DNA of 64,000 bases from an uncultured Acidobacteriota bacterium (GCA_963805975.1 CAWDVR010000003.1:384001-448000), one strand, 5' to 3'; shown: positions 1 to 64,000, counted from the stretch's first letter. Translations and numbers: made by a program. Notes: generated by a model from the sequence alone, not told the origin.

Positions 1-20
1 TGTGGGCCGGGGGCGACTGC

Positions 21-1070
21 GTGCTGTTCTCGAACGCCGGCGGCACGGTGGGCGGCATTCGCACCAATCTCAGCGTCAACAACGGTGGCGGGGTGTACGT
101 AGAGGGCAGCGCCGAGTTCAATACCGGTCTCGCCGAGAGCGGCCCCACCATCATCGACGGCAACACCGCCAACAACGGCGGCGGCGGCGTGTTCGTCACC
201 GGCACCGGCTCGGTGATCCGCCTGTTTTCGGCCAGGACCTCGTTCAATCACGCCGCTGGGGCAGGAGGCGCGTTTTTCGCCGACGATCACGCCGTGGCGG
301 TGGTGGCCCGCCCGGTCAGCGACCCCGACCCCTGTCCGGACCCGATGCGTTGCTCGTTGCTGTTCGCCAACAGTGCCTCGGTGGGTGGCGCCATCTACAG
401 CGACGACCAGGCCCAGGTGAACGTCCACGGCACTACTATCGAGAGCAACAGCTCCACCGTGTTCAATCCAGTGGCGAGCGTGCGGGGCGGCTCGCTGGTC
501 ACCATCCACTCGAGCGTCGTCGCCGGCAACAGCGGCTCCGAGCCCTTCCTGGTTTCCGACGCCGCGAGCTCGCTGGTGCTCGGCAACGTCACGGTGGCCA
601 ACAACATCAACATCGGCGACGGGATGATCGAGGTGGTCACCGGCACGGTGGGGCCGGTGCGCGTCCTGACCAGCGTCTTCCAGCAGGCCGGTCCGCTCTT
701 CGTGCCGGGTTTCCCCGCCGCGATCACTCCGCAGGTCGATTGTGTGATGAGCTCGAACGGGGGCCTCTTCATCGGCATGCCCGCCGGCACGGTGATCCGC
801 TCGATCGTCGTCGCCGATCCGCAGCTCGCCAACCCGGCGGCCGGCAACTTCCAACTGCGCGGCACCTCGCCGGCGATCGACGCCTGCGACACCACGCAAT
901 GGAACGGCGGCTCCCAGGACATCGACTGGCAGGCCCGGGACATCGACAACCCCGACCACTCGAACCCCCTGCCGGGCTTCCGCGACCTAGGTGCCGACGA
1001 GTATCTGTGGATCTTCGCCGACGGCTTCGAGTCCGGAAACACCAATCGCTGGGATGTGGTGGTGCAGTAG
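21..1070 (+). CDS. Secreted beta-helix / polymorphic-repeat protein with choice-of-anchor Q-like C-terminus; 5' end lies outside the window
   Basis: Repeated GGGVYV/NTANNGGG/GGAIY motifs, DPQL...FQLRGTSPAIDA...DLGADE tail, ends IFADGFESGNTNRWDVVVQ. Confidence 0.75.
   Translation: MLFSNAGGTVGGIRTNLSVNNGGGVYVEGSAEFNTGLAESGPTIIDGNTANNGGGGVFVTGTGSVIRLFSARTSFNHAAGAGGAFFADDHAVAVVARPVSDPDPCPDPMRCSLLFANSASVGGAIYSDDQAQVNVHGTTIESNSSTVFNPVASVRGGSLVTIHSSVVAGNSGSEPFLVSDAASSLVLGNVTVANNINIGDGMIEVVTGTVGPVRVLTSVFQQAGPLFVPGFPAAITPQVDCVMSSNGGLFIGMPAGTVIRSIVVADPQLANPAAGNFQLRGTSPAIDACDTTQWNGGSQDIDWQARDIDNPDHSNPLPGFRDLGADEYLWIFADGFESGNTNRWDVVVQ
1011..1070 (+). other. C-terminal F-x-DGFE-x-G motif, copy 1
   Basis: Encodes IFADGFESGNTNRWDVVVQ-stop. 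Confidence 0.8.
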
Positions 1071-1110
1071 GGGGGCAGAGGGCGTCCGCTCCAGGCGGCT
1101 GGTATCCGGA

Positions 1111-1136
1111 TGGACCCCCGCTTTCGCGGGGGTGAC
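1111..1136. repeat. REP-like palindrome, possibly also a terminator between convergent genes
   Basis: TGGACCCCCGC-TTTC-GCGGGGGTGAC; 8-bp perfect stem 1114-1121/1126-1133; reverse complement is of the GTCA-CCCCGCGAAAGCGGGGGTCCA type. Confidence 0.7.
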
Positions 1137-1168
1137 GACGGGAGAGGTGCGCAGGCGCCGCCCGGCGT

Positions 1169-3613
1169 TCAATCCTCCTTCAGCGCCACCACCGGATCGA
1201 CCTGGGCCGCCTTGACAGAGGGCGCCAGGCAGGCGACGAGGCCGACCGCGGCCAGGAGGAGCGAGGCGGCCGCGAAGATGCCGGGGTCCGAGGGCTGGAC
1301 CTCGTAGAGCAGGCTCGCCAGCAGCCGGTTGGCGGCGAAGGCGCCGGCCACGCCCAGCACCATGCCGGCGAGGATCAGCCGCCCGCCTTGCCAGAGCACC
1401 AGGCTGGCGACGCTGCCGGGCGCCGCGCCCAGGGCCGAGCGGATGCCGATCTCCCGCGTGCGCAGGCTGACGGCGTAGGCGATGACGCCGTAGATCCCCA
1501 CCGCCGAGAGCAGCAGCGCCACGCCGGCGAAGATCGCCAGCAGCAGCATCGGCGCTCGCCGGGTGGCGAGCGAGTCGGAGAGCCGCGTCGCCATGGTCTT
1601 GACATCGAAGAGCGGCAGCTCCGGGTCGAGGCGCAGGATCTCCCGGCGGATGCCGCCGGTGAGGAGCGCCGGATCGCCCGAGGTGCGCGCCACCAGCGCG
1701 AGCTGGCCGGCCGGCCGCTGGCGCAGCGGGAAGTAGACCGTGCCTACCGTGTCGGGGTCGGTCAGATCCATCGAGCGGATGGCGGAGACCACGCCGACGA
1801 TGGTCCTCCAGGGCCGGTCCTCGTTGTCCTGTGCGATGCCGGTGCGCAGTCGCCCGCCGAGAGCGTCGCCCTTGGGGAAATAGCGCTCGGCGAGCTGCTG
1901 GTCGATGATCGCCACCAACTGCGCGTCCGGGGTGTCCGTGGCTTCGAAGTTGCGGCCGGCGATCTTGCGGATGCCGAGCGTGTCGAAGAAGCCGGCATCG
2001 ACCTCGCTGAAGTGCGGCACCGGCGGTGTCTCGCCCGGGCCCGGCGTGTAGCTCTCGAATGAGATCGCGCTGGCGTTGCTGCTGTTGCTGAAGGGGAGGA
2101 AGGTGGTGAGGCCCACCGCCTCGACCCCCGGCAGCGAGCGCACGCGGGCGGAGGCTGAATCGATGAAGGCCACGGTCGCGGCGTCGTCCGCGTAGCGCGC
2201 CTCGGGCAGGTTGATGAGCGCCGAGAGCACGCCCCGCGACTCGAACCCCGGCGTCACCCCCGCGACCTTGCGGAAGGACATCAGGAGCAGGCTCGCCAGC
2301 ACCAGCAGCACGAAGGCGAACGAGAACTGGAGCACCACCAGGCTCGAGCGGGTGAGCGAGGCCGTGCGGCCCCCGGTGCCCGTGCGCCCGCCCTCGCGGA
2401 ATGCCTGGGCGGGGTTCGCCCGCAGGGCCTGGAAGACGGGGATCAGGCCGAAGAGCAGGCCGGTGCCGAGCGCCACCAGGAAAGTGAAGGCGAGCACGCT
2501 CCAGTCGATCGCGATGTCCGACCCGCGGGGGAGCTGCTCGGCCGCGAAACGCGCCAGGAGGCGCGAGGCCGCCCAGCCCACCGCCAGCCCGAGCGCCCCG
2601 CCGGCGCCGGCCAGCGCCAGGCTCTCGACCAGCAGGGCACGCGTCACCCGGCCCCGGCCGGCGCCCAGCGCGAAGCGCACGGCGAGCTCTTTCCGCCGCC
2701 GGTGCGCCCGCACCAGCATCAGGTTGGCGACGTTGACGCAGCCGATGGCGAGCACCAGTGCCACGCCGCCCTGCACCAGCACGAGCTGCGGGCGCACGCT
2801 GCGCACCGTCTCCTCGTGCAGGCTGATCACCCGCGTCCAGAAGCCGGCGCTCGCCAGCACCTCGCGGAACTGCGGATGGGCGTCGGTGATGCGCTGGTTC
2901 AGGGCGTTGATGCGTTCCTGCGCCCGGGCCACGGTCACCCCCGGCTGGAGGCGGGCCAGCATGTTGAACGAGTTGCTGTGCCGGGAGTCGTCCGACATCT
3001 GCTCGGGCGTGAAGGCGAAGGGCATCAAGAGCCGGATGTCGTCATCCACGAGCTCGAAATCGTGCGACATCACGCCCACGATCTGGTGGCTCACGCCGTT
3101 GATCCGGATGTCCTTGCCCACCACGTTCGGGTCGCCGGCGAACTGCTTCTGCCACAGCGTGTGGGTGAGGAGGGCCACCTTCTCGTTGCCGAGCTTGGCG
3201 TCCTCCTCGGTGAAGGGGCGGCCGAGCACCGGCTGCACGCGCAGGAGGGGGAAGAGGGTGGGAGTGACGCGGGCCGAGACCACCCGTTCCGGCGAGCCCT
3301 CGGCGCCGACGTTGGCGCTCGAGAAATCGAGCAGCGCCACACTCTCGAAGACCTCGGTCTCCGCCTTGCGGTCGAAGTAGTCGGGTGCGGCGTTGGCGCC
3401 GCGGTCCGTCACGCCGACCTTGGGGTAGAGGTTGTAGAGGGTCACCAGGCGGTCGGGATCGGCATAGGGCAGCGGTTCGAGCAGCACCGCGTTGATGACG
3501 CTGAAGATGGCGGTGTTGGCGCCGATGGCGAGCGCCAGGGTGAGGAGCACGACGAAGGTGAACGACCGCTCGCGGGCTAGGGCGGCGACGGCGTGTTTCA
3601 GGTCTTTCAGCAT
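1169..3613 (-). CDS. ADOP-type ABC transporter permease (duplicated MacB_PCD/FtsX)
   Basis: Starts MLKDLKHAV; TLALAIGANTAIFS, CVNVANLML, RTREIGIRSALGA, DPVVALKED; the ORF-track extension to 4477 overlaps an opposite-strand gene. Confidence 0.92.
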   Translation of the reverse strand: MLKDLKHAVAALARERSFTFVVLLTLALAIGANTAIFSVINAVLLEPLPYADPDRLVTLYNLYPKVGVTDRGANAAPDYFDRKAETEVFESVALLDFSSANVGAEGSPERVVSARVTPTLFPLLRVQPVLGRPFTEEDAKLGNEKVALLTHTLWQKQFAGDPNVVGKDIRINGVSHQIVGVMSHDFELVDDDIRLLMPFAFTPEQMSDDSRHSNSFNMLARLQPGVTVARAQERINALNQRITDAHPQFREVLASAGFWTRVISLHEETVRSVRPQLVLVQGGVALVLAIGCVNVANLMLVRAHRRRKELAVRFALGAGRGRVTRALLVESLALAGAGGALGLAVGWAASRLLARFAAEQLPRGSDIAIDWSVLAFTFLVALGTGLLFGLIPVFQALRANPAQAFREGGRTGTGGRTASLTRSSLVVLQFSFAFVLLVLASLLLMSFRKVAGVTPGFESRGVLSALINLPEARYADDAATVAFIDSASARVRSLPGVEAVGLTTFLPFSNSSNASAISFESYTPGPGETPPVPHFSEVDAGFFDTLGIRKIAGRNFEATDTPDAQLVAIIDQQLAERYFPKGDALGGRLRTGIAQDNEDRPWRTIVGVVSAIRSMDLTDPDTVGTVYFPLRQRPAGQLALVARTSGDPALLTGGIRREILRLDPELPLFDVKTMATRLSDSLATRRAPMLLLAIFAGVALLLSAVGIYGVIAYAVSLRTREIGIRSALGAAPGSVASLVLWQGGRLILAGMVLGVAGAFAANRLLASLLYEVQPSDPGIFAAASLLLAAVGLVACLAPSVKAAQVDPVVALKED

Positions 3614-3719
3614 GGGGTGGCTCCCGGCCGCGGAGGGCCTGTCCCCTTCTGAAACGTGGCCGGCCCGCCCTTTGTTGCAGGGCCGGCCTGCTAAGCTCGC
3701 CCAAACCCCGAGACCTGCC

Positions 3720-4661
3720 GTGCGCCGACCGCGAATCCCCAGATCGTCGCTACCGGGCGACTCCCCACAGATCAGGCGGCGGCAGCGCCTGGCGGGGATC
3801 GGCTGCATGGGCCTCTTCCTCCTGGGGGTGTTTGCGGTCGAGAAGGGGAAAGAGCTCTTCCGGGACACTCCCCTCGCTCCCGACTCGCGGGGGATGGAGG
3901 AGATCCTCCAGGACGACGACCTCGAGGCGCTCGAGAAGCGGCTCAGCAACGGTGCCGACCCCAACGCCAAGGACGTCTTCGACCAGGCGTTGATCACCTG
4001 GGTGAGGAGCCCCAAGGCCCTGGAGATCATGCTCCGCCACGGCGCCGACCCGCAGGGCCGCGACAAGGACGGCGACACGCCGCTGATGGAGGCGGCGCGG
4101 GCGGGAGACGTGGAGTCGGTCCGGGTGCTGCTCGCCGCCGGAGCCGATGTCAACGCCGTCAACCCCGAGTACGGCTCCGAGCACACGGCGATGATCGACG
4201 CCATCTCGGGCGGCGACGGGGAGGTTCTCCGTCTTTTCAAGGCGGCCGGAGCCGTGGACACGCGGGTCACCGCCGAGAACGGCCAGCCCCTGCCGGCGGA
4301 CGGCGGCGAGCCGTTCCGGGTCTGCGTGGAATACATCGCCGCCATCCATCGCCAGGACCCGGACGCGATGTATCCGCTCACCGTCTGGCCCGAGCCCATC
4401 GATTCCTCCGGGACCGACTGGAACACGCTCCAGAGCGTGCGCCCCGTTGCGCCTCGCTTCCTCGGCGGCTTCTTCAACGAGACCTACGCCACGCTCACAC
4501 TCTCCGGCGAGACCCCGGCCGGTTTCGAGGCGGAGTGGCGGTACCAGCTCCGCCGCCTCCGCGCCGAGCAGGAGCCTCTGCTGCCCGAAGGCAAGACCCG
4601 GATCGAACCGCACACCACCGGCCTGTGGCGCATCGTGCGGGAGGACTGGCTGGTGGATTGA
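3720..4661 (+). CDS. Ankyrin-repeat protein with N-terminal membrane anchor (start uncertain: GTG 3720 or ATG 3807)
   Basis: GADPNAKD, GADPQGRDKDGDTPLMEAA, LLAAGADVNA repeats. Confidence 0.8.
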   Translation: MRRPRIPRSSLPGDSPQIRRRQRLAGIGCMGLFLLGVFAVEKGKELFRDTPLAPDSRGMEEILQDDDLEALEKRLSNGADPNAKDVFDQALITWVRSPKALEIMLRHGADPQGRDKDGDTPLMEAARAGDVESVRVLLAAGADVNAVNPEYGSEHTAMIDAISGGDGEVLRLFKAAGAVDTRVTAENGQPLPADGGEPFRVCVEYIAAIHRQDPDAMYPLTVWPEPIDSSGTDWNTLQSVRPVAPRFLGGFFNETYATLTLSGETPAGFEAEWRYQLRRLRAEQEPLLPEGKTRIEPHTTGLWRIVREDWLVD

Positions 4662-4698
4662 GAGACACGAGCATGTTCCCCGGCTCTCGCCATCCCCT

Positions 4699-5955
4699 CT
4701 AGACCAACAGCCGCTCCAGCGGCACCGCCCAGATGTTTCTCTCTAGCTGCTGGATGCTGGGTCCGGTATAGACCACGATCCCTCCGCGCCACTGCTCCCC
4801 GAGCGCTTTGCCGACTTCTCTCATGCTTCTCCAGCCCGAAGGCGAGAGCTTGGCGCCCAGCTTGGCCTCGAAGGTCCACGTTCCGTAAGGAGTGGTGGCC
4901 ATTAGATCGACCTCCAAGCCCGAGCGTGTGCGGTAGAAGGCGAGATCGACCGGCAGGTCGTGAGTCTTCGCCCACTTGAAGACCTCAGTGACGACCAGCG
5001 TCTCGAAGAGCTGCCCGGTGGCCGGTCCGCGGTTGTGGGTCAGGTGGCGCCACAGGGCCGTGTCCAGCCAGAAGATCTTGGGCGTCTTGATCACGCTGCT
5101 GGTGAGATTCTTGGCATAGGGCGGCAGGAGCACCGCCTGGTAGGAGAGCCGCAGGTACTCGATGTAACGCCTCGCCGTGGTGACGCTCAGGCCGGAGTCG
5201 CGGGCCAGTTCCGAGAACGACAGTAACTGGCCGCTGCGTGCCGCGCCGAGCTGCTGGAAGCCTCGGAAGGGCAGCAGGTCGGAGAGCCGAGTCAGGTCGG
5301 CGAGGTCACGCTCCAGGTAGGTGGCGTCGTACGACTGGAGCCACTTGCTGCGTTCCTCGTCGGAGAGCGGAAGGAGGCCCGGCATCCCTCCCCAGGCCAA
5401 CAAATGCTCGATCGCATCGGCGGCCCGCTCCGCCAGGGGACCCAGGCGCACCTCCGGCTCCTTGCCGAGGTGTTCCTCCGCGGAGCCGGGCTCGCGCAAC
5501 AGGCGGTCCAAGAGTGGCTGCGGCGCCTCCGAGCCGGCCTCAGTGGCGAGCTCGCTCGCCAGAAGCGGCCAGAGCTCGTAGACGAAGGCCCGGCCGGCCA
5601 GGGTCTCGCGCACCCTCTGCAGCATCAGGATCTGCGACGAGCCCAGGAGGATCGTCTCCCTGATCTCGCCGGCATCGAAGGCGTACTTCACCTTGTCGAA
5701 GAGGCTGGGCTCTTTCTGGGCTTCGTCCAGGATCGCGGGGCCGATGGCCTCGGCCCAGGACTCTGCTCGCGCGACTCGGAGAGTCTCACGCTGCGCTGGC
5801 GAATCCAGGTTGACGTAGCGGAAGCCGGGGAAGACGGCCCGCGCAAGAGTCGTCTTCCCCGTCTGACGGGCGCCGGTCAGGAGGGTCAGCCGGGGTGGCG
5901 AAACACGCTGGAGAACTGGCCCCAGCCAACGGAAACGCTGTATATTCGTTCTCAT
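4699..5955 (-). CDS. AAA+ ATPase (AAA_14 + DUF4143 family)
   Basis: Walker A GARQTGKT, Walker B ILDEAQ, GGMP, TYLERD, KTPKIFWLDTAL, LFET, YRTRSGLEVD. Confidence 0.9.
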   Translation of the reverse strand: MRTNIQRFRWLGPVLQRVSPPRLTLLTGARQTGKTTLARAVFPGFRYVNLDSPAQRETLRVARAESWAEAIGPAILDEAQKEPSLFDKVKYAFDAGEIRETILLGSSQILMLQRVRETLAGRAFVYELWPLLASELATEAGSEAPQPLLDRLLREPGSAEEHLGKEPEVRLGPLAERAADAIEHLLAWGGMPGLLPLSDEERSKWLQSYDATYLERDLADLTRLSDLLPFRGFQQLGAARSGQLLSFSELARDSGLSVTTARRYIEYLRLSYQAVLLPPYAKNLTSSVIKTPKIFWLDTALWRHLTHNRGPATGQLFETLVVTEVFKWAKTHDLPVDLAFYRTRSGLEVDLMATTPYGTWTFEAKLGAKLSPSGWRSMREVGKALGEQWRGGIVVYTGPSIQQLERNIWAVPLERLLV

Positions 5956-6028
5956 GGTGGGTAAATATACAGCCTATTTGTCCACGTCGTGAACAGATTT
6001 ACAGGTTATTTAGGCTCTCCGGGGAGAC

Positions 6029-7006
6029 TCAGCGCGTCCCGACCGGCCCCATCCACCGCCCGAGCACCGGCAGGTCACGAAGGGCCTGGCGCCACTCCGG
6101 TGCTGGTGGGCTGAAGGGCGAGGGCAGGAAGAACAGGGCGAGCCAGAGGGGGTTCTGGGGGAACCCGACTCCCATCGTCAGGTGGGTGGAGACGTGCAGG
6201 AGGATGAGGCCGAGGCCCCAGGCCCGGTGCAGCGAGGGCCGAGCCGCCGCCCACAGCGCGAAGAGCTCCAGGTAGAGAGCGCCGATCATCAATGGCCAGC
6301 CCACCCAGTAGTGCTCGATCAGCCACAGGCCGAGGACGCTCGTGGAATCGTCCGAGAGAAGCTTGGCGGCGACCTGCCGCGCGAGCGCCGTGGGCGCGAC
6401 GTAGGAGACCTCACCCTGGAGCGCCTGCTGGACCACCCCGCCCACTTTCCACACGCCGGACATACTGTACGTGAGCATGATGAGCGCCTGACAGCCGGAG
6501 AACACCAGCAGGGTCGCAGCTCGCACCGGCCGGCCGGGCGCCGGGCTCGACGCCCAGCCGCGGGGAAGGAAGATCAGCACGAAGCTCAACAGCAGGCCCA
6601 GGTGGTCGCCGTGATTGACGCTGCCGAAGGAGAACCGGAAGGCCAGGAGCTCGAGCAGCGAGCAGAACACCAGGATGCGTGCCCATCGGTGGCCGGAGAG
6701 CGCCACCCCGAGCAGGCCGCCCAGCAGGTGGAACCACAGAATCAGCGCGATCCCGGAGCGAAGGTCCACGTAGCGCAGCCAGAAGACGGGCCAGCGAGGG
6801 CTGAGACTCGTGGTGGCGAGGAGCTCCTGCCAGGAGAAGAGCTGGTTCAGAGCGAGAAACAGCAGCACCGCGTAGAACGCCGTAACCAGGGCCTGGCCAC
6901 GGAAGAAGCTCTCCCGGCGCAAGAAGACGGACCCGCTCGTGGCTGGGCCGGCGGCCCGCGACCGGAAGAAGGCCACGAGGGCCTCAGCGCGGCCCCTATC
7001 TCTCAT
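6029..7006 (-). CDS. Multi-pass membrane protein, HTTM/SdpB-like
   Basis: Several TM helices; SFGSVNHGDH, YSMSGVWK, LYLEL, LLHVSTHLTMGVGF resemble HTTM motifs. Confidence 0.6.
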   Translation of the reverse strand: MRDRGRAEALVAFFRSRAAGPATSGSVFLRRESFFRGQALVTAFYAVLLFLALNQLFSWQELLATTSLSPRWPVFWLRYVDLRSGIALILWFHLLGGLLGVALSGHRWARILVFCSLLELLAFRFSFGSVNHGDHLGLLLSFVLIFLPRGWASSPAPGRPVRAATLLVFSGCQALIMLTYSMSGVWKVGGVVQQALQGEVSYVAPTALARQVAAKLLSDDSTSVLGLWLIEHYWVGWPLMIGALYLELFALWAAARPSLHRAWGLGLILLHVSTHLTMGVGFPQNPLWLALFFLPSPFSPPAPEWRQALRDLPVLGRWMGPVGTR

Positions 7007-7494
7007 TTGGGGCTCTCATTCGGGTCTCGCGTGTCGAGCCGCACGACGAGGCGCCGCTCACTGCTCTCGCCGGTCTGCCACTTGTGGAGCGGCTCGTAGC
7101 GCTCGAAGAGGAGGTCATAGCGCACCTTGCCCTGGAGGTAGTTGTCCTCCAGGACCTGACGCAGGTGATCGGCCTCCTCGGTCCTACCCTTGTCGTGCGC
7201 CCGCCCGAGGCTCTGGATCAGCTTGCGCCCGAGGAAGCGGTTTCCGGTCACGATCGATCCCGGCGCCTGGAAGAAGGAGACGGGCGGCCGGAGCAGTTGC
7301 CCCTCGTGCCGATGGATGACCACCGTGTACCGGCTCTCCAGGTTCGGGACCTTCGAGAAGAGGGACCAGCCGAAGAACGGGAAGATCTCGTCCACCCCGG
7401 GTACGAGCTTCTGGCTCGCCGCCCCGGCGACGCAGTACACGGCGACGAGCAGCACGAGCTGCCGGCGCAGGCGGCGCAGAGGGGTCGCGTGCAT
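7003..7494 (-). CDS. Membrane-anchored hypothetical protein, SdpA-like partner of the HTTM gene
   Basis: One N-terminal TM segment followed by EIFPFFGWSLFSKVP; 4-nt overlap with the downstream gene. Confidence 0.55.
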   Translation of the reverse strand: MHATPLRRLRRQLVLLVAVYCVAGAASQKLVPGVDEIFPFFGWSLFSKVPNLESRYTVVIHRHEGQLLRPPVSFFQAPGSIVTGNRFLGRKLIQSLGRAHDKGRTEEADHLRQVLEDNYLQGKVRYDLLFERYEPLHKWQTGESSERRLVVRLDTRDPNESPK

Positions 7495-7610
7495 CGTCCT
7501 GTTGTTCAGGGTCTCAGGCTACCATCGTGCAACGCTGGAAAGGCCCTCGAGGCACCCGTCGGATAAGCTCCGAGCCCGATGCTCAGGCCCCCGTGCAAGG
7601 CTGTTCGGCC

Positions 7611-9404
7611 ATGGCCCGCCGGACTGTAGATTCCCTGGTCCGATGGTTCACGGGACGGCCGTTTCCTCTCCGTCTCGCCCTCCTCGCGATCCTGCTCTCC
7701 CTGCCCGCGCTCTGGGTGGGGCTCCAGCTCGACGACTTTCCGCAACGCCTGGTGATGCTGGGGGCCGGTCCTCTCGAGGTGAGGCCGCTCGAGGTGTTCC
7801 GGCTGGTCGACGGCGACCGGGAGATGCGGCGCCGGATGGTGGAGCACGGCTTCCTGCCCTGGTGGACCTCCGAGCGCGCTCGCTTCGTCTTCTTCCGGCC
7901 GGCGGCGGCACTGTCGATGCTCTTCGATTACCGGCTATGGCCCGGCTCGCCGGTCCTGATGCACGTTCACAGCCTCGCCTGGCTGGGGTTGATGGTGGCC
8001 GCGGCGGCGCTCGCCTACCGCCGCATCCTCGGCGTGGGCTGGGCGGCGGGCCTCGCCGCGCTGCTCTACGCCGTGGACGACGCGCACGCGCTTCCCGCCT
8101 CCTGGCTCGCCAACCGCAACGCGCTGATGGCGACCGCCTTCGGCCTCGCGGCGCTCGCCGTCCACGACCGCTGGCGGCGGAGCGCGGCCGTTTCGGGCTG
8201 GCGACGCCTCGCGGGCGCGCCGCTCTCCTGCCTGCTCCTCGCGCTGGCTCTGCTCTCGGGCGAGATCGGGCTCGGCGCGCTCGGGTATTTCCTGGCCTAT
8301 GCCTGTTTCCTGGAGCCGGTACGCGGTGCTCGACGCTGGCTGTCGCTCGTGCCGGCCGGCCTCGTTGCCGGCGGCTGGGCCGTGCTCTACAAGTTGGGTG
8401 GCTACGGGGTCGTCGGCTCGGGGATCTACGTCGATCCGCTGCGAGAACCGCTGGGGTTCGCCGTCGCGGTGCTCCGGAGGGCACCGCTGCTGCTCCTCGG
8501 CCAGTGGTCGCCGGTGCCGGCGGACGCGGCCTCGGTGGTGCCGGTGGAACAGGCGAGGGTGCTCTTCGCCGGCGCCCTGGTTCTGATCGCGCTCCTCGCT
8601 GCCCTCTTCCTGCCGCTGCTCCGCGGTGCGGCCACTGCCCGCTTCTTCGCGACCGGCATGCTGCTGGCGCTGCTGCCGGTCTGCGCCACCTTCGCCTCGA
8701 ACCGGCTGCTCTCGTTCGTGGGCTTTGGCGGCGCGGGCCTTCTGGCGCTCTTCTTGGGCGCCGTTGCTTCGGCTTCCGGGGTGTCGCGGGCCGCCCGTTG
8801 GGCTGCCGTGGCGCTCGCCGTCGTCCACCTGCCGCTTTCGGCCCTGGCGAGCCCCTTCTTCGCCTACTCGACCCGCACCTACGGCCAGGCGCCGAACCTC
8901 GCGCTCGCCACCTTGCCGGGTGACGCCGGGCGCGACGTGATCGTGGTCAACGCGCCGGACTACCTCACCTACGTGAGCAACGCCCGGCCCGTGCGCCACG
9001 CGCTGGGGCTGCCGCTGGCGCGGCGCGTGCTGGCACTCGCCAGCGGGCCGGTACCGGTCTCGGTCACGCGGCTCGACGGCGAGCGGCTGCGGGTGACCCT
9101 GCCCGACGGCTTTTTCAACGGCCAGCTCGCCTGGCTCTTCCACTCGCCGGACGATCGGCTGGAGGTCGGCAGGGTGATCGGCCTCGAGACCTTCACCGCC
9201 GAGATCGCCGCCGTGCGGCCGGACGGCCAGCCCAGCGAGGTCGTCTTCACCTTTCCGCAAGGGCTCGACAGCCCGTCTCTCGCATTCGTGCGCTTCGACT
9301 CCGATGCCTATCTGCCCTTCGTGCTGCCGGCCGTAGGCACGACGGCGACTCTCGAAGCCGCGATCGGGCCGTTCGAGCGGCTGGGGAGGCCGGGCGGGGA
9401 TTGA
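7611..9404 (+). CDS. Polytopic membrane protein, possible GT-C fold glycosyltransferase
   Basis: LDD after TM1, FFRP, WLANRN, SGE, about 11 TM helices and a soluble C-terminal domain. Confidence 0.55.
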   Translation: MARRTVDSLVRWFTGRPFPLRLALLAILLSLPALWVGLQLDDFPQRLVMLGAGPLEVRPLEVFRLVDGDREMRRRMVEHGFLPWWTSERARFVFFRPAAALSMLFDYRLWPGSPVLMHVHSLAWLGLMVAAAALAYRRILGVGWAAGLAALLYAVDDAHALPASWLANRNALMATAFGLAALAVHDRWRRSAAVSGWRRLAGAPLSCLLLALALLSGEIGLGALGYFLAYACFLEPVRGARRWLSLVPAGLVAGGWAVLYKLGGYGVVGSGIYVDPLREPLGFAVAVLRRAPLLLLGQWSPVPADAASVVPVEQARVLFAGALVLIALLAALFLPLLRGAATARFFATGMLLALLPVCATFASNRLLSFVGFGGAGLLALFLGAVASASGVSRAARWAAVALAVVHLPLSALASPFFAYSTRTYGQAPNLALATLPGDAGRDVIVVNAPDYLTYVSNARPVRHALGLPLARRVLALASGPVPVSVTRLDGERLRVTLPDGFFNGQLAWLFHSPDDRLEVGRVIGLETFTAEIAAVRPDGQPSEVVFTFPQGLDSPSLAFVRFDSDAYLPFVLPAVGTTATLEAAIGPFERLGRPGGD

Positions 9405-9456
9405 TCTACTATCGTGGGTCTGGCAGCCTGGATCGACCCATGAAAGGCGGGAAGCG

Positions 9457-10341
9457 ATGAACTCATTTCGACACTTTGCCTGGCTCGCTCTCGTCCTGCC
9501 GGCCACCCTCGCCTGCTCGTCTCTCGCGCCGACCCGGCAATCGAGCAGCGCGCTCGCGTTCCTCTACCCGGAGGGCAGGGCCGAAGCCGTGCCGGCGAGC
9601 GACGTGACCCTGCGGTTGCCGGCCCGGGTCGGGCTCGCGTTTCCGCCGGGCGACGCGGCGAACGGCTACGTCGATCCCCTGACCGAGGGCGAGCGGCAGG
9701 CCCTGCTCAACCGGGTGGCCGCGGCCTTCCGCGAAGCCAAGGGCGTCGGCCACCTCGAGGTGGTGCCGTCGCTCTACCTCACGGCCGGCGGCGGCTTCGC
9801 CGACCTCGACCGCCTGAAGAGCTCTCTGGGCCTGGATCTGATGGTCCTCGTGTCCTACGACCAGACCCAGTTCACCGAGTCCACCCGCGCCTCGTGGACC
9901 TACCTGACGGTGGTGGGGCCGATGCTGATCCAGGGCGAGAAGAACGAGGTGCGCACGGTGATGGATGCCGTGGTGTACGACATCCCCTCCCGCGCGCTCC
10001 TCTTCCGCGCCGCCGGCGAGAGCACGGTCGAGGGGCGCTCGAGCCCGCTCAACGAGCGCCGCAAGCGCCGCCAGTTCTCGAGCGAGGGCTTCGCCGCGGC
10101 CACGGACCAGATGATCGGCCAGCTGCGGCAGGCGCTCGCCGCCTTCGAGGAGCAGTCCAAGGCCGGGACCGTACGCGGACAGGGCACGCCGCAGATCGCC
10201 CTCTTCAACGCCGAGGGCGAGCGCATCAACCCGACCGACGGCGGGGCGGGCGCCGGAGCGCTGGGCGCCGCGGAGCTCGTGCTGGCGGCGTGGGTGGGCG
10301 GCGCGTGGATCGCCCGGCGCCGGCCTCGCCGGCGGCCGTGA
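9457..10341 (+). CDS. rhlP: Rhombotarget lipoprotein with GlyGly-CTERM-like tail
   Basis: Lipobox TLAC, SSALAFLYP, YLTVVG, DIPSRALLFRAAG; C-terminus GGAGAGALG-hydrophobic-RRRPRRRP; directly followed by a rhombosortase. Confidence 0.85.
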   Translation: MNSFRHFAWLALVLPATLACSSLAPTRQSSSALAFLYPEGRAEAVPASDVTLRLPARVGLAFPPGDAANGYVDPLTEGERQALLNRVAAAFREAKGVGHLEVVPSLYLTAGGGFADLDRLKSSLGLDLMVLVSYDQTQFTESTRASWTYLTVVGPMLIQGEKNEVRTVMDAVVYDIPSRALLFRAAGESTVEGRSSPLNERRKRRQFSSEGFAAATDQMIGQLRQALAAFEEQSKAGTVRGQGTPQIALFNAEGERINPTDGGAGAGALGAAELVLAAWVGGAWIARRRPRRRP

Positions 10342-10937
10342 GCCTGCGCCGTTTCCCCTGGTTGACGCTCTCCCTGCTGGCGGTGGCGGCGGCGATCGCC
10401 GCGCTGCCGGCCGCGCTCCTCGAGTACGACCGCGCCGCGGTGGGCGGCGGCGAGGTGTGGCGCCTCGCCACGGGCCAGCTCGTCCACTGGACCCTGCGCA
10501 TGGCGCTCTTCGATCTGGGGGCGATCCTGCTGCTCGGCGTGCTGTTGGAGGTTGGGGATGAGCGCCGTGGCCTGGCCCTCGCCCTCGGCATCGCTCTCCC
10601 GCTCTGCGCCTTCGCGGTGCACGGGATCCAGCCGCATCTGGATCGCTACCGCGGCAGCTCGGGTCTCGCCGCGGCGGTGTTCGGCCTGATGGTGATGCTC
10701 GGCGCTGCCGAGAAAGGCTGGCTGCCGCGCCTGCTCATGCTCGCGGCCTTCGCGGGCTTTGCTCTCAAGCTGCTCTTCGAGGCGGCAACCTCGAGCCTGG
10801 TGTTCGGCGGTGCCCTCCCGGCCGGAGTGGAAGCTGCGCCCATCGTGCACCTCGCGGGCTTCGCCGCCGGGGTCGCAGCCTTCCTGCTGGTCCACGCGCT
10901 CCCTCGGCGCGACCACCACGCCGCTGGTCTAGACTGA
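10338..10937 (+). CDS. rrtA: Rhombosortase (rhomboid family intramembrane serine protease)
   Basis: GTG start overlapping the upstream TGA; YDRAAVGGGEVWRLATGQLVH, YRGSSG (catalytic Ser), VHLAG (catalytic His). Confidence 0.85.
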   Translation: MSLRRFPWLTLSLLAVAAAIAALPAALLEYDRAAVGGGEVWRLATGQLVHWTLRMALFDLGAILLLGVLLEVGDERRGLALALGIALPLCAFAVHGIQPHLDRYRGSSGLAAAVFGLMVMLGAAEKGWLPRLLMLAAFAGFALKLLFEAATSSLVFGGALPAGVEAAPIVHLAGFAAGVAAFLLVHALPRRDHHAAGLD

Positions 10938-10963
10938 GCTTCCATGGTTGCAAGGAGCCACGG

Positions 10964-12658
<1,695 letters not shown>

Positions 12659-12668
12659 GGCGATCGGC

Positions 12669-13655
12669 ATGGCGGTGACGCCGCGCACCATGCGCTGGAT
12701 GGCCGGCGGCCTGCTGCTGCTGGTCGCGATCGGGATCGGGATCGGCGTGTGGCACGGCGTCTCGAGCGACGGCTTCCGCGACCGCCTCGCGGCCGGCTGG
12801 AGCTCGGCGCCCGGCGGCCTGGCGAGGGCATTCGCGATCGAGATCCTGCTCAACCCCTGGTTCTACGCCGTGCTCGCGCTGGTGCTCCTGCTCGAGAGGC
12901 TGGTGCCGGCCGACCCCCAGCAGAAGCCGCTCTCCAAGGGCTTCCTCCAGGATGCGGCGTGGGTGCCGTTCACACTCGTGGCGCACGCCTTCGTGCTGCC
13001 GCTCCACATCCTCTTCCTGCGCCACCTCTACGACCGCTATCTCGGCTTCCTGACGCTCGAATCGGTGGCCGCCTGGCCCTGGCTGGCGCGGGTGCTGCTC
13101 GCCCTGCTGGTCACCGACTTCCTCTTCTGGCTGAGCCACTGGGTTCGCCACAAGGTGAGCGTGCTGTGGTACTTCCACGCCGTCCACCACTCCCAGCGGG
13201 AGCTGAACTTCTTCACCGAGTACCGGATCCATCCGCTGGACGACGTCTTCCTCTACACCATCGGCTTCATTCCCTTCTTCATGGTGGAGCACTCCTTCAT
13301 CACCATCGTCGCGGTCACCTGGGTCCGGCACTGGCACACCCGGGTCTACCACTCGAACATCCGCTCCAACTTCGGCTGGCTGCGCTATCTCCTCGTCACG
13401 CCGCAATCCCACCGCGTCCACCACTCGGTCGAGATCCCGCATCGCGACTCGAACTTCGGCCTCACCTTCAGCATCTGGGACCATCTCTTCGGCACCCAGT
13501 ACCGGGGCTACGACGAGTATCCGCAGACCGGCATCGACGACGAGGAGTTCCCTTTCGAGCAGGCGGGGCAGGGCCGTTTCGGAGCGGTCGGCCGCCTGGT
13601 CTCGCAACTCCTCTACCCCTTCGAGGCGATCGCCAAGCGCGCGACGAGCCCGTGA
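12669..13655 (+). CDS. Sterol desaturase / fatty acid hydroxylase family protein
   Basis: His boxes HWVRH, HAVHHS, HSN, HRVHHS; NFG..FSIWDHLFGT. Confidence 0.9.
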   Translation: MAVTPRTMRWMAGGLLLLVAIGIGIGVWHGVSSDGFRDRLAAGWSSAPGGLARAFAIEILLNPWFYAVLALVLLLERLVPADPQQKPLSKGFLQDAAWVPFTLVAHAFVLPLHILFLRHLYDRYLGFLTLESVAAWPWLARVLLALLVTDFLFWLSHWVRHKVSVLWYFHAVHHSQRELNFFTEYRIHPLDDVFLYTIGFIPFFMVEHSFITIVAVTWVRHWHTRVYHSNIRSNFGWLRYLLVTPQSHRVHHSVEIPHRDSNFGLTFSIWDHLFGTQYRGYDEYPQTGIDDEEFPFEQAGQGRFGAVGRLVSQLLYPFEAIAKRATSP

Positions 13656-13718
13656 CCAAGGGCGGCAGAGCACTGAGGGTGACGTGGAGTATCCTCTGTC
13701 TCGTTGACGGAGGTCGTC

Positions 13719-13964
13719 ATGGAAGAGAATCTGCTGAGGCGCGTCGAGGTCGACCCGGACGTGATGCTTGGCAAGCCCGTCGTTCGGGGCACGCGAGTGA
13801 CCGTGGAGATCCTGCTCGAGAAGCTGGCCGCGGACATCCCTATTGAGGAGATCCTGGAGGATTATCCTGGCCTCGATCGATACGATGTGCTCGCCGCCAT
13901 CGCCTACGCAAGGCAAGCAGTCGGAACGGAAGAGATCTTGCCCGCCTTCGCGGCCCACGGATGA
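13719..13964 (+). CDS. DUF433 antitoxin (VapB45-like)
   Basis: DPDVMLGKPVVRGTRVTV, EEILEDYPGL; GGAGG RBS. Confidence 0.92.
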   Translation: MEENLLRRVEVDPDVMLGKPVVRGTRVTVEILLEKLAADIPIEEILEDYPGLDRYDVLAAIAYARQAVGTEEILPAFAAHG

Positions 13965-14326
13965 GGCTCCTGGCGGACGCGAACCTGGAGGGGCCCATCG
14001 TCCGCCTCCTACGAGCTGCCGGCTATGACGTGGTTTGGGTTCGCGAAGAGCAGCCACGAGCCACTGACCCGCGGGTGCTGGAGCTGGCGAGAGCCGAGGC
14101 GCGGGTTCTCCTGACGAACGACAAGGACTTCGCCGAGCTCTGCTATCTGCGTAGACAGGCCACTGCGGGTATCGTGCTGCTGCGGCTTCCGGCGGCGAGG
14201 TCCACAGAGAAGGGCGAGCACCTGCTTGCGGTGATCCGGCGTTTCGGTATCGAGCTGGAGGGTTGGTTCACGGTGATTACGGCGCGGGCCATTCGCCGCC
14301 GCCAGTTGCCGGATACCGAGAGGTAG
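13961..14326 (+). CDS. DUF5615 PIN-like toxin (VapC45-like)
   Basis: MRLLADANL, RVLLTNDKDF, GIVLLR; ATGA overlap with the DUF433 gene. Confidence 0.9.
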   Translation: MRLLADANLEGPIVRLLRAAGYDVVWVREEQPRATDPRVLELARAEARVLLTNDKDFAELCYLRRQATAGIVLLRLPAARSTEKGEHLLAVIRRFGIELEGWFTVITARAIRRRQLPDTER

Positions 14327-14347
14327 CTCATCCCACGACGGCTGCTC

Positions 14348-14533
14348 TCAAGGGGCCAGTTCCAACCCAATCTCCTCTACCGGCTCGATCTCATCCAGCC
14401 GGCCGACGTCGATGCCCCGATGACCCGCACCGTCCTCCTCGATGAAGACCGAGACGAACCGCGCGTTCCAGGCTACCTCCTCGGCGCGGTAGGAGGTGCG
14501 GGTGTGGGCCCGGGGAATCTCTCGCTCGCTCAT
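14348..14533 (-). CDS. Small hypothetical protein or gene remnant
   Basis: 61-aa ORF with GAGGAG RBS just after the TonB gene; no recognisable motif. Confidence 0.35.
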   Translation of the reverse strand: MSEREIPRAHTRTSYRAEEVAWNARFVSVFIEEDGAGHRGIDVGRLDEIEPVEEIGLELAP

Positions 14534-14556
14534 CTCGGCACGCTCCTCGCGGGCGC

Positions 14557-15558
14557 TCAGGGCTGAAGCTGGAAGTTGACGGTAAGCGTGTAGTAGACCT
14601 TGACGAGCTTACCGTTGAGCTTGGCGGGCTCGAAGACCCAGCGCTCGACGGCGCGGATCGTCGCGCGATCGAGGCCCGGGCTCAGGCTGCGCAGCACCTC
14701 TACATGCGTCACGCATCCTTCCTGGTCGATGATCGCCTCCGCGACGACCACTCCCTGCTTCCCGCTCCGGCGGTCGCTGTCGGGGTAACGCGGCAGGGGG
14801 GTGAGGAGCTTTCCGGGCGGCGAGATCTCGCCTTCTACCCGCCTCGGCGCCTCGGTGAGCAGGGAGGCAGCGGCCGGCTCGAAGGGTGGCGCCTGGGCCG
14901 AGCCGGCAGGCGCCAACGGCGGCTCGCCGCCCTCCTCGGCCAGCGAGGCGCGCAGGCCGCAGAGGAGCACACGGCTTTGCTTGCGCAGATCGCCCTCGGC
15001 TCCTGCAGCGATCGTTTCGCGCACTTGCGCCATGGCCTCGGCCTTCCTCCCTTGGAGCTCGAGGGTCTTGGCGAGCGAGAAGCGCGGCGCCACCACCTTG
15101 CCCTCGCTCAGCTCCACGGCTTTGCGAAAGGCGCGTTCGGCCTCGGCGAGCTCCTTGGGCTTCGCTGTCATGTCGCCCAGCAAGGCGATGCCGAGCAGGT
15201 TGTGGGCGGCGGCGGAGTCTATGGCGCTTTCGTGCAGGTCCAGCGCCCGCCGCGCCGCCTGCTCGGCATCCCTGTAGTTACTTGCAGCAAGAGCCGCCCG
15301 TGCCCAGCCCACCAGGGCCGCCAGGGACTTTCCGCCCGCCAGCTTGTCGGCCCTGGTGAAGGCGGCGAGCGCTTTCTCGGCCTTGCCTTGGGCGAAGAGG
15401 TCCACGCCCTGCTCGACCAGGGTCTCCGGGGTCTCTTCCGGCGGGGCCTGGGCCGGTGGGTCCTCGGCGCGGGTGGAGTGGGCGGCAAGGGCGAGGAGAA
15501 CGACCAGCAGGACCGCGGCGGCCCGACTGCAGAAGCGGAGCGAGTGCTTGCGCGGCAT
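14557..15558 (-). CDS. TPR-repeat protein with TonB C-terminal domain
   Basis: Signal peptide, TPR-like helices (AHNLLGIAL), PRYP...QGVVV...WVFEPA...VKVYYTLTVNF. Confidence 0.88.
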   Translation of the reverse strand: MPRKHSLRFCSRAAAVLLVVLLALAAHSTRAEDPPAQAPPEETPETLVEQGVDLFAQGKAEKALAAFTRADKLAGGKSLAALVGWARAALAASNYRDAEQAARRALDLHESAIDSAAAHNLLGIALLGDMTAKPKELAEAERAFRKAVELSEGKVVAPRFSLAKTLELQGRKAEAMAQVRETIAAGAEGDLRKQSRVLLCGLRASLAEEGGEPPLAPAGSAQAPPFEPAAASLLTEAPRRVEGEISPPGKLLTPLPRYPDSDRRSGKQGVVVAEAIIDQEGCVTHVEVLRSLSPGLDRATIRAVERWVFEPAKLNGKLVKVYYTLTVNFQLQP

Positions 15559-15728
15559 GAGATCTCTCCCTCGTGGCGATGCGTTCACCTGAGTCAGACG
15601 CGCAACGTCACTCGTCCGGCCTACTCGCTGTGACGTATCTCATAGCGGGCTTGCTGGGTGGGTGCTTTGCTGCAATTCGAGCGTCCCGGCCTGGCCGACC
15701 TGCGCCCACAACACCGAGGAGAAGCACG

Positions 15729-17270
15729 ATGCCCCCTGCCCGCTACGCCTGCCGCTTCGCTTCCACCGCCCTACTTCTGAGTCTCGGGCTCGCCTCGCCG
15801 GCCGCTGCCGGCACGCTCGCCGTAACCTCCACCACCCCGGCACGGAACGCCGGCAACGTCACCACTTCGACCACCATCGTCGTCCACTTCAACATGGCCC
15901 TGCAGACCGCTTCGATCACCTCCTCGAGCTTCCGCGCCTGGGGCAAGTGGAGCGGTCCCAGAACCGGCGCCTTCGCCTTCTCGAACGGCAACCAGACGCT
16001 GACTTTCACCCCCAGCCGCCCGTTCTCGGCCGGTGAGGCGGTGTACTTCCTGCTCGCCAACACCGTCACCGCCGCCGACAGCTCGCCATTCCGGGCCGGC
16101 GGCTACGCCTCGCAGTTCACCACCGCGGTCGTCGTGACGCCGGCCGACTTCCAGGAGATCGACACCATCTCGGTGCGCACCACTCCCGGAGAAGGTACGC
16201 GCCTCTATGGCGGCAGCGGCGCCGACCTCGACAACGACGGCTGGCTCGACTACGTGGGCGCCAACGAGGACAGCGGCGACCTCCGGGTGCTGATGAACCG
16301 CGACGACGGCAGCGGGCTCTACCACCCCTTCCTGCAGCCCCCCACCGAGACCGACCTGGGCCCCAGCCCGAACGAGGTCGCCGACTACGACAACGACGGT
16401 TTCCAGGACGTGGCGACGGCCAACTACATCCCCTCGACGGTCTCCGTGGTCCTGGGCGACGGCGACGGCACCTTCAGCCTCCAGCAGTCGGTGTCGGTGG
16501 CCAATACCCCGCACGGCCTCGCCACCCTGGACGTGGACGGCGACGGCGACCTCGACCTCGTCACCGCCAACGAGGCCGCCAACAACCTGTCGCGGCTGCT
16601 CAACAACGGCAGCGGCGTGTTCGGAGCCGCGACCCACTTCGAGGGGGGCGGCGACGGCGAGTACGCGCTCACCGCCGGCGACATGAACAACGACGGCATC
16701 ATGGACCTGGTGCTCGGCACCCGCGACGACCAGCAGATCCACGTCCTGACCGGCAACGGCAACGGCACCTTCTCCCATGCCTCGAACCGCTCGGCGGGCG
16801 GCCTCACCTGGATGGTCGCGGTAGGCGACGTCAACGGCGACGGCCACCTGGACGTGGCCTCCGCCAACAGCCAGAGCAACAACGGCTCGATCCTGCTGGG
16901 CAACGGTAACGGCACCTTGCAGGCGGCGGCGACGATCGCGACCTCCGGCCACATGGTGGCGACGGACCTGGGCGATCTCGACGGCGACGGCGATCTCGAC
17001 TGGGTGCTGTCGTCGTTCGGCGGTGGGCGCTGGCACGTCTACACCAACAACGGCGCCGGCGCCTTCACGCAGGTGGACGAGATCTTCGCCACCAGCAACG
17101 CCTCCTGCGCCACCCTCTACGACTTCGACAACGACGGCGACCTCGACATGGCGCTGGCCGACGAGATTGCGGACGAGGTCAAGCTGATCCAGAACAGCGG
17201 TGGCCCCGGCCTCTTTGCCGACGGCTTCGAGACCGGCGACACCGCGGCCTGGTCACTCACTGTGCCGTAG
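15729..17270 (+). CDS. Secreted FG-GAP/VCBS repeat protein with N-terminal Ig-like domain
   Basis: Signal peptide; DLDNDGWLD, DVDGDGDLD, DMNNDGIMD, DVNGDGHLD repeats; ends LFADGFETGDTAAWSLTVP. Confidence 0.9.
   Translation: MPPARYACRFASTALLLSLGLASPAAAGTLAVTSTTPARNAGNVTTSTTIVVHFNMALQTASITSSSFRAWGKWSGPRTGAFAFSNGNQTLTFTPSRPFSAGEAVYFLLANTVTAADSSPFRAGGYASQFTTAVVVTPADFQEIDTISVRTTPGEGTRLYGGSGADLDNDGWLDYVGANEDSGDLRVLMNRDDGSGLYHPFLQPPTETDLGPSPNEVADYDNDGFQDVATANYIPSTVSVVLGDGDGTFSLQQSVSVANTPHGLATLDVDGDGDLDLVTANEAANNLSRLLNNGSGVFGAATHFEGGGDGEYALTAGDMNNDGIMDLVLGTRDDQQIHVLTGNGNGTFSHASNRSAGGLTWMVAVGDVNGDGHLDVASANSQSNNGSILLGNGNGTLQAAATIATSGHMVATDLGDLDGDGDLDWVLSSFGGGRWHVYTNNGAGAFTQVDEIFATSNASCATLYDFDNDGDLDMALADEIADEVKLIQNSGGPGLFADGFETGDTAAWSLTVP
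17211..17270 (+). other. C-terminal F-x-DGFE-x-G motif, copy 2
   Basis: Encodes LFADGFETGDTAAWSLTVP-stop. Confidence 0.8.
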
Positions 17271-18705
17271 AGTTCCGGCCGGCGGCGAGGGGTGCGCTGC
17301 GCGGCAGCACGTCCGGCCACCAGCCGCCGGCGGCATCGACTGCGAAGCCGCAGCGCTCCCGGAGCCGCAGGCCGTCGAGCATCGGGTGGTTCGAGGCCAG
17401 GTCCAGCACCAGGTCGTGCCGTCCGCCGCAACGGAACTGCGGGCTGCCGAGCGCCGTCGCGAGCAGCAGGGCCACGCTCGCGCTACCCCAGGCCCAGGCC
17501 AGCCGCCGGACGGGCACCCGCCACCGGCCCGCGGAGAGCACCGCCGCCCACAGCACCAAGGGCAGCACGGCCGCGTGCATCACGGATACCCCTTGCCACC
17601 ACATCGGCGTGGTGGGCGCCAGGCAGAAGATCAGGAACGCGGCGGCGAAGCTCCACAGAACGTAGCGCTCCAGCCACTCGCGGTCCGAGGCCCCGGCAGG
17701 GAACCGCCAGGGCTCCGGGCTCGACCGCCGCCGCCTGTAGAACCAGATAGCGGCGGCGAGAGCTGCGAGGACGGTGGCCGCGGCCGCCGCCAGCGCCAGC
17801 GCGGAGAGGAGCGGCGCGAGCCAGGCGTCGGCCCGTTCGCCGAACACGGCCGTGAAGTCGAAGCGCGTCACCTCGCTGCTCACCGAGAGCGACGAGTAGC
17901 GCAGCCAGTTGACCAGCCCATGCGCCAGCGGGAAGACCAGCAGCAGGCCCCGGCCAGGGAAGCCCGTGCCCACGGGCAGCAGGCTCGGATCCAGCCGGAT
18001 CGCCTCGAGATAAGGCAGGAGCGTCAGCCCCGCGACCGCGGCACCGGCCATCGCACCCGGCCAATGCAGCTTCATCCCGCCGCGCAGCAGCAGAAGGAGG
18101 GAGGCGACACCCAGGAGCACCGCCGAGGCGTGGGCCTGGACGGCGAGGCCCAGCACCAGGGCGTGCAGGAAAGAGTCGAAGAACCGCGCCTCGTGCCGCT
18201 GGCGAAACGCCGTCCACACGTGGATCGCGCCCACCAGGAAGAGATAGCTGGGGTTCCACAGGAAGCCGGAGAGATAGAGCCGGGTCGGCGACAGGCCGTA
18301 GAACACCGCAAAGAGCAACCGCTCCCGGCTGCCCAGGCACCGGGCCAGCAGCCGGTCGAGGAGCACGAAGGCCAGCAGGTGAAAGGCGACGATCAGCACT
18401 ACCGGCGCCCGCGCGTCGCGCCAGAGGAAGAGCGGCAACCCCACCAGCACGCTCGTCACCGGCCCCGGCGCCACCCCACCCCCAGAACCGGGGTTGCCGT
18501 AGGGAATCAGCTCACCTTCCGCAGCCAGCAACCACCCCCGGCCGAGGAGATTCAACTGATCCCCCCCGACCTGGCTGCGGGAGAGGAGGAGGAGGGAGAG
18601 GCAGGTGGAGAGGAGAAACAGCGCGACCACCGCCCGGCCGGTGGAAGGGCCGGGGGAGGCGGTGGACGGGGTGGGGTCGAGGAGAGGGCGCAGGATGCGT
18701 CTCAA
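17257..18705 (-). CDS. Polytopic membrane protein, possible GT-C (ArnT/PMT-like) glycosyltransferase
   Basis: GGDQ after TM1, PG-P motif, WNP, QAH, many TM helices. Confidence 0.55.
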   Translation of the reverse strand: MRRILRPLLDPTPSTASPGPSTGRAVVALFLLSTCLSLLLLSRSQVGGDQLNLLGRGWLLAAEGELIPYGNPGSGGGVAPGPVTSVLVGLPLFLWRDARAPVVLIVAFHLLAFVLLDRLLARCLGSRERLLFAVFYGLSPTRLYLSGFLWNPSYLFLVGAIHVWTAFRQRHEARFFDSFLHALVLGLAVQAHASAVLLGVASLLLLLRGGMKLHWPGAMAGAAVAGLTLLPYLEAIRLDPSLLPVGTGFPGRGLLLVFPLAHGLVNWLRYSSLSVSSEVTRFDFTAVFGERADAWLAPLLSALALAAAAATVLAALAAAIWFYRRRRSSPEPWRFPAGASDREWLERYVLWSFAAAFLIFCLAPTTPMWWQGVSVMHAAVLPLVLWAAVLSAGRWRVPVRRLAWAWGSASVALLLATALGSPQFRCGGRHDLVLDLASNHPMLDGLRLRERCGFAVDAAGGWWPDVLPRSAPLAAGRNSTAQ

Positions 18706-18849
18706 GTGCAGGCGGCCCCCGTAGGAGATGGCCCCGCTGGTGTTCGGAGGAAGAACTCTAGCAGGCGCTGAAGGGTATTGAGTGGCTGGCGGGGATGGCC
18801 ACCCGGTCCGAGCAGCGCCCGCTCTCGGGAGCGGCGGCGCCGTCCGGAC

Positions 18850-19539
18850 TCAGGGTAGCTCCGGCTGAGTGGGCCTCGCCACTCCGTCTGCGGGTCGAAG
18901 GGGCTGTGGCCGTGGAGCAAGGACCGGAGCCTTTGCGAGGGCAGAGATCTCGACAGGGACGAGGTGCTCGAACTTGGGGGCGGCTTCGAGGTTTTCGACG
19001 GCGCGGTCGAGGTCGCTGTGGGTGCCGTTCATGCCCAGCGTCCACAGCGCGGAGAGGTGGCGGCGCCTCGCCTCGGGCTGGCGGCGGGCGTGGCGGAAGA
19101 GCTCGTCCTGGAGGAGCCTCAGCTGCGCCTGCTCTTTTTTCGTCCGCGGCAGTGTTGCCCAGACCAGGTGCGGGATGCCGCTCTCACCCTCGGGAGCGCG
19201 CTCGCACAGCGCGTAGGGGGAGCTGCCGAAGCGGGGGGCGACGAAGGGGCGCGGGTGGGGGAGGGCGGCGATCAGGTCGGAGAGGTCGGCTTCTTGCGGC
19301 CGGTCCACCCAGGCCAGAAGGCTCAGGGTTAGGGTGAAGGCGCCGAGGATCGCGGCGCCCGGCAGCAGCCATCGTGGACGTCGTGCAGGCTGGGTGGGGA
19401 GGGGAGCCAGGGGCCAGGCCGGGACCAGCGCAATGCGGCGCGTCGGCGCTGGCGGGGCGTTGCCGCTCAGGCGCGGCTTGGGGAGCGCAACGTCTCGTCG
19501 ACGGGAGGAGCGCCGTAGGCTTCGCGTGGGCATCGCCAT
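18850..19539 (-). CDS. Hypothetical membrane-anchored protein, possibly a truncated remnant
   Basis: Single TM segment (AAILGAFTLTLSLLAW), RPFVAPRFGSSPYALC, DRAVENLEAA, then sequence of no recognisable pattern. Confidence 0.4.
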   Translation of the reverse strand: MAMPTRSLRRSSRRRDVALPKPRLSGNAPPAPTRRIALVPAWPLAPLPTQPARRPRWLLPGAAILGAFTLTLSLLAWVDRPQEADLSDLIAALPHPRPFVAPRFGSSPYALCERAPEGESGIPHLVWATLPRTKKEQAQLRLLQDELFRHARRQPEARRRHLSALWTLGMNGTHSDLDRAVENLEAAPKFEHLVPVEISALAKAPVLAPRPQPLRPADGVARPTQPELP

Positions 19540-19594
19540 TCAGGGTGAGGCTGGGCCTCACCCCGGTTGGACGGACGCGGCAGCGGAGTTTCTC

Positions 19595-20887
19595 TCAGTT
19601 CGCCACTGCCTCCCGGCTCCCGAGGCTGAAGCGCTGGGGGATGAAGAGGGCGTGGGTGAGGCTGGCCGAGGGACGGTCGGCGGCATGGGCCAGGCAGAGG
19701 CGGTGCTCGTCCCAGGGCTGGGCCTCGAGACCCTGGCCGAGCTGGAGCGAGCCACGGCCGAAGTCGAGGTCGGAGAGCGCCCGGCCGTCGATCCCCGCCG
19801 GATCGAGGCCGAGCTGCCTACAGGAACGTAACGCCGCGGTCTCGGCGGCCATGGCCTCGGTCTCGTGACCGAGCGCCCGGGCGGTCTGGGCGGTCAGCCA
19901 GTGGCGGCGGGTCTCGTACCAGAGATCGAGGCGGAGGGCTGCTGCTGCGGTCTCGTCGTCGAGGGCCGCGGCGGCCTCCTCGGGCCGTCCGCCGGCGAGC
20001 AGGTAGTAGACGAGGTTCTGCTGCGCGCAGAGGTAGAGGCCGGGCTCCGCCCGCGCGTCGAGCTGCAGCAGGGCCTCTTCCGCCGTCTCCACGGCGGCCA
20101 CGGTCTCGCCCGCCGCGGCGAGCGCCGCCGCCTTCTCGATCAGCACTGCCCCGATCTCCTCGAAGGCCTCGCACTCCTCGCACAGGCCACACACCATGTT
20201 GAAGTAGGCCTCGGCCTCGAGGAAGCGGCGCTGGGCGGTGCGCAGCAGGCCGGTCAGCACCAGGATCTCGGCCTCGATCAGGAGGTCGCCCGTGCCCTGG
20301 CGGTCGAAGAGCTCGAGCGCGAACTCCAGCATGCGCTCGCTGCGCGGCTCGTCGCCGAGTACGCGCAAGGCGTTGCCCAGGTGCGCGGTGGCGCGGGCGA
20401 TCGAGGTCATCGCCCAGCCGCGGCCGATCTCCGGCTGGGAGAGGCGCAGCGAGACGTCGTGAGCGCGTTGCGCCAGGTCGAAGGCCTCCTCGGGCCGGCT
20501 CGCGAGCTGGCGCTGCGACTGCTGGATCAGGAGATCGACGAGCGCCGGGCTGCGGAAGCGGTGGACGGCGCCGGCGAAGAGGGCATCGCGACCGGCGGGG
20601 CCCGTCTCGACCAGGAGGCGCAGGTCGTCGTGCGCCGCCGCGGAGAGCTGCGCCAGCTCGCCGGCGCGGCGCGGGATGTCGGCGAGAACGCGCTGGAAGA
20701 TGGGCCGGTACGACCAGGCCAGGGGCCCGTTGGGATCCGGGTGGCCGGGCCGTGACGAAGCGGCGGGCCGGGTCTGGCAGTGCTTGAGAAGTTGCTCGAC
20801 GATCTCCTGCGGCGTGCGCTCGGCCTCCATCAGCTCGCGCCGCAGCTCCCCGGGTGTGGACAGCTCGCTCGGATTCTCCCCCGCCAT
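19595..20887 (-). CDS. TPR-like helical repeat protein
   Basis: ARATAHLGNALRVLG, LRTAQRRFLEA, LCAQQNLVYYL..G helical repeats. Confidence 0.65.
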   Translation of the reverse strand: MAGENPSELSTPGELRRELMEAERTPQEIVEQLLKHCQTRPAASSRPGHPDPNGPLAWSYRPIFQRVLADIPRRAGELAQLSAAAHDDLRLLVETGPAGRDALFAGAVHRFRSPALVDLLIQQSQRQLASRPEEAFDLAQRAHDVSLRLSQPEIGRGWAMTSIARATAHLGNALRVLGDEPRSERMLEFALELFDRQGTGDLLIEAEILVLTGLLRTAQRRFLEAEAYFNMVCGLCEECEAFEEIGAVLIEKAAALAAAGETVAAVETAEEALLQLDARAEPGLYLCAQQNLVYYLLAGGRPEEAAAALDDETAAAALRLDLWYETRRHWLTAQTARALGHETEAMAAETAALRSCRQLGLDPAGIDGRALSDLDFGRGSLQLGQGLEAQPWDEHRLCLAHAADRPSASLTHALFIPQRFSLGSREAVAN

Positions 20888-21038
20888 AAGAATGCCCCCC
20901 GTTCGAGTAACTTGAAAGTATCCGCTCTTAGGCTAGTGCAGGAGCGTCTATTTCGCAACCAAGTGGAGTTTCTGTGAGATCCCCTAGCTACCCACGACGA
21001 GGTAAAGTTGCTCTCTGTCCCTACTCTTGGAGAACCTG

Positions 21039-23282
21039 ATGGCTCGAAGGTCCCTGCTCCTCGCCCTGCCGCTCACTCTCGGTGCTGGCCTGCCCGCCTC
21101 CGCCGCCCTCGAGCCCATGAACCCCGCCCATCTCCCGCTCCTCGCCAAGGTCTCGAGCCCCCACCTGTCGCCGGACGGCCGAGCCGTGGTGTTCAGCTCG
21201 GGGCGCCAGGATCTCGCCTCTGACAGAGAGGTGCAGGAAATCAAGCTGGCCGTGACCAATACCGGCGGAACCTCGACAATCGGGCCGGGCAGCCAGCCCC
21301 GTTTCTCGCCGGACGGCCGGCGGATCGCCTTCGTTTCCGAGAGTGACAGCGGCAAGCCGGCGATCTGGCTCTACGACCTCGAGGCCAAGGAGAGCCGCAA
21401 GCTGGTGGACCTCCATCCGAGCGACCACTTCCTGGGCCACGAGGCGGACGAGGGCTTCGCGTGGTCCCCGCAGGGCGACGCCATCGCGTTTCTGTCCGGC
21501 GAGCCTCCTCCGGCGGAGGGGGAAGGCGAGACGGCGAGCGACGTGAAGGTCATCTCGCGCATCCTCTACAAGACCCGCACCGGCCTCTCGGACGATCGGC
21601 CGACGCACGTCTGGTGGGTGGCGACCGAGGGCGCCGATGCCGGCAAGGCGCGGCTGCTCACTCCGGGCGCGTTCGACGAGCACTCGCTCAGCGTCTCGCC
21701 GGACGGTCGCGAGATCGTCTTCGTGAGCAACCGCTCCGCCGACCCGGACGGTACCTACGTGGACGACCTCTGGGTGGTGGAGGTGGCGACCGGCAAGGTG
21801 CGGCGGCTGACCGACACCGCCGGCACCGAGATGCGGCCGGCGTGGTCGCCGGACGGCTCGCGAATCGCTTACCTCGCCACCCGCCGCAGCGCCAACACCA
21901 AGGACAGCCAGGCGGAGGACCCGCACGTCTTCGCCATGCCGGCCGCCGGCGGCCCGGCCCGCGACCTCTCGGCGCCGCTCGACCGCCGGCCGCAGGCGCT
22001 CCTCTGGCACCCGGACGGCGAGAGCTTGTGGCTGACGATCGACGACCAGGGCCGGCGGCCCGTGCTGCGGCTCCCGGCGCCGCGCACCGCCGGGGCCGCG
22101 GGTTCCGGGGAAGCGGGGAAGGCGCCGGCCGTGCAGCGCTTCACCGAAGGGTTCTTCCAGGCGAGCGAGCTCTCGCTCGACCGTGAAGGCAACACCCTGG
22201 CCTACCTGAAGAGCGAGGTGGCGCGCCCGCCGGAGGTCTTCGTCACCCAGATCCGCTCCCGCCGCACCCACCAGGTCACGCAGGAGAACCGGCCCTTCCT
22301 CCAGCGAGTGGCGGTGCAGGGCGCGGACACCCTCGAAGCGCAGACCGCCGACGGCACCAAAGTCCAGGCGTTTCTGATGAAGCCTGCGGGCTGGCGGTCC
22401 ACGGGCAAGCACCCGCTGGTGCTCTGGGTGCACGGCGGGCCGCACGGCATGGCGGGCTATGGCTTCTCGGAGCGTTTCCAGCTCCTCGCCGGCCGTGGCC
22501 TGGCCGTGCTCGCGGTCAACCCGCGCGGCTCCACCGGCTACGGCCAGGCTTTCGGCGACGCGGCGCTCGCCGATTGGGGTGGCGGCGACTACCAGGACCT
22601 CCTCGCCGCCGTGGACCAGGCGATCCGGGAATACCCGTGGATCGACGGCGAGCGCCTCGGCGTGGCCGGCGGCAGCTACGGCGGCTACATGACGAACTGG
22701 GTCGTCACGCAGACCCGCCGCTTCAAGGCGGCGGCTTCCTTCGCCGGCCTCTCGAACCTGGTGAGCTTCTACGGCACCAGCCTCTACCCGGACCTGATCG
22801 AGGTGGAGTTCGGTGGCAAGCCCTGGGAGGGCGAGAACTTCTACAAACTGTGGCGCCGCTCGCCGCTCGCCTTCGTGGACAAGGTGGAGACCCCGATCCT
22901 CTTCCTGCACGGTGAGAACGACAACGACGTGCCCATCGAGCAGGCGGAGGAGATGTACATGGCGCTCAAGAAGCGCGGCGTCGACACCCTCCTGGTGCGC
23001 TACCCGGGCGAAGGCCATGGTCTCGAGACGCTGCGCCACAGGGCTGACTTCAGCACCCGGCTCCGCGACTGGTTCGGGAAACACCTGGCGGCGGCCGAGC
23101 CGGTGCTGCGGCCGCCGGAGGAGCTCGCGCCGCCGGCTGCCACGCCGCCCCCGGCCGCCACTCCGCCACCGTCGGCCGCGGTGCCCAAGCTGCCCCCGGC
23201 CGTGGACAAGGTCGTGTCCCTGCCGGCCCGAGCACCCGCCAGCGCACCGCCGGTGCTCGAGCGGAAGCCGCCGTCTCACTGA
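21039..23282 (+). CDS. S9 family (prolyl oligopeptidase-like) peptidase with PD40 beta-propeller
   Basis: Signal peptide, SPDG repeats, HGGP, GGSYGGY, HGEND, EGHG; Pro/Ala-rich tail. Confidence 0.93.
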   Translation: MARRSLLLALPLTLGAGLPASAALEPMNPAHLPLLAKVSSPHLSPDGRAVVFSSGRQDLASDREVQEIKLAVTNTGGTSTIGPGSQPRFSPDGRRIAFVSESDSGKPAIWLYDLEAKESRKLVDLHPSDHFLGHEADEGFAWSPQGDAIAFLSGEPPPAEGEGETASDVKVISRILYKTRTGLSDDRPTHVWWVATEGADAGKARLLTPGAFDEHSLSVSPDGREIVFVSNRSADPDGTYVDDLWVVEVATGKVRRLTDTAGTEMRPAWSPDGSRIAYLATRRSANTKDSQAEDPHVFAMPAAGGPARDLSAPLDRRPQALLWHPDGESLWLTIDDQGRRPVLRLPAPRTAGAAGSGEAGKAPAVQRFTEGFFQASELSLDREGNTLAYLKSEVARPPEVFVTQIRSRRTHQVTQENRPFLQRVAVQGADTLEAQTADGTKVQAFLMKPAGWRSTGKHPLVLWVHGGPHGMAGYGFSERFQLLAGRGLAVLAVNPRGSTGYGQAFGDAALADWGGGDYQDLLAAVDQAIREYPWIDGERLGVAGGSYGGYMTNWVVTQTRRFKAAASFAGLSNLVSFYGTSLYPDLIEVEFGGKPWEGENFYKLWRRSPLAFVDKVETPILFLHGENDNDVPIEQAEEMYMALKKRGVDTLLVRYPGEGHGLETLRHRADFSTRLRDWFGKHLAAAEPVLRPPEELAPPAATPPPAATPPPSAAVPKLPPAVDKVVSLPARAPASAPPVLERKPPSH

Positions 23283-23298
23283 CTCGGAGGATTCGACG

Positions 23299-24186
23299 AT
23301 GAGCCTGTCCACTCTGGCCCGCAAGCCCGGCGAGCGGTTCGACCTTGCCGAGATCGATCCCCGCTCGACGCCGGGCATCCGGGGCAAGGCGGCCGCGGAG
23401 CAGGAGAGAGCGCGCCTGCTCGAGCGGCTGACGCTCCTTCAGCAGCGGCTCTACGCCGGGGGCGAGCACGCCTTGCTGGTGGTGCTCCAGGGCATGGACG
23501 CGAGCGGCAAGGACGGCGTCATCCGCCACCTGGGCGGCGCCTTCGGCCCGCAGGGAACCGTGGTCACGGCGTTCAAGGTGCCGACGCCCGAGGAGCTGTC
23601 CCACGACTTCCTGTGGCGGGTTCACCGGGCGGTGCCGGGCAAGGGCAAGATCGGGATCTTCAACCGCTCGCAGTACGAGGACGTGGGCGTGGTGCGGGTC
23701 AAGAACCTGGTGCCCGAGGCGGTGTGGGGCAAGCGCTACGACGCGATCAATCGCTTCGAGCGCCTGTTGGCCGACAACGCGGTCACGATCGTCAAGCTCT
23801 TCCTCCACATCAGCCCCCAGGAGCAGGCCGAGCGCCAGCGCGACCGTCAGCGGGACCCGGAGGAGCGCTGGAAGTTCAATCCCGACGACCTCGGCGACCG
23901 CAAGCTGTGGCCGGAGTTCATGGCGGCGTACGGCGAGGCGCTGACCCGCTGCAACACCGCCTGGGCGCCGTGGCACGTGATCCCCGCCGATCGCAAGTGG
24001 TACCGCAACTGGGCGATCTCCCAGCTTCTGGTCGCGACCCTGGAGGACCTGAAGCTCGACTACCCGCCGGCGCCGGACGACATCGAGAGCCACGAGATCC
24101 CCGAGGTCAAGTGGCCTCCTCGCCGCCGCGCACCCAAGCGGGCACCGGCCGCTTCTCGAAGCGGTCGAGGTCGAGGCAAACGGTGA
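23299..24186 (+). CDS. Polyphosphate kinase 2 family protein (class III-like)
   Basis: LQGMDASGKDG, HDFLWR, FNRSQYEDV, WKF, PADRKWYRN; GGAGG RBS. Confidence 0.93.
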   Translation: MSLSTLARKPGERFDLAEIDPRSTPGIRGKAAAEQERARLLERLTLLQQRLYAGGEHALLVVLQGMDASGKDGVIRHLGGAFGPQGTVVTAFKVPTPEELSHDFLWRVHRAVPGKGKIGIFNRSQYEDVGVVRVKNLVPEAVWGKRYDAINRFERLLADNAVTIVKLFLHISPQEQAERQRDRQRDPEERWKFNPDDLGDRKLWPEFMAAYGEALTRCNTAWAPWHVIPADRKWYRNWAISQLLVATLEDLKLDYPPAPDDIESHEIPEVKWPPRRRAPKRAPAASRSGRGRGKR

Positions 24187-24514
24187 CCACCCGTGCCCCG
24201 GCGACCGGCTCCTCCTCGCCGCGCTTGAAGAAGGTGAAGCGGAAAGTGAGCGACGAGGCGCCGACGCTTTCGATGACGACCTCGATCTCGATCGCGTCGC
24301 CGTAGCGCAGGGGGCGGCGGAAGTCGACCTCGACCCGGACGGCCGGGAAGCCCAGCCGTTCCTCGGCCAGGAGCCGCGGGTACGGCACCCCCAGCGCCCC
24401 GGCGAAGAACTCCTCCATCGCCACGTGGCAGTAGTGCAGATACCGCGGGTAGTAGACGATCCCCGCGGAGTCCACGTCGCCGAAGCACAGGGTGTGGTGC
24501 GAGCGGAAGGGCAC
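24107..24514 (-). CDS. Acyl-CoA thioesterase (4HBT/YbgC hot-dog fold)
   Basis: FGDVDSAGIVYYPRY, DFRRPLRYGD. Confidence 0.9.
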   Translation of the reverse strand: MPFRSHHTLCFGDVDSAGIVYYPRYLHYCHVAMEEFFAGALGVPYPRLLAEERLGFPAVRVEVDFRRPLRYGDAIEIEVVIESVGASSLTFRFTFFKRGEEEPVAGARVVTVCLDLDRFEKRPVPAWVRGGEEAT

Positions 24515-24519
24515 GGAGA

Positions 24520-25428
24520 TCAGCCGTCGAGCCGGCGCCGGCTCTCGATCTCGATTCGTTCACCGCTCACCGGGTCGCGGAAGGCGAGGCACCGGGCGAG
24601 GAGGAGGAGCGGCTTGGCGAAGTCCGGCGGCGCCTCGGGCGCGAGATCAGGGTAGTAGCGATCGCCCTCGATGGGGAAGCCCAGCCCGGCCATGTGCAGC
24701 CGGAGCTGGTGCTTCTTGCCGGTCGCGGGCCGGAGGCGGAAGAGGCCGCGGCCCGCGCGCCACTCGAGGAGCGCGATCTGCGTCCTGGCGTTGGACGGAC
24801 CCGGCTCCTCGCGCATGCGAAACCAGGGCTCACCGGCCACCAGCCGGTTCTCGACCCACCACTCCTCGGCCTCCGGTCGCTCGGCGACCCGCGCCACCGC
24901 GAGGTACTCCTTCTCGACCTCGCCGCGCTCGAACAGGCCCTGGTAGAGGCCGCGGGCCTCCTGTCGCTTGGTGAAGAGCACCAGGCCGGAGGTGTCGCGG
25001 TCCAGGCGATGGGCCGGTGCCAGGGTGGCGCAGCCGTTCGCCTGCTGGAGACGGAAGAGCAGGCACTCGTTGACGTAGGGGCCGGCGGGCACCACGGGAA
25101 GAAACGGCGGCTTGTCGGCGACCAGGAAGTCGTCCGTTTCGAGCAGCACCTCGGCGGTGAACGGCACCGGCGGCTCGGCCTCCACCTCACGGAAGTAGGC
25201 GAGGCAAAGGCCGGGCGGGAGCGGCGTCTCCAAACCCACCGCCTCCCCGTCCGCGGCGCGCACCCGGCCGGCCTCGATGCGCTGGCGCCAGCTCTCTCGC
25301 CCGATCCGTGGAAAGCGGGCGGCGAGGAAGTCGAGGGCACGAGGTGGCGGCGTGCCCGGCGCCCCCGGCACGGTGACGAACGAGGGCCGGGGCGCCCGGC
25401 TCCGTGTCCGGCTCAGGCCGCCGGCCAC
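24520..25428 (-). CDS. RluA-family pseudouridine synthase (start uncertain)
   Basis: ADKPPFLP, HRLDRDTSGL, TGKKHQLRLH, GDRYY. Confidence 0.9.
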   Translation of the reverse strand: MAGGLSRTRSRAPRPSFVTVPGAPGTPPPRALDFLAARFPRIGRESWRQRIEAGRVRAADGEAVGLETPLPPGLCLAYFREVEAEPPVPFTAEVLLETDDFLVADKPPFLPVVPAGPYVNECLLFRLQQANGCATLAPAHRLDRDTSGLVLFTKRQEARGLYQGLFERGEVEKEYLAVARVAERPEAEEWWVENRLVAGEPWFRMREEPGPSNARTQIALLEWRAGRGLFRLRPATGKKHQLRLHMAGLGFPIEGDRYYPDLAPEAPPDFAKPLLLLARCLAFRDPVSGERIEIESRRRLDG

Positions 25429-25979
25429 AGCCAACCGAAGATCCCCGCCATCAGGAGCCCGTACACTATGCCGTCGAAGATCTCCTTCAGGATGCTCGAC
25501 CAGCTCCGGCCGAACCAGATCGCGAAGGTCGGCAGCGCCCCGGCCCAGGCGAGAATGCCGGCCGTGCCCACCACCTGGAAGACCCGCAGGTACTCGGCGC
25601 CGGCGGGCACGGTGCGGCTCGCCAGGTAGGCGACGAGGAGCGAGACGATGCCGCAGTGCAGGAGGTAGAGCACCATGCTCTGGCCCATGTTGGCGCCGCC
25701 GGCCGGGAAGAGCACCAGCATGCCGGCGGGCCCTTCCTTCATCTTGCGCTGGATCTCCGGGTCCTTCATCGACTTGGAGTCTGCGCAATGGGGGAACGTG
25801 AACTGCCCGGGCCGCGAAGCGTTCTGCTGCTTCAGCTGGGCGATGAGGGCGTCCTCGTTGGGCAGCTTCTTCCAGTCGGGACGATGGTGCGGGAGCACCA
25901 TCCAGAACACGAAGCCGGCGAACCACAGGACCACGGCGGAGACGACGATCGGCAACCACAGAGCGGACAAAGAGACCAT
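25413..25979 (-). CDS. Conserved 4-TM membrane protein
   Basis: MVSLSALWLPIVVSAV, WMVLPHH, PGQFTFP; AAGGAGG RBS. Confidence 0.7.
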   Translation of the reverse strand: MVSLSALWLPIVVSAVVLWFAGFVFWMVLPHHRPDWKKLPNEDALIAQLKQQNASRPGQFTFPHCADSKSMKDPEIQRKMKEGPAGMLVLFPAGGANMGQSMVLYLLHCGIVSLLVAYLASRTVPAGAEYLRVFQVVGTAGILAWAGALPTFAIWFGRSWSSILKEIFDGIVYGLLMAGIFGWLWPAA

Positions 25980-26222
25980 GAGTCCCTCCTTCGGGTGGAA
26001 GCTTCCCCGGCGTTGCCGGGAAAGGCCGTTGACCAGGCTTGAGGCTGGCAGGATCCTAGCCCGTTTTCGCCATCGCGTGGCGCCGGTCACGCTCCCGCCT
26101 CCCGCTTCCCGGGTGACGCCGGCGCCACACGGCGCTGCTGGGGGTCTTCCTTTTCACCGGCTGGAGCAAGGTCACGGGGTCGTTGCTATCGTTGCGGGTC
26201 TACCGCAGCCGGATCTGACCCG

Positions 26223-26475
26223 ATGCCACTCTCCGCCGCCGATCTCGACCACCTCCTCGCCGCCGCCCTCGCTGCTGCGCGGCGGGCCGGCGCCATCCAG
26301 CGCCAGTATTTCCGCGCGCCTGGCCTCACGGTGGAGCACAAGGCCGACACCTCGCCGGTGACGGTGGCGGACCGACGGAGCGAGGAGGCGATCCGCGAGA
26401 CGCTCCGCCGCGCCACGCCCGAGCTCGGCCTCTGTGGCGAGGAGCACCCGCCCGAGAGCGACGCGCGCGACCGCT
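26223..26475 (+). pseudogene. Truncated inositol monophosphatase / histidinol-phosphatase (N-terminal third only)
   Basis: KADTSPVTVADRRSEEAIR...GEE present; DPIDGT and the remainder absent. Confidence 0.8.
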
Positions 26476-26784
26476 GTGGTCCGCATCGCGCCCGGTGGGG
26501 TATTTCATGAAGAGATCGGACTTCGAGACCGCCCATGTCTCGGGATTCACCTCCTGGCCGAAGAGGTGGATCTCGGCGCCGCTGTTGAGGACGGGCCGCA
26601 GCAGATCGCCGTTCTTCCTCAAGCCGGCGGTGATGTGCTCCTTGGCGATCATCAGCATGCCGCCGGAGCCGCAGCACGGGTGATACACCGTGAAGACGGC
26701 GCCACGGCGGCGCATGCGCTCATCGGCCCCTGCGAGCATCAGGTCCACCATCAGGTGAACGACGTCACGCAGCGTGAAGTGCTC
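26476..26784 (-). pseudogene. Internal fragment of a type I restriction-modification M subunit (HsdM)
   Basis: EHFTLRDVVHLMV, VYHPCCGSGGML (motif I, normally DP), LFGQEVNPETWAVSKSDL; no own start, no NPPY/F motif. Confidence 0.85.
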
Positions 26785-27761
26785 TCGAGGGCCGCCGTGG
26801 CGAACCGCCGCACGATCTCGCCGGCGGGCTCGATCGCGTGGATGCCTGCGACGCTCTTGCCGGCTTGGAGGTAGTCCCGGTAGGAGAACTTGCGGCGCAG
26901 CGACTTCTTGAGCTTCCAGAAGGATTGCAGCGTGTAGAAGGTGCGCATCCAGTGCTTGGTGCGCCGGCCCTTGAGCAGGAAGCGGCCGAGGGGCCCGGCC
27001 TTGGTGCCCGCCTGCTCGATGTAGGGCGTGCGGATCACGGACACGGGAACGCCGGTCATGCGCTCGGTGAGCACGATGTCCTCCTCGCCGGCGGCGAGGA
27101 TCGCCTGCTTGTAGTCCTCGTGCGCCGAGCACTCGGTGGTGGCGATGAAGCGGGTGCCCATCTGCACGCCGGCATATCCCATCTGGAGCGCGCGGACGAA
27201 GTCCTCCTCGGTGCCGATGCCGCCGGCGCACACCACCGGCACGCCCAGGGGCTCGAGCTCCGCCAGCAGGACCTCGGCGCTCCGCGGCCCGGCGTGGCCC
27301 CCGGCGCGGTTGTTGACGGCGATCAGGCCGTCCGCGCCCTCGACCAGGCCCTTCTCCGCCCACTTGCGCTCGGTGACGTCGTGGAACACCAGGCCGCCTG
27401 CGGCGTGGGCCTTCTCGACCACCCAGCGCGGGTTGCCGAGCGAGGTGATGAAGAAGCGCACGCCCTCCTCGATCGCCAGGTCCACGTAGTGCTGCATGCG
27501 CTCCTGGTAGACCTTGGACGACTTCTCGACGATCACGTTCATGCCCACCGGCTTCGAAGTACGGCGGCGGATCTCGGCCATGCCCTCCTTGAAGTCCCAG
27601 CCGTGCACGTAGACCAGCGACAGGGGTTGCACCACGCCGATCCCCCCGGCTTCGGACGCGGCGGCCACCAGTTCGGGGTTCGAGGCCGGGTACATGGGGC
27701 CGCAGATGAGCGGCACCTCGATGCCGAGCTTCTCGGTCAGGGGTGTCTCTAGGAGCGACAT
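26751..27761 (-). CDS. Nitronate monooxygenase / FabK-like flavoenzyme
   Basis: PLICGPM, AGGHAG, VCAGGIG, GVQMGTRFIAT.E. Confidence 0.9.
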   Translation of the reverse strand: MSLLETPLTEKLGIEVPLICGPMYPASNPELVAAASEAGGIGVVQPLSLVYVHGWDFKEGMAEIRRRTSKPVGMNVIVEKSSKVYQERMQHYVDLAIEEGVRFFITSLGNPRWVVEKAHAAGGLVFHDVTERKWAEKGLVEGADGLIAVNNRAGGHAGPRSAEVLLAELEPLGVPVVCAGGIGTEEDFVRALQMGYAGVQMGTRFIATTECSAHEDYKQAILAAGEEDIVLTERMTGVPVSVIRTPYIEQAGTKAGPLGRFLLKGRRTKHWMRTFYTLQSFWKLKKSLRRKFSYRDYLQAGKSVAGIHAIEPAGEIVRRFATAALESTSRCVTSFT

Positions 27762-27831
27762 GAAGGAGGGCAGAGCTCGCGGACGGTGGCTCATTCTATG
27801 CCACCCGGGAACTGATACCCTGCCTGCCCGC

Positions 27832-28890
27832 ATGCTCCCGCAAGGCCGATCCCGCTGGCTCGTCCTCCTACCCGGCCTCGGTGCCGCGCTCGCCGTGGCG
27901 CTCGCCGCGCGCCTCGTCCACGGCCTGCTGCCGGCGGCGCTCGCCGCACCGCTGGGCGAGGTGGTGCTGGCGGTGCTCCTGGGGCTCGTCGCGGGCAACC
28001 TGCTGCCGCTGCCGGCCGCGCTCGAGCCCGGCCTGCGCTTCGGATTCGGCACGGTGCTGCGCCTGGCCATCGTGCTCCTGGGGGCGCGGCTCTCGTTCCT
28101 CACCGTGGTGGCGATCGGCGGCAAGGCGCTCGCGATGATCGCCGTGCTGATGACCCTGGCGCTGGTACTGGCGCACCACGTGGGGCGCCTCCTGGGGGTG
28201 GCGCCCAGGCTGGCCGCGCTGATCGGCGTCGGCACGGCGGTGTGCGGCAACACGGCGATCTCCGCCACCGCGCCGGTGATCGAGGCGCGGGACGAGGAGG
28301 TGTCCTTCGCCATCGCCACCAACACGCTCCTGGGCACGCTGGCGGTGTTCTGCTATCCGCTCCTGGGCCGCGCCCTGGGCTTCTCGGATGCGGCCTACGG
28401 CACCTGGGCGGGCCTGGCGGTCAACGACACCTCGCAGGTGGTGGCGGCGGGCTTCGCCTTCAGCACGGCGGCGGGGGAGGTGGCGACCGCGGTGAAGCTC
28501 ACCCGCAACGCCCTGATGGGAGTCGTGATCGTGCTCATGGGCTTCCTCTACGGGCCACGCGAGGGCGCCGGCCCTGCTGTGAGCTTCGGCGCGCGGCTCC
28601 GCCAGTCCGTGCCAGTCTTCGTCTACGGCTTCCTGGGCATGGCCCTGCTGAATACGCTGGGAGCATTCGACGCCGCCTCGACGGTGCTCCGCTTCGACCT
28701 CTCGGCCGCGCTCGCGGCGTGCGCCCGGTTCCTGATCCTGGTCGCGCTGGCCGCAGTGGGGCTCGCCACCCGCCTCGCCGCCCTGCGGCGGACCGGCGTC
28801 CGGCCCTTCTACCTGGGCTTGATGGTGGCCGCCGCCACCTCGGCCACGAGCCTGCTGCTGATCCGCTGGCTCGGCCCGGCGGGCGGGTAG
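27832..28890 (+). CDS. YeiH / putative sulfate exporter family membrane protein
   Basis: LRLAIVLLG, GTAVCGNTAI, AVNDTSQV, VKLTRN. Confidence 0.9.
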   Translation: MLPQGRSRWLVLLPGLGAALAVALAARLVHGLLPAALAAPLGEVVLAVLLGLVAGNLLPLPAALEPGLRFGFGTVLRLAIVLLGARLSFLTVVAIGGKALAMIAVLMTLALVLAHHVGRLLGVAPRLAALIGVGTAVCGNTAISATAPVIEARDEEVSFAIATNTLLGTLAVFCYPLLGRALGFSDAAYGTWAGLAVNDTSQVVAAGFAFSTAAGEVATAVKLTRNALMGVVIVLMGFLYGPREGAGPAVSFGARLRQSVPVFVYGFLGMALLNTLGAFDAASTVLRFDLSAALAACARFLILVALAAVGLATRLAALRRTGVRPFYLGLMVAAATSATSLLLIRWLGPAGG

Positions 28891-28896
28891 AAGGCG

Positions 28897-28956
28897 CTAC
28901 GGCACCACGCTCGTCCACGCCGAGGTGTCCCCGCTCTCGAAGCCGTCGGTGAAGAT
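28897..28956 (-). other. C-terminal F-x-DGFE-x-G motif, copy 3
   Basis: Encodes IFTDGFESGDTSAWTSVVP-stop. Confidence 0.8.
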
Positions 28957-29631
28957 CCCGAGACCGGTTGCGATGGCGAGGTTGTCCAGGCGCACGTCGT
29001 GGTCGGTGAAGCCGAAGACGAAGCCGGGCTCGAGGGTGGTGTAGGCCACCTCGTCGATGCCGGCGAGGACGCTCGCGAAGGTGCGGTCCGGCGGCAGGAT
29101 CGGGTTGGCGCCCGCATCCTCGGCGCCGTAGCCGCGCCAGCCGGGCGGCAGGGCCGCGGCCCCGGTGTCGAAGATGGTGACCGACAGCCGGGTCCAGGTG
29201 CCGTGCTCGGCCGCCGAGACGTCGCCGAACTTGTACCAGACGGAGGTCCAGGGAAAGCCCTCTTCGGGGTCGTCGTAGTCGCGCAGCTCGATCAGCCAGG
29301 GGCGTGACACGGGCGAGCCGAAGAAGCTGATCGCGTCCACCTTCAGGTCGTGCGCGAGCCGCACCGAGCCGACCGTGGTGTAGTCGAAGACGAAGGCGGC
29401 GTTGGTGTCGTTCGCGAAGGTGATGCCGAAGTCGTTGAACACGGTGTGGAGGTTGGCGCCGGGATTGCCGCCGGCCGGGTCGATGACCGTCGTGCCGCCC
29501 CCACCCTGCGGCCCCTGCCAGCCCTCCGGGCCGCTGTCGAAGGGGACGGTCGAGTCCGCGACGGCCGTGCCGGCCGGCAGACAGGCGAGGGCGAGAGCGA
29601 GGCCGATCGAAGTGGCGAGATCCCTCTTCAT
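28897..29631 (-). CDS. Secreted hypothetical protein (beta-sandwich-like) with C-terminal DGFE motif
   Basis: Signal peptide, FDSGPEGW, GGNPG, LDN; ends IFTDGFESGDTSAWTSVVP. Confidence 0.8.
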   Translation of the reverse strand: MKRDLATSIGLALALACLPAGTAVADSTVPFDSGPEGWQGPQGGGGTTVIDPAGGNPGANLHTVFNDFGITFANDTNAAFVFDYTTVGSVRLAHDLKVDAISFFGSPVSRPWLIELRDYDDPEEGFPWTSVWYKFGDVSAAEHGTWTRLSVTIFDTGAAALPPGWRGYGAEDAGANPILPPDRTFASVLAGIDEVAYTTLEPGFVFGFTDHDVRLDNLAIATGLGIFTDGFESGDTSAWTSVVP

Positions 29632-29643
29632 GCCAGACCGCTC

Positions 29644-30576
29644 CTACAGGCGAGTCTCGTTTCCCGAGTCGATGTCGGCGGAGTCGGTATCGTAGTTGAA
29701 CTTGATCATCTTCTTGCGCTTGGTTCGGAGATCATCCAGGAGCTTTTTGCGCTCGTTCTGTGGCAGCTCTGTCAGGTCGACTTCCGTCTTGGTGGGGTAT
29801 TCCAGGGCCGACCCGGCGTAGGCCCTCTTGAGTGCAGCGTGGTCCTTTTTCTGCTTCTTATCCAGAATATTTATCCTCTTATTATCGCTAGAATCAACGT
29901 ACTTGTCCTTGGCGGCCCGATAGTTGGCCCCGGCCTTCATGTTGGAAGTGCCCTGGCTCCAGTACATCGGCGTCTTTTGGGCCTCTGCATCGATTTTGCT
30001 CGCGAAAGCGTCCTCGACCTCGAGCATCGTGGACCCGCACCCCAGATGCTTGGCCATTTGATCGATCGTTTGGCCCACGTACCGCTTCTCCCAGTCGCCC
30101 ACGTGGACATCCCAGCCAAGCATGTGGCTGCGGTGGGAGCCCTTGCCCTCCGTACCCAGGATGCTCTTGGGGCCGGGATAGGTGCGCTCGAAGACCCGAA
30201 CCCGTGTGATGGTCAAGTCCTTTACGTCCGTGATCGTTCCGGTTATGGCGACGGACACCTTCGCCTGAACGGTGGCCCCCAGCGGCAGCGGGGGGTGCGG
30301 AGGGAAAGGAGGCACCCCGGGCCGGGCGTGAGGAGGCATTGCCGACCGGGCGTGAGGCACCGGCGGCTGGGCGTGTGGTGGGGGCGCCGGCGCGGCGGCG
30401 GCGGGGCACCGGGCCACCACCGGGGCCGGCCTGGCGAGCGCCTGGGCCACGTGGGGCGCCAAGGGCCGCCTGAAACCGGCGGTGGCGCTTGGTTGCATGG
30501 TCTGGGGAGCCGGCCGCCCGCGGCCCGCCTGGAGAGCGACCGCTAGATGAGGTGCGAGGCGACGCTGTGAGCCCAT
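29644..30576 (-). CDS. Hypothetical protein: Pro/His-rich leader plus Lys-rich, possibly nuclease-like domain
   Basis: AAGGAGG RBS; LAPH repeats, TVQAK, then AT-richer DNA encoding HRSHMLG...TSN. Confidence 0.7.
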   Translation of the reverse strand: MGSQRRLAPHLAVALQAGRGRPAPQTMQPSATAGFRRPLAPHVAQALARPAPVVARCPAAAAPAPPPHAQPPVPHARSAMPPHARPGVPPFPPHPPLPLGATVQAKVSVAITGTITDVKDLTITRVRVFERTYPGPKSILGTEGKGSHRSHMLGWDVHVGDWEKRYVGQTIDQMAKHLGCGSTMLEVEDAFASKIDAEAQKTPMYWSQGTSNMKAGANYRAAKDKYVDSSDNKRINILDKKQKKDHAALKRAYAGSALEYPTKTEVDLTELPQNERKKLLDDLRTKRKKMIKFNYDTDSADIDSGNETRL

Positions 30577-30631
30577 GGTCCGGCCTCCTTCTGCCGCGGC
30601 GGATAGGGCCTCGGTTCGGGGCCGACCCTGC

Positions 30632-32329
30632 CTACTGCACACCGAGCACTGAGCGCCCAGTGTAGAACAAGCCTGCGATGCAGGCGATCATGAACGTGGC
30701 GAGCGCGCCGCCGACCATCGCTTTGAACCCCAGCCGGGCGAGCTCGTGGCGGCGGCTGGGAGCGAGCGGCGCGATGCCGCCGATCTGGATGCCGATCGAG
30801 GCGAAGTTCGAGAAGCCGCAGAGGGCGTAGGTGAGGATCACGATCGAGCGCGGGTCGAGGCCCGGGACCTCTCCCCGCGCCGCCGCGCTCAGGTAGTTCG
30901 CGAAGTCGAGGTAGGCCACGAACTCGGTCAGGATCAGCTTCTCGCCCAGGAAGCGGCCCACCGCCAGGCAATCCTCGGGCGGCACTCCCATGACGAAGGC
31001 GACCGGCCAGTGGAGCCAGCCGAGGAGCCCCTGGAGCGAGAGCGTGGTGCCGGGCGCGAGCGGCCCCAGGGCCAGGTAGGCCACGTCGGCCGCGAGGGCG
31101 ATGCCGAGGAGAGTGCCCCAGGCCTTGCGCCCGTAGGCCTGCTTGCCCCCGGCCTGGAGGAAGAGCGGCAGCCAGGCGGCAAAGCCGATGAGCCCCACCG
31201 CGCCCGCCGCTCCCGGCACCACGAACCGCAGCCCGACGTAGAGGCCGAGGAGCACGGCGAGCGCGGCCCAGGCGAAGTTCTCGGACGGCGGCCCGCGCCG
31301 CTCCCACCACAGGAGCGAGAGGATGGCCGCGGCCATCGCGAGGTTGAAGCGGGCGAACCCTCCCAGGTCCTGGAAAAAGCCGCCGAGCCAGGAGACGCCC
31401 AGGTTGGCCAGCGCGATCATGGCGACGAAGGAGATCAGCATCGCCCCGACGTTGATCGCGAGCTGCCAGCCCACCGTGGTGCCGTTGGCGGCGGCGTCCA
31501 GCAGGTTGGCGTCCTCGATCGGCACGTCCATCTTGACCTCGCCGCGGGTCAGGGGCTCCTCGCGCTCCGGGACCAGGATCTTGGCGAAGATGAACGCCGC
31601 CGGTGCCGAGAGCAGCGAGGCCGAGATCAGGTGCGAGGCGATGTTGGGGAAGTAGCCGGAGAGCATCAGGATGTAGGCGCCGAGCACGCCGCCGGCGGTG
31701 TTGGCCATGCCGCCGGCCATGATCGCCATCAGCTCGGAGCGCGTCATCCGCTCGAGGTAGGGCCGCACCACCAGCGGCGCCTCGGTCTGCCCGACGAAGA
31801 TGTTCGCCGAGTTCGACAGCGCCTCGGCGCCGGAGACGCGCATGGTGTACGCCATGATCTTGGCGAAGAGCAGCACCACCTTCTGCATCACGCCCAGGTA
31901 GTAGAGGACGGAGAGCAGGGCGGAGAAGAAGATGATCGTGGTCAGCACCTGGAAGGCGAAGAAGAAGCCCGGCACCGTGCCGGTCTGGATCGCCGTCTGG
32001 ATCACCGGGTCCTGCGACTCGGCGCCCAGCCGCGTCAGGTACTCCTTGAGCGTGATCGGGATCTGGCCGCTCTGGTCCGCGGCGCCGACCGAGTTGAAGA
32101 CGAAGAGGGCGCCCTGCTTCGAGAACCCGAGGAGGGCGTTGAAGACGTCGTTGAGCTTGAGGAAGAACCGCGCCCCCGGCTCCCACCAGAGGACCAGGAA
32201 GCCGAAGACGAGCTGCAGCGCCAGGCCCCAGATCACCACCCGCCAGGGAAAGCGCTTGCGGTCCTCGGAGAGCAGCCAGGCGGCGAAGATGAAGACGAAG
32301 ATGCCGAGGAGCGAGACGAGGTTCCTCAC
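30632..32329 (-). CDS. NupC/CNT-family nucleoside transporter with insertions
   Basis: FFFAFQVLTTIIFFS, ANIFVGQTEAPL, GEKLILTEFVAY, YALCGFSNFASIGIQIGG. Confidence 0.92.
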   Translation of the reverse strand: MRNLVSLLGIFVFIFAAWLLSEDRKRFPWRVVIWGLALQLVFGFLVLWWEPGARFFLKLNDVFNALLGFSKQGALFVFNSVGAADQSGQIPITLKEYLTRLGAESQDPVIQTAIQTGTVPGFFFAFQVLTTIIFFSALLSVLYYLGVMQKVVLLFAKIMAYTMRVSGAEALSNSANIFVGQTEAPLVVRPYLERMTRSELMAIMAGGMANTAGGVLGAYILMLSGYFPNIASHLISASLLSAPAAFIFAKILVPEREEPLTRGEVKMDVPIEDANLLDAAANGTTVGWQLAINVGAMLISFVAMIALANLGVSWLGGFFQDLGGFARFNLAMAAAILSLLWWERRGPPSENFAWAALAVLLGLYVGLRFVVPGAAGAVGLIGFAAWLPLFLQAGGKQAYGRKAWGTLLGIALAADVAYLALGPLAPGTTLSLQGLLGWLHWPVAFVMGVPPEDCLAVGRFLGEKLILTEFVAYLDFANYLSAAARGEVPGLDPRSIVILTYALCGFSNFASIGIQIGGIAPLAPSRRHELARLGFKAMVGGALATFMIACIAGLFYTGRSVLGVQ

Positions 32330-32601
32330 AGCCGATCCCTCCACAGAGGTCTACTGAACCCCGTCCACTCGAGGGCAGGGGGCCCGGGCCAGCTCCGGCA
32401 GCCGTTGCGCAAAATCGTCCCGCAGTCTCGCCCGGATGCCGGTGGAGGTCAAGCGGCAGCTCTGTGGCTCGGGCCGGGAGCTTGCCCAGGATTTTGTGCA
32501 CTCCCGAGGGTTGCAAAGCGGCCGATTCGGTGTATCGTCAGTCGACGTCGCTCCCCGTGGGGCAGCTCTCGCTTCTCGCTATCTTCGGAGGTTGCGGAAC
32601 C

Positions 32602-34065
32602 TTGCTCAGGAAGACTTCTCGCGCCGCGCAACTTCGCTTCGTTCTCGTACCCCTCCTGATCTCCGCCCTGTGGTTGCCGGAGGCGCTCGCCAACGCGGCG
32701 ATGGTCCGCGCCCTGGGCCCGCGCATCTCCGAGGCCCGACGGTCCTCGCCCGACCTCGGGGTGCACGTGGTCGAGGTCGCGACCGGCGACGAGGTCTACG
32801 GCTACCGGGCGGACGAGCTGCAGGTGCTGGCCTCGAACACCAAGCTGTTCACCACCGCCGCGGCCCTCGACATGCTGGGCGCCGGCTTCGAGTACGACAC
32901 GCCGGTGCTGATCCGCGGCTCGGTCTACGCCGGCGCCCTGGGGGGTGACCTGGCGGTGGTCGGGAGCGGCGACCCCAACCTCTCCGGCCGGCTCTACGGC
33001 GGCGACCCCTACCACGTGTTCCGCGACTGGGCGCGGGCGCTCAAGGCGCGCGGCGTCTCCCGCGTGCGTGGCGACCTGTACCTGGTGCGTGGGCTCTTCG
33101 ACTCGCGGACCCTCCATCCCGACTGGCCCGCCGACCAGCTCGCCCGCTGGTACGAGGCGCCGGTCGACTCGCTGTCGTTCGCCGACAACTGCGTCGGGGT
33201 GCGGGTCTACCCCGGCGCCCGGCGCGGCGCCGCCGGCTCGGTCGAGCTGGTGCCGCCGGTGGACATCTTCCGGGTGGTCAACCGCGTCACCACTACGGCC
33301 TCGCGCCGCGGGCAGCGCGTGGTGGTGAGCCGCGCGCACGGCAGCCACGAGATCCTGGTCTCCGGCGCCGTCTACCAGCAGGATGGCCCGATCGAGACCG
33401 AGGTCACCGTGCCCGACCCGGTGGAGTACTTCGGCGCCGCCCTCGAGGCGGCGCTCGCCGGCGAAGGGGTGGCGATCGAGGGCGCGACGCGGATCGTCGA
33501 GACGCTGCCCGGCGACGTCTGGGAGCGGGTGGCGAGCGCGCGCTCGGATCTGCTCACCACGCTCTCGGTCACCAACCAGAAGAGCCAGAACTTCTACGCC
33601 GAGAGCCTGATCAAGCTGCTCGCCGCCCGCACGGCGGGCGAGGGGAGCTGGCGGGAAGGCGCACGGGCGGTCTCCAACTTCCTCCACCGCGCGGGCCTGC
33701 CCGACGGCTTCGAGCTGGCGGACGGCTCCGGCATGAGCCGCGGCAACCGGGCCACGCCGCGCCACCTGACGACGCTTCTGCGCCACATGTACCTGCGGCC
33801 GGACGGCAAGACCTTCGTCGCCACCCTGCCGCTCTCGGGCGGCGACGAGGGGACCTGGAGCTATCGCCTGCGCGAGTCGCCGTACCGCGGCAACGTGTGG
33901 GCCAAGACCGGGACGCTCTCCGGTGTCTCCAGCCTTTCCGGCTACGCCCGGGCCCTCTCCGGCCGCGTCTACGCCTTCTCGATCCTCTGCAATGGCACGG
34001 GATCGGTATGGCGGGCCCGCCGCGCGCAGGACTCGATCGTGCGCGCGCTCGTCGACTTCGGTTGA
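32602..34065 (+). CDS. dacB: D-alanyl-D-alanine carboxypeptidase/endopeptidase PBP4 (peptidase S13)
   Basis: ASNTK (SxxK), GSGDP, SQN, DGSGMSRGN, AKTGTL; TTG start after GGAGG. Confidence 0.93.
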   Translation: MLRKTSRAAQLRFVLVPLLISALWLPEALANAAMVRALGPRISEARRSSPDLGVHVVEVATGDEVYGYRADELQVLASNTKLFTTAAALDMLGAGFEYDTPVLIRGSVYAGALGGDLAVVGSGDPNLSGRLYGGDPYHVFRDWARALKARGVSRVRGDLYLVRGLFDSRTLHPDWPADQLARWYEAPVDSLSFADNCVGVRVYPGARRGAAGSVELVPPVDIFRVVNRVTTTASRRGQRVVVSRAHGSHEILVSGAVYQQDGPIETEVTVPDPVEYFGAALEAALAGEGVAIEGATRIVETLPGDVWERVASARSDLLTTLSVTNQKSQNFYAESLIKLLAARTAGEGSWREGARAVSNFLHRAGLPDGFELADGSGMSRGNRATPRHLTTLLRHMYLRPDGKTFVATLPLSGGDEGTWSYRLRESPYRGNVWAKTGTLSGVSSLSGYARALSGRVYAFSILCNGTGSVWRARRAQDSIVRALVDFG

Positions 34066-34149
34066 CGCGCCCCAGGCCGCGGCCGGGCGCGTGGTAGCCT
34101 TTCGCTTCCCCGCAACAACGAACCGCCACCACTCCTCGAGGGACCTCCC

Positions 34150-35388
34150 GTGACCGCACCAGCACCCCGGCCCGTGGACTACCACCAGCGGATGAAGAAG
34201 GTCGAGAATTTCGTCGAGGCGATCGAGAACGCCGCGGACGTGGCCACCACGCTGCACGCCGCGGTCGCCGCCATCGTGGCGCAGTTCCGTGACGAGCTGG
34301 GCATCTTCGGCGGGCGCCTCTACCGGCGCGACGATCAGGACTACGTCTTGCTCGCCACCTTCCCCGACGCCAAGCAGGTGGACGGTATCCGCGTGCCGCG
34401 CAACTACGGCCCCATCGAGCGCGTGCTGGAGGAGGGGACGCTCTACATGAGCCCCGCCGACCCCGGCTTCGACCGCGACCTCGAGGAGAAGCTCGGGGTG
34501 GAGCAGTTCGCCGCCGTCGAGGTGGCGGGCGAGGAGTACATCCTCGCCTTCAACGTGACACCGGGGCCGCACAAGGACGACATCCTCTTCTCGCTCGGCA
34601 TCCTGCGCCACACGCTCGACCAGAAGCTAGCCCGCGAGCGCATGGCCGGGGTGTTCAACGAGGCGCGTATCATCCAGACCTCGATCCTGCCCAAGCGCTC
34701 GCCGGTCTACGGCCCCTACGAGATCGCCGGCAAGAGCCGGCCGGTCGAGAGCGTGGGCGGCGACTTCTACGACTTCATCCCGATCACCGACAAGATCATG
34801 GGGATCGCCATCGCCGACGTCTCCGGCCACGGGCTGCCGGCGGCGCTCCAGGTGCGCGACATCTACACCGGCCTGCGCATGGGCATGGCGCGGGACTTCA
34901 AGATCGTGCGCACGGTCGAGCGACTCAACCGCATCATCCACGAGAGCACGCTCACCAGCCGCTTCGTGTCGATGTTCTACGGCGAGCTGGAGCTCAACGG
35001 CCTCTTCATCTACGTCAATGCCGGCCACCCGCCGCCGTTCCGCCTGCGGGCGGAGGACGGCGGGGTGGACTTCATGGAGGCGGGGGGCGCCGTCCTGGGA
35101 CCGCTCTCCGAGGCCACCTACGAGCGCGGCTTCGTGACCATGCGGCCGGGCGACGTGGCGGTGCTCTACACCGACGGCATCGTCGAGACCATGGGGCCGG
35201 ACGAGGACGGCAAGTATGCCGAGTTCGGCACCGACCGGCTGCAAGAGGTGGTGCGTGCCCACCGCGAGCGGCCGGCGGCGGAGATCATCGAAGCCATCTT
35301 CCACGCCGTCGAGACCTTCGGCGACCATCGCCCGGCGGCGGACGACCGCACGGTGGTCGTGGTGCGCTACCCGCAAGAGAACGCTTGA
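34150..35388 (+). CDS. PP2C/SpoIIE-family (RsbU-like) protein phosphatase with GAF-like N-terminus
   Basis: VGGDFYD, IADVSGHG, YVNAGHPPP, LYTDG, DDRT. Confidence 0.92.
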   Translation: MTAPAPRPVDYHQRMKKVENFVEAIENAADVATTLHAAVAAIVAQFRDELGIFGGRLYRRDDQDYVLLATFPDAKQVDGIRVPRNYGPIERVLEEGTLYMSPADPGFDRDLEEKLGVEQFAAVEVAGEEYILAFNVTPGPHKDDILFSLGILRHTLDQKLARERMAGVFNEARIIQTSILPKRSPVYGPYEIAGKSRPVESVGGDFYDFIPITDKIMGIAIADVSGHGLPAALQVRDIYTGLRMGMARDFKIVRTVERLNRIIHESTLTSRFVSMFYGELELNGLFIYVNAGHPPPFRLRAEDGGVDFMEAGGAVLGPLSEATYERGFVTMRPGDVAVLYTDGIVETMGPDEDGKYAEFGTDRLQEVVRAHRERPAAEIIEAIFHAVETFGDHRPAADDRTVVVVRYPQENA

Positions 35389-35418
35389 GAGCCGGCAGGG
35401 CCGAGAGGAAGCAACGAC

Positions 35419-35607
35419 ATGAGCGACAACCGCAAGTACACGCTCGAGCTCAAAGAGGCTCAGTTCCAGTACCTGACCCGGATGGCCAAGAAGTACGACC
35501 TGCCCGACGAGGGCAAGGCGGTGCGCTGCCTGATCAACTTCGGGACCGAGCAGGACGAAAGCGGCGAGCGGGGGATCTTCGAGGAAGTGCGCTGCCTGGA
35601 TTGCTAG
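35419..35607 (+). CDS. Small protein, ribbon-helix-helix-like, with terminal CxxC
   Basis: GAGGA RBS; YTLEL strand, two helices (KAVRCLINF), ends RCLDC. Confidence 0.65.
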   Translation: MSDNRKYTLELKEAQFQYLTRMAKKYDLPDEGKAVRCLINFGTEQDESGERGIFEEVRCLDC

Positions 35608-36281
35608 CCCAGCTCCACGATCTCCAGCTCCTGCCGCAGCTTGATGATGCTCCCCGCCGGGTAGACGCCGGCCCGGAGCTGCACGCCGGGATAGATCTGC
35701 GTGCCACGGCCGACCACCACGCCGGGGTGGAGCACCGAGTTGCAGCCGGTGGCGACGGCGTCGCCCAGCACGGCGCCGAGCTTGCGGCGGCCGGTGGGAA
35801 GCGGCGTGCCGCCCAACGGGATGCGGATCTCGCCGCCGTCGTGGCGGAAGTTGGAGAGCACCGTCCCCGCCCCCAGGTTGACCCCACGGCCGAGGATCGA
35901 GTCGCCCACGTAGTTCAGGTGCGGAGCTTTGGCGCCGGGGAGTAGGATGGCGCGCTTGATCTCGGTCGAAGCGCCCACCACCGCTCCATCGCCCAGGTAG
36001 ACGCCGCCGCGCAGGTAGGCCCCCGGCCGGATCTCCACGTCACGGCCGATCCACACCGGCCCCTCGATCACCGCACCGGGTCCGATGCGGGTGCCCTTGC
36101 CGATGGCGATCCGGTCTCCCAGCAGGTGGATGTCCGCCGGCACGGCGATCTCGAGGCGCTCGCTGGGCAGGGCGTCGAGCAGCTCCTCGAGCGGCTCGCC
36201 GAGGAGGCCCCAGGGCCTTTCCGGCTCGAAGCCCGCGGCGAGCTCCGGCGGCAGCTCGGCAAAGAGAGGAGGGAAGGTCAC
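35604..36281 (-). CDS. Left-handed beta-helix acyltransferase (GlmU C-terminal-like)
   Basis: Hexapeptide repeats, HLNYVGDSILG, NLGAGT, RRKLGAVLGD. Confidence 0.88.
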   Translation of the reverse strand: MTFPPLFAELPPELAAGFEPERPWGLLGEPLEELLDALPSERLEIAVPADIHLLGDRIAIGKGTRIGPGAVIEGPVWIGRDVEIRPGAYLRGGVYLGDGAVVGASTEIKRAILLPGAKAPHLNYVGDSILGRGVNLGAGTVLSNFRHDGGEIRIPLGGTPLPTGRRKLGAVLGDAVATGCNSVLHPGVVVGRGTQIYPGVQLRAGVYPAGSIIKLRQELEIVELG

Positions 36282-36302
36282 GGGCCGGGATTATAGGCTC
36301 TC

Positions 36303-36938
36303 GTGGTGAGCCGCCTCCGCACCCTGCCGGCAGCCTTCTACCGCCGCGCTGCCGACGAGGTGGCGCGGGACCTTTTGGGCCGCTATCTGATTCACGAGCC
36401 GCAGGGGGGTGGGCGAATGGTGGTGCGGATCGTCGAGACCGAGGCCTATCTCGGCGCTCCGGACCGCGCGAGCCATGCCTGGGGCGGCCGGCGAACGGCC
36501 CGCAACGCCAGCCTCTACCTCGGCCCCGGCCACGCCTACGTCTACTTCATCTACGGCATGCACTTCTGCCTCAACGCGGTCACCGGGCCTCCCGGCCTGG
36601 GCGCTGCCGTGCTCTTCCGCGCCGGCGACGTGGTGGAGGGTCGTGCAGCGCTGGCCGCCAACCGCGGGCTGGGGGCCTTGGAGGCGGAGGGAACGCTGCG
36701 GCCGGGCCAGCTCGCGGGCGGCCCGGGCCGTCTCTGCCGGGCGCTCGCCATCGACCGCCGCCAGGACGGCCTGCTCCTGACCTGCGGCCCGCTGCGCATC
36801 ACCCGGGGCGAGCCGGTAGAGCCGGCGGCCGTGGCCACCGGCCCGCGCATCGGTGTCGCCTACGCGGGCGAGGCCGCAGAGTGGCCCCTGCGCTTCGCGC
36901 TGAGAGGGAACCGGGAGGTATCAAGGCCACGGCTGTAG
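36303..36938 (+). CDS. DNA-3-methyladenine glycosylase (MPG/AAG family)
   Basis: IVETEAY, DRASH, YVYFIYGMHFCLN, GPGRLCRAL, PRIG. Confidence 0.93.
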   Translation: MVSRLRTLPAAFYRRAADEVARDLLGRYLIHEPQGGGRMVVRIVETEAYLGAPDRASHAWGGRRTARNASLYLGPGHAYVYFIYGMHFCLNAVTGPPGLGAAVLFRAGDVVEGRAALAANRGLGALEAEGTLRPGQLAGGPGRLCRALAIDRRQDGLLLTCGPLRITRGEPVEPAAVATGPRIGVAYAGEAAEWPLRFALRGNREVSRPRL

Positions 36939-37006
36939 CGGCCGGGCCTGTGCCGGCCGTCTTGCAGAAGCCGGCATTGCACGGCCGGTACAAGCCCGGC
37001 CGCTAC
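36935..37006. repeat. Inverted pair of GTAG-type REP sequences (REPIN-like)
   Basis: GTAGCGGCCGGGCCTGTGCCGGCCGT (36935-36960) and its inverted copy (36981-37006), 24/26 match, 20-nt spacer. Confidence 0.8.
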
Positions 37007-37041
37007 GTCCAGAAGTCGAGGAACCGGTGGCCCGGCACCGT

Positions 37042-38181
37042 TCACTCCAGCCGGATGTGCCCGGCGACCGCCAGGCGCCAGATGACCAGCAGGCCGTCGA
37101 GCTGCTGCATGGGGCTTATCTTGAGGAGAGACTTCAGGTCGTACTGGCCGTTGATGCGGGTCAGGACGAACCCTTCCTGGGGCGTCAGGTCGAGGGCGGT
37201 GATCTCGTTCAGGTCGACGTTGAGCTTGGGCACCGAGTCGAGCCGCACTCCGGCCGCCTCTACCGCCTCGCGGATGCGCTGTTCCGACTTCTCCACCGCT
37301 CGCTGCACGTCGCGGTTGTCCGGCTCCAGGCTCTTGGCGGCGCGCAGGTGCCGCAGGACCGCCTGGTAGTCCTGCCGGGCGAGGTGCTGCTCGGCCGCCT
37401 TGACCAGCGCTGCCGCCGACACCGAGGAATCCTGGGTTGCGACCTCCGCCTCCTGCGCCGGCACCTGGGGCGGCGCCGACCAGCGCGGCTTGATCATCTT
37501 GATGCGCCCGCGGCGCACCTGCTCGAAGATCACCTTGCAGACCCGGTACTCGCTCGAGTGGGTGTGCAGGCAGATCTCCTCCAGGGTGCGGTCGTCGTTG
37601 ACGAGCTGCAGGATCGAGAGGGCGCCGGCGTCGATCCCCGGGTCGGTGAGCTGATCGACCAGCACCGGGATCGCCTGCATCGAAGGGATCATCTCGCGGA
37701 TGCGGCGCCACTCGTCGGCGCGCCGGGCGCCCTCGAGGATGAGGGCGGCGACGTCGAGGTCGATGGGGATGAGGTTCGAGACCGGCAGCTCGCCGTCGTG
37801 GAAGCGGAACTCGGCCTCGGCCCAGGAGAAGACGTTGTAGATCGACTCCTCGGCCTTGACCCGCAGCAGGCGTTGCAGGTCCGGCTCGGAGACCGCGCCG
37901 ATGGTCACCAGGATCTTGCCCAGGAGCATCTGATTCGACTCCTGCATCTCGATCGCCTTGGCGAGCTCGACCTCGGTGATCAGGCCGTGGCTCACCAGGA
38001 AATGGCCCAGGTACTCCTTGGGGTCGGTCGAGGAGGAGGAGAAGATGCGGCCGGAGCGGAAATAGATCCGCTTCTGGATCTCGCCGTTGTCCATCACCAG
38101 GGTGCCGGTCTTGCTGCTGTGCGACAGCCACTGCAGCAGCTCGGCCACCTGCATGGTGTTGAGATTGCCCGCGATGCTCAT
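37042..38181 (-). CDS. DUF4388 domain protein with TPR
   Basis: GNLNTMQVAELLQWL...KTGTL, LGKILV, LILEGARRADEW. Confidence 0.88.
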   Translation of the reverse strand: MSIAGNLNTMQVAELLQWLSHSSKTGTLVMDNGEIQKRIYFRSGRIFSSSSTDPKEYLGHFLVSHGLITEVELAKAIEMQESNQMLLGKILVTIGAVSEPDLQRLLRVKAEESIYNVFSWAEAEFRFHDGELPVSNLIPIDLDVAALILEGARRADEWRRIREMIPSMQAIPVLVDQLTDPGIDAGALSILQLVNDDRTLEEICLHTHSSEYRVCKVIFEQVRRGRIKMIKPRWSAPPQVPAQEAEVATQDSSVSAAALVKAAEQHLARQDYQAVLRHLRAAKSLEPDNRDVQRAVEKSEQRIREAVEAAGVRLDSVPKLNVDLNEITALDLTPQEGFVLTRINGQYDLKSLLKISPMQQLDGLLVIWRLAVAGHIRLE

Positions 38182-38293
38182 CGTTTGGCGGGGAGATTAT
38201 AGAGCCGGATCGATGAGTTCGGAGATCGAAGGGAGCGCGAGGCCGGTGCTGCCCCCCGGTGAGGAGTCCCGGGCCTCGCTGCCGACGGCTCGC

Positions 38294-38782
38294 TCACGAG
38301 CGGGCGCGGGTGGTTCCGGTCTGGCCTTGATAGTGGCTCGACGAGCCGGGCTCGCCATAGGCGACCTCGGGCTCGCTCTCCATGGCGATGAAGATGAGCT
38401 GGGCGATGCGCCGGCCGGCCTCGAGCACGAAGGGCTCCGGCCCCAGGTTCTGGAGCTCGAGGGTGATGTTGCCCTCGAAGCCGGGGTCGCACCAGCCGGC
38501 GAGGGAATGGTTGATCCACACCCGGCCGAGGGTCGATTTGAGCTTCAGGTCGCAGGCCACGTTGCGCGGGATCGTCACGTACTCGATGGTCGAGGCGAGC
38601 ACCACCTCGCCGGGGAAGAGCTTGACCCGGGGCGAGGCGAAGCTTTCCGGGTCGCGCGTCGGGCAGATCCACTGGTCGGAGACCCGCACGTCGTAGCTCG
38701 CGGCGTTGACCTGCTCGGGGCTGAAGGGCTCGGCACCTCCCGCGAGGCCCCAGGCGCGGATCCAGGAGTCGGGTTTGATCAT
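38294..38782 (-). CDS. dcd: dCTP deaminase
   Basis: QVNAASYDVR, KSTLGR, AGWCDPGFEGNITLE, RIAQL, YQGQ. Confidence 0.93.
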   Translation of the reverse strand: MIKPDSWIRAWGLAGGAEPFSPEQVNAASYDVRVSDQWICPTRDPESFASPRVKLFPGEVVLASTIEYVTIPRNVACDLKLKSTLGRVWINHSLAGWCDPGFEGNITLELQNLGPEPFVLEAGRRIAQLIFIAMESEPEVAYGEPGSSSHYQGQTGTTRARS

Positions 38783-38789
38783 CGCCCGC

Positions 38790-39806
38790 TCAGCGGAACT
38801 GCACGGGGAAATGCAGGCCTTCGCGATGGATGGTGTCGACGAAGCGCACCATGCGCCGCGGCAACGACATGAAGAGCGTCGAGGTGCGGCAGCCGCCGCC
38901 GAAGAAGCGCACGCCCTTGAGGAGCTGGCCGTCGGTGACCCCGGTCGAGCTGAAGATGAGCTGCTCGCCGGGGGCCAGCTCCTCGGTCGAGTAGACCTTC
39001 TCGAGGTCGGTGTAGCCCAGGGCGCGCAGGCGGTCCTTCTGCCCCTCGTCGGTCGCCACCAGGCGGGCCTGGATCTCGCCGCCCAGGCAGCGCATGGCCG
39101 CGGCCGTGATCACGCCCTCGGGCGCGCCGCCGATGCCCATCACCGCGTGCACACCGGTGCCGCGCACCGCCGCCGCGATCCCCGCCGAGAGGTCGCCGTC
39201 CGAGATCAGCCGGATGCGGGCGCCGGCGGCGCGGATGTCGGCGATCAACTGCTCGTGCCGCGGCCGGTCGAGCACCACCACCGTCAGGTCGTTGACCTCG
39301 CGGCCGAAGGCCTCGGCCAGGTTGCGCAGGTTCTCGCCCACCGGGGCGTCGATGTGCACCCGGCCGCGGGCCGTGGGGCCGACGACGATCTTCTGCATGT
39401 AGGTGTCGGGCGCGTGCAGCAGGCCGCCGCGCTCGGAGGCGGCGAGCACGGCCACGGCGTCCGGGGAGCCGGTGGCGCAGAGGTTGGTGCCCTCGAGCGG
39501 ATCGACGGCGATGTCGACCGCCGGCACGCCCTCGGGCGGCCGGCCGTCGCCGCTCCCCTTCAGGGCGCCCACCTCCTCGCCGACGTAGAGCATGGGCGCT
39601 TCGTCGCGCTCGCCCTCGCCGATCACCACCCGGCCGGCGATCGGCAGGCTGTCGAGCTCCCGGCGCATGGCCTCCACCGCCACGTGGTCGCTCGCGTGGC
39701 GGTCGCCGTAGCCCATGGTATGGGCGGCGGCGATCGCCGCCTGCTCGGTGACGCGGATGAAGTCCTGCTCCAGGACGCGGTCGAGGCCTTCGACTCCGTT
39801 GGCCAT
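38790..39806 (-). CDS. glpX: Class II fructose-1,6-bisphosphatase
   Basis: [35 protein letters not shown]. Confidence 0.95.
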
Positions 39807-41026
39807 CAGCGGCGATCTCCCGCCAGCGCCGGCGCCGGCTCTTCCTTCCTCGCCGGCGGGTTGAACGCCGGGATGCCGGTGACCCGCTCGCCGATCACCA
39901 GGCCGTGGATGTCGTGGGTGCCTTCATAGGTGTAGACGGACTCGATGTTGAGCAGGTGGCGGATCACCGGATAGTCGTCCACGATGCCGTTGGCGCCCAG
40001 GATCTCGCGCGCCAGCTTGGCGCACTCACGCGCCACCCACACGTTGTTCCGCTTGCCCATCGACACGTGGTAGTGCTTGAGCGTGCCGGCATCCTTCAGG
40101 CGGCCGAGCTGCAGGGCCAGGAGCTGGCCCTTGGTGATCTCGGAGATCATCCAGGCGAGCTTCTCCTGGATGAGCTGGTGCGCGGCGATCGGCTGGCCCC
40201 CGAACTGGATGCGGGACTTGGCGTACTCGAGGGCCGTGTAGTAGGTCTGCATCGCCGAGCCGATGCCACCCCAGGCAATGCCGTAACGCGCCTGGTTGAG
40301 GCACATGAGCGCGCTCTTCAAGCCATCGGTGCCGGGCAGGAGGTTGTCGGCCGGGATGCGGCAGTCGAGGAAGCCGAGCTCGGAGGTGGTCGAGGCGCGC
40401 AACGAGAACTTGCCGTGCTGGTCGCTCGAGGTGAAGCCCGGCGTGCCTTTCTCGACCAGGAAGCCGCGGATGCCGTCGGCGGTCTGCGCCCACACCACGG
40501 CGACGTCGGAGAGCGTGCCGTTGGTGATCCACTGCTTGGAGCCGTTGAGCACCCAGGACGAGCCGTCGCGCCGCGCCGCGGTGCGCATGCCGCCGGGGTT
40601 GGAGCCGAAGTCAGGCTCGGTCAGGCCGAAGCAGCCGATCGCCTCGCCGGAGCCCAGGGCCGGGATCCAGCGGTCTTTCTGCTCCTTCGAGCCGAAGGCG
40701 TAGATGGGGTACATGACGAGCGAGCTCTGCACGGAGACGAAGCTGCGCAGGCCGGAGTCGCCGCGCTCCAGCTCCTGCATGATGAGGCCGTAGGCCACGT
40801 TGCCGAGGCCCGGCAGGTCGTACTCGGCGATGGTCGAGCCGAAGAGGTTCAGGCGGCCCATCTCCGGCACCAGCTCGAGGGGGGTGCGGCCCTCGCGGTG
40901 GCACTCTTCGATGATCGGCATCACCCGCTCGTCGACGAAGGCGCGCACGCTGTCGCGGACCAGGCGTTCCTCGTCGGAGAGCAGGGAGTCGAAGTCCAGG
41001 TAATCCACACCGGGAAAGCGATTCAC
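39806..41026 (-). CDS. Acyl-CoA dehydrogenase, glutaryl-CoA dehydrogenase-like
   Basis: [35 protein letters not shown]; GTG start after GAGGAG. Confidence 0.92.
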
Positions 41027-41134
41027 GGAGATCTCCTCATGGTTTCTGGGAGGCGGGAAGGGGCGACAAAATCGCCGCCGGATGATAGCACGGCGGTTGC
41101 GCCACACCTGGAGGAGCAGCGGGGAGCCCGAGCC

Positions 41135-41222
41135 CATTCCGAGCTTCCAGGGGCCTGGGAGGAGCGGAGCGTTACCCCCAGGGGCGTCGAGCACCGGACC
41201 AGGCCCCTGGAAGCTCGGAATG
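41135..41222. repeat. Hairpin element A: perfect 24-bp arms, 40-nt loop
   Basis: CATTCCGAGCTTCCAGGGGCCTGG (41135-41158) is the exact reverse complement of 41199-41222; loop related to element B. Confidence 0.9.
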
Positions 41223-41268
41223 CGCCGCTGCTGCCAGGTGAGGAGCATCGGGACTATCATCGCCCGCC

Positions 41269-41538
41269 ATGGCCTCGTTTCCCGGTGGGAGCGCCTGGGC
41301 GATGGTGCGCGACATCGCCGAGGGCTACGTGTTGCTCACCGAGCGCTCGTTCCGCCCCTTCAGCCGGCCCGAGCTGGACAAGGTCCAGTTCGAGCTCGAC
41401 CGCAAGCTGCGGGAGCTGCGGGGCGAGCAGCCCGCCCTGGACGACCTGCCCGCGGTGCAGGGACGCAACCGCCGCCTGCAACGGCTGCAGACGGCGATGA
41501 CGATGCTGCAGGCGTTCCGGATGCGGCGGAAGACGTGA
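41269..41538 (+). CDS. Small helical hypothetical protein
   Basis: 89-aa ORF, GC3-biased codons, GAGGAG upstream. Confidence 0.7.
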   Translation: MASFPGGSAWAMVRDIAEGYVLLTERSFRPFSRPELDKVQFELDRKLRELRGEQPALDDLPAVQGRNRRLQRLQTAMTMLQAFRMRRKT

Positions 41539-41544
41539 GGGGCC

Positions 41545-42177
41545 CTACCGCAGCCGCCACATCCCCACGAAGGTCAGCGCCAGACCGCCCAGGTCGTCCT
41601 CCCCGAAGGCGCGGCTGATGCCGGCCTCGCCGATCGCGTCCGGCACGGTCGAGTAGCGCAGCTCGGCGCCCCAGCGGAAACCCTCGCCGGCACGGCGCAG
41701 GCCGACGACGGCGTGGGCGCCGGGGTCCGTGCCGTCGGCGCTCCGGGTCCCACCCTCGTCCTCCCAGAACAGCAGGGTCGCGCCGCCGCCCGCGTAGAAG
41801 CGCCAGCGCGCGTCGGGGTTCGCGACCCAGGCGGCGGTCGCCGCGAGCGGCTGGTAGGTGAGGGTCTCTGCGATGCCCGTCGGCCGCGGCGGCCGGCTGG
41901 GGAGCACCTGCTCGCCCTCCACCCGGCCGTAGTCATAGGTGAGCGCGAGCAGCAGGTGGCGTCGCACCTCCGCCTCGAGCGCCAGCCCGACCTGCGGCAT
42001 GGGCTCGCCGAACACCGCGTCGTAGCTGTCGGCCGAGCCGATCATCTCGAAGGCGCCCAAGCGGCCACCCAGGCTCCAGCGCCAGGGCTCGCGGGGAGCT
42101 TCCCCGGCCGGCTCCTGGGCCGCGAGGGTGAGGGGAAGCAAGGCGGCGGCGAAGGCCAGCAGGACGCGGCGACTCAT
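41545..42177 (-). CDS. Outer-membrane beta-barrel protein (8-stranded type)
   Basis: Signal peptide, alternating strands, FYAGGG, C-terminal VGMWRLR. Confidence 0.75.
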   Translation of the reverse strand: MSRRVLLAFAAALLPLTLAAQEPAGEAPREPWRWSLGGRLGAFEMIGSADSYDAVFGEPMPQVGLALEAEVRRHLLLALTYDYGRVEGEQVLPSRPPRPTGIAETLTYQPLAATAAWVANPDARWRFYAGGGATLLFWEDEGGTRSADGTDPGAHAVVGLRRAGEGFRWGAELRYSTVPDAIGEAGISRAFGEDDLGGLALTFVGMWRLR

Positions 42178-42194
42178 CGGAACCTCCCACGAAA

Positions 42195-42220
42195 TGTCAT
42201 CCTGAGCGCAGCGAAGGATC
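42195..42220. repeat. Dispersed 26-bp REP-like repeat, copy 1
   Basis: TGTCATCCTGAGCGCAGCGAAGGATC, identical to 59430-59455. Confidence 0.85.
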
Positions 42221-42235
42221 GCTCGCCGGCGCGCA

Positions 42236-43759
42236 TCAAAACGCGATCCCCAACCCCTCGTGGGCCGCCGCCGCGTCGAGCAGGCCGTGCCCCGTGGCGT
42301 CGTCCCGGCCCTGCCCCTGGAGGTTGCGGGCGGTGTCCACGAGCAGCGAACGGATGATCTCCGGGTCGTCGACCCCGAGCGCCACGAGCAGAGCGGCCGT
42401 GCCCGCCACCTGCGGCGCCGCGAACGAGGTGCCGGTGGCCCAGAACGAGGCGTAGACCGTCTGGCCGCTCACCGGGTCGAAGAGGAAGCTCGGCGCGAGA
42501 GCGGCGTCGCGTCGCTCGCCATCGACGAACCGCCGCGGGTCCTCGCCGGCCGGCGCCATCAGGTCGAGACCGGGACCGAAGTTCGAGTAGCTGGCCCGGC
42601 CGTCCGCGAAGCTCGTGGCCCCTACCGCGATCACCTGCGGGTAGCGGGCGGGGAAGGAGACGTCGCCCTGCGCGCCGGGCCCGGCGGCCTCGTTGCCGGT
42701 CGCGGCCACGATCACCACGCCGGCGCGGTGGGCGCGCTCGATCGCCAGCCGCATGACCTCCGAGCCCTGAGGACCGCCGAGGCTCAGGTTGACGACCCTG
42801 GCACCGCGCGCCACGGCGAAGTCGAGACCGTCCGCCACGTCGGAGAAGAAGGCGAAGTTGAAGTCGTTGATCACCCGCACGGGCAGGATGGTGGCGCGCG
42901 GTGCGATGCCGGCACCCGCGATGCCGTTGTTGGCGGCGGCGGCGATCTGGGCGGCGATGAAGGTGCCGTGGCCGAAGCGCGGCGAGCCGGGCTCGCCGTC
43001 GCCCACGCCGCGGTCGAAGGGCACGCCCCCGGTGACCACGTCGAGCCCCGGCAGGAAGCGCGTGGCACTGAGGTCCAGGCCGCGCCGGGCCGGAAAGCTG
43101 GCACCCTCGCCGGAGGCGACACCGCTGTCGATCACCGCCACGATCACGCCCTCTCCGCCCGTCGTGTTGAGATCGAGGGCCCGCGGCAGCCGGGTGCGAT
43201 CGAACCACCACTGCAAACGGATCTGCGGGTCGCTCGGCGTGGCCTTGGCGACCGCGTTCAGGAGCGGCCAGGCCACCGGATCGGGCTCGGCCGAGAGCAC
43301 GCCGGGCAGGCCGGCGAGGCGCCGGGCGAGGCCCTGCGGCGTGTCGCTCTCGCGCACCCCCACGCGGGCGAAGGCGCCCGAGTGGGCGAGCTTGAAGCTG
43401 GTGCCGCCGCCGGCAGCGGCGATCTGGCGGCGCTGCCAGAGGGGCAGCTCGCTCGCGAAGCGGACCACGATGTGGCCGGGGGCCACCGCCGGCAGCCGGG
43501 CCCGGCCGAGCCGAGCGAGGACCGCGGTCACCGGGCGTGGAAGGGGCCCCGGCTCGCCGGGGCCGTCCGCGGGTGGCGAGGCGTGCGGGCCCTGGGCCGG
43601 AAACGGGCGCTCCGGGAAGTCGTCGCCCGGAGGGTCGTCCCAGGGCGGGCGGGCACCGCTGCCGCCAGCGGCCAGCATCGCGGCCAGCAAGGCGGAGGCG
43701 ACCAGCCCCCGGCGCACTCTCATCCACATCGAGGGCGTCCAGATCACGGGCGTCCACAT
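42236..43759 (-). CDS. S8 (subtilisin-like) serine protease, secreted (start uncertain)
   Basis: VAVIDSG, HGT, NLSLGG, ATGN, GTSFAAPQV. Confidence 0.93.
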   Translation of the reverse strand: MWTPVIWTPSMWMRVRRGLVASALLAAMLAAGGSGARPPWDDPPGDDFPERPFPAQGPHASPPADGPGEPGPLPRPVTAVLARLGRARLPAVAPGHIVVRFASELPLWQRRQIAAAGGGTSFKLAHSGAFARVGVRESDTPQGLARRLAGLPGVLSAEPDPVAWPLLNAVAKATPSDPQIRLQWWFDRTRLPRALDLNTTGGEGVIVAVIDSGVASGEGASFPARRGLDLSATRFLPGLDVVTGGVPFDRGVGDGEPGSPRFGHGTFIAAQIAAAANNGIAGAGIAPRATILPVRVINDFNFAFFSDVADGLDFAVARGARVVNLSLGGPQGSEVMRLAIERAHRAGVVIVAATGNEAAGPGAQGDVSFPARYPQVIAVGATSFADGRASYSNFGPGLDLMAPAGEDPRRFVDGERRDAALAPSFLFDPVSGQTVYASFWATGTSFAAPQVAGTAALLVALGVDDPEIIRSLLVDTARNLQGQGRDDATGHGLLDAAAAHEGLGIAF

Positions 43760-43871
43760 CGCGGGGTCCCCCTGTTGCGAGCTTGGCTCGGTATATGCTC
43801 CGCGGCGTTTCTCAGAGGCTATGGATACCGCCACCGGATCGTTGGTTTAGGTCGAGGCTCTCGCCCTTGCC

Positions 43872-44708
43872 ATGAACCCTATCTCGTTTCTGGCGCAAGT
43901 CGGGGCCCTGGTGGCGGGCATCGGCACCGCCCTCCTCCTCGACCGCGCGATGGCGCGCCGCGGCCTGGTACCGCCGGGCTTCGCCAGCCCCTTGCGGCGG
44001 GCCCTGGCGGCCTGCCTGATGGCGGCGTTCTTCTATTTCGCGATCTTCCTGCCGATCACCGCCTACGGGCAGTCCCAGCCCTCCGACATCGCCGAGCAGC
44101 CCATCCCGTTGCTCTTCACCATGCAGGCGCTCCTCGCCGGCGTGGTCGGCACCTGGTACCTGCTGGGCTTCGCGGCCCGGCGGCCGGCCGACCCGGCGCA
44201 GCGCTTCCGCGTGCAGTTCGGGCTGGTGACGTCCCGGCCGCTCGAAGAGCTCTTCCTCGGCCTGGTGGCCGGGGGTGCGGGCTGGCTGGGGCTCATCGCC
44301 GTGATGCTCGTGGTGGTGGGGCTGTTCGTGCTCTTCGGCGGCCAGGACGCCCTGCCCCAACAGGCCCCCGAGCTGATCGCCTGGATCGCCGCCCTGCCCA
44401 TTGCCGTGCGCGTGGCGCTGTCGCTCGCGGCGGGCTTTTTCGAGGAGCTCTTCTTTCGCGGCTTCCTCCAGCCGCGAGCCGGCATCGCCTTCTCGACCGT
44501 CCTCTTCGTGTTCGCCCATGCGAGCTACGAGCAACCCTTCATGCTCGTCGGCCTGACCTTCCTCTCGCTGGTCCTGGCGTTCCTCGTGCGCTGGCGCCAG
44601 ACCATCTGGCCGGCGGTGGTGGCGCACGCCGCCTTCGACCTCTTCCAGCTCCTGGTCATCATTCCGACGGTGCTCGACCTGGTGCCGACGGCCGGCCCCG
44701 GCAAGTAG
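43872..44708 (+). CDS. CPBP (Abi/CAAX) intramembrane protease
   Basis: FFEELFFRGFL, FVFAH, AHAAFD. Confidence 0.9.
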   Translation: MNPISFLAQVGALVAGIGTALLLDRAMARRGLVPPGFASPLRRALAACLMAAFFYFAIFLPITAYGQSQPSDIAEQPIPLLFTMQALLAGVVGTWYLLGFAARRPADPAQRFRVQFGLVTSRPLEELFLGLVAGGAGWLGLIAVMLVVVGLFVLFGGQDALPQQAPELIAWIAALPIAVRVALSLAAGFFEELFFRGFLQPRAGIAFSTVLFVFAHASYEQPFMLVGLTFLSLVLAFLVRWRQTIWPAVVAHAAFDLFQLLVIIPTVLDLVPTAGPGK

Positions 44709-44767
44709 CCCGCGCCGGCCGGGAAGCGCTTCAGTGTTCTGCTAGACTCGCTGGCCGGGAAGAGCGC

Positions 44768-45253
44768 ATGGAGCCGCACCAACTCCTCTTCCACCTCGCG
44801 ATCGACAGTCGCTTCGAGAGCATCGAGGTGGTGCAAGTAGTGCTCTCCGACGTGCTGGAGAGGTTCGGGGTCGGCGACGACAGCCGCCACTGGATCGACA
44901 TCGCCGTGCGCGAAGCGGTCGCCAACGCCATCAAGCACGGCAACCGCGAGGATCCGGCCAAGAAGGTGGAGGTGGATCTGTTGCTCGAGGCGGGAGACCT
45001 GGTGGTCCGGGTCATGGACCGCGGCGCGGGCTTCGACCCGTCCTCGACCGACGATCCGCTCGCTCCCGACAACCTTCACAAGACGAGTGGCCGCGGCCTC
45101 TTCTTCATGCGCAAGTTCATGGACGGCGTCGACTACACGCCGCGCCCGGGCGGGGGCATGGTGGTGACCCTGCGAAAGAAAGGCCCTTTCTCGCTACTCA
45201 ACCTTCGTTCCAAGTCCGAACAGTCTGAACATGGGGAGGAAAGAGCGGTATGA
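44768..45253 (+). CDS. Anti-sigma factor / Ser kinase (RsbW-like)
   Basis: EAVANAIKHGN, DRGAGFD, GRGLFFM. Confidence 0.92.
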   Translation: MEPHQLLFHLAIDSRFESIEVVQVVLSDVLERFGVGDDSRHWIDIAVREAVANAIKHGNREDPAKKVEVDLLLEAGDLVVRVMDRGAGFDPSSTDDPLAPDNLHKTSGRGLFFMRKFMDGVDYTPRPGGGMVVTLRKKGPFSLLNLRSKSEQSEHGEERAV

Positions 45254-45585
45254 AGATCAACGTGCGGCAGAACGGCGGCGTCACCATCCTGGACCTCTCG
45301 GGCAGGGTCACCATCGGCGAGGGCGACATGCAACTGCGCGAGGCAGTGCAGGAGCAGCTTGCGAACGGCAACATGAAGCTGCTCCTCAATCTCGCCGCCG
45401 TCACCACCATGGATTCCTCGGGCGTGGGCGAGCTGGTCTCGAGCTACACCAGGACCACCAATCGCGGCGGCAAGCTCAAGCTCCTCAATCCTCCCCAGAA
45501 GATCGGCGACATCCTCTCCATCACCCAGCTCATCACCATCTTCGAGGTCTTCGACAACGAGGAAGAGGCCGTCGCCTCGTTCTGA
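45250..45585 (+). CDS. STAS anti-anti-sigma factor (RsbV-like)
   Basis: MDSSGVGEL, LITIFEVFDNEEEAVASF; ATGA overlap. Confidence 0.93.
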   Translation: MKINVRQNGGVTILDLSGRVTIGEGDMQLREAVQEQLANGNMKLLLNLAAVTTMDSSGVGELVSSYTRTTNRGGKLKLLNPPQKIGDILSITQLITIFEVFDNEEEAVASF

Positions 45586-45611
45586 CCGGCAGCTTCCCTG
45601 CGCGCCGAGCC

Positions 45612-45665
45612 CGGCAGCCCCACGAAGGCTGCCTAGCCGAACCATGGGGCGACCGAGGGTCGCCC
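45612..45665. terminator. Two GC-rich hairpins between convergent genes
   Basis: GGCAGCC-N7-GGCTGCC and GGGCGACC-GAG-GGTCGCCC. Confidence 0.5.
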
Positions 45666-46364
45666 TCAGCTTTCCCCAACGCCCAGCTCCCGCTTCAGCT
45701 CCGCCAGCTCCCGCCGTAGCGCGGCCACTTCAGTCTCCAGGCGCTCGACGCGCTCGGTGAGGTCGACCGTGGCCACGGCGGGCTGGGAGCGGGGGCGCTC
45801 GGTCAGCGGAGCTGCCGGCGGCGAGCCCACGGGACGAACCGGGCTCGCGGCAGGCTCGGCCGCTTCTTCCTCGGCCCCCACGACCTGGGTCCATCGTGCC
45901 TCGCGCTGGCCGGGGCGGCGCGGCTGCTCGCGCACCAGCGGGTGATCGCCCTGGGCCATCCGGACCAGGACATTCTCCACGTCCTGGACGCTCTCGAAGC
46001 TGCGCATGCGCTCGGCACGGATGCGCAGCTCGGCCGAGGTCTGCGGCCCGCGGAGCAGCAGCAGTGTCATCACCGCCTTGGCCGGCTTGTCGAGCGACCA
46101 GCGGCGCTCGAGCAGATGCTCCCAGCGCTCGCTCCGCGCGCCTTCGCTGCGCCAGGCGAGGGCCTCGTGGCGCAGGGCGTCGATAGCCTCCACCACCTCG
46201 GTCTCGGAGAGCTCCAGCACCGGCTCGCGGTTGCTCTTCTGGTTGCAGGCGGCGAGCAGCGCGTTGACGGTCAGCGGATACTGGTCCGGCGTGGTCTGCT
46301 CCTTTTCGAGCAGGCTGCCGAGGACGCGGAGCTCGTTTGCGGTCAGCTTGCGGTGCAGGGGCAT
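45666..46364 (-). CDS. YceH / DUF480 family protein
   Basis: RVLGSLLEKEQTTPDQYPLTVNALLAACNQKSNREPV, LLLRGPQT. Confidence 0.92.
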   Translation of the reverse strand: MPLHRKLTANELRVLGSLLEKEQTTPDQYPLTVNALLAACNQKSNREPVLELSETEVVEAIDALRHEALAWRSEGARSERWEHLLERRWSLDKPAKAVMTLLLLRGPQTSAELRIRAERMRSFESVQDVENVLVRMAQGDHPLVREQPRRPGQREARWTQVVGAEEEAAEPAASPVRPVGSPPAAPLTERPRSQPAVATVDLTERVERLETEVAALRRELAELKRELGVGES

Positions 46365-46424
46365 GGGCGGATGTTAGCCCGCCGGCGATAGGATCGCGCC
46401 CTCGAAGTTGGCCAAGGAGCCCTG

Positions 46425-47101
46425 ATGGATCGACGCAAAGCCCTGATCGCCGGTGCCGGCGGCTTGGTGGGCGGCCACTGCCTGGAGCGGCTGCTGGCCG
46501 AGGATGGCTATGCCGGCGTCGTCTCGCTCGGCCGGCGGACCCTCTCCCGGGGGCACCCCAAGCTCGCGGAGCGAGTCGTGGACTTCCGCCGCCTGGCCGA
46601 GGTCGAGGATCTCCCGGCGGTGGACGACGTGTTCTGCTGCCTGGGGACCACGATCCGGCAGGCGGGCTCGCGCGAGGCCTTTCGGGGAGTGGACTTCACC
46701 TACGTGCTGGAGCTCGCCCGCCTGTCGCTCGCCGCGGGCGCCCGGCAGTTCCTGGTGGTCACCTCGATGGGCGCCGACCCCGGCTCGCGCATCTTCTACA
46801 GCCGCGTCAAGGGCGAGGTCGAGCGCGCCCTGCGCCAGCTTCCGTTCGAGGCGCTGCAGATCTTCCGGCCCTCGCTCCTCCTAGGCCAGCGGGCCGAGAG
46901 CCGTCCCGGCGAGAAGCTGGCCACTGCGGCGATGAGCGTCATCTCCTGGCTCCTTCTGGGTCCGTTGCGCCGATACCGGCCGATCGCCGGGCAGACCCTG
47001 GCACGGGCCATGTTGCGCGTGGCTCTCGAGGCGCCGGCCGGCTCCACGTCTACGAGTCGGACCGCATCGCGGAGCTGGCGCGGGGCCGCGGCGAGCCGTA
47101 G
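46425..47101 (+). CDS. NAD(P)-binding oxidoreductase (YraR/TIP30-like) with apparent frameshift near 47043
   Basis: GAGGLVG, CCLGTT, FYSRVKGEVE, RPSLLLG; the family-like ending HVYESDRI lies in another frame that stops at 47101. Confidence 0.85.
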
Positions 47102-47105
47102 CGGC

Positions 47106-47606
47106 TCAGCCTGCGGCCAGCCGCTTGATCAGGCTCATCTGCCCCGCGTGGTAGAGATCGTGCGAGGCGGCGCCCATCACCAGCTCACGGACCGGGTACT
47201 TGCTGCCGGCAGGGGTGCGGTCGAGGTCGGCATCGGAGAGCGCGGCCACGGTGTCTCGTAGCTCGCGATGGCAGCGAGCCAAGAGCGCCAGCGCCGCCTT
47301 CCACTCCGCTTCCGACGTGCTCTCGGGTGGCGCGAACCAGTTGCTGCCAGCAAGCGGAAAAGCACCCCTGCCGCCGTCCGTCAACTGGCGGCGGACGGCG
47401 TATTTCCAGTAGGCGGCGTGTAGGGCGAGCTCCCAGATCGTGTGCCGGCCCGGCCCCGGCCGGAAGTCGGCCATTTCCGCCGTCACGCCGCGCAGAGCGC
47501 CCTTGAGCGTCGGCCCATGCCAGGCTTTGTGGTCGAACGCCTGGTCGAGGAGGCGTAGGAGAAGGGTCACGCGAGGGCTGCTGGCTTGGGTGCTGTTCCC
47601 GGACAT
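47106..47606 (-). CDS. DinB family protein
   Basis: AWHGP, HTIWELALHAAYW, HDLYHAGQ. Confidence 0.9.
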   Translation of the reverse strand: MSGNSTQASSPRVTLLLRLLDQAFDHKAWHGPTLKGALRGVTAEMADFRPGPGRHTIWELALHAAYWKYAVRRQLTDGGRGAFPLAGSNWFAPPESTSEAEWKAALALLARCHRELRDTVAALSDADLDRTPAGSKYPVRELVMGAASHDLYHAGQMSLIKRLAAG

Positions 47607-47620
47607 CGAGTTTCCTTCAG

Positions 47621-47647
47621 CAGAGGGCGCACGCCGTGCGCCCTCTG
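47621..47647. repeat. REP-like palindrome
   Basis: CAGAGGGCGCACG-C-CGTGCGCCCTCTG, perfect 13-bp arms. Confidence 0.65.
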
Positions 47648-47660
47648 ACTCCCGACGATC

Positions 47661-48638
47661 TCACGGCGCCAGCACCTGCCCGGTCTCGCGGTCGAAGCGC
47701 CACAGGTTGCCCGGGATCAGGTGGACGCCGCCCAGCCAGCGGTCGATGGGATGGATCTCGAGCCAGTCCTGCTCGCCGGCCAGCACCTCGCGGCCGAGCG
47801 CGGTGAGGCGGACGCGAGCCGCCCAGAACCCCTCGGCCTCGGCTTCGCTGCGCGGCGCCCGCAGCGGCGTTCCGTCCTCGAAGAGGAGCAGCGCCGGTGG
47901 CCCCACGCTCATCCGTTCGAGATACGAGGCGAACACCGTGTCGCCGAGGAAGATGCGTTCCTCGCCCTCGTGGTGGGCCTGCCGGAAGGCCTCACCGAGC
48001 GTTGCCGCGCCCGCCGAGATGGCCGCCAGCGCCTGCTGTTCGGAGCGCGACAAGCCGTCGGCCGTGGACGGGAACTCCTCCAACTGACGGCGCAGAGCGT
48101 CGGCCAGGAAGGGCAGGAGGTGAGTGTCTTCGTCCAGCAGCGGCGGGATGGCCATCGGCTCGGGCGCGCGGAACGCGGCCCAGGCGCGACAGGCGAGCGC
48201 CAGATGCGCCGGCGACGCCTGGTGGCGAAGGGCGAAGAGGCCGGGGTAGTGCTCTACCGGGATACGGCCCAGGTAGTCCTCCACCTTCACCAGAAACGTC
48301 TTCGCCGGCCGGGCGCCGCGCTCGGCCAGCGCGTCGAGAACTTGCAGGAGCTGGAGCTGGTCGTAGAGGTCGTGCTCGAACCACAGCACCACCTCGTCAT
48401 GGTCGGCGAAGCGCTCGAAGCGGCTGTCGCGCTCCGCCAGCTCGGCCTCCACCTCGGAGAGCGGGGCCCAGCCCTGGGCGGCGATGAAGCGCGCCCGCAC
48501 CGCGGACAAGGCGTGCAGACCGAGCCCCTCGGGTACGGGCCCCTCGTGCAGCACGTCCCGCCAGGGCAGAACTTCGCCCGGCAGGCCGGCGTTGCGGATG
48601 CGCTCGGCGGCGATGTCGCCGTTGGTCACATGGAGCAT
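47661..48638 (-). CDS. DUF1835-like protein
   Basis: MLHVTNGD, WRDVLHEGPV, LWFEHDLYDQLQL, DRWLGGVH. Confidence 0.85.
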   Translation of the reverse strand: MLHVTNGDIAAERIRNAGLPGEVLPWRDVLHEGPVPEGLGLHALSAVRARFIAAQGWAPLSEVEAELAERDSRFERFADHDEVVLWFEHDLYDQLQLLQVLDALAERGARPAKTFLVKVEDYLGRIPVEHYPGLFALRHQASPAHLALACRAWAAFRAPEPMAIPPLLDEDTHLLPFLADALRRQLEEFPSTADGLSRSEQQALAAISAGAATLGEAFRQAHHEGEERIFLGDTVFASYLERMSVGPPALLLFEDGTPLRAPRSEAEAEGFWAARVRLTALGREVLAGEQDWLEIHPIDRWLGGVHLIPGNLWRFDRETGQVLAP

Positions 48639-48763
48639 CGGTGGCCGGCAGTCTATGAGCGCGGAAGGTCTGCGACAAGCTCGGAAAAGCGTCCACATAC
48701 TCCGGCTCGACGAAGAGGGGTCGTTTGCTACACTGCCGCCTGTGCCAAGAGGGGGGCCCTTCG

Positions 48764-48970
48764 ATGAGATTCCAGATCACGTTGGATCGCGACGAGGACG
48801 GTGTCTGGGTGGTCGAGTGCCCTTCGATCCCCGGCTGCGTGAGCCAGGGTACGACTCGCGAGGAAGCCCTCGAAAGCATCAAGGAAGCGATCGCCCTCTG
48901 TCTCGAGGTGCGGGCCGAGCGAGGTCTTCCACTGACGGTCGAAACCCAGCAGGTCGAGGTCTTGGTCTAA
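48764..48970 (+). CDS. hicB: HicB-family antitoxin (short form)
   Basis: CPSIPGCVSQGTTREEALESIKEAI. Confidence 0.92.
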   Translation: MRFQITLDRDEDGVWVVECPSIPGCVSQGTTREEALESIKEAIALCLEVRAERGLPLTVETQQVEVLV

Positions 48971-49201
48971 GTGCCGCAGGTGCCGCGCCTCAAGGGCCGC
49001 GAGATAGTGCGCATCTTCGAATCTCTGGGCTGGATCTTGGTCCGGCAGCGTGGTAGTCACCTGATCCTCGTCCGCGAGGGTCACCTCGCGACCCTCTCGG
49101 TGCCCGATCACAAGGAGGTTGCACAGGGGACCCTCCGCAGCCTGATCAAGGCGGCAGGGCTCACGCCGGCGGAGTTCGTTGACGCCTGGAAACGGCTCTA
49201 G
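48971..49201 (+). CDS. hicA: HicA-family toxin
   Basis: RQRGSH, VPDHKEVAQGTLRSLIK. Confidence 0.92.
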   Translation: MPQVPRLKGREIVRIFESLGWILVRQRGSHLILVREGHLATLSVPDHKEVAQGTLRSLIKAAGLTPAEFVDAWKRL

Positions 49202-49274
49202 CGTGCCGGGCTGTGGAGTAGAGGCGAGCCATGATGCGTGATGCTCTCGCGGCTCGTACCAGCCGCGGCGCCGC

Positions 49275-51725
49275 TCACTCTGCCCGGAGCGCCGCCTGCG
49301 GGTCCGTGGCCAGGGCGCGGCGGGCGGGGAGCCAGGCCGCGGCCACGGCGGTGGCGGCGAGGAGCACCACGGCGGCGAGGAAGGCCGCGAGGTCGGTGGC
49401 TTCGAGGCCGCCGATAGCCCCGGCCACGAGCGGCACGGCCGGCAGGCTCAGGAGGAGCCCAGCGCCGGCACCGAGGGCGGCCAGCCGAAGGCCGTCTCCC
49501 AGGATCAGGCGGAGGACATCGCGTGGCGTGGCGCCCAGGGCGATCCGCACCCCGAGCTCGCGGCCACGGCGTGCCACGAGCTGGGCCATCAATCCGTAGA
49601 GACCGACCGCCGCCAGCACCAGACCCAGCCCGCCGAACCCCGAGAGCAGGCCACTCACGCTGCGCTGCTTGTCGTTGCGCAGGGCGGCGAGCGCTTCGAG
49701 AGTGGTGGTCTCGAAGACCGGGAGCTGCGGATCGATCGCCGTGACGAGCTTCTTCAGCGTTGGCAGGGCACCGGCGGGATCGCCGTCCACCCGTACCAGG
49801 AGCGTGGTGCGGCCGAGCACCGAGCGTTGCGCGAGCGGCAGGTAGACGAAGGGAGGCGGGTCCTCGGTGGCCTCGTCGTAGCGCGCGTCGGCGGCCACCC
49901 CCACCACCTCCACCAGGCTGCCACCGGCGCCGTCCAGCCGCAGGCGCTGGCCCACGGCATCTTCGCCGCCGAAGAGCCTCTCGGCGGCCGTTCGGTTGAG
50001 GATCGCGACCCCCGGTTCCTGGGGCCCGTCCGCCGGGGTGAAGTCCCGGCCGGTGAGCAGCGGCAGCTCGAGGGTGCGGAAGTAGCCCGGCGCAACACCG
50101 TTGAGGAAACCGGTCATACCTTCGCGGTCCGGGTCGGCCGCGGTCTCGGTGCCGACCCAGGTGCCCACCATCATGCCGGAGAGCGGTGCCAGGTTCGCGG
50201 CGCTCGCCGAGACCACCGCCGGCAAGGCCTCGATGCGCTCCAGCGCCTCGCCGAAGAAGCCCTGGCGCTCGGCCGGGGTGTAGCCCTGGAGCTCGAGGTC
50301 GAAGGTCAGGGCCGCGACACCCTCCGGCCGGAAGCCCAGGTCGGCCGCCGCGGCCCGCCCCAGGGCTCCGAGGCAGAGTCCGGCCACCGAGAGCAGCACG
50401 AGCGAGAAGGCGAGCTGCGCCACCACCAGCGCTCTCCCGAGCCGCGAGCGCGACGCGGCACCGGCGGCCGCCAGGCTCGCCCGCGGCGCGGCGCGGGTGG
50501 CGGAGAGCGCCGGTGCCAGGCCCGCGAGCAGGGCCGAGACCACCGCGATTCCCAGGGTGAAGGCGAGGAGCCGTGGGCCGCTCGCTGGCTCGAGATCACC
50601 GACCTCGGAGGCCGGCAGCAAGGCGAGCAGGAGGTCCGCGGACCAGGTGGCGGCGAGGAGGCCCAGCGCGCCGCCCAGGACCGCGAGCAGCAGGCTCTCG
50701 CCCAGGAGCTCCCGCACCAGCCGGCCGCGCCCGGCGCCGAGGGCCAGGCGGACGCGGATCTCCTGGCCGCGGCCGAGCCCGCGCGCCAGCAGCAGATTGG
50801 CCACGTTCGAGCAGGCGATCAGCAGGACCAGGGCCGCCACTGCCGCCACCAGCCCGGCGAGCGGCAGCAGCTCGCCGCGCGCTTCGGGCGGCAGGCCGCC
50901 CAGCGCCGGCGTGAGCTGCACAGTTCGCCGCTCGTGGCTCTCCGGGTGCTCCAGCGCGATGTTCGCGGCCACGGCACCGAGGGCGGCGCGGGCCCGCTCG
51001 AGCGGGACTCCCGGAGCGAGGCGCCCCACCGACCGGAGCCACGAGGAGCCGCGCGCCGAGAGCGCCCCCGCATTGCCAGGCATCGCGGCCTCGGCCATGG
51101 CGAGCGGCACCCAGAGATCGGCGGCGCGACCGAGCTCCGGGCCGCGGAAGCCGGCCGGCGCCACGCCCACCACGGTGACGTCGTGCCGGTTGAGCACGAT
51201 CGTCCTGCCCACCACGTTCGGGTCGGCGCCGTAGCGCGTGCGCCACAGCCGGTCGGAGAGCACCACCACCGGGTGCGCACCGGGCGTCGTGTCCTCGACG
51301 GGGAGGAAAAAGCGCCCCAGCGCCGGGCGCACACCCAGCACCTCGAAGTAGTTGCCGGACGCGGCGTGACCGGAGATCCGTACCGGCTCGCCATCCCCGC
51401 CGAGGGCCCCGCTGAGAGACAGGGGCACCGCGTCGAAGGCGGCGAGGCCGCTCCACACTCCGTCGACCCCGCGGAAGTCCAGGTAGTCGGGGTAGGACAG
51501 CCCGCCCGGCCGCGCGCGGTACTGCCAGGCGGCGGAGACCCACACCAGCTCGTCGCCCGCCCGGACACCGGGGAGCGGCGAGAACAGCACCCCGGAGAGC
51601 AGCGCAAAGAGGGTCGAGTTGACCCCGATGCCGAGCGCCAGCACCAGCGCCGCGGCGGCGGTGAAGGCGGGCCGTCGGGCGAGCGAGCGCCAGGCGAAGC
51701 GGAGGTTCGACGGGGTGATGGTCAT
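49275..51725 (-). CDS. ADOP-type ABC transporter permease
   Basis: LALGIGVNS, ACSNVANLLL, RELGVRIALGA, DPQAALRAE. Confidence 0.92.
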   Translation of the reverse strand: MTITPSNLRFAWRSLARRPAFTAAAALVLALGIGVNSTLFALLSGVLFSPLPGVRAGDELVWVSAAWQYRARPGGLSYPDYLDFRGVDGVWSGLAAFDAVPLSLSGALGGDGEPVRISGHAASGNYFEVLGVRPALGRFFLPVEDTTPGAHPVVVLSDRLWRTRYGADPNVVGRTIVLNRHDVTVVGVAPAGFRGPELGRAADLWVPLAMAEAAMPGNAGALSARGSSWLRSVGRLAPGVPLERARAALGAVAANIALEHPESHERRTVQLTPALGGLPPEARGELLPLAGLVAAVAALVLLIACSNVANLLLARGLGRGQEIRVRLALGAGRGRLVRELLGESLLLAVLGGALGLLAATWSADLLLALLPASEVGDLEPASGPRLLAFTLGIAVVSALLAGLAPALSATRAAPRASLAAAGAASRSRLGRALVVAQLAFSLVLLSVAGLCLGALGRAAAADLGFRPEGVAALTFDLELQGYTPAERQGFFGEALERIEALPAVVSASAANLAPLSGMMVGTWVGTETAADPDREGMTGFLNGVAPGYFRTLELPLLTGRDFTPADGPQEPGVAILNRTAAERLFGGEDAVGQRLRLDGAGGSLVEVVGVAADARYDEATEDPPPFVYLPLAQRSVLGRTTLLVRVDGDPAGALPTLKKLVTAIDPQLPVFETTTLEALAALRNDKQRSVSGLLSGFGGLGLVLAAVGLYGLMAQLVARRGRELGVRIALGATPRDVLRLILGDGLRLAALGAGAGLLLSLPAVPLVAGAIGGLEATDLAAFLAAVVLLAATAVAAAWLPARRALATDPQAALRAE

Positions 51726-51734
51726 CTCTCGCCC

Positions 51735-54224
51735 TCACTCGCTCTTGAGTACGCGCATCGGCTCGAGGCGCGTGGCCCGCCGCGCCGGCAGGTAGCAGGC
51801 GACGAGGCCCACTACCCCGAGCAGCACGGTGACGGCCGCGAAGGTCCGCGGATCGGTGGGGGAGACCCCGTAGAGCAGGCTCGCGATGGCGCGCGACAGG
51901 ACGAGGGCGCCGGCCAGGCCCGCGGCGAGGCCGGCCCCCACCACCGCCAGGCCGTGCCGGGTCACCATGCCGAGGACTTGCTTGCGCTCGGCGCCGAGCG
52001 CCATGCGGATGCCGATCTCCCGGCTGCGCTGGGCCACGGCGTAGGCCAGCACGCCGTAGAGGCCGAGCGCCGCGAGCGTCACCGCGATGGCGGCGAAGAC
52101 GCCCAGGAGCAGGGCGCCGAAGCGGGCCTGCGACAGGCTCTCTCCCGAGCGCTGCTGCATGGTCTTGAGGTCGAAGAGCGGGAGGTCACGGTTGAGAGCG
52201 CCGATCTCGGTGCGGATGGCCGGCACCAGGGCGAGCGGCGTGGTGTGGGCCTTGACGAAGACGTGGGTGGTCGGCGAGCCGTACTGCAGCACGGGCACGT
52301 AGATCTCCGCCTTGACCGCTTCCGAGGGCGGGCCGTAGCGCACGTCGCCCACGATGCCAACCACTTCGCCCAACTGGTCGTCCCGGAACATGCCGATGCC
52401 CACCGCCATCCGCTTGCCGAGCGCCGGCTCGCCGGGGAAGAGCTGCACCGCGGCCTTGCGATTGAGGATCACCGCGAGCGGCGCGCCCCGGCGGTCGGCG
52501 CTGCCGAAGGCCCGGCCTTCGAGGAGGGGGATGCCAAGGGTGCGGAAGTAGTCCGTGCCGATCATGTGCACGCCGATCGGGATCATGTCGCTGTCGGCGA
52601 TCGGCGGCCTGCCCTCGAGGGCGGTGACCACCGAGGCGGGGCAGCGGCTGGAGAGCGGCGTGCAGCGGTCGAAGGAGACCGCCGCCACCCCCGGCAGCGC
52701 GCCCAGGCGCTCGGAGAGCGACTCGAAGAAAGCAGTCGTGCCGGGGCCGTCGTACTCGCCCTCGGGCGGTTGCAGCCGGAAGGTGAGGACGTTGCTGCCG
52801 TCGAAGCCCACGTCCTCGCGCGCCAGGAGCGAGAAGGTACGGAGCATCAGCCCGGCGCCCACCAGCAGCACCAGCGCCACCGCCACCTGGCCCGCGACCA
52901 GGAGGTTCCTCGGCGTCAGGCCGCCGCGAAAGCCGGCGGTGCTGGCGGCGGCCTGGCGCATGGCGGCGCCGAGGTCACGGCGGGCGGCGTGCACCGCCGG
53001 CAGCAGGCCGAAGACCAGCGCCACGGCGACCGATACCGCGAAGGTGAAGAGGAGAACCCGGGCGTCGACGTGAATCGACCCGAGATCGAGGAAATGGCCG
53101 GCGAGGAGCCCGGCGCTCGCCGAGCGCGCCGGGGCGATCCAGGCCAGCGCCTCGATCCCCCAGAGCGGCAGCAGGAGGCCCGCGAGGCCGCCCAGCACCG
53201 ACAGCACCAGGCTCTCGGTCAAGAGCTGGCGGACCAGCCGCCCGCGCTGCCCGCCGAGCGCCGCGCGCACCGCCATCTCGTGGCGCCGCGCGGTGGCCCG
53301 CGCCATCAGGAGGCTCGAGATCGAGGCGCAGGCGATGAGCAGCACGAAGCCCACGGCGCCCATCAGCACCACCACCGAGGTGGCGAGCGCACGGTCCTGG
53401 CGCGCCGTCCGGAACGGCACCGTCTGCGCGCCCCAGGCGCTGCCGTCGCTCCTCGGCGAGGGGTGCGCCTCGGCCACGCGGCGGCCGGCGGCCACCACCG
53501 CCTCCGCGGCCTGCTCCGGGCTGACCCCCGGCTTCAGCCGGCCGACCACGGCCAGCCAGTGCATCCAGCGCTCCTCGAACACCTCGGGGTAGATCAGCTC
53601 GCCCGCCATCGCCACCGGCACCCACAGCTCGGCTTCGCCGGAGAGCCCGCGCACCCCCGGTGCCAGCACGCCGAGCACGGTGAGCGGCCGGCGGTTGATG
53701 GTGATCGTCTTGCCGACCAGCGCCGGGTCGCCGCCGAAGCGCCGCTTCCAGAGGGAGTGGCTCAGCACCACCACCGGCGTCTTGGCCGGCGCCGTGTCCT
53801 CCTCCTCGGTGTAGAGCCGGCCGTGGGAGGTCTTCAGGCCGAGCAGCGGGAAGTACGAGGCGGTGGCGATCTCGGCGCGCAGTCGCTCCGGCTCGCCGGC
53901 GCCGGTCAGCGTGGTGTCGATGGTGTCGAAGGCGGCGAGCGACTCGAAGGCGCGGTCCACTTCGCGGAGCGTCATGAACTTGGCGTATGACCAGGGTGCC
54001 TCGCGGCGCGGCTCCGAGGGGCGGTCGACCGTCATCTCCAGCACCGCGATGCGGTCCGGCTCGGGGTAGGGCGGGTCCCTGAGGAGCGTCTGGTCGAGGA
54101 TCGAGAACATCGTCGCGTTGGCGCCGATCCCCAGGGCGAGCGTGGCCACGGCCACCAGCGTGAAGCCCGGGCTCTTCAACAGCAGGCGGACGGCGAGGCG
54201 GAGGTCGGAAAGGAAAGTCGTCAT
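51735..54224 (-). CDS. ADOP-type ABC transporter permease
   Basis: TLALGIGANATMFS, REIGIRMALGA, PARRATRLEP. Confidence 0.93.
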   Translation of the reverse strand: MTTFLSDLRLAVRLLLKSPGFTLVAVATLALGIGANATMFSILDQTLLRDPPYPEPDRIAVLEMTVDRPSEPRREAPWSYAKFMTLREVDRAFESLAAFDTIDTTLTGAGEPERLRAEIATASYFPLLGLKTSHGRLYTEEEDTAPAKTPVVVLSHSLWKRRFGGDPALVGKTITINRRPLTVLGVLAPGVRGLSGEAELWVPVAMAGELIYPEVFEERWMHWLAVVGRLKPGVSPEQAAEAVVAAGRRVAEAHPSPRSDGSAWGAQTVPFRTARQDRALATSVVVLMGAVGFVLLIACASISSLLMARATARRHEMAVRAALGGQRGRLVRQLLTESLVLSVLGGLAGLLLPLWGIEALAWIAPARSASAGLLAGHFLDLGSIHVDARVLLFTFAVSVAVALVFGLLPAVHAARRDLGAAMRQAAASTAGFRGGLTPRNLLVAGQVAVALVLLVGAGLMLRTFSLLAREDVGFDGSNVLTFRLQPPEGEYDGPGTTAFFESLSERLGALPGVAAVSFDRCTPLSSRCPASVVTALEGRPPIADSDMIPIGVHMIGTDYFRTLGIPLLEGRAFGSADRRGAPLAVILNRKAAVQLFPGEPALGKRMAVGIGMFRDDQLGEVVGIVGDVRYGPPSEAVKAEIYVPVLQYGSPTTHVFVKAHTTPLALVPAIRTEIGALNRDLPLFDLKTMQQRSGESLSQARFGALLLGVFAAIAVTLAALGLYGVLAYAVAQRSREIGIRMALGAERKQVLGMVTRHGLAVVGAGLAAGLAGALVLSRAIASLLYGVSPTDPRTFAAVTVLLGVVGLVACYLPARRATRLEPMRVLKSE

Positions 54225-54233
54225 CGGTAGCTC

Positions 54234-56729
54234 CTACTCGCCTCGCAGCACGTTCATGGGGTCGAGGCGCGTGGCGCGCCGCGCCGGCAGGTAGCAGGCG
54301 AGGAAGGCGACGCCGCCGAGGAGCAGGGTGACCACGGCGAAAGTGGCGGGATCGGTGGGCGATACGCCGTAGAGCAGGCTCTCGACCGCGCGCGTCAGGG
54401 CGAGAGCTCCGGCCAGGCCCGCCGCGAGACCGATCCCCGTCACCGTGAGGCCGTGGCGGGTGACCATGGCCAGCACCTGCCGCCGCTCGGCGCCGAGCGC
54501 CATGCGGATGCCGAGCTCGCGGCTCCGCTCACCGACCATGAAGGAGAGCACACCGTAGAGGCCGAGCGCGGCGAGGGTGATGGCGATGGCGGCGAACAGG
54601 CCCAGCAGCAGGGCGCGGAAACGGGCCTGCGACAGGCTGTCGCCGAGCCGCTGCTCCAGCGTCCGCAGATCGAAGAGCGGCAGGTTGGGATCGAGCGCGG
54701 CGATCTCCCGGCGGATCGCCGGCACCAGCGCGAGCGGCGCGCTCCCGGCCTTCACCAGCACGGTAGTCGAGGCCGACGCGTACTGCATCGCGTGCACGTA
54801 GACGTCCGGCCGCGCCGGCTCGGAGGCCGCGCCGTACGGCACGTCGCCCACCACACCGATCACCTCGGCGTAGGCGTCCTTGTCGCCGAACATCCCGATG
54901 CCGACCCGGATGCGCTGCCCGAGCGTGGTCTCGCCGGGGAACAGGCGTTGCGCCGCGGTCTGGTTGAGGATCGCCACCAGCGGCGCCCCCCGCGCGTCGG
55001 CGCGGGCGAAGCCGCGGCCGGCGACGAGCGGGATCGAGAGCAGGCGGAAGTACTCCCGCCCCACGGAGTGGACGCCGACCCGCACCGCCTCCGGGTGGGC
55101 GATCGGCGGCCGGCCGGCGACGGCGGTGACGCGCGAGCCGTCGCAAAGGCTGGAGAGCGGCGTGCAGCGGTTGACCGCCACCGCCTCCACCCCCGGTATC
55201 GCGCCCAGGCGCTCGGAGAGCGCTTCGATGAAGGGTGCCGCCTGCTCGGACGTGTACGCGCCGGTGGGCGGGTCGAGGCGGAAGGTGAGGACGTTCCTGG
55301 CGTCGAAACCGAGATCCTTGCTCGCCAGACGGGCGAAGGTCTCGATCATCAGCCCGGCGCCCACCAGCAGCACCAGGGCGAAGGCCACCTGCCCGGCCAC
55401 CAGCAGGTTGCGGGGGGTGAAGCCGGCGCGAAAGCCGGCGGCGCTCTGGCCGCTCGACTGGCGTAGCGGGGCCACGAGGTCGCGCCGCGAGGCGTGGAGG
55501 GCCGGCAGCAGGCCGAAGACCACGGCCACCCCGGTCGACAGCGCGAAGGTGAAGGCGAGCAGCCGGCCGTCGACCTGGACCGCGGCGAGATCCAGGAAGT
55601 GGCCGGCGAGGATGCCGGCGTTGGCCGAGCGCGTGGGCGCGAGGGCGGCCATCGCCTCCACGCCCCAGAGCGGGAAGAGAAGGCCGGCCGCGCCCCCCAA
55701 GAGGGCGAGCACCAGGCTCTCGGTCAGGAGCTGGCCGACCAGCCGCGCACGGCGCCCGCCGAGCGCCGCGCGCACCGTCATCTCGTGGCGGCGGGCGGTG
55801 GCCCGCGCCAGCAGCAGGTTCGAGATCGAGGCGCAGGCGATGAGCAGCACGAAGCCCACGGCGGCCATCAGCACCAGCACCGAGGTGGCGAGCGCGCGAT
55901 CGGTGCGCGCGGCCTCGAACGAGGTGAGCTGGGCGCCCCACCGCGCCGCGTCCTCGAACGGCGCCGGGTAGGCCTCGTCCACCCGCCGGCCTTCTGCCGC
56001 CAGGGCTTCCCGGGCCTGCTCGAAGCTGAGGCCGGGCTTGATGCGGCCGACCGCGGTCAGCCAATGGGACCAGTGGTCCTCGAAGACCTGGGGGTAGTAG
56101 AGCTCGCCGGCGAGAGTGAGCGGCACCCAGAAGTCGGCCTCACCCGACAGGCCGCGGAAGCCCGGCTGGGCCACGCCGAGCACGGTGAGCGGCTTGCGGT
56201 TCAGGGTGATCGTCTTGCCGGCGACCGCCGGATCCCCGCCGAATCGGCGCTTCCAGAGGCCGTGCCCCAGCACCACCACCGGCGAGCGGCCGGGCACCGC
56301 GTCCTCCGCCTCGGAGTACGTGCGGCCCACGACGGCCGTGATTCCCAGGAGCGGGAAGTAGGCGGCGGCAGCGATCTCGCCGCGCACGCGCTCCGGTTCG
56401 CCGGTGCCACTCAGCGTGGCGTCGATGGCGTCGAACGCGGCGAGCGGCTCGAACGCTTGGTCGATCTCCCGCAGGGTGACGAATTTCGAATAGGACCAGG
56501 GCATCACGTCCCGCGGCTGGCCTGCGGGCTCGGCGGTGACCTCGAGCAGAGCCAGCCGCCCGGGCTCGGGATAGGGTGGGGCCTTGAGCAGCGCGTGGTC
56601 GATGATCGAGAACATCGTCGCGTTGGCACCGATCCCCAGGGCGAGCGTGGCCACGGCCACCAGCGTGAAGCCGGGGCTCTTGGCGAGCAGGCGGACGGCC
56701 AGGCGGAGGTCGGAGAAGAAGGTCGTCAT
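54234..56729 (-). CDS. ADOP-type ABC transporter permease (close paralog of the downstream gene)
   Basis: Starts MTTFFSDLRLAVRLL after GGAGGAG; same motifs as the neighbouring permease. Confidence 0.93.
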   Translation of the reverse strand: MTTFFSDLRLAVRLLAKSPGFTLVAVATLALGIGANATMFSIIDHALLKAPPYPEPGRLALLEVTAEPAGQPRDVMPWSYSKFVTLREIDQAFEPLAAFDAIDATLSGTGEPERVRGEIAAAAYFPLLGITAVVGRTYSEAEDAVPGRSPVVVLGHGLWKRRFGGDPAVAGKTITLNRKPLTVLGVAQPGFRGLSGEADFWVPLTLAGELYYPQVFEDHWSHWLTAVGRIKPGLSFEQAREALAAEGRRVDEAYPAPFEDAARWGAQLTSFEAARTDRALATSVLVLMAAVGFVLLIACASISNLLLARATARRHEMTVRAALGGRRARLVGQLLTESLVLALLGGAAGLLFPLWGVEAMAALAPTRSANAGILAGHFLDLAAVQVDGRLLAFTFALSTGVAVVFGLLPALHASRRDLVAPLRQSSGQSAAGFRAGFTPRNLLVAGQVAFALVLLVGAGLMIETFARLASKDLGFDARNVLTFRLDPPTGAYTSEQAAPFIEALSERLGAIPGVEAVAVNRCTPLSSLCDGSRVTAVAGRPPIAHPEAVRVGVHSVGREYFRLLSIPLVAGRGFARADARGAPLVAILNQTAAQRLFPGETTLGQRIRVGIGMFGDKDAYAEVIGVVGDVPYGAASEPARPDVYVHAMQYASASTTVLVKAGSAPLALVPAIRREIAALDPNLPLFDLRTLEQRLGDSLSQARFRALLLGLFAAIAITLAALGLYGVLSFMVGERSRELGIRMALGAERRQVLAMVTRHGLTVTGIGLAAGLAGALALTRAVESLLYGVSPTDPATFAVVTLLLGGVAFLACYLPARRATRLDPMNVLRGE

Positions 56730-56773
56730 GAGACTCTCCTCCGCGCGGAGGCTGCGCGGTTGGCCGGCGGAGG

Positions 56774-56789
56774 AGCAAGCGGTGTGCCG
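56774..56789 (-). promoter_or_regulatory. Putative sigma-54 -24/-12 promoter of the permease operon
   Basis: Minus strand CGGCACACCGCTTGCT = GG-N10-GC, 45 nt upstream of the ATG. Confidence 0.65.
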
Positions 56790-56841
56790 TCGGGAGCGAG
56801 CGCGCGGATTCGCGGCACGACGGTGGTTGGGGCCGCGCCCG

Positions 56842-56880
56842 CGCTCCGGTTCCGGGCACCGGCAGTCCCGGAAGCGGACA
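56842..56880. promoter_or_regulatory. Putative tandem enhancer-binding-protein sites
   Basis: Minus strand TGTCCGCTTCCGGGACT and TGCCCGGAACCGGAGCG, 22 nt apart. Confidence 0.45.
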
Positions 56881-56954
56881 TGGCTTTGTTGACAGCGACG
56901 AGCGGGCCGGGAAATAGTGCGCCGAGTTTCGAGATCCCTTTCCCGGAGGTGCCT

Positions 56955-57899
56955 GTGAGCGAGCTCCTCGACGTGGCCGAGACCCCGGACGCGGAACAGG
57001 CCGAGGCGACGCCTGCCGGCGGGCCGGCGGCGCCGCGGCGGCCGAAGATCCGCGACATGGAAGGCGTGGTGACGGAGGTCATTGTCGAGACCGCCGACTC
57101 CGCCACTGTCGTGCTCTTCACCGGTAACGAGCCGCTCGACTACTGGCCCGGTCACTTCCTCACCCTCCGGCCGCACCAGTTCCCGGCCCTCCAGCGCTTC
57201 GTCGCCTACTTCGAGGACGTGAAGGGCCGGGCCGAGCCGCCGCGCGCCTACTCCATGGCCTCGGCGCCGCACGAGAAGTACCTCGCCTTCACCATCAAGG
57301 AAGAGCTCTACGTGAGCGGCGCGACCAAGTACCCGCCGTTGATGTCGCCTTTCCTCACCTACCGCCTGAAGCCGGGCACGCGCCTCGAGTTCACCGGCTT
57401 CGGCGGGCCGTACGTGATGCCGCACGACATCGAGTCCCGCACCGACCACCTGGTGCACATCTGCGCCGGCTCCGGCATCGTGCCCAACTTCAGCATCCTC
57501 AAGCACGCGCTGGTCACGGGCATGAAGCTCCGCCACACGCTGATCTACGGCAACAAGACCTGGGACGACATCATCTTCCGCGACGCGCTCCGCGACCTCG
57601 AGCGCCGCTACCCGGACCGGCTGACCATCCACCACGCCATCTCCCGCGAGAAGGACGTGGCCCGCCACGGCCCCCACGTGCGCACCGGCCGCGTCGGCCT
57701 CGAGATGATCCGCGAGCTGGTCCCCGATCCCTCGGCCATCGAGATCTTCACCTGCGGCCCCGGCCTCACGAAGTTCGACAAAGAAGCCGCCCGGGAGAAA
57801 GGCGAAGCACCCACCCCGAGGTTTCTGGAGACCGTGCTCGAAGCGGTGAAAGAGATCGGCGTGCCCAAGCAGAAGGTCCACCGCGAGGCGTACGGGTAG
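56955..57899 (+). CDS. FNR-like FAD/NAD(P)-binding oxidoreductase
   Basis: RAYSMAS, ICAGSGIVP, LIYGNK, CGP; GTG after GGAGG. Confidence 0.88.
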   Translation: MSELLDVAETPDAEQAEATPAGGPAAPRRPKIRDMEGVVTEVIVETADSATVVLFTGNEPLDYWPGHFLTLRPHQFPALQRFVAYFEDVKGRAEPPRAYSMASAPHEKYLAFTIKEELYVSGATKYPPLMSPFLTYRLKPGTRLEFTGFGGPYVMPHDIESRTDHLVHICAGSGIVPNFSILKHALVTGMKLRHTLIYGNKTWDDIIFRDALRDLERRYPDRLTIHHAISREKDVARHGPHVRTGRVGLEMIRELVPDPSAIEIFTCGPGLTKFDKEAAREKGEAPTPRFLETVLEAVKEIGVPKQKVHREAYG

Positions 57900-57933
57900 G
57901 CGCCCCGCACTCTGGTGGCCTAAGGGGGGTGGC

Positions 57934-58227
57934 CTACGGCCGGGCCTGCATCCAGCGGCTCACTGCCTCGGCGATTCGCTCGACCCCGAGGTCGAGGCGG
58001 ATGGCCTTCAGGTCGCCGGCGAGCCGGTCGAAAGTGAGGTCTGCGGGTTCGCCGGTCGAGCCCCCGCCTCCCCGCAGGTCGACGTAGACGAGCCGCAGGC
58101 CGTCGCTCAGTTGGGGCGGCGTGAGGCGCTCGTACGGCCGCGTGCCGATGGCACTCAGGACCAGGCACGTGGGCCCGGTGCCGCGGGTCGAGTAGAAGAG
58201 GTCGGCGCCCTGGACGGAGACGATCAT
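57934..58227 (-). pseudogene. Alpha/beta hydrolase remnant with internal deletion
   Basis: LFYSTRGTGP, YVDLRGGGGS, DLKAIRLDLGVERI joined directly to AEAVSRWM; no GxSxG. Confidence 0.75.
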
Positions 58228-59186
58228 CAGAGCCCGGACTGCCGCTCGCTGGTCTCGATCACCGCCGCCTCCCGCGCCTGCCGCCGGTTGGCGATCCACG
58301 ACGCCACGATGGCGATGGCGAGGAGGGTCACGATCACCCCGAGCGAGACCAGGATCGGGATCTTCACCCACTCGACGATCACCATCTTGACGCCGACGAA
58401 GGTGAGGATCGCCGACAGCGCCGGCTTCAGATACACGAACTTGCTCACCGCGCCGGAGAGCAGGAAGTAGAGCGAGCGCAGGCCGAGGATGGCGAAGATG
58501 TTCGAGGTGAAGACGATGAACGGGTCGCGGGTCACCGCGAAGATGGCCGGGATCGAGTCGACGGCGAAGATGAGGTCCGTGATCTCGACCAGCACCAGGA
58601 CCAGGAAGAGCGGCGTCGCCGCCCACTTGCCGGCCTCGCGGACGAAGAAGCTCGCGCCGTGGAACTCGCGGGTCACCGGCAGCACGCGGCGCACGAGCTT
58701 CAGCACCGGGTTCTTGGTGGGGTCGATCTCCTCGTCGCGGGAGAGGAACATCTTGACGCCGGTGAGGATCAGGAAGCCGCCGAAGATGTAGATCACCCAG
58801 TGGAAGCTCGCGAGGAGCGCGGAGCCGGCGCCGATCATCGTGCCGCGCATCAGCAGCGCGCCGAGGATGCCCCAGAAGAGCACCCGGTGCTGGTGGATCG
58901 CCGGCACCGCGAAGAAGCTGAAGATCAGCACGAAGACGAACATGTTGTCGACCGAGAGCGACTGCTCGATCACGTAGCCGGTGAGGAACTCGAGCCCGGC
59001 CTGGGGCCCGCGGAAGACGTAGAGGCCGGCGCCGAAGATCACGGCCAGGGTCATCCATACCCCGACCCAGACCGCGGCCTCCTTGACCTTCACCACGTGC
59101 GCTTTGCGGTGGAAGACGCCGAGATCCAGCGCCAGCATGGAGACGACGAAGAGGAGGAACAGAACCCACGGCCAGACGCCTACCAT
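58227..59186 (-). CDS. TerC/Alx-family membrane protein (probable Mn exporter)
   Basis: EQSLSVDNMFVF, QHRVLFWGILGAL, TDLIFAVDSIPAIFA, TSNIFAILGLRSLYF. Confidence 0.95.
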   Translation of the reverse strand: MVGVWPWVLFLLFVVSMLALDLGVFHRKAHVVKVKEAAVWVGVWMTLAVIFGAGLYVFRGPQAGLEFLTGYVIEQSLSVDNMFVFVLIFSFFAVPAIHQHRVLFWGILGALLMRGTMIGAGSALLASFHWVIYIFGGFLILTGVKMFLSRDEEIDPTKNPVLKLVRRVLPVTREFHGASFFVREAGKWAATPLFLVLVLVEITDLIFAVDSIPAIFAVTRDPFIVFTSNIFAILGLRSLYFLLSGAVSKFVYLKPALSAILTFVGVKMVIVEWVKIPILVSLGVIVTLLAIAIVASWIANRRQAREAAVIETSERQSGL

Positions 59187-59210
59187 GTGGAAGCTCTCCA
59201 GCCGGGCCGT

Positions 59211-59259
59211 GGAAAGAAAAAGGCGAGACCACGTCCCGAGGATCGTGGTGGTCTCGCCT
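59211..59259 (-). terminator. Intrinsic terminator of the riboswitch expression platform
   Basis: Minus strand AGGCGAGACCAC-N15-GTGGTCTCGCCT followed by TTTTCTTT. Confidence 0.8.
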
Positions 59260-59372
59260 CTCGTGCCGGAGCCGCTGCCGGGCTCCGGTCCTGCGGGGCC
59301 GCCGGGCCGCCTTTGGCGCCCGTGTTGACGACGACCCCGGCCCGCAAAGGCGGGCGGCTACTCCCCAACCGT
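59245..59372 (-). ncRNA. yybP-ykoY (Mn2+) riboswitch
   Basis: Minus strand GGGGAGTAGC...CGTCAACAC...GGCGAGACC consensus blocks upstream of a TerC gene. Confidence 0.9.
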
Positions 59373-59429
59373 TCGCCGGCCCGAACAATGCGGCGGGATG
59401 AGATATTCCCGCTCCAGGATGCCTTGAGC

Positions 59430-59455
59430 TGTCATCCTGAGCGCAGCGAAGGATC
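59430..59455. repeat. Dispersed 26-bp REP-like repeat, copy 2
   Basis: Identical to 42195-42220. Confidence 0.85.
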
Positions 59456-59467
59456 TTGTCCACGGGC

Positions 59468-59559
59468 AGTGGTTTCGGTCCCAGGTGCCCTGGTGCGGTG
59501 CTCGAGCTCCCTGGCGGGCGGCCTGCGCTCCTCCCAGGGCACCTGGGACCGAAACCACT
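59468..59559. repeat. Hairpin element B: perfect 26-bp arms, 40-nt loop
   Basis: AGTGGTTTCGGTCCCAGGTGCCCTGG (59468-59493) is the exact reverse complement of 59534-59559. Confidence 0.9.
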
Positions 59560-60508
59560 ACTGCCGCGCCTCGTAGCCGCTCACGGCGCGCACCACCACG
59601 CCTTTCCGCTTCACCTGCACCTCGACCGTGCGCCGGCCGCCGGAGGCCAGGGGCACGGTGGGGTAGTAGGTCAGGAGGTAGGCGCTCCGGAGCTCGTTCT
59701 CGATGCGCTGGTAGATCGTCGTGAGGTCGCCTTCGGTGGGCACGAAGTAGACGTCGCCGCCGCCCGCCCTCGCCATGCGCTCGAGCTTGGCGATGAAGCC
59801 TCGGGTCTGGAAGTCCCGCCCGCCGCTCCGCGCCGCCTGGTTGTTGGTGACGATCATGTAGACCGGCAGGCCGGCGGCCCGCGCCCTGGCATAGGCCTCG
59901 CGGTAGGCCCTGCCGCCGTCCTCGTCGGCGCCGTCGAAGAAGACGATCAGCGCCCGCTTGCCGCGCGAGCGCCCGAGCTCGTCGAGCGACAGCGTGATCG
60001 AGGCCCAGAGCGGCGTCATGCCCTTGGGCTCCAGGCCTCGCAGCCCGTCCTTCACCCGGTCGAGCGCGCCGGTGGTGCCCGTCACCAGCTCCGGCTCGGC
60101 GCCGAAGCTCACCAGGAAGGCGCGGTCCCGAGCCGGGGTGAGGCTCGTGACCAGGTCTCCCGCGGCCTTCACCACGGCCGGCAGCTTGACGAACATCGAG
60201 GCCGAGGTGTCGATCGACAGCCCGACGGTGACCGGCAGGTCGCGCGAGGTGGTGGCCGTCTCGAGCTGCTGCTCCACGCCGTTCTCGCGCACCACGAAGT
60301 CGGCGGCGGTGAGGTCGGTGATGGTGGCGCCGCTCTTGTCCGTGGCGGTGACGTAGAGCTCGGTCAGCCGCACGTCGATCGACTCGCCGAAACCGGCCGG
60401 CGGCTCCACGGCCTGCTGCGCCTCGGTCTGGGGCTGGGCCGCGACGGTGAGCGCCACGAGGGCGAGCACGGCGGCCACGGGTACGGTGAGGAGTGCGACA
60501 AACCACAC
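59558..60508 (-). CDS. Acidobacterial-type VWA domain protein (start uncertain)
   Basis: ESIDVRLTELYVTATD, DTSASM (MIDAS), TPLW, FFDGAD, ELRSAYLLTYYP. Confidence 0.88.
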   Translation of the reverse strand: MWFVALLTVPVAAVLALVALTVAAQPQTEAQQAVEPPAGFGESIDVRLTELYVTATDKSGATITDLTAADFVVRENGVEQQLETATTSRDLPVTVGLSIDTSASMFVKLPAVVKAAGDLVTSLTPARDRAFLVSFGAEPELVTGTTGALDRVKDGLRGLEPKGMTPLWASITLSLDELGRSRGKRALIVFFDGADEDGGRAYREAYARARAAGLPVYMIVTNNQAARSGGRDFQTRGFIAKLERMARAGGGDVYFVPTEGDLTTIYQRIENELRSAYLLTYYPTVPLASGGRRTVEVQVKRKGVVVRAVSGYEARQ

Positions 60509-60569
60509 GCCGTGCGTCGTTTTCCCGACAGGGCTGCGCGGCGTGGACGAAGCGGCTAGCATGCTCCCG

Positions 60570-62624
60570 ATGAGAACACGACTCGCCGTCAATGTCTTCC
60601 TCGTTCTCGCCGTTTTTCCGTCCTTCGTCGCAACACAAGCGCCGCGCCTTCCGGCCGAGGACAAGCTCGCGGTCTCCCGCGCCGAGGGATTGTTCCGCGC
60701 CGGCGAGGAGAGCGGCGAGCTGGCGGTGGAAGCCACGTTCCTGTTCCAGTCGCCCACGACGGCCGGGCAGCAGGGCCGGCTCGCCGTGCTGGTGGACCTG
60801 GCGCCGGTCCGCTCCTACGCGGGGCCGACGGCGGCCCCGGCCGGCACGCGATTCAAGCTCTCGCTGGTTGCCGACAACCGCGACGGCGATACCTGGATCG
60901 CCCACCAGACCATCGAGGCCCCGGCGGCGGCCGGGGCTCCGTTCTGGTCCTACGAGGCGGTGGTCGAGCTGCCGGGCGAGCTGCGCGACCTGGCGGTGAT
61001 CGTCGAGGAGCCGGCGAGCGGCCTGTGGGGCGGCGCCGTGGCCGAGGCCACCGACGAGGAGCTCGGGGCGCCGCGGGAAGCGGCCGTGTCCGTGGGTTCC
61101 GGCGTCTGGTCGGTGCTCGAGGCGGGAGGCGGCGGCCAAGCCGGGGCGCAGGCGCCGAGCCCTGCGCCGCAGCCGGCGGGAGCACCCCCGGTCGCCACCA
61201 CGCCCCCGGGCGGGGCTCCATCCCACGCCGGAAGTGTGCCGCCGCTCCTCGCGGCGCCCGCGGGCGAAGCCGGCTCCGCGGCGCCCGGTTCGGTGATCCG
61301 CCTGCTGCCGCCGCGCGGCCGGCGGCCGGAGAAGGGGGCCCGTTTCGACACCCTGGTCGCCGACTACGAGGTGGCGAAGGTCGAGTTCTACCTCGACGGC
61401 AAGAAGGTCTCGACCGCCACCAAGGAGCCCTTCGAGGCCCGTCTGGACCTCACCGGGCCGGGCACGGGCCAGACCGTGAAGGTGGTGGCGCTCGCCGGCG
61501 ACGGCCGCGAGCTGGGGAGCGACGCCCTGGTGGTGAACGACCCGGCGCGCTCGCTCCGCATCCGCCTCTCGAAGGTCGAGGGCGACCCGGCCGCGGGGAG
61601 CCTCGACGTCGAGGCGCAGGTGGCCGTGCCTTCCACGGTGCGGCTCGAGCGCGTCGAGCTCTACTGGAACGAGACGCTGGCGGCGCGCTTCACCGCGCCG
61701 CCCTACGCCGCCAAGGTGGCGACCGGCGGCCGGGTGGGCGAGGCGGACTACGTGCGCGCCGTGGCCTACGCGGCGGACGGCACCTCGGTCGAGGACGTGC
61801 GGCTGATGGCCTCCCGCGGCGTGGCCGAGGCGGTGGAGGTGACCCTGGTGCAGCTCTACGCCGTGGTCACCGACGGCGCCGGCAAGCCGGTGCGCGACCT
61901 CGGGCGCGAGGACTTCTCGGTGCAGCTCGGCGGCCGGGCGCAGGAGATCGCCAACGTCTCCTTCGCCACCGACGTGCCCCTGCTCCTGGGGCTGGTGATC
62001 GACACCTCGGGCAGCATGGAGCACATCATGAACGAGACCAAGCAGGCGGCGGGGCAGTTCCTGGACGGCGCGGTGCGGGACGGCGACCAGGCCTTCCTGG
62101 TGGACTTTTCGACCCGCCCCCGGCTGCGCCACCGTGCCACCGGCGACGTGATGGAGCTCATCACTAGCTTCCGTGGCATGCGCGCCGACGGTTTCACCGC
62201 ACTCTTCGACTCGATCATCTTCTCCCTGCTCGAGTTCTCGCGCGGCTCCTCGCGGCGCGCCCTGGTGCTGCTCTCGGACGGCGACGACTACGGCAGCCGC
62301 TTCGGCTCGCGGCGCGTGGTGCAGTACTCGCAGCGCATGGGGGTGCCGGTCTACGTGATCGTGCTCGGCGGCGAGCGGGCGATCCGCGGCTCGAGCCGGC
62401 TGGACCTCGAAGGCGTTACGGCCGAGTCCGGCGGGCGCCTCTACTTCGCGGACACCATGGACGACCTCGCCGGCTCCTACGCCGAGATCAACGACGAGCT
62501 GCGCAGCCAGTACCTCGTCACCTTCTACGCCCCGGCGGGGGCCAACCTCGACGCCTTGCGCGACGTGGAGGTCAAGGTCAAGCGCAAGGGCCTCGAGGTG
62601 CGCTCGGTGGTGGGGGTCGAGTAG
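60570..62624 (+). CDS. Secreted protein with Ig-like domains and C-terminal VWA domain
   Basis: KVEFYLDG, RVELYWNE, DTSGSM, TALFD, LSDGDD, ELRSQYLVTF. Confidence 0.88.
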   Translation: MRTRLAVNVFLVLAVFPSFVATQAPRLPAEDKLAVSRAEGLFRAGEESGELAVEATFLFQSPTTAGQQGRLAVLVDLAPVRSYAGPTAAPAGTRFKLSLVADNRDGDTWIAHQTIEAPAAAGAPFWSYEAVVELPGELRDLAVIVEEPASGLWGGAVAEATDEELGAPREAAVSVGSGVWSVLEAGGGGQAGAQAPSPAPQPAGAPPVATTPPGGAPSHAGSVPPLLAAPAGEAGSAAPGSVIRLLPPRGRRPEKGARFDTLVADYEVAKVEFYLDGKKVSTATKEPFEARLDLTGPGTGQTVKVVALAGDGRELGSDALVVNDPARSLRIRLSKVEGDPAAGSLDVEAQVAVPSTVRLERVELYWNETLAARFTAPPYAAKVATGGRVGEADYVRAVAYAADGTSVEDVRLMASRGVAEAVEVTLVQLYAVVTDGAGKPVRDLGREDFSVQLGGRAQEIANVSFATDVPLLLGLVIDTSGSMEHIMNETKQAAGQFLDGAVRDGDQAFLVDFSTRPRLRHRATGDVMELITSFRGMRADGFTALFDSIIFSLLEFSRGSSRRALVLLSDGDDYGSRFGSRRVVQYSQRMGVPVYVIVLGGERAIRGSSRLDLEGVTAESGGRLYFADTMDDLAGSYAEINDELRSQYLVTFYAPAGANLDALRDVEVKVKRKGLEVRSVVGVE

Positions 62625-62650
62625 CACCACGGCCGCGGTTCGCGAACGGC

Positions 62651-63940
62651 TCAGGGCGGTGGCTGGACGCGCCGGGGCTTGACGAAGATCCGCTCGAGCT
62701 CGCGGCCGGGCTGGGCCGTCGTCGCCGGGCGTGCCAGGAGCGTGGTGCGCTTGCCCGTCACCCAGGTCTCCGGCGTCGCGGCCGTCATGGGCAGCCCTTT
62801 GGCGGTCTCCACCACCCGGCGCGAGGCCACGTCCCACACCGCGGTCTCGGCCACCGTCGCCCGCGCCGCCACCAGTCGGCTCAGGGTGGCACGGCCGAGG
62901 GTGAGCGGCGCGGTGCTGAGGGAGCGCTTCTCCTGGGCCACCAGCAGCGCATGGCCGGCGTCCTGGGCCCAGCCCACCACCTTGCCGAGCGTGGCCGGCG
63001 GCTTGGAGACGGGCTCGCCGGAGCTCCGGTCTCGCAACTCGACGCAGCCGGCACCGCCGCGCTCCGGCCGGCAGGAGCCGCGCTCGATCAGCTCGTACGA
63101 CTGCTCGAGGTAGAAGGCACCGTCCGGCGAGACGTGGAAGGCGCCCGAGGGCACGGTGGAGACCCGCCGCGCGGCCACGTCGTAGCGCAGCACTTTCTTC
63201 GGCGGCTCGTCGGCCAGCACCCGGAGCAGCACCGCGTTCTCGCGCCCGCCGGTGGCCCACCCCAGCTCGTAGGGGTCGGCGGCCGCGATCGGCTCCGTGG
63301 CGCCGGTCGCGATGTCCATCAGGAAGGCGCCGCGCGGCAGGAAACCGACGCCGCCCTCGTAGTAGTCGCCCACGATGTAGGCGATCTGCTTCTCGTCCGG
63401 GCTGAAGAGGTAGCGCTGCACGTTGTCCTGGACGCGGCGGACCTCCCGGCCCGCGGCGTCGAGGACCACCAGCTCGTTTCTCGGCGGCACCTGGTACTCG
63501 CCGTCGACCACCACGCCGTCCGTCGACTCGAGCACCGCGGTGTAGCGGCTGGCCGGCGACACCGCCACCTCGAACAGCACCTTGTTCTCGGCCGCGCGGT
63601 AGAGCGGGATGCTCTTCTTCGTCACCAGGTCGGCTCTGAGCAGGAGGCGGCGGTCGGTCGTGTCGCGCTTGACGAGGAGCGGCTGCGGCTCGGCCACGGG
63701 CGGCTGTGCCGCAACGGCCGCCGCGATCGGCGGGGCGACCGCGGCCCGCGGGGAGGTTCTCCCGGTCCGTGCATCGACGGCGCCGGCTCTTGGCCGAGCG
63801 TCGGCTCTCCCGGCCCGTGCATCGACGGCCGGTTGGCGCGTTGGCCGCTCGGCCCGCGGCTGCTGGGCCAGAGAGCCGGCAGCCGCGAGCACGGCCAGGA
63901 GGCAGCAGCCGGCGACCTTCCAGGCAACGTGGCCGCTCAC
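62651..63940 (-). CDS. Secreted protein with partial TolB-like beta-propeller
   Basis: Signal peptide, VSPASRY, FSPDEKQIAY, VSPDGAFY. Confidence 0.7.
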   Translation of the reverse strand: MSGHVAWKVAGCCLLAVLAAAGSLAQQPRAERPTRQPAVDARAGRADARPRAGAVDARTGRTSPRAAVAPPIAAAVAAQPPVAEPQPLLVKRDTTDRRLLLRADLVTKKSIPLYRAAENKVLFEVAVSPASRYTAVLESTDGVVVDGEYQVPPRNELVVLDAAGREVRRVQDNVQRYLFSPDEKQIAYIVGDYYEGGVGFLPRGAFLMDIATGATEPIAAADPYELGWATGGRENAVLLRVLADEPPKKVLRYDVAARRVSTVPSGAFHVSPDGAFYLEQSYELIERGSCRPERGGAGCVELRDRSSGEPVSKPPATLGKVVGWAQDAGHALLVAQEKRSLSTAPLTLGRATLSRLVAARATVAETAVWDVASRRVVETAKGLPMTAATPETWVTGKRTTLLARPATTAQPGRELERIFVKPRRVQPPP

Positions 63941-64000
63941 GGCGAGCCCCCGGCCGCGGACGGTGCGTTCAGGCGCAGGTGGAAATGATTGCTGTGGCCC
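63937..64000 (-). CDS. 3' end of an upstream gene, possible MepA/M15-like zinc peptidase
   Basis: Translates GHSNHFHLRLNAPSAAGGSP-stop; GTGA overlap with the next gene. Confidence 0.45.
   Translation of the reverse strand, partial: GHSNHFHLRLNAPSAAGGSP

What the first reader, a model, noticed from the sequence alone, without database searches (positions are those of the whole stretch)
1011..28956. Fixed-length 19-aa C-terminal motif on three unrelated exported proteins: candidate sorting/anchoring signal
Seen: a beta-helix protein (motif 1011-1070), an FG-GAP protein (17211-17270) and a small beta-sandwich-like protein (28897-28956, minus) end in IFADGFESGNTNRWDVVVQ, LFADGFETGDTAAWSLTVP and IFTDGFESGDTSAWTSVVP. 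The consensus is [IL]F[AT]DGFE[ST]G[DN]TxxWxxxV[PQ]-stop, with the same distance to the stop each time. The two complete genes have signal peptides. The motif has no TM helix or basic tail, so it differs from the established LPXTG, PEP-CTERM and GlyGly-CTERM signals. Inference: it is a lineage-expanded secretion or surface-docking tag, possibly a beta-strand/Ca-binding addition peptide read by an uncharacterised outer-membrane machinery.
Basis: partly seen in the sequence, partly recalled or inferred. Interest (0 to 1): 0.75.

Follow-up and report, generated by a model that had tools for sequence, protein, structure and literature searches.

The report
Split jelly-roll tag and catcher
About 45 unrelated, mostly exported proteins of this bacterium end in the same 19-residue peptide, which matches the piece missing from one small protein encoded separately with its own signal peptide, so the peptide likely plugs many enzymes into a shared socket that probably tethers them to the cell envelope.

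Summary
Observation confirmed and genome-wide: 44 of 44 pattern hits lie in the last 23 residues; 39 of 46 profile hits sit on signal-peptide proteins. The tail is the first strand and calcium loop of an unnamed jelly-roll domain. In 234 of 280 copies inside long proteins that strand precedes the domain. This genome instead has one small signal-peptide protein (C6:244914-245555) lacking exactly that piece. Such a 'catcher' was found in 25 of 27 tag-rich relatives and 1 of 14 tag-poor ones. In Lysobacterales the tag is shorter and the catcher longer by the matching Trp strand; 63 of 68 tag-rich genomes have one, against 12 of 52 without tags. Some catchers are fused to SLH or dockerin-like domains beside membrane-anchored scaffolds. 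Complex prediction is weak (0.53, control 0.02); binding is untested. No family model or paper was found. The scan reported this kind of system before on other DNA (e1-6746090, e1-5213529, e1-6746189, e1-7196963). Those notes do not mention the shifted split point or the anchor fusions.

The parts
1..1070 (+). 3' part of an exported, probably beta-helical protein; the gene starts upstream of the window (signal peptide near G000:C3:383322)
   Evidence: POMP repeat E 7.9e-4; no Pfam family
1011..1070 (+). tag copy 1, IFADGFESGNTNRWDVVVQ-stop
   Evidence: 36.3 bits
15729..17270 (+). exported Big_5 + FG-GAP protein, 513 aa from the likely ATG
17211..17270 (+). tag copy 2, LFADGFETGDTAAWSLTVP-stop
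   Evidence: 41.9 bits
28897..29631 (-). exported 244-aa beta-sandwich protein whose homologues end in this tag, a PEP/IPTL-type membrane anchor or a dockerin-like domain
   Evidence: model complete without the tag
28897..28956 (-). tag copy 3, IFTDGFESGDTSAWTSVVP-stop; the likely partner gene lies outside the window (G000:C6:244914-245555, locus L039:9915-10556)
   Evidence: 41.3 bits; partner

Best explanation
The tail is the detached first strand and calcium loop of a jelly-roll domain, and it likely completes a small, single-copy signal-peptide protein (the catcher) that lacks exactly this piece, so that dozens of different exported enzymes probably plug into one adaptor that would hold them at the cell envelope. 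Shown from sequence: the modular tail, the intact and strand-less forms of the domain, their co-occurrence, the complementary split points and the anchor fusions. Inferred step 1: cargo and catcher are exported separately, by Sec and in at least one case Tat. Inferred step 2: the tag inserts its strand beside the catcher's last strand. Inferred step 3: calcium bridges the tag's invariant Glu and the catcher's invariant C-terminal Asp, as it does inside Cip1. Inferred step 4: the catcher is tied down through a fused SLH domain, through a dockerin-like tail and a neighbouring membrane-anchored scaffold (many Lysobacterales), or, for the bare form of this genome, probably through a surface glycan. 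Where an anti-sigma factor carries the tag, free catcher would be sensed and catcher expression adjusted. My odds: about 0.8 that tag and catcher bind, about 0.6 that the purpose is envelope tethering.
For: Tail is modular: of 120 listed homologues of the window's third protein, 22 end in the tag, 23 in a PEP/IPTL-type anchor, 58 in a dockerin-like domain, 17 otherwise; its model is complete at residues 1-197 and the tag has pLDDT 53-61 without secondary structure. Intact form: 234 of 280 domain copies in the 150 best library hits are directly preceded by the strand; an intact copy folds at pLDDT 94 with the tag sequence as its first strands and matches 2zzj (Z 19.1, rmsd 2.5, 194 aligned) and Cip1 3zyp (Z 16.6, rmsd 2.9, 185 aligned). 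In Cip1 the equivalent N-terminal Asp5 and Glu7 and the last-strand Asp206 bind calcium (PMC3764139, passages); the tag's Glu is invariant in 44 of 44 and the catcher's last-strand Asp in 36 of 36. Co-occurrence: standalone strand-less protein in 25 of 27 genomes with 13 or more tag matches and 1 of 14 with 0-6; in 5 of 5 tag-rich genomes of a 251-genome phylum sample; in Lysobacterales a domain match in 63 of 68 genomes with 10 or more tags and 12 of 52 with none. Complementary split: the tag there ends at FE, and the catchers begin with a Cys and the Trp strand (invariant in 39 of 39), which aligns with the Trp of the intact domain; 0 of 31 have the FxDGFE strand. Anchors: SLH fusions in G015 and G025, the G015 gene next to a pyruvyl transferase domain; dockerin-like tail in 30 of 30 loci of one subfamily by my pattern, 20 of 30 followed by a long protein with a C-terminal membrane anchor. 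Complex model: weak support, 0.53 against best control 0.02, runs sharing at least 87% of contacts, partner pLDDT at least 64. That mark was reached by 116 of 157 solved and 2 of 215 mismatched pairs, but at 0.60 or under by only 18 of the 157 and by both mismatches; halves of a split domain can pass by likeness to solved structures.
Against: No experiment. No standalone catcher was found in G018 (135 tag matches, 97% complete) or G029 (65 matches, 89% complete, 850 contigs) with three profiles, nor in four tag-rich Lysobacterales (G302, G354, G362, G422). Twelve Lysobacterales have the domain but no strict-pattern tag; of five checked, two had tails one or two residues longer and three showed none in the five loci read. 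This genome's catcher has no anchor domain, the genome has no SLH match, and its retention is unexplained. Dockerin hits are below Pfam's cut-off (6 of 13 scanned) and the cohesin hit is weak (E 1.6e-3, 1 of 11). The glycan-gene neighbourhood (13 of 17 loci) has no background control. Genomes are related, the profiles were built from some of the genomes scored, and tag counts in the Acidobacteriota relatives include internal intact domains.
Confidence: 0.7

Rival explanations
1. Tag and catcher pair by strand addition, but the catcher is a secretion adaptor or chaperone that hands folded cargo to the type II secretion or pilus machine; the cargo is then released rather than tethered.
For: Carriers include Sec and Tat proteins, typical folded cargo. 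The genome has a T2SS/T4P-like cluster whose secretin carries a cohesin domain (E 2.4e-7), a possible dock for dockerin-tailed catchers. One catcher gene serves about 45 cargoes. This genome's catcher has no anchor.
Against: SLH fusions and neighbouring membrane-anchored scaffolds are anchoring devices. The tag replaces known membrane anchors in homologues. Catcher genes lay in glycan loci rather than secretion clusters in the 17 loci scanned. This genome's catcher has no dockerin to meet the secretin's cohesin. Co-occurrence with the secretin was not tested.
Confidence: 0.17
2. The tag acts without the catcher. It binds calcium and a surface polymer by itself, or adds a strand to a pilus-tip or outer-membrane protein as the PilC/PilY1 C-terminal strand does; the strand-less protein is a by-product.
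For: Six tag-rich genomes gave no standalone catcher. C-terminal strand addition to PilK is established (PMC13533445, abstract and discussion).
Against: It does not explain why the catcher lacks exactly what the tag holds, in two phyla with two different cut points, nor the co-occurrence. A pilin partner was not modelled.
Confidence: 0.09
3. The tail is a relic left when a C-terminal jelly-roll domain was truncated many times; it has no function.
For: Intact copies often sit at the C-terminus of long proteins, and one degenerate intact copy occurs in G018.
Against: Four positions are invariant in 44 of 44 copies on unrelated proteins, and the distance to the stop is identical in 33 of 44. A conserved strand-less partner exists.
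Confidence: 0.04

Closest known systems
Donor-strand complementation with calcium in jelly-roll subunits of archaeal cannulae (CanA, CanX, Hyper2; bioRxiv 10.1101/2024.12.30.630787, passages read)
   Same: A donor strand completes a jelly roll in trans, reinforced by calcium, without covalent bond.
   Different: There each subunit carries both donor and acceptor and polymerises. Here donor and acceptor are on different genes, the donor is C-terminal on dozens of unrelated proteins, and the acceptor has no donor, so no polymer is expected.
Cohesin-dockerin docking in cellulosomes (recalled; Pfam PF00404 and PF00963 tested)
   Same: Many enzymes carry one calcium-linked C-terminal module that docks to a shared, anchored partner. 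One catcher subfamily appears to use a dockerin-like tail itself.
   Different: The tag is a 7-19 residue peptide, not a folded EF-hand domain, and is predicted to complete its partner's fold.
Tripartite C-terminal sorting signals (LPXTG, PEP-CTERM, IPTL-CTERM, GlyGly-CTERM, MYXO-CTERM; search listing and abstract starts only)
   Same: Short, C-terminal, many copies per genome, on exported proteins, exchangeable between homologues.
   Different: No membrane helix, no basic tail, no processing protease identified, no model hit.
C-terminal beta-strand of PilC/PilY1 added to PilK (PMC13533445, abstract and discussion read)
   Same: A short C-terminal peptide works by strand addition in trans.
   Different: One adhesin per pilus and a pilin acceptor; here dozens of cargoes and a soluble jelly-roll acceptor.
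Cip1 (3zyp) and PL20 glucuronan lyase (2zzj) jelly rolls
   Same: Fold (Z 16.6 and 19.1) and the N-terminal acidic loop plus last-strand Asp calcium site.
   Different: Single-chain proteins at 12% identity; no split form described in what I read; lyase activity of the catcher not tested.

Membership tests
Tripartite C-terminal sorting signals (LPXTG/PEP-CTERM/IPTL-CTERM type) | Motif followed by a membrane helix and basic residues | tested here: not met
   Alignment of 44 tails is polar, with no hydrophobic helix or basic end
Tripartite C-terminal sorting signals (LPXTG/PEP-CTERM/IPTL-CTERM type) | Match to a curated sorting-signal model | tested here: not met
   44 tails against NCBIfam at E up to 10: one chance-level hit, NTTRR-F1, E 0.036
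Tripartite C-terminal sorting signals (LPXTG/PEP-CTERM/IPTL-CTERM type) | Cleavage by a dedicated transpeptidase | not testable with these tools
   An exosortase is present, but about five IPTL-type proteins account for it
T9SS C-terminal domain | Ig-like domain of about 70-80 residues (recalled) matching the T9SS models | tested here: not met
   19-residue peptide; no such Pfam family in 42 carriers, none in NCBIfam for the tails. T9SS genes were not searched in the genome
Dockerin | Duplicated EF-hand calcium loops with helices, PF00404 | tested here: not met
   No PF00404 in 42 carriers; the genome's only dockerin match is on an untagged protein
Donor-strand complementation systems (cannulae, chaperone-usher pili) | Acceptor domain lacks a strand that the donor peptide matches | tested here: met
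Donor-strand complementation systems (cannulae, chaperone-usher pili) | Physical insertion of the donor into the acceptor groove | tested here: inconclusive
   Weak pass 0.53 against 0.02, no interface given
Donor-strand complementation systems (cannulae, chaperone-usher pili) | Each subunit carries donor and acceptor and polymerises into a fibre | tested here: not met
   The standalone catchers read carry no tag, and this genome's only domain match is the catcher
ConA-like jelly roll of the PL20/Cip1 type | Overall fold | tested here: met
   Foldseek E 1.1e-8; Z 19.1, rmsd 2.5, 194 aligned
ConA-like jelly roll of the PL20/Cip1 type | Calcium bound between the N-terminal loop and the last strand | tested here: inconclusive
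   Candidate ligands are invariant; no ion was modelled
ConA-like jelly roll of the PL20/Cip1 type | Polysaccharide lyase or sugar-binding activity | not testable with these tools
   Only weak Polysacc_lyase hits, 3 of 25 members, best E 0.003

The most novel reading that the evidence does not exclude
A two-phylum, protease-free protein display system: a natural peptide-tag and catcher pair made by splitting one calcium jelly roll at two different points. One adaptor gathers up to about 150 different secreted enzymes and ties them to the envelope through SLH, a glycan, or a cellulosome-like dockerin-cohesin scaffold anchored by IPTL-CTERM, while tag-bearing anti-sigma factors count free sockets.
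Probability: 0.55. Interest if true: 0.88.

Novelty: categorically new. Interest (0 to 1): 0.8.

Why it matters
It suggests a cellulosome-like enzyme display in Gram-negative bacteria and a role for orphan IPTL-CTERM scaffolds. It is directly testable: the tag is a 7-19 residue peptide, the catcher about 190-230 residues, and cultured carriers exist (Dokdonella fugitiva, Marinicella pacifica, M. litoralis, Pseudofulvimonas gallinarii). Two natural cut points predict which tag-catcher pairs should and should not cross-react, and could give calcium-switchable affinity tags. The scan has proposed this kind of system on other genomes, so it is not unique to this window.

Tried and rejected
Family libraries: no Pfam or NCBIfam model for the tag or the domain. 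PDB by sequence gave only chance-level hits for the tag. The Atlas search gave mostly unnamed clusters and one with Polysacc_lyase-like on 48% of members. Papers: seven full-text searches gave nothing relevant: IFADGFE; six spellings of the motif, 13 unrelated papers; Thermoanaerobaculia + sorting signal; cohesin + dockerin + IPTL-CTERM; two six-term searches; three genus names + dockerin. Subscription journals and supplements were not seen, so a description there is not excluded. Pilus-tip or T2SS reader: clusters found, not pursued once the strand-less protein appeared; no complex with a pilin was modelled. Five of the six recalled motifs gave only noise. The search for related loci could not use the catcher alignment. 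The search for longer fusions returned only two proteins, both with intact domains. A partial domain hit in G021 (C236) was not resolved. A multi-socket scaffold of tandem strand-less domains was looked for among the 150 best library hits and not seen: the 46 copies that failed my pattern were, by eye, mostly degenerate intact strands, cut-off N-termini, or three small standalone catchers. The Fisher test is not used as a probability because the genomes are related.

Full report
Observation. The three motifs are in the sequence as described, each 19 residues before the stop. The window lies in a 5.36-Mb, 70% GC genome. The pattern F.[DN][GSD]FE.G occurs 44 times in six-frame ORFs, always within 23 residues of a stop. 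Shuffled proteins give 0-2 hits in each of 20 replicates. A profile finds 46 C-terminal hits and then drops from 24.4 to 9.2 bits. Phe, Phe, Glu and Trp are invariant in the 44 tails aligned.

Carriers. By a rough rule checked by eye, 39 of 46 have a signal peptide; the same rule passes 38% of 3354 called proteins. Of the seven without, five look like short or frameshifted fragments and two are unexplained. Pfam on 42 of the 46 shows unrelated cargo: five subtilases, M14 and trypsin peptidases, two nucleases, a di-haem peroxidase, dehydrogenase and oxidase propellers, FG-GAP, PKD, DUF11, ThuA, CAP and a Tat-type DUF1501 protein.

The tail is a module. Among the 120 listed homologues (of 311 found) of the window's third protein, the same core domain ends in this tag (22), a PEP- or IPTL-type membrane anchor (23), a dockerin-like domain (58) or something else (17) (model hits for four examples). 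Its predicted structure is complete at residues 1-197, and the tag has pLDDT 53-61 with no secondary structure.

The partner. The tail resembled the first strand of calcium-binding jelly rolls, so I searched the genome for a domain without it, using short motifs recalled from memory; one of six hit a 213-residue protein at C6:244914-245555. It has a signal peptide, is the genome's only match to the domain profile and has no Pfam or NCBIfam family. Relatives hold the domain in two forms: standalone, starting right after the signal peptide, and intact inside long proteins, where an FxDGFE...W stretch directly precedes the same sequence. The family is large, 4961 representatives at E up to 0.001. 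In the best 150, 234 of 280 domain copies have the strand just upstream by pattern, and most of the rest have degenerate versions by eye. One genome with three tag matches has an unsplit standalone copy (G193). An intact copy folds at pLDDT 94 with the tag sequence as its first two strands and resembles PL20 lyase 2zzj and Cip1. In Cip1, calcium is held by Asp5 and Glu7 of the N-terminal loop (Phe6-Trp15), a second loop, and Asp206 of the last strand (PMC3764139, passages). The tag matches that loop and the catcher's last-strand Asp is invariant, so a calcium site shared between tag and catcher is inferred.

Co-occurrence. A standalone strand-less protein was read in 25 of the 27 and in 1 of the 14 (G022, with an extra N-terminal piece). 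All 40 relatives were searched with one sequence and 21 of them again with a profile; the other 19 were already positive. The exceptions are G018 and G029. Tag counts include internal intact domains: both matches of G039 and several of G021 are such. In 251 genomes across the phylum, five have 11 or more tag matches and all five have a standalone catcher; 13 have 1-5 matches and 233 none. Only 13 and 35 candidates per genome were scored in those two calls.

A second phylum with a shifted cut. Five genomes have 11-26 such short tags, the reversed control none, and each has one standalone homologue. The model predicts that these catchers keep the Trp strand which the short tag lacks. They do: after the signal peptide they begin with Cys and then Trp, both invariant in 39 of 39 aligned. 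That Trp aligns with the Trp of the intact domain (probability 99.9), and 0 of 31 have the FxDGFE strand. The 26 Thermoanaerobaculia catchers read begin after the Trp. In 151 genomes of this order the domain was found in 63 of 68 with 10 or more strict-pattern tags (64), 8 of 9 with 5-9, 17 of 22 with 1-4 and 12 of 52 with none. The profile was built from 39 of these genomes, kin are not independent, and N-termini were read for about 60 of the 100 positives.

What the catcher is tied to. In G015 and G025 it is fused to SLH domains (E 4.7e-12, 1.1e-11), and the G015 gene is followed by a pyruvyl transferase domain, the usual SLH partner (recalled); in G035 it is fused to FG-GAP repeats. In one Lysobacterales subfamily all 30 loci read have a dockerin-like tail by my pattern; 20 are followed by a long protein ending in a membrane helix and basic residues, 4 such neighbours run off the locus, and 6 were not scored so. 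Pfam support is modest: dockerin below cut-off in 6 of 13, cohesin E 1.6e-3 in 1 of 11, IPTL-CTERM above cut-off in 4 of 11. In 13 of 17 Thermoanaerobaculia loci a glycosyltransferase, sulfatase-fold, sulfotransferase, O-antigen ligase, MBOAT or PMT-like gene is among the neighbours scanned, with no control run. In this genome the catcher is bare and heads a large polysaccharide cluster; no SLH was found. In G010, G026 and G031 an ECF sigma and an anti-sigma with a membrane helix and a tag-like end lie directly upstream of the catcher; G040 has such an anti-sigma a few kilobases away and G035 a sigma upstream (Pfam did not confirm the G010 pair).

Complex model. Catcher alignment plus the last 32 residues of the third window protein scored 0.53 (runs 0.53, 0.63, 0.53) against a best control of 0.02, with at least 87% shared contacts and partner pLDDT of at least 64. 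The mark was reached by 116 of 157 solved and 2 of 215 mismatched pairs, but at 0.60 or under by only 18 of the 157 and by both mismatches. Halves of a split domain can pass by likeness. I give it little weight; the case rests on the sequence anatomy.

Mechanism and rivals. Most likely the tag completes the catcher by strand addition with a shared calcium, and the catcher tethers cargo to the envelope (0.7). A secretion-adaptor role (0.17), a catcher-free role (0.09) and a relic (0.04) remain. Whether the complex sits in the periplasm or on the surface is not determined.

Comparison and novelty. It works like donor-strand complementation in cannulae and, in logic, like cohesin-dockerin docking. 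It fails membership of the tripartite signals, the T9SS domain, dockerins and polymer-forming donor-strand systems. Seven paper searches found no description; supplements and subscription journals were not seen. Those notes are not evidence; in the lines shown they do not mention the shifted cut point, the anchor fusions or the Lysobacterales form.

Noticed in passing
L248:966-1472, L251:2180-2644 and 11 more of loci L246-L276: In 13 of 31 Lysobacterales catcher loci the adjacent gene encodes a small protein ending in LPVxLQxFSVx, with no Pfam family in the two scanned; possibly a second strand-type tag.
   Followed up: no
G000 C1:1140867, C2:31122, C6:116568, C6:216767: Four carriers have a longer tail with two Cys ending in CPP, perhaps a disulfide-stapled subtype.
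   Followed up: no
G000 C5:325879-336657 (L040) and C4:204944-217141 (L041): T2SS/T4P-like cluster whose secretin carries a C-terminal cohesin domain (E 2.4e-7), and a separate pilin and PilY1-like cluster.
   Followed up: partly
G000 C1:1194392-1194955, C1:1371302-1372465, C1:1502807-1503367: A cohesin-domain lipoprotein-like protein, a GDSL-like protein with the genome's only dockerin, and one exosortase with about five IPTL-type substrates.
   Followed up: partly
L103:5694-6935, L104:1314-2443, L105:871-2134, L116:1507-2082: ECF sigma and zf-HC2 anti-sigma pairs near the catcher gene; the anti-sigma ends in one or two tag-like copies after its membrane helix.
   Followed up: partly
window 1169-3613 and 49275-56729: Four MacB/FtsX duplicated permease genes, three in tandem.
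   Followed up: no
G000 C1:769385, C2:1222244, C3:303651, C5:644425, C6:116568: Tag-bearing ORFs that look frameshifted or fragmentary; assembly error or decay not told apart.
   Followed up: partly
L352-L368 (viral collection): 17 contigs carry the motif: 12 as a C-terminal tag, 2 in intact domains, 3 internal otherwise. Whether they are phage cargo or host DNA was not checked.
   Followed up: partly
P0018, P0028, P0030, P0035 and related homologues of window 28897-29631: Two further C-terminal domains of about 100-140 residues replace the tag in homologues; the two examples scanned have no NCBIfam family. Possible unnamed anchors.
   Followed up: no
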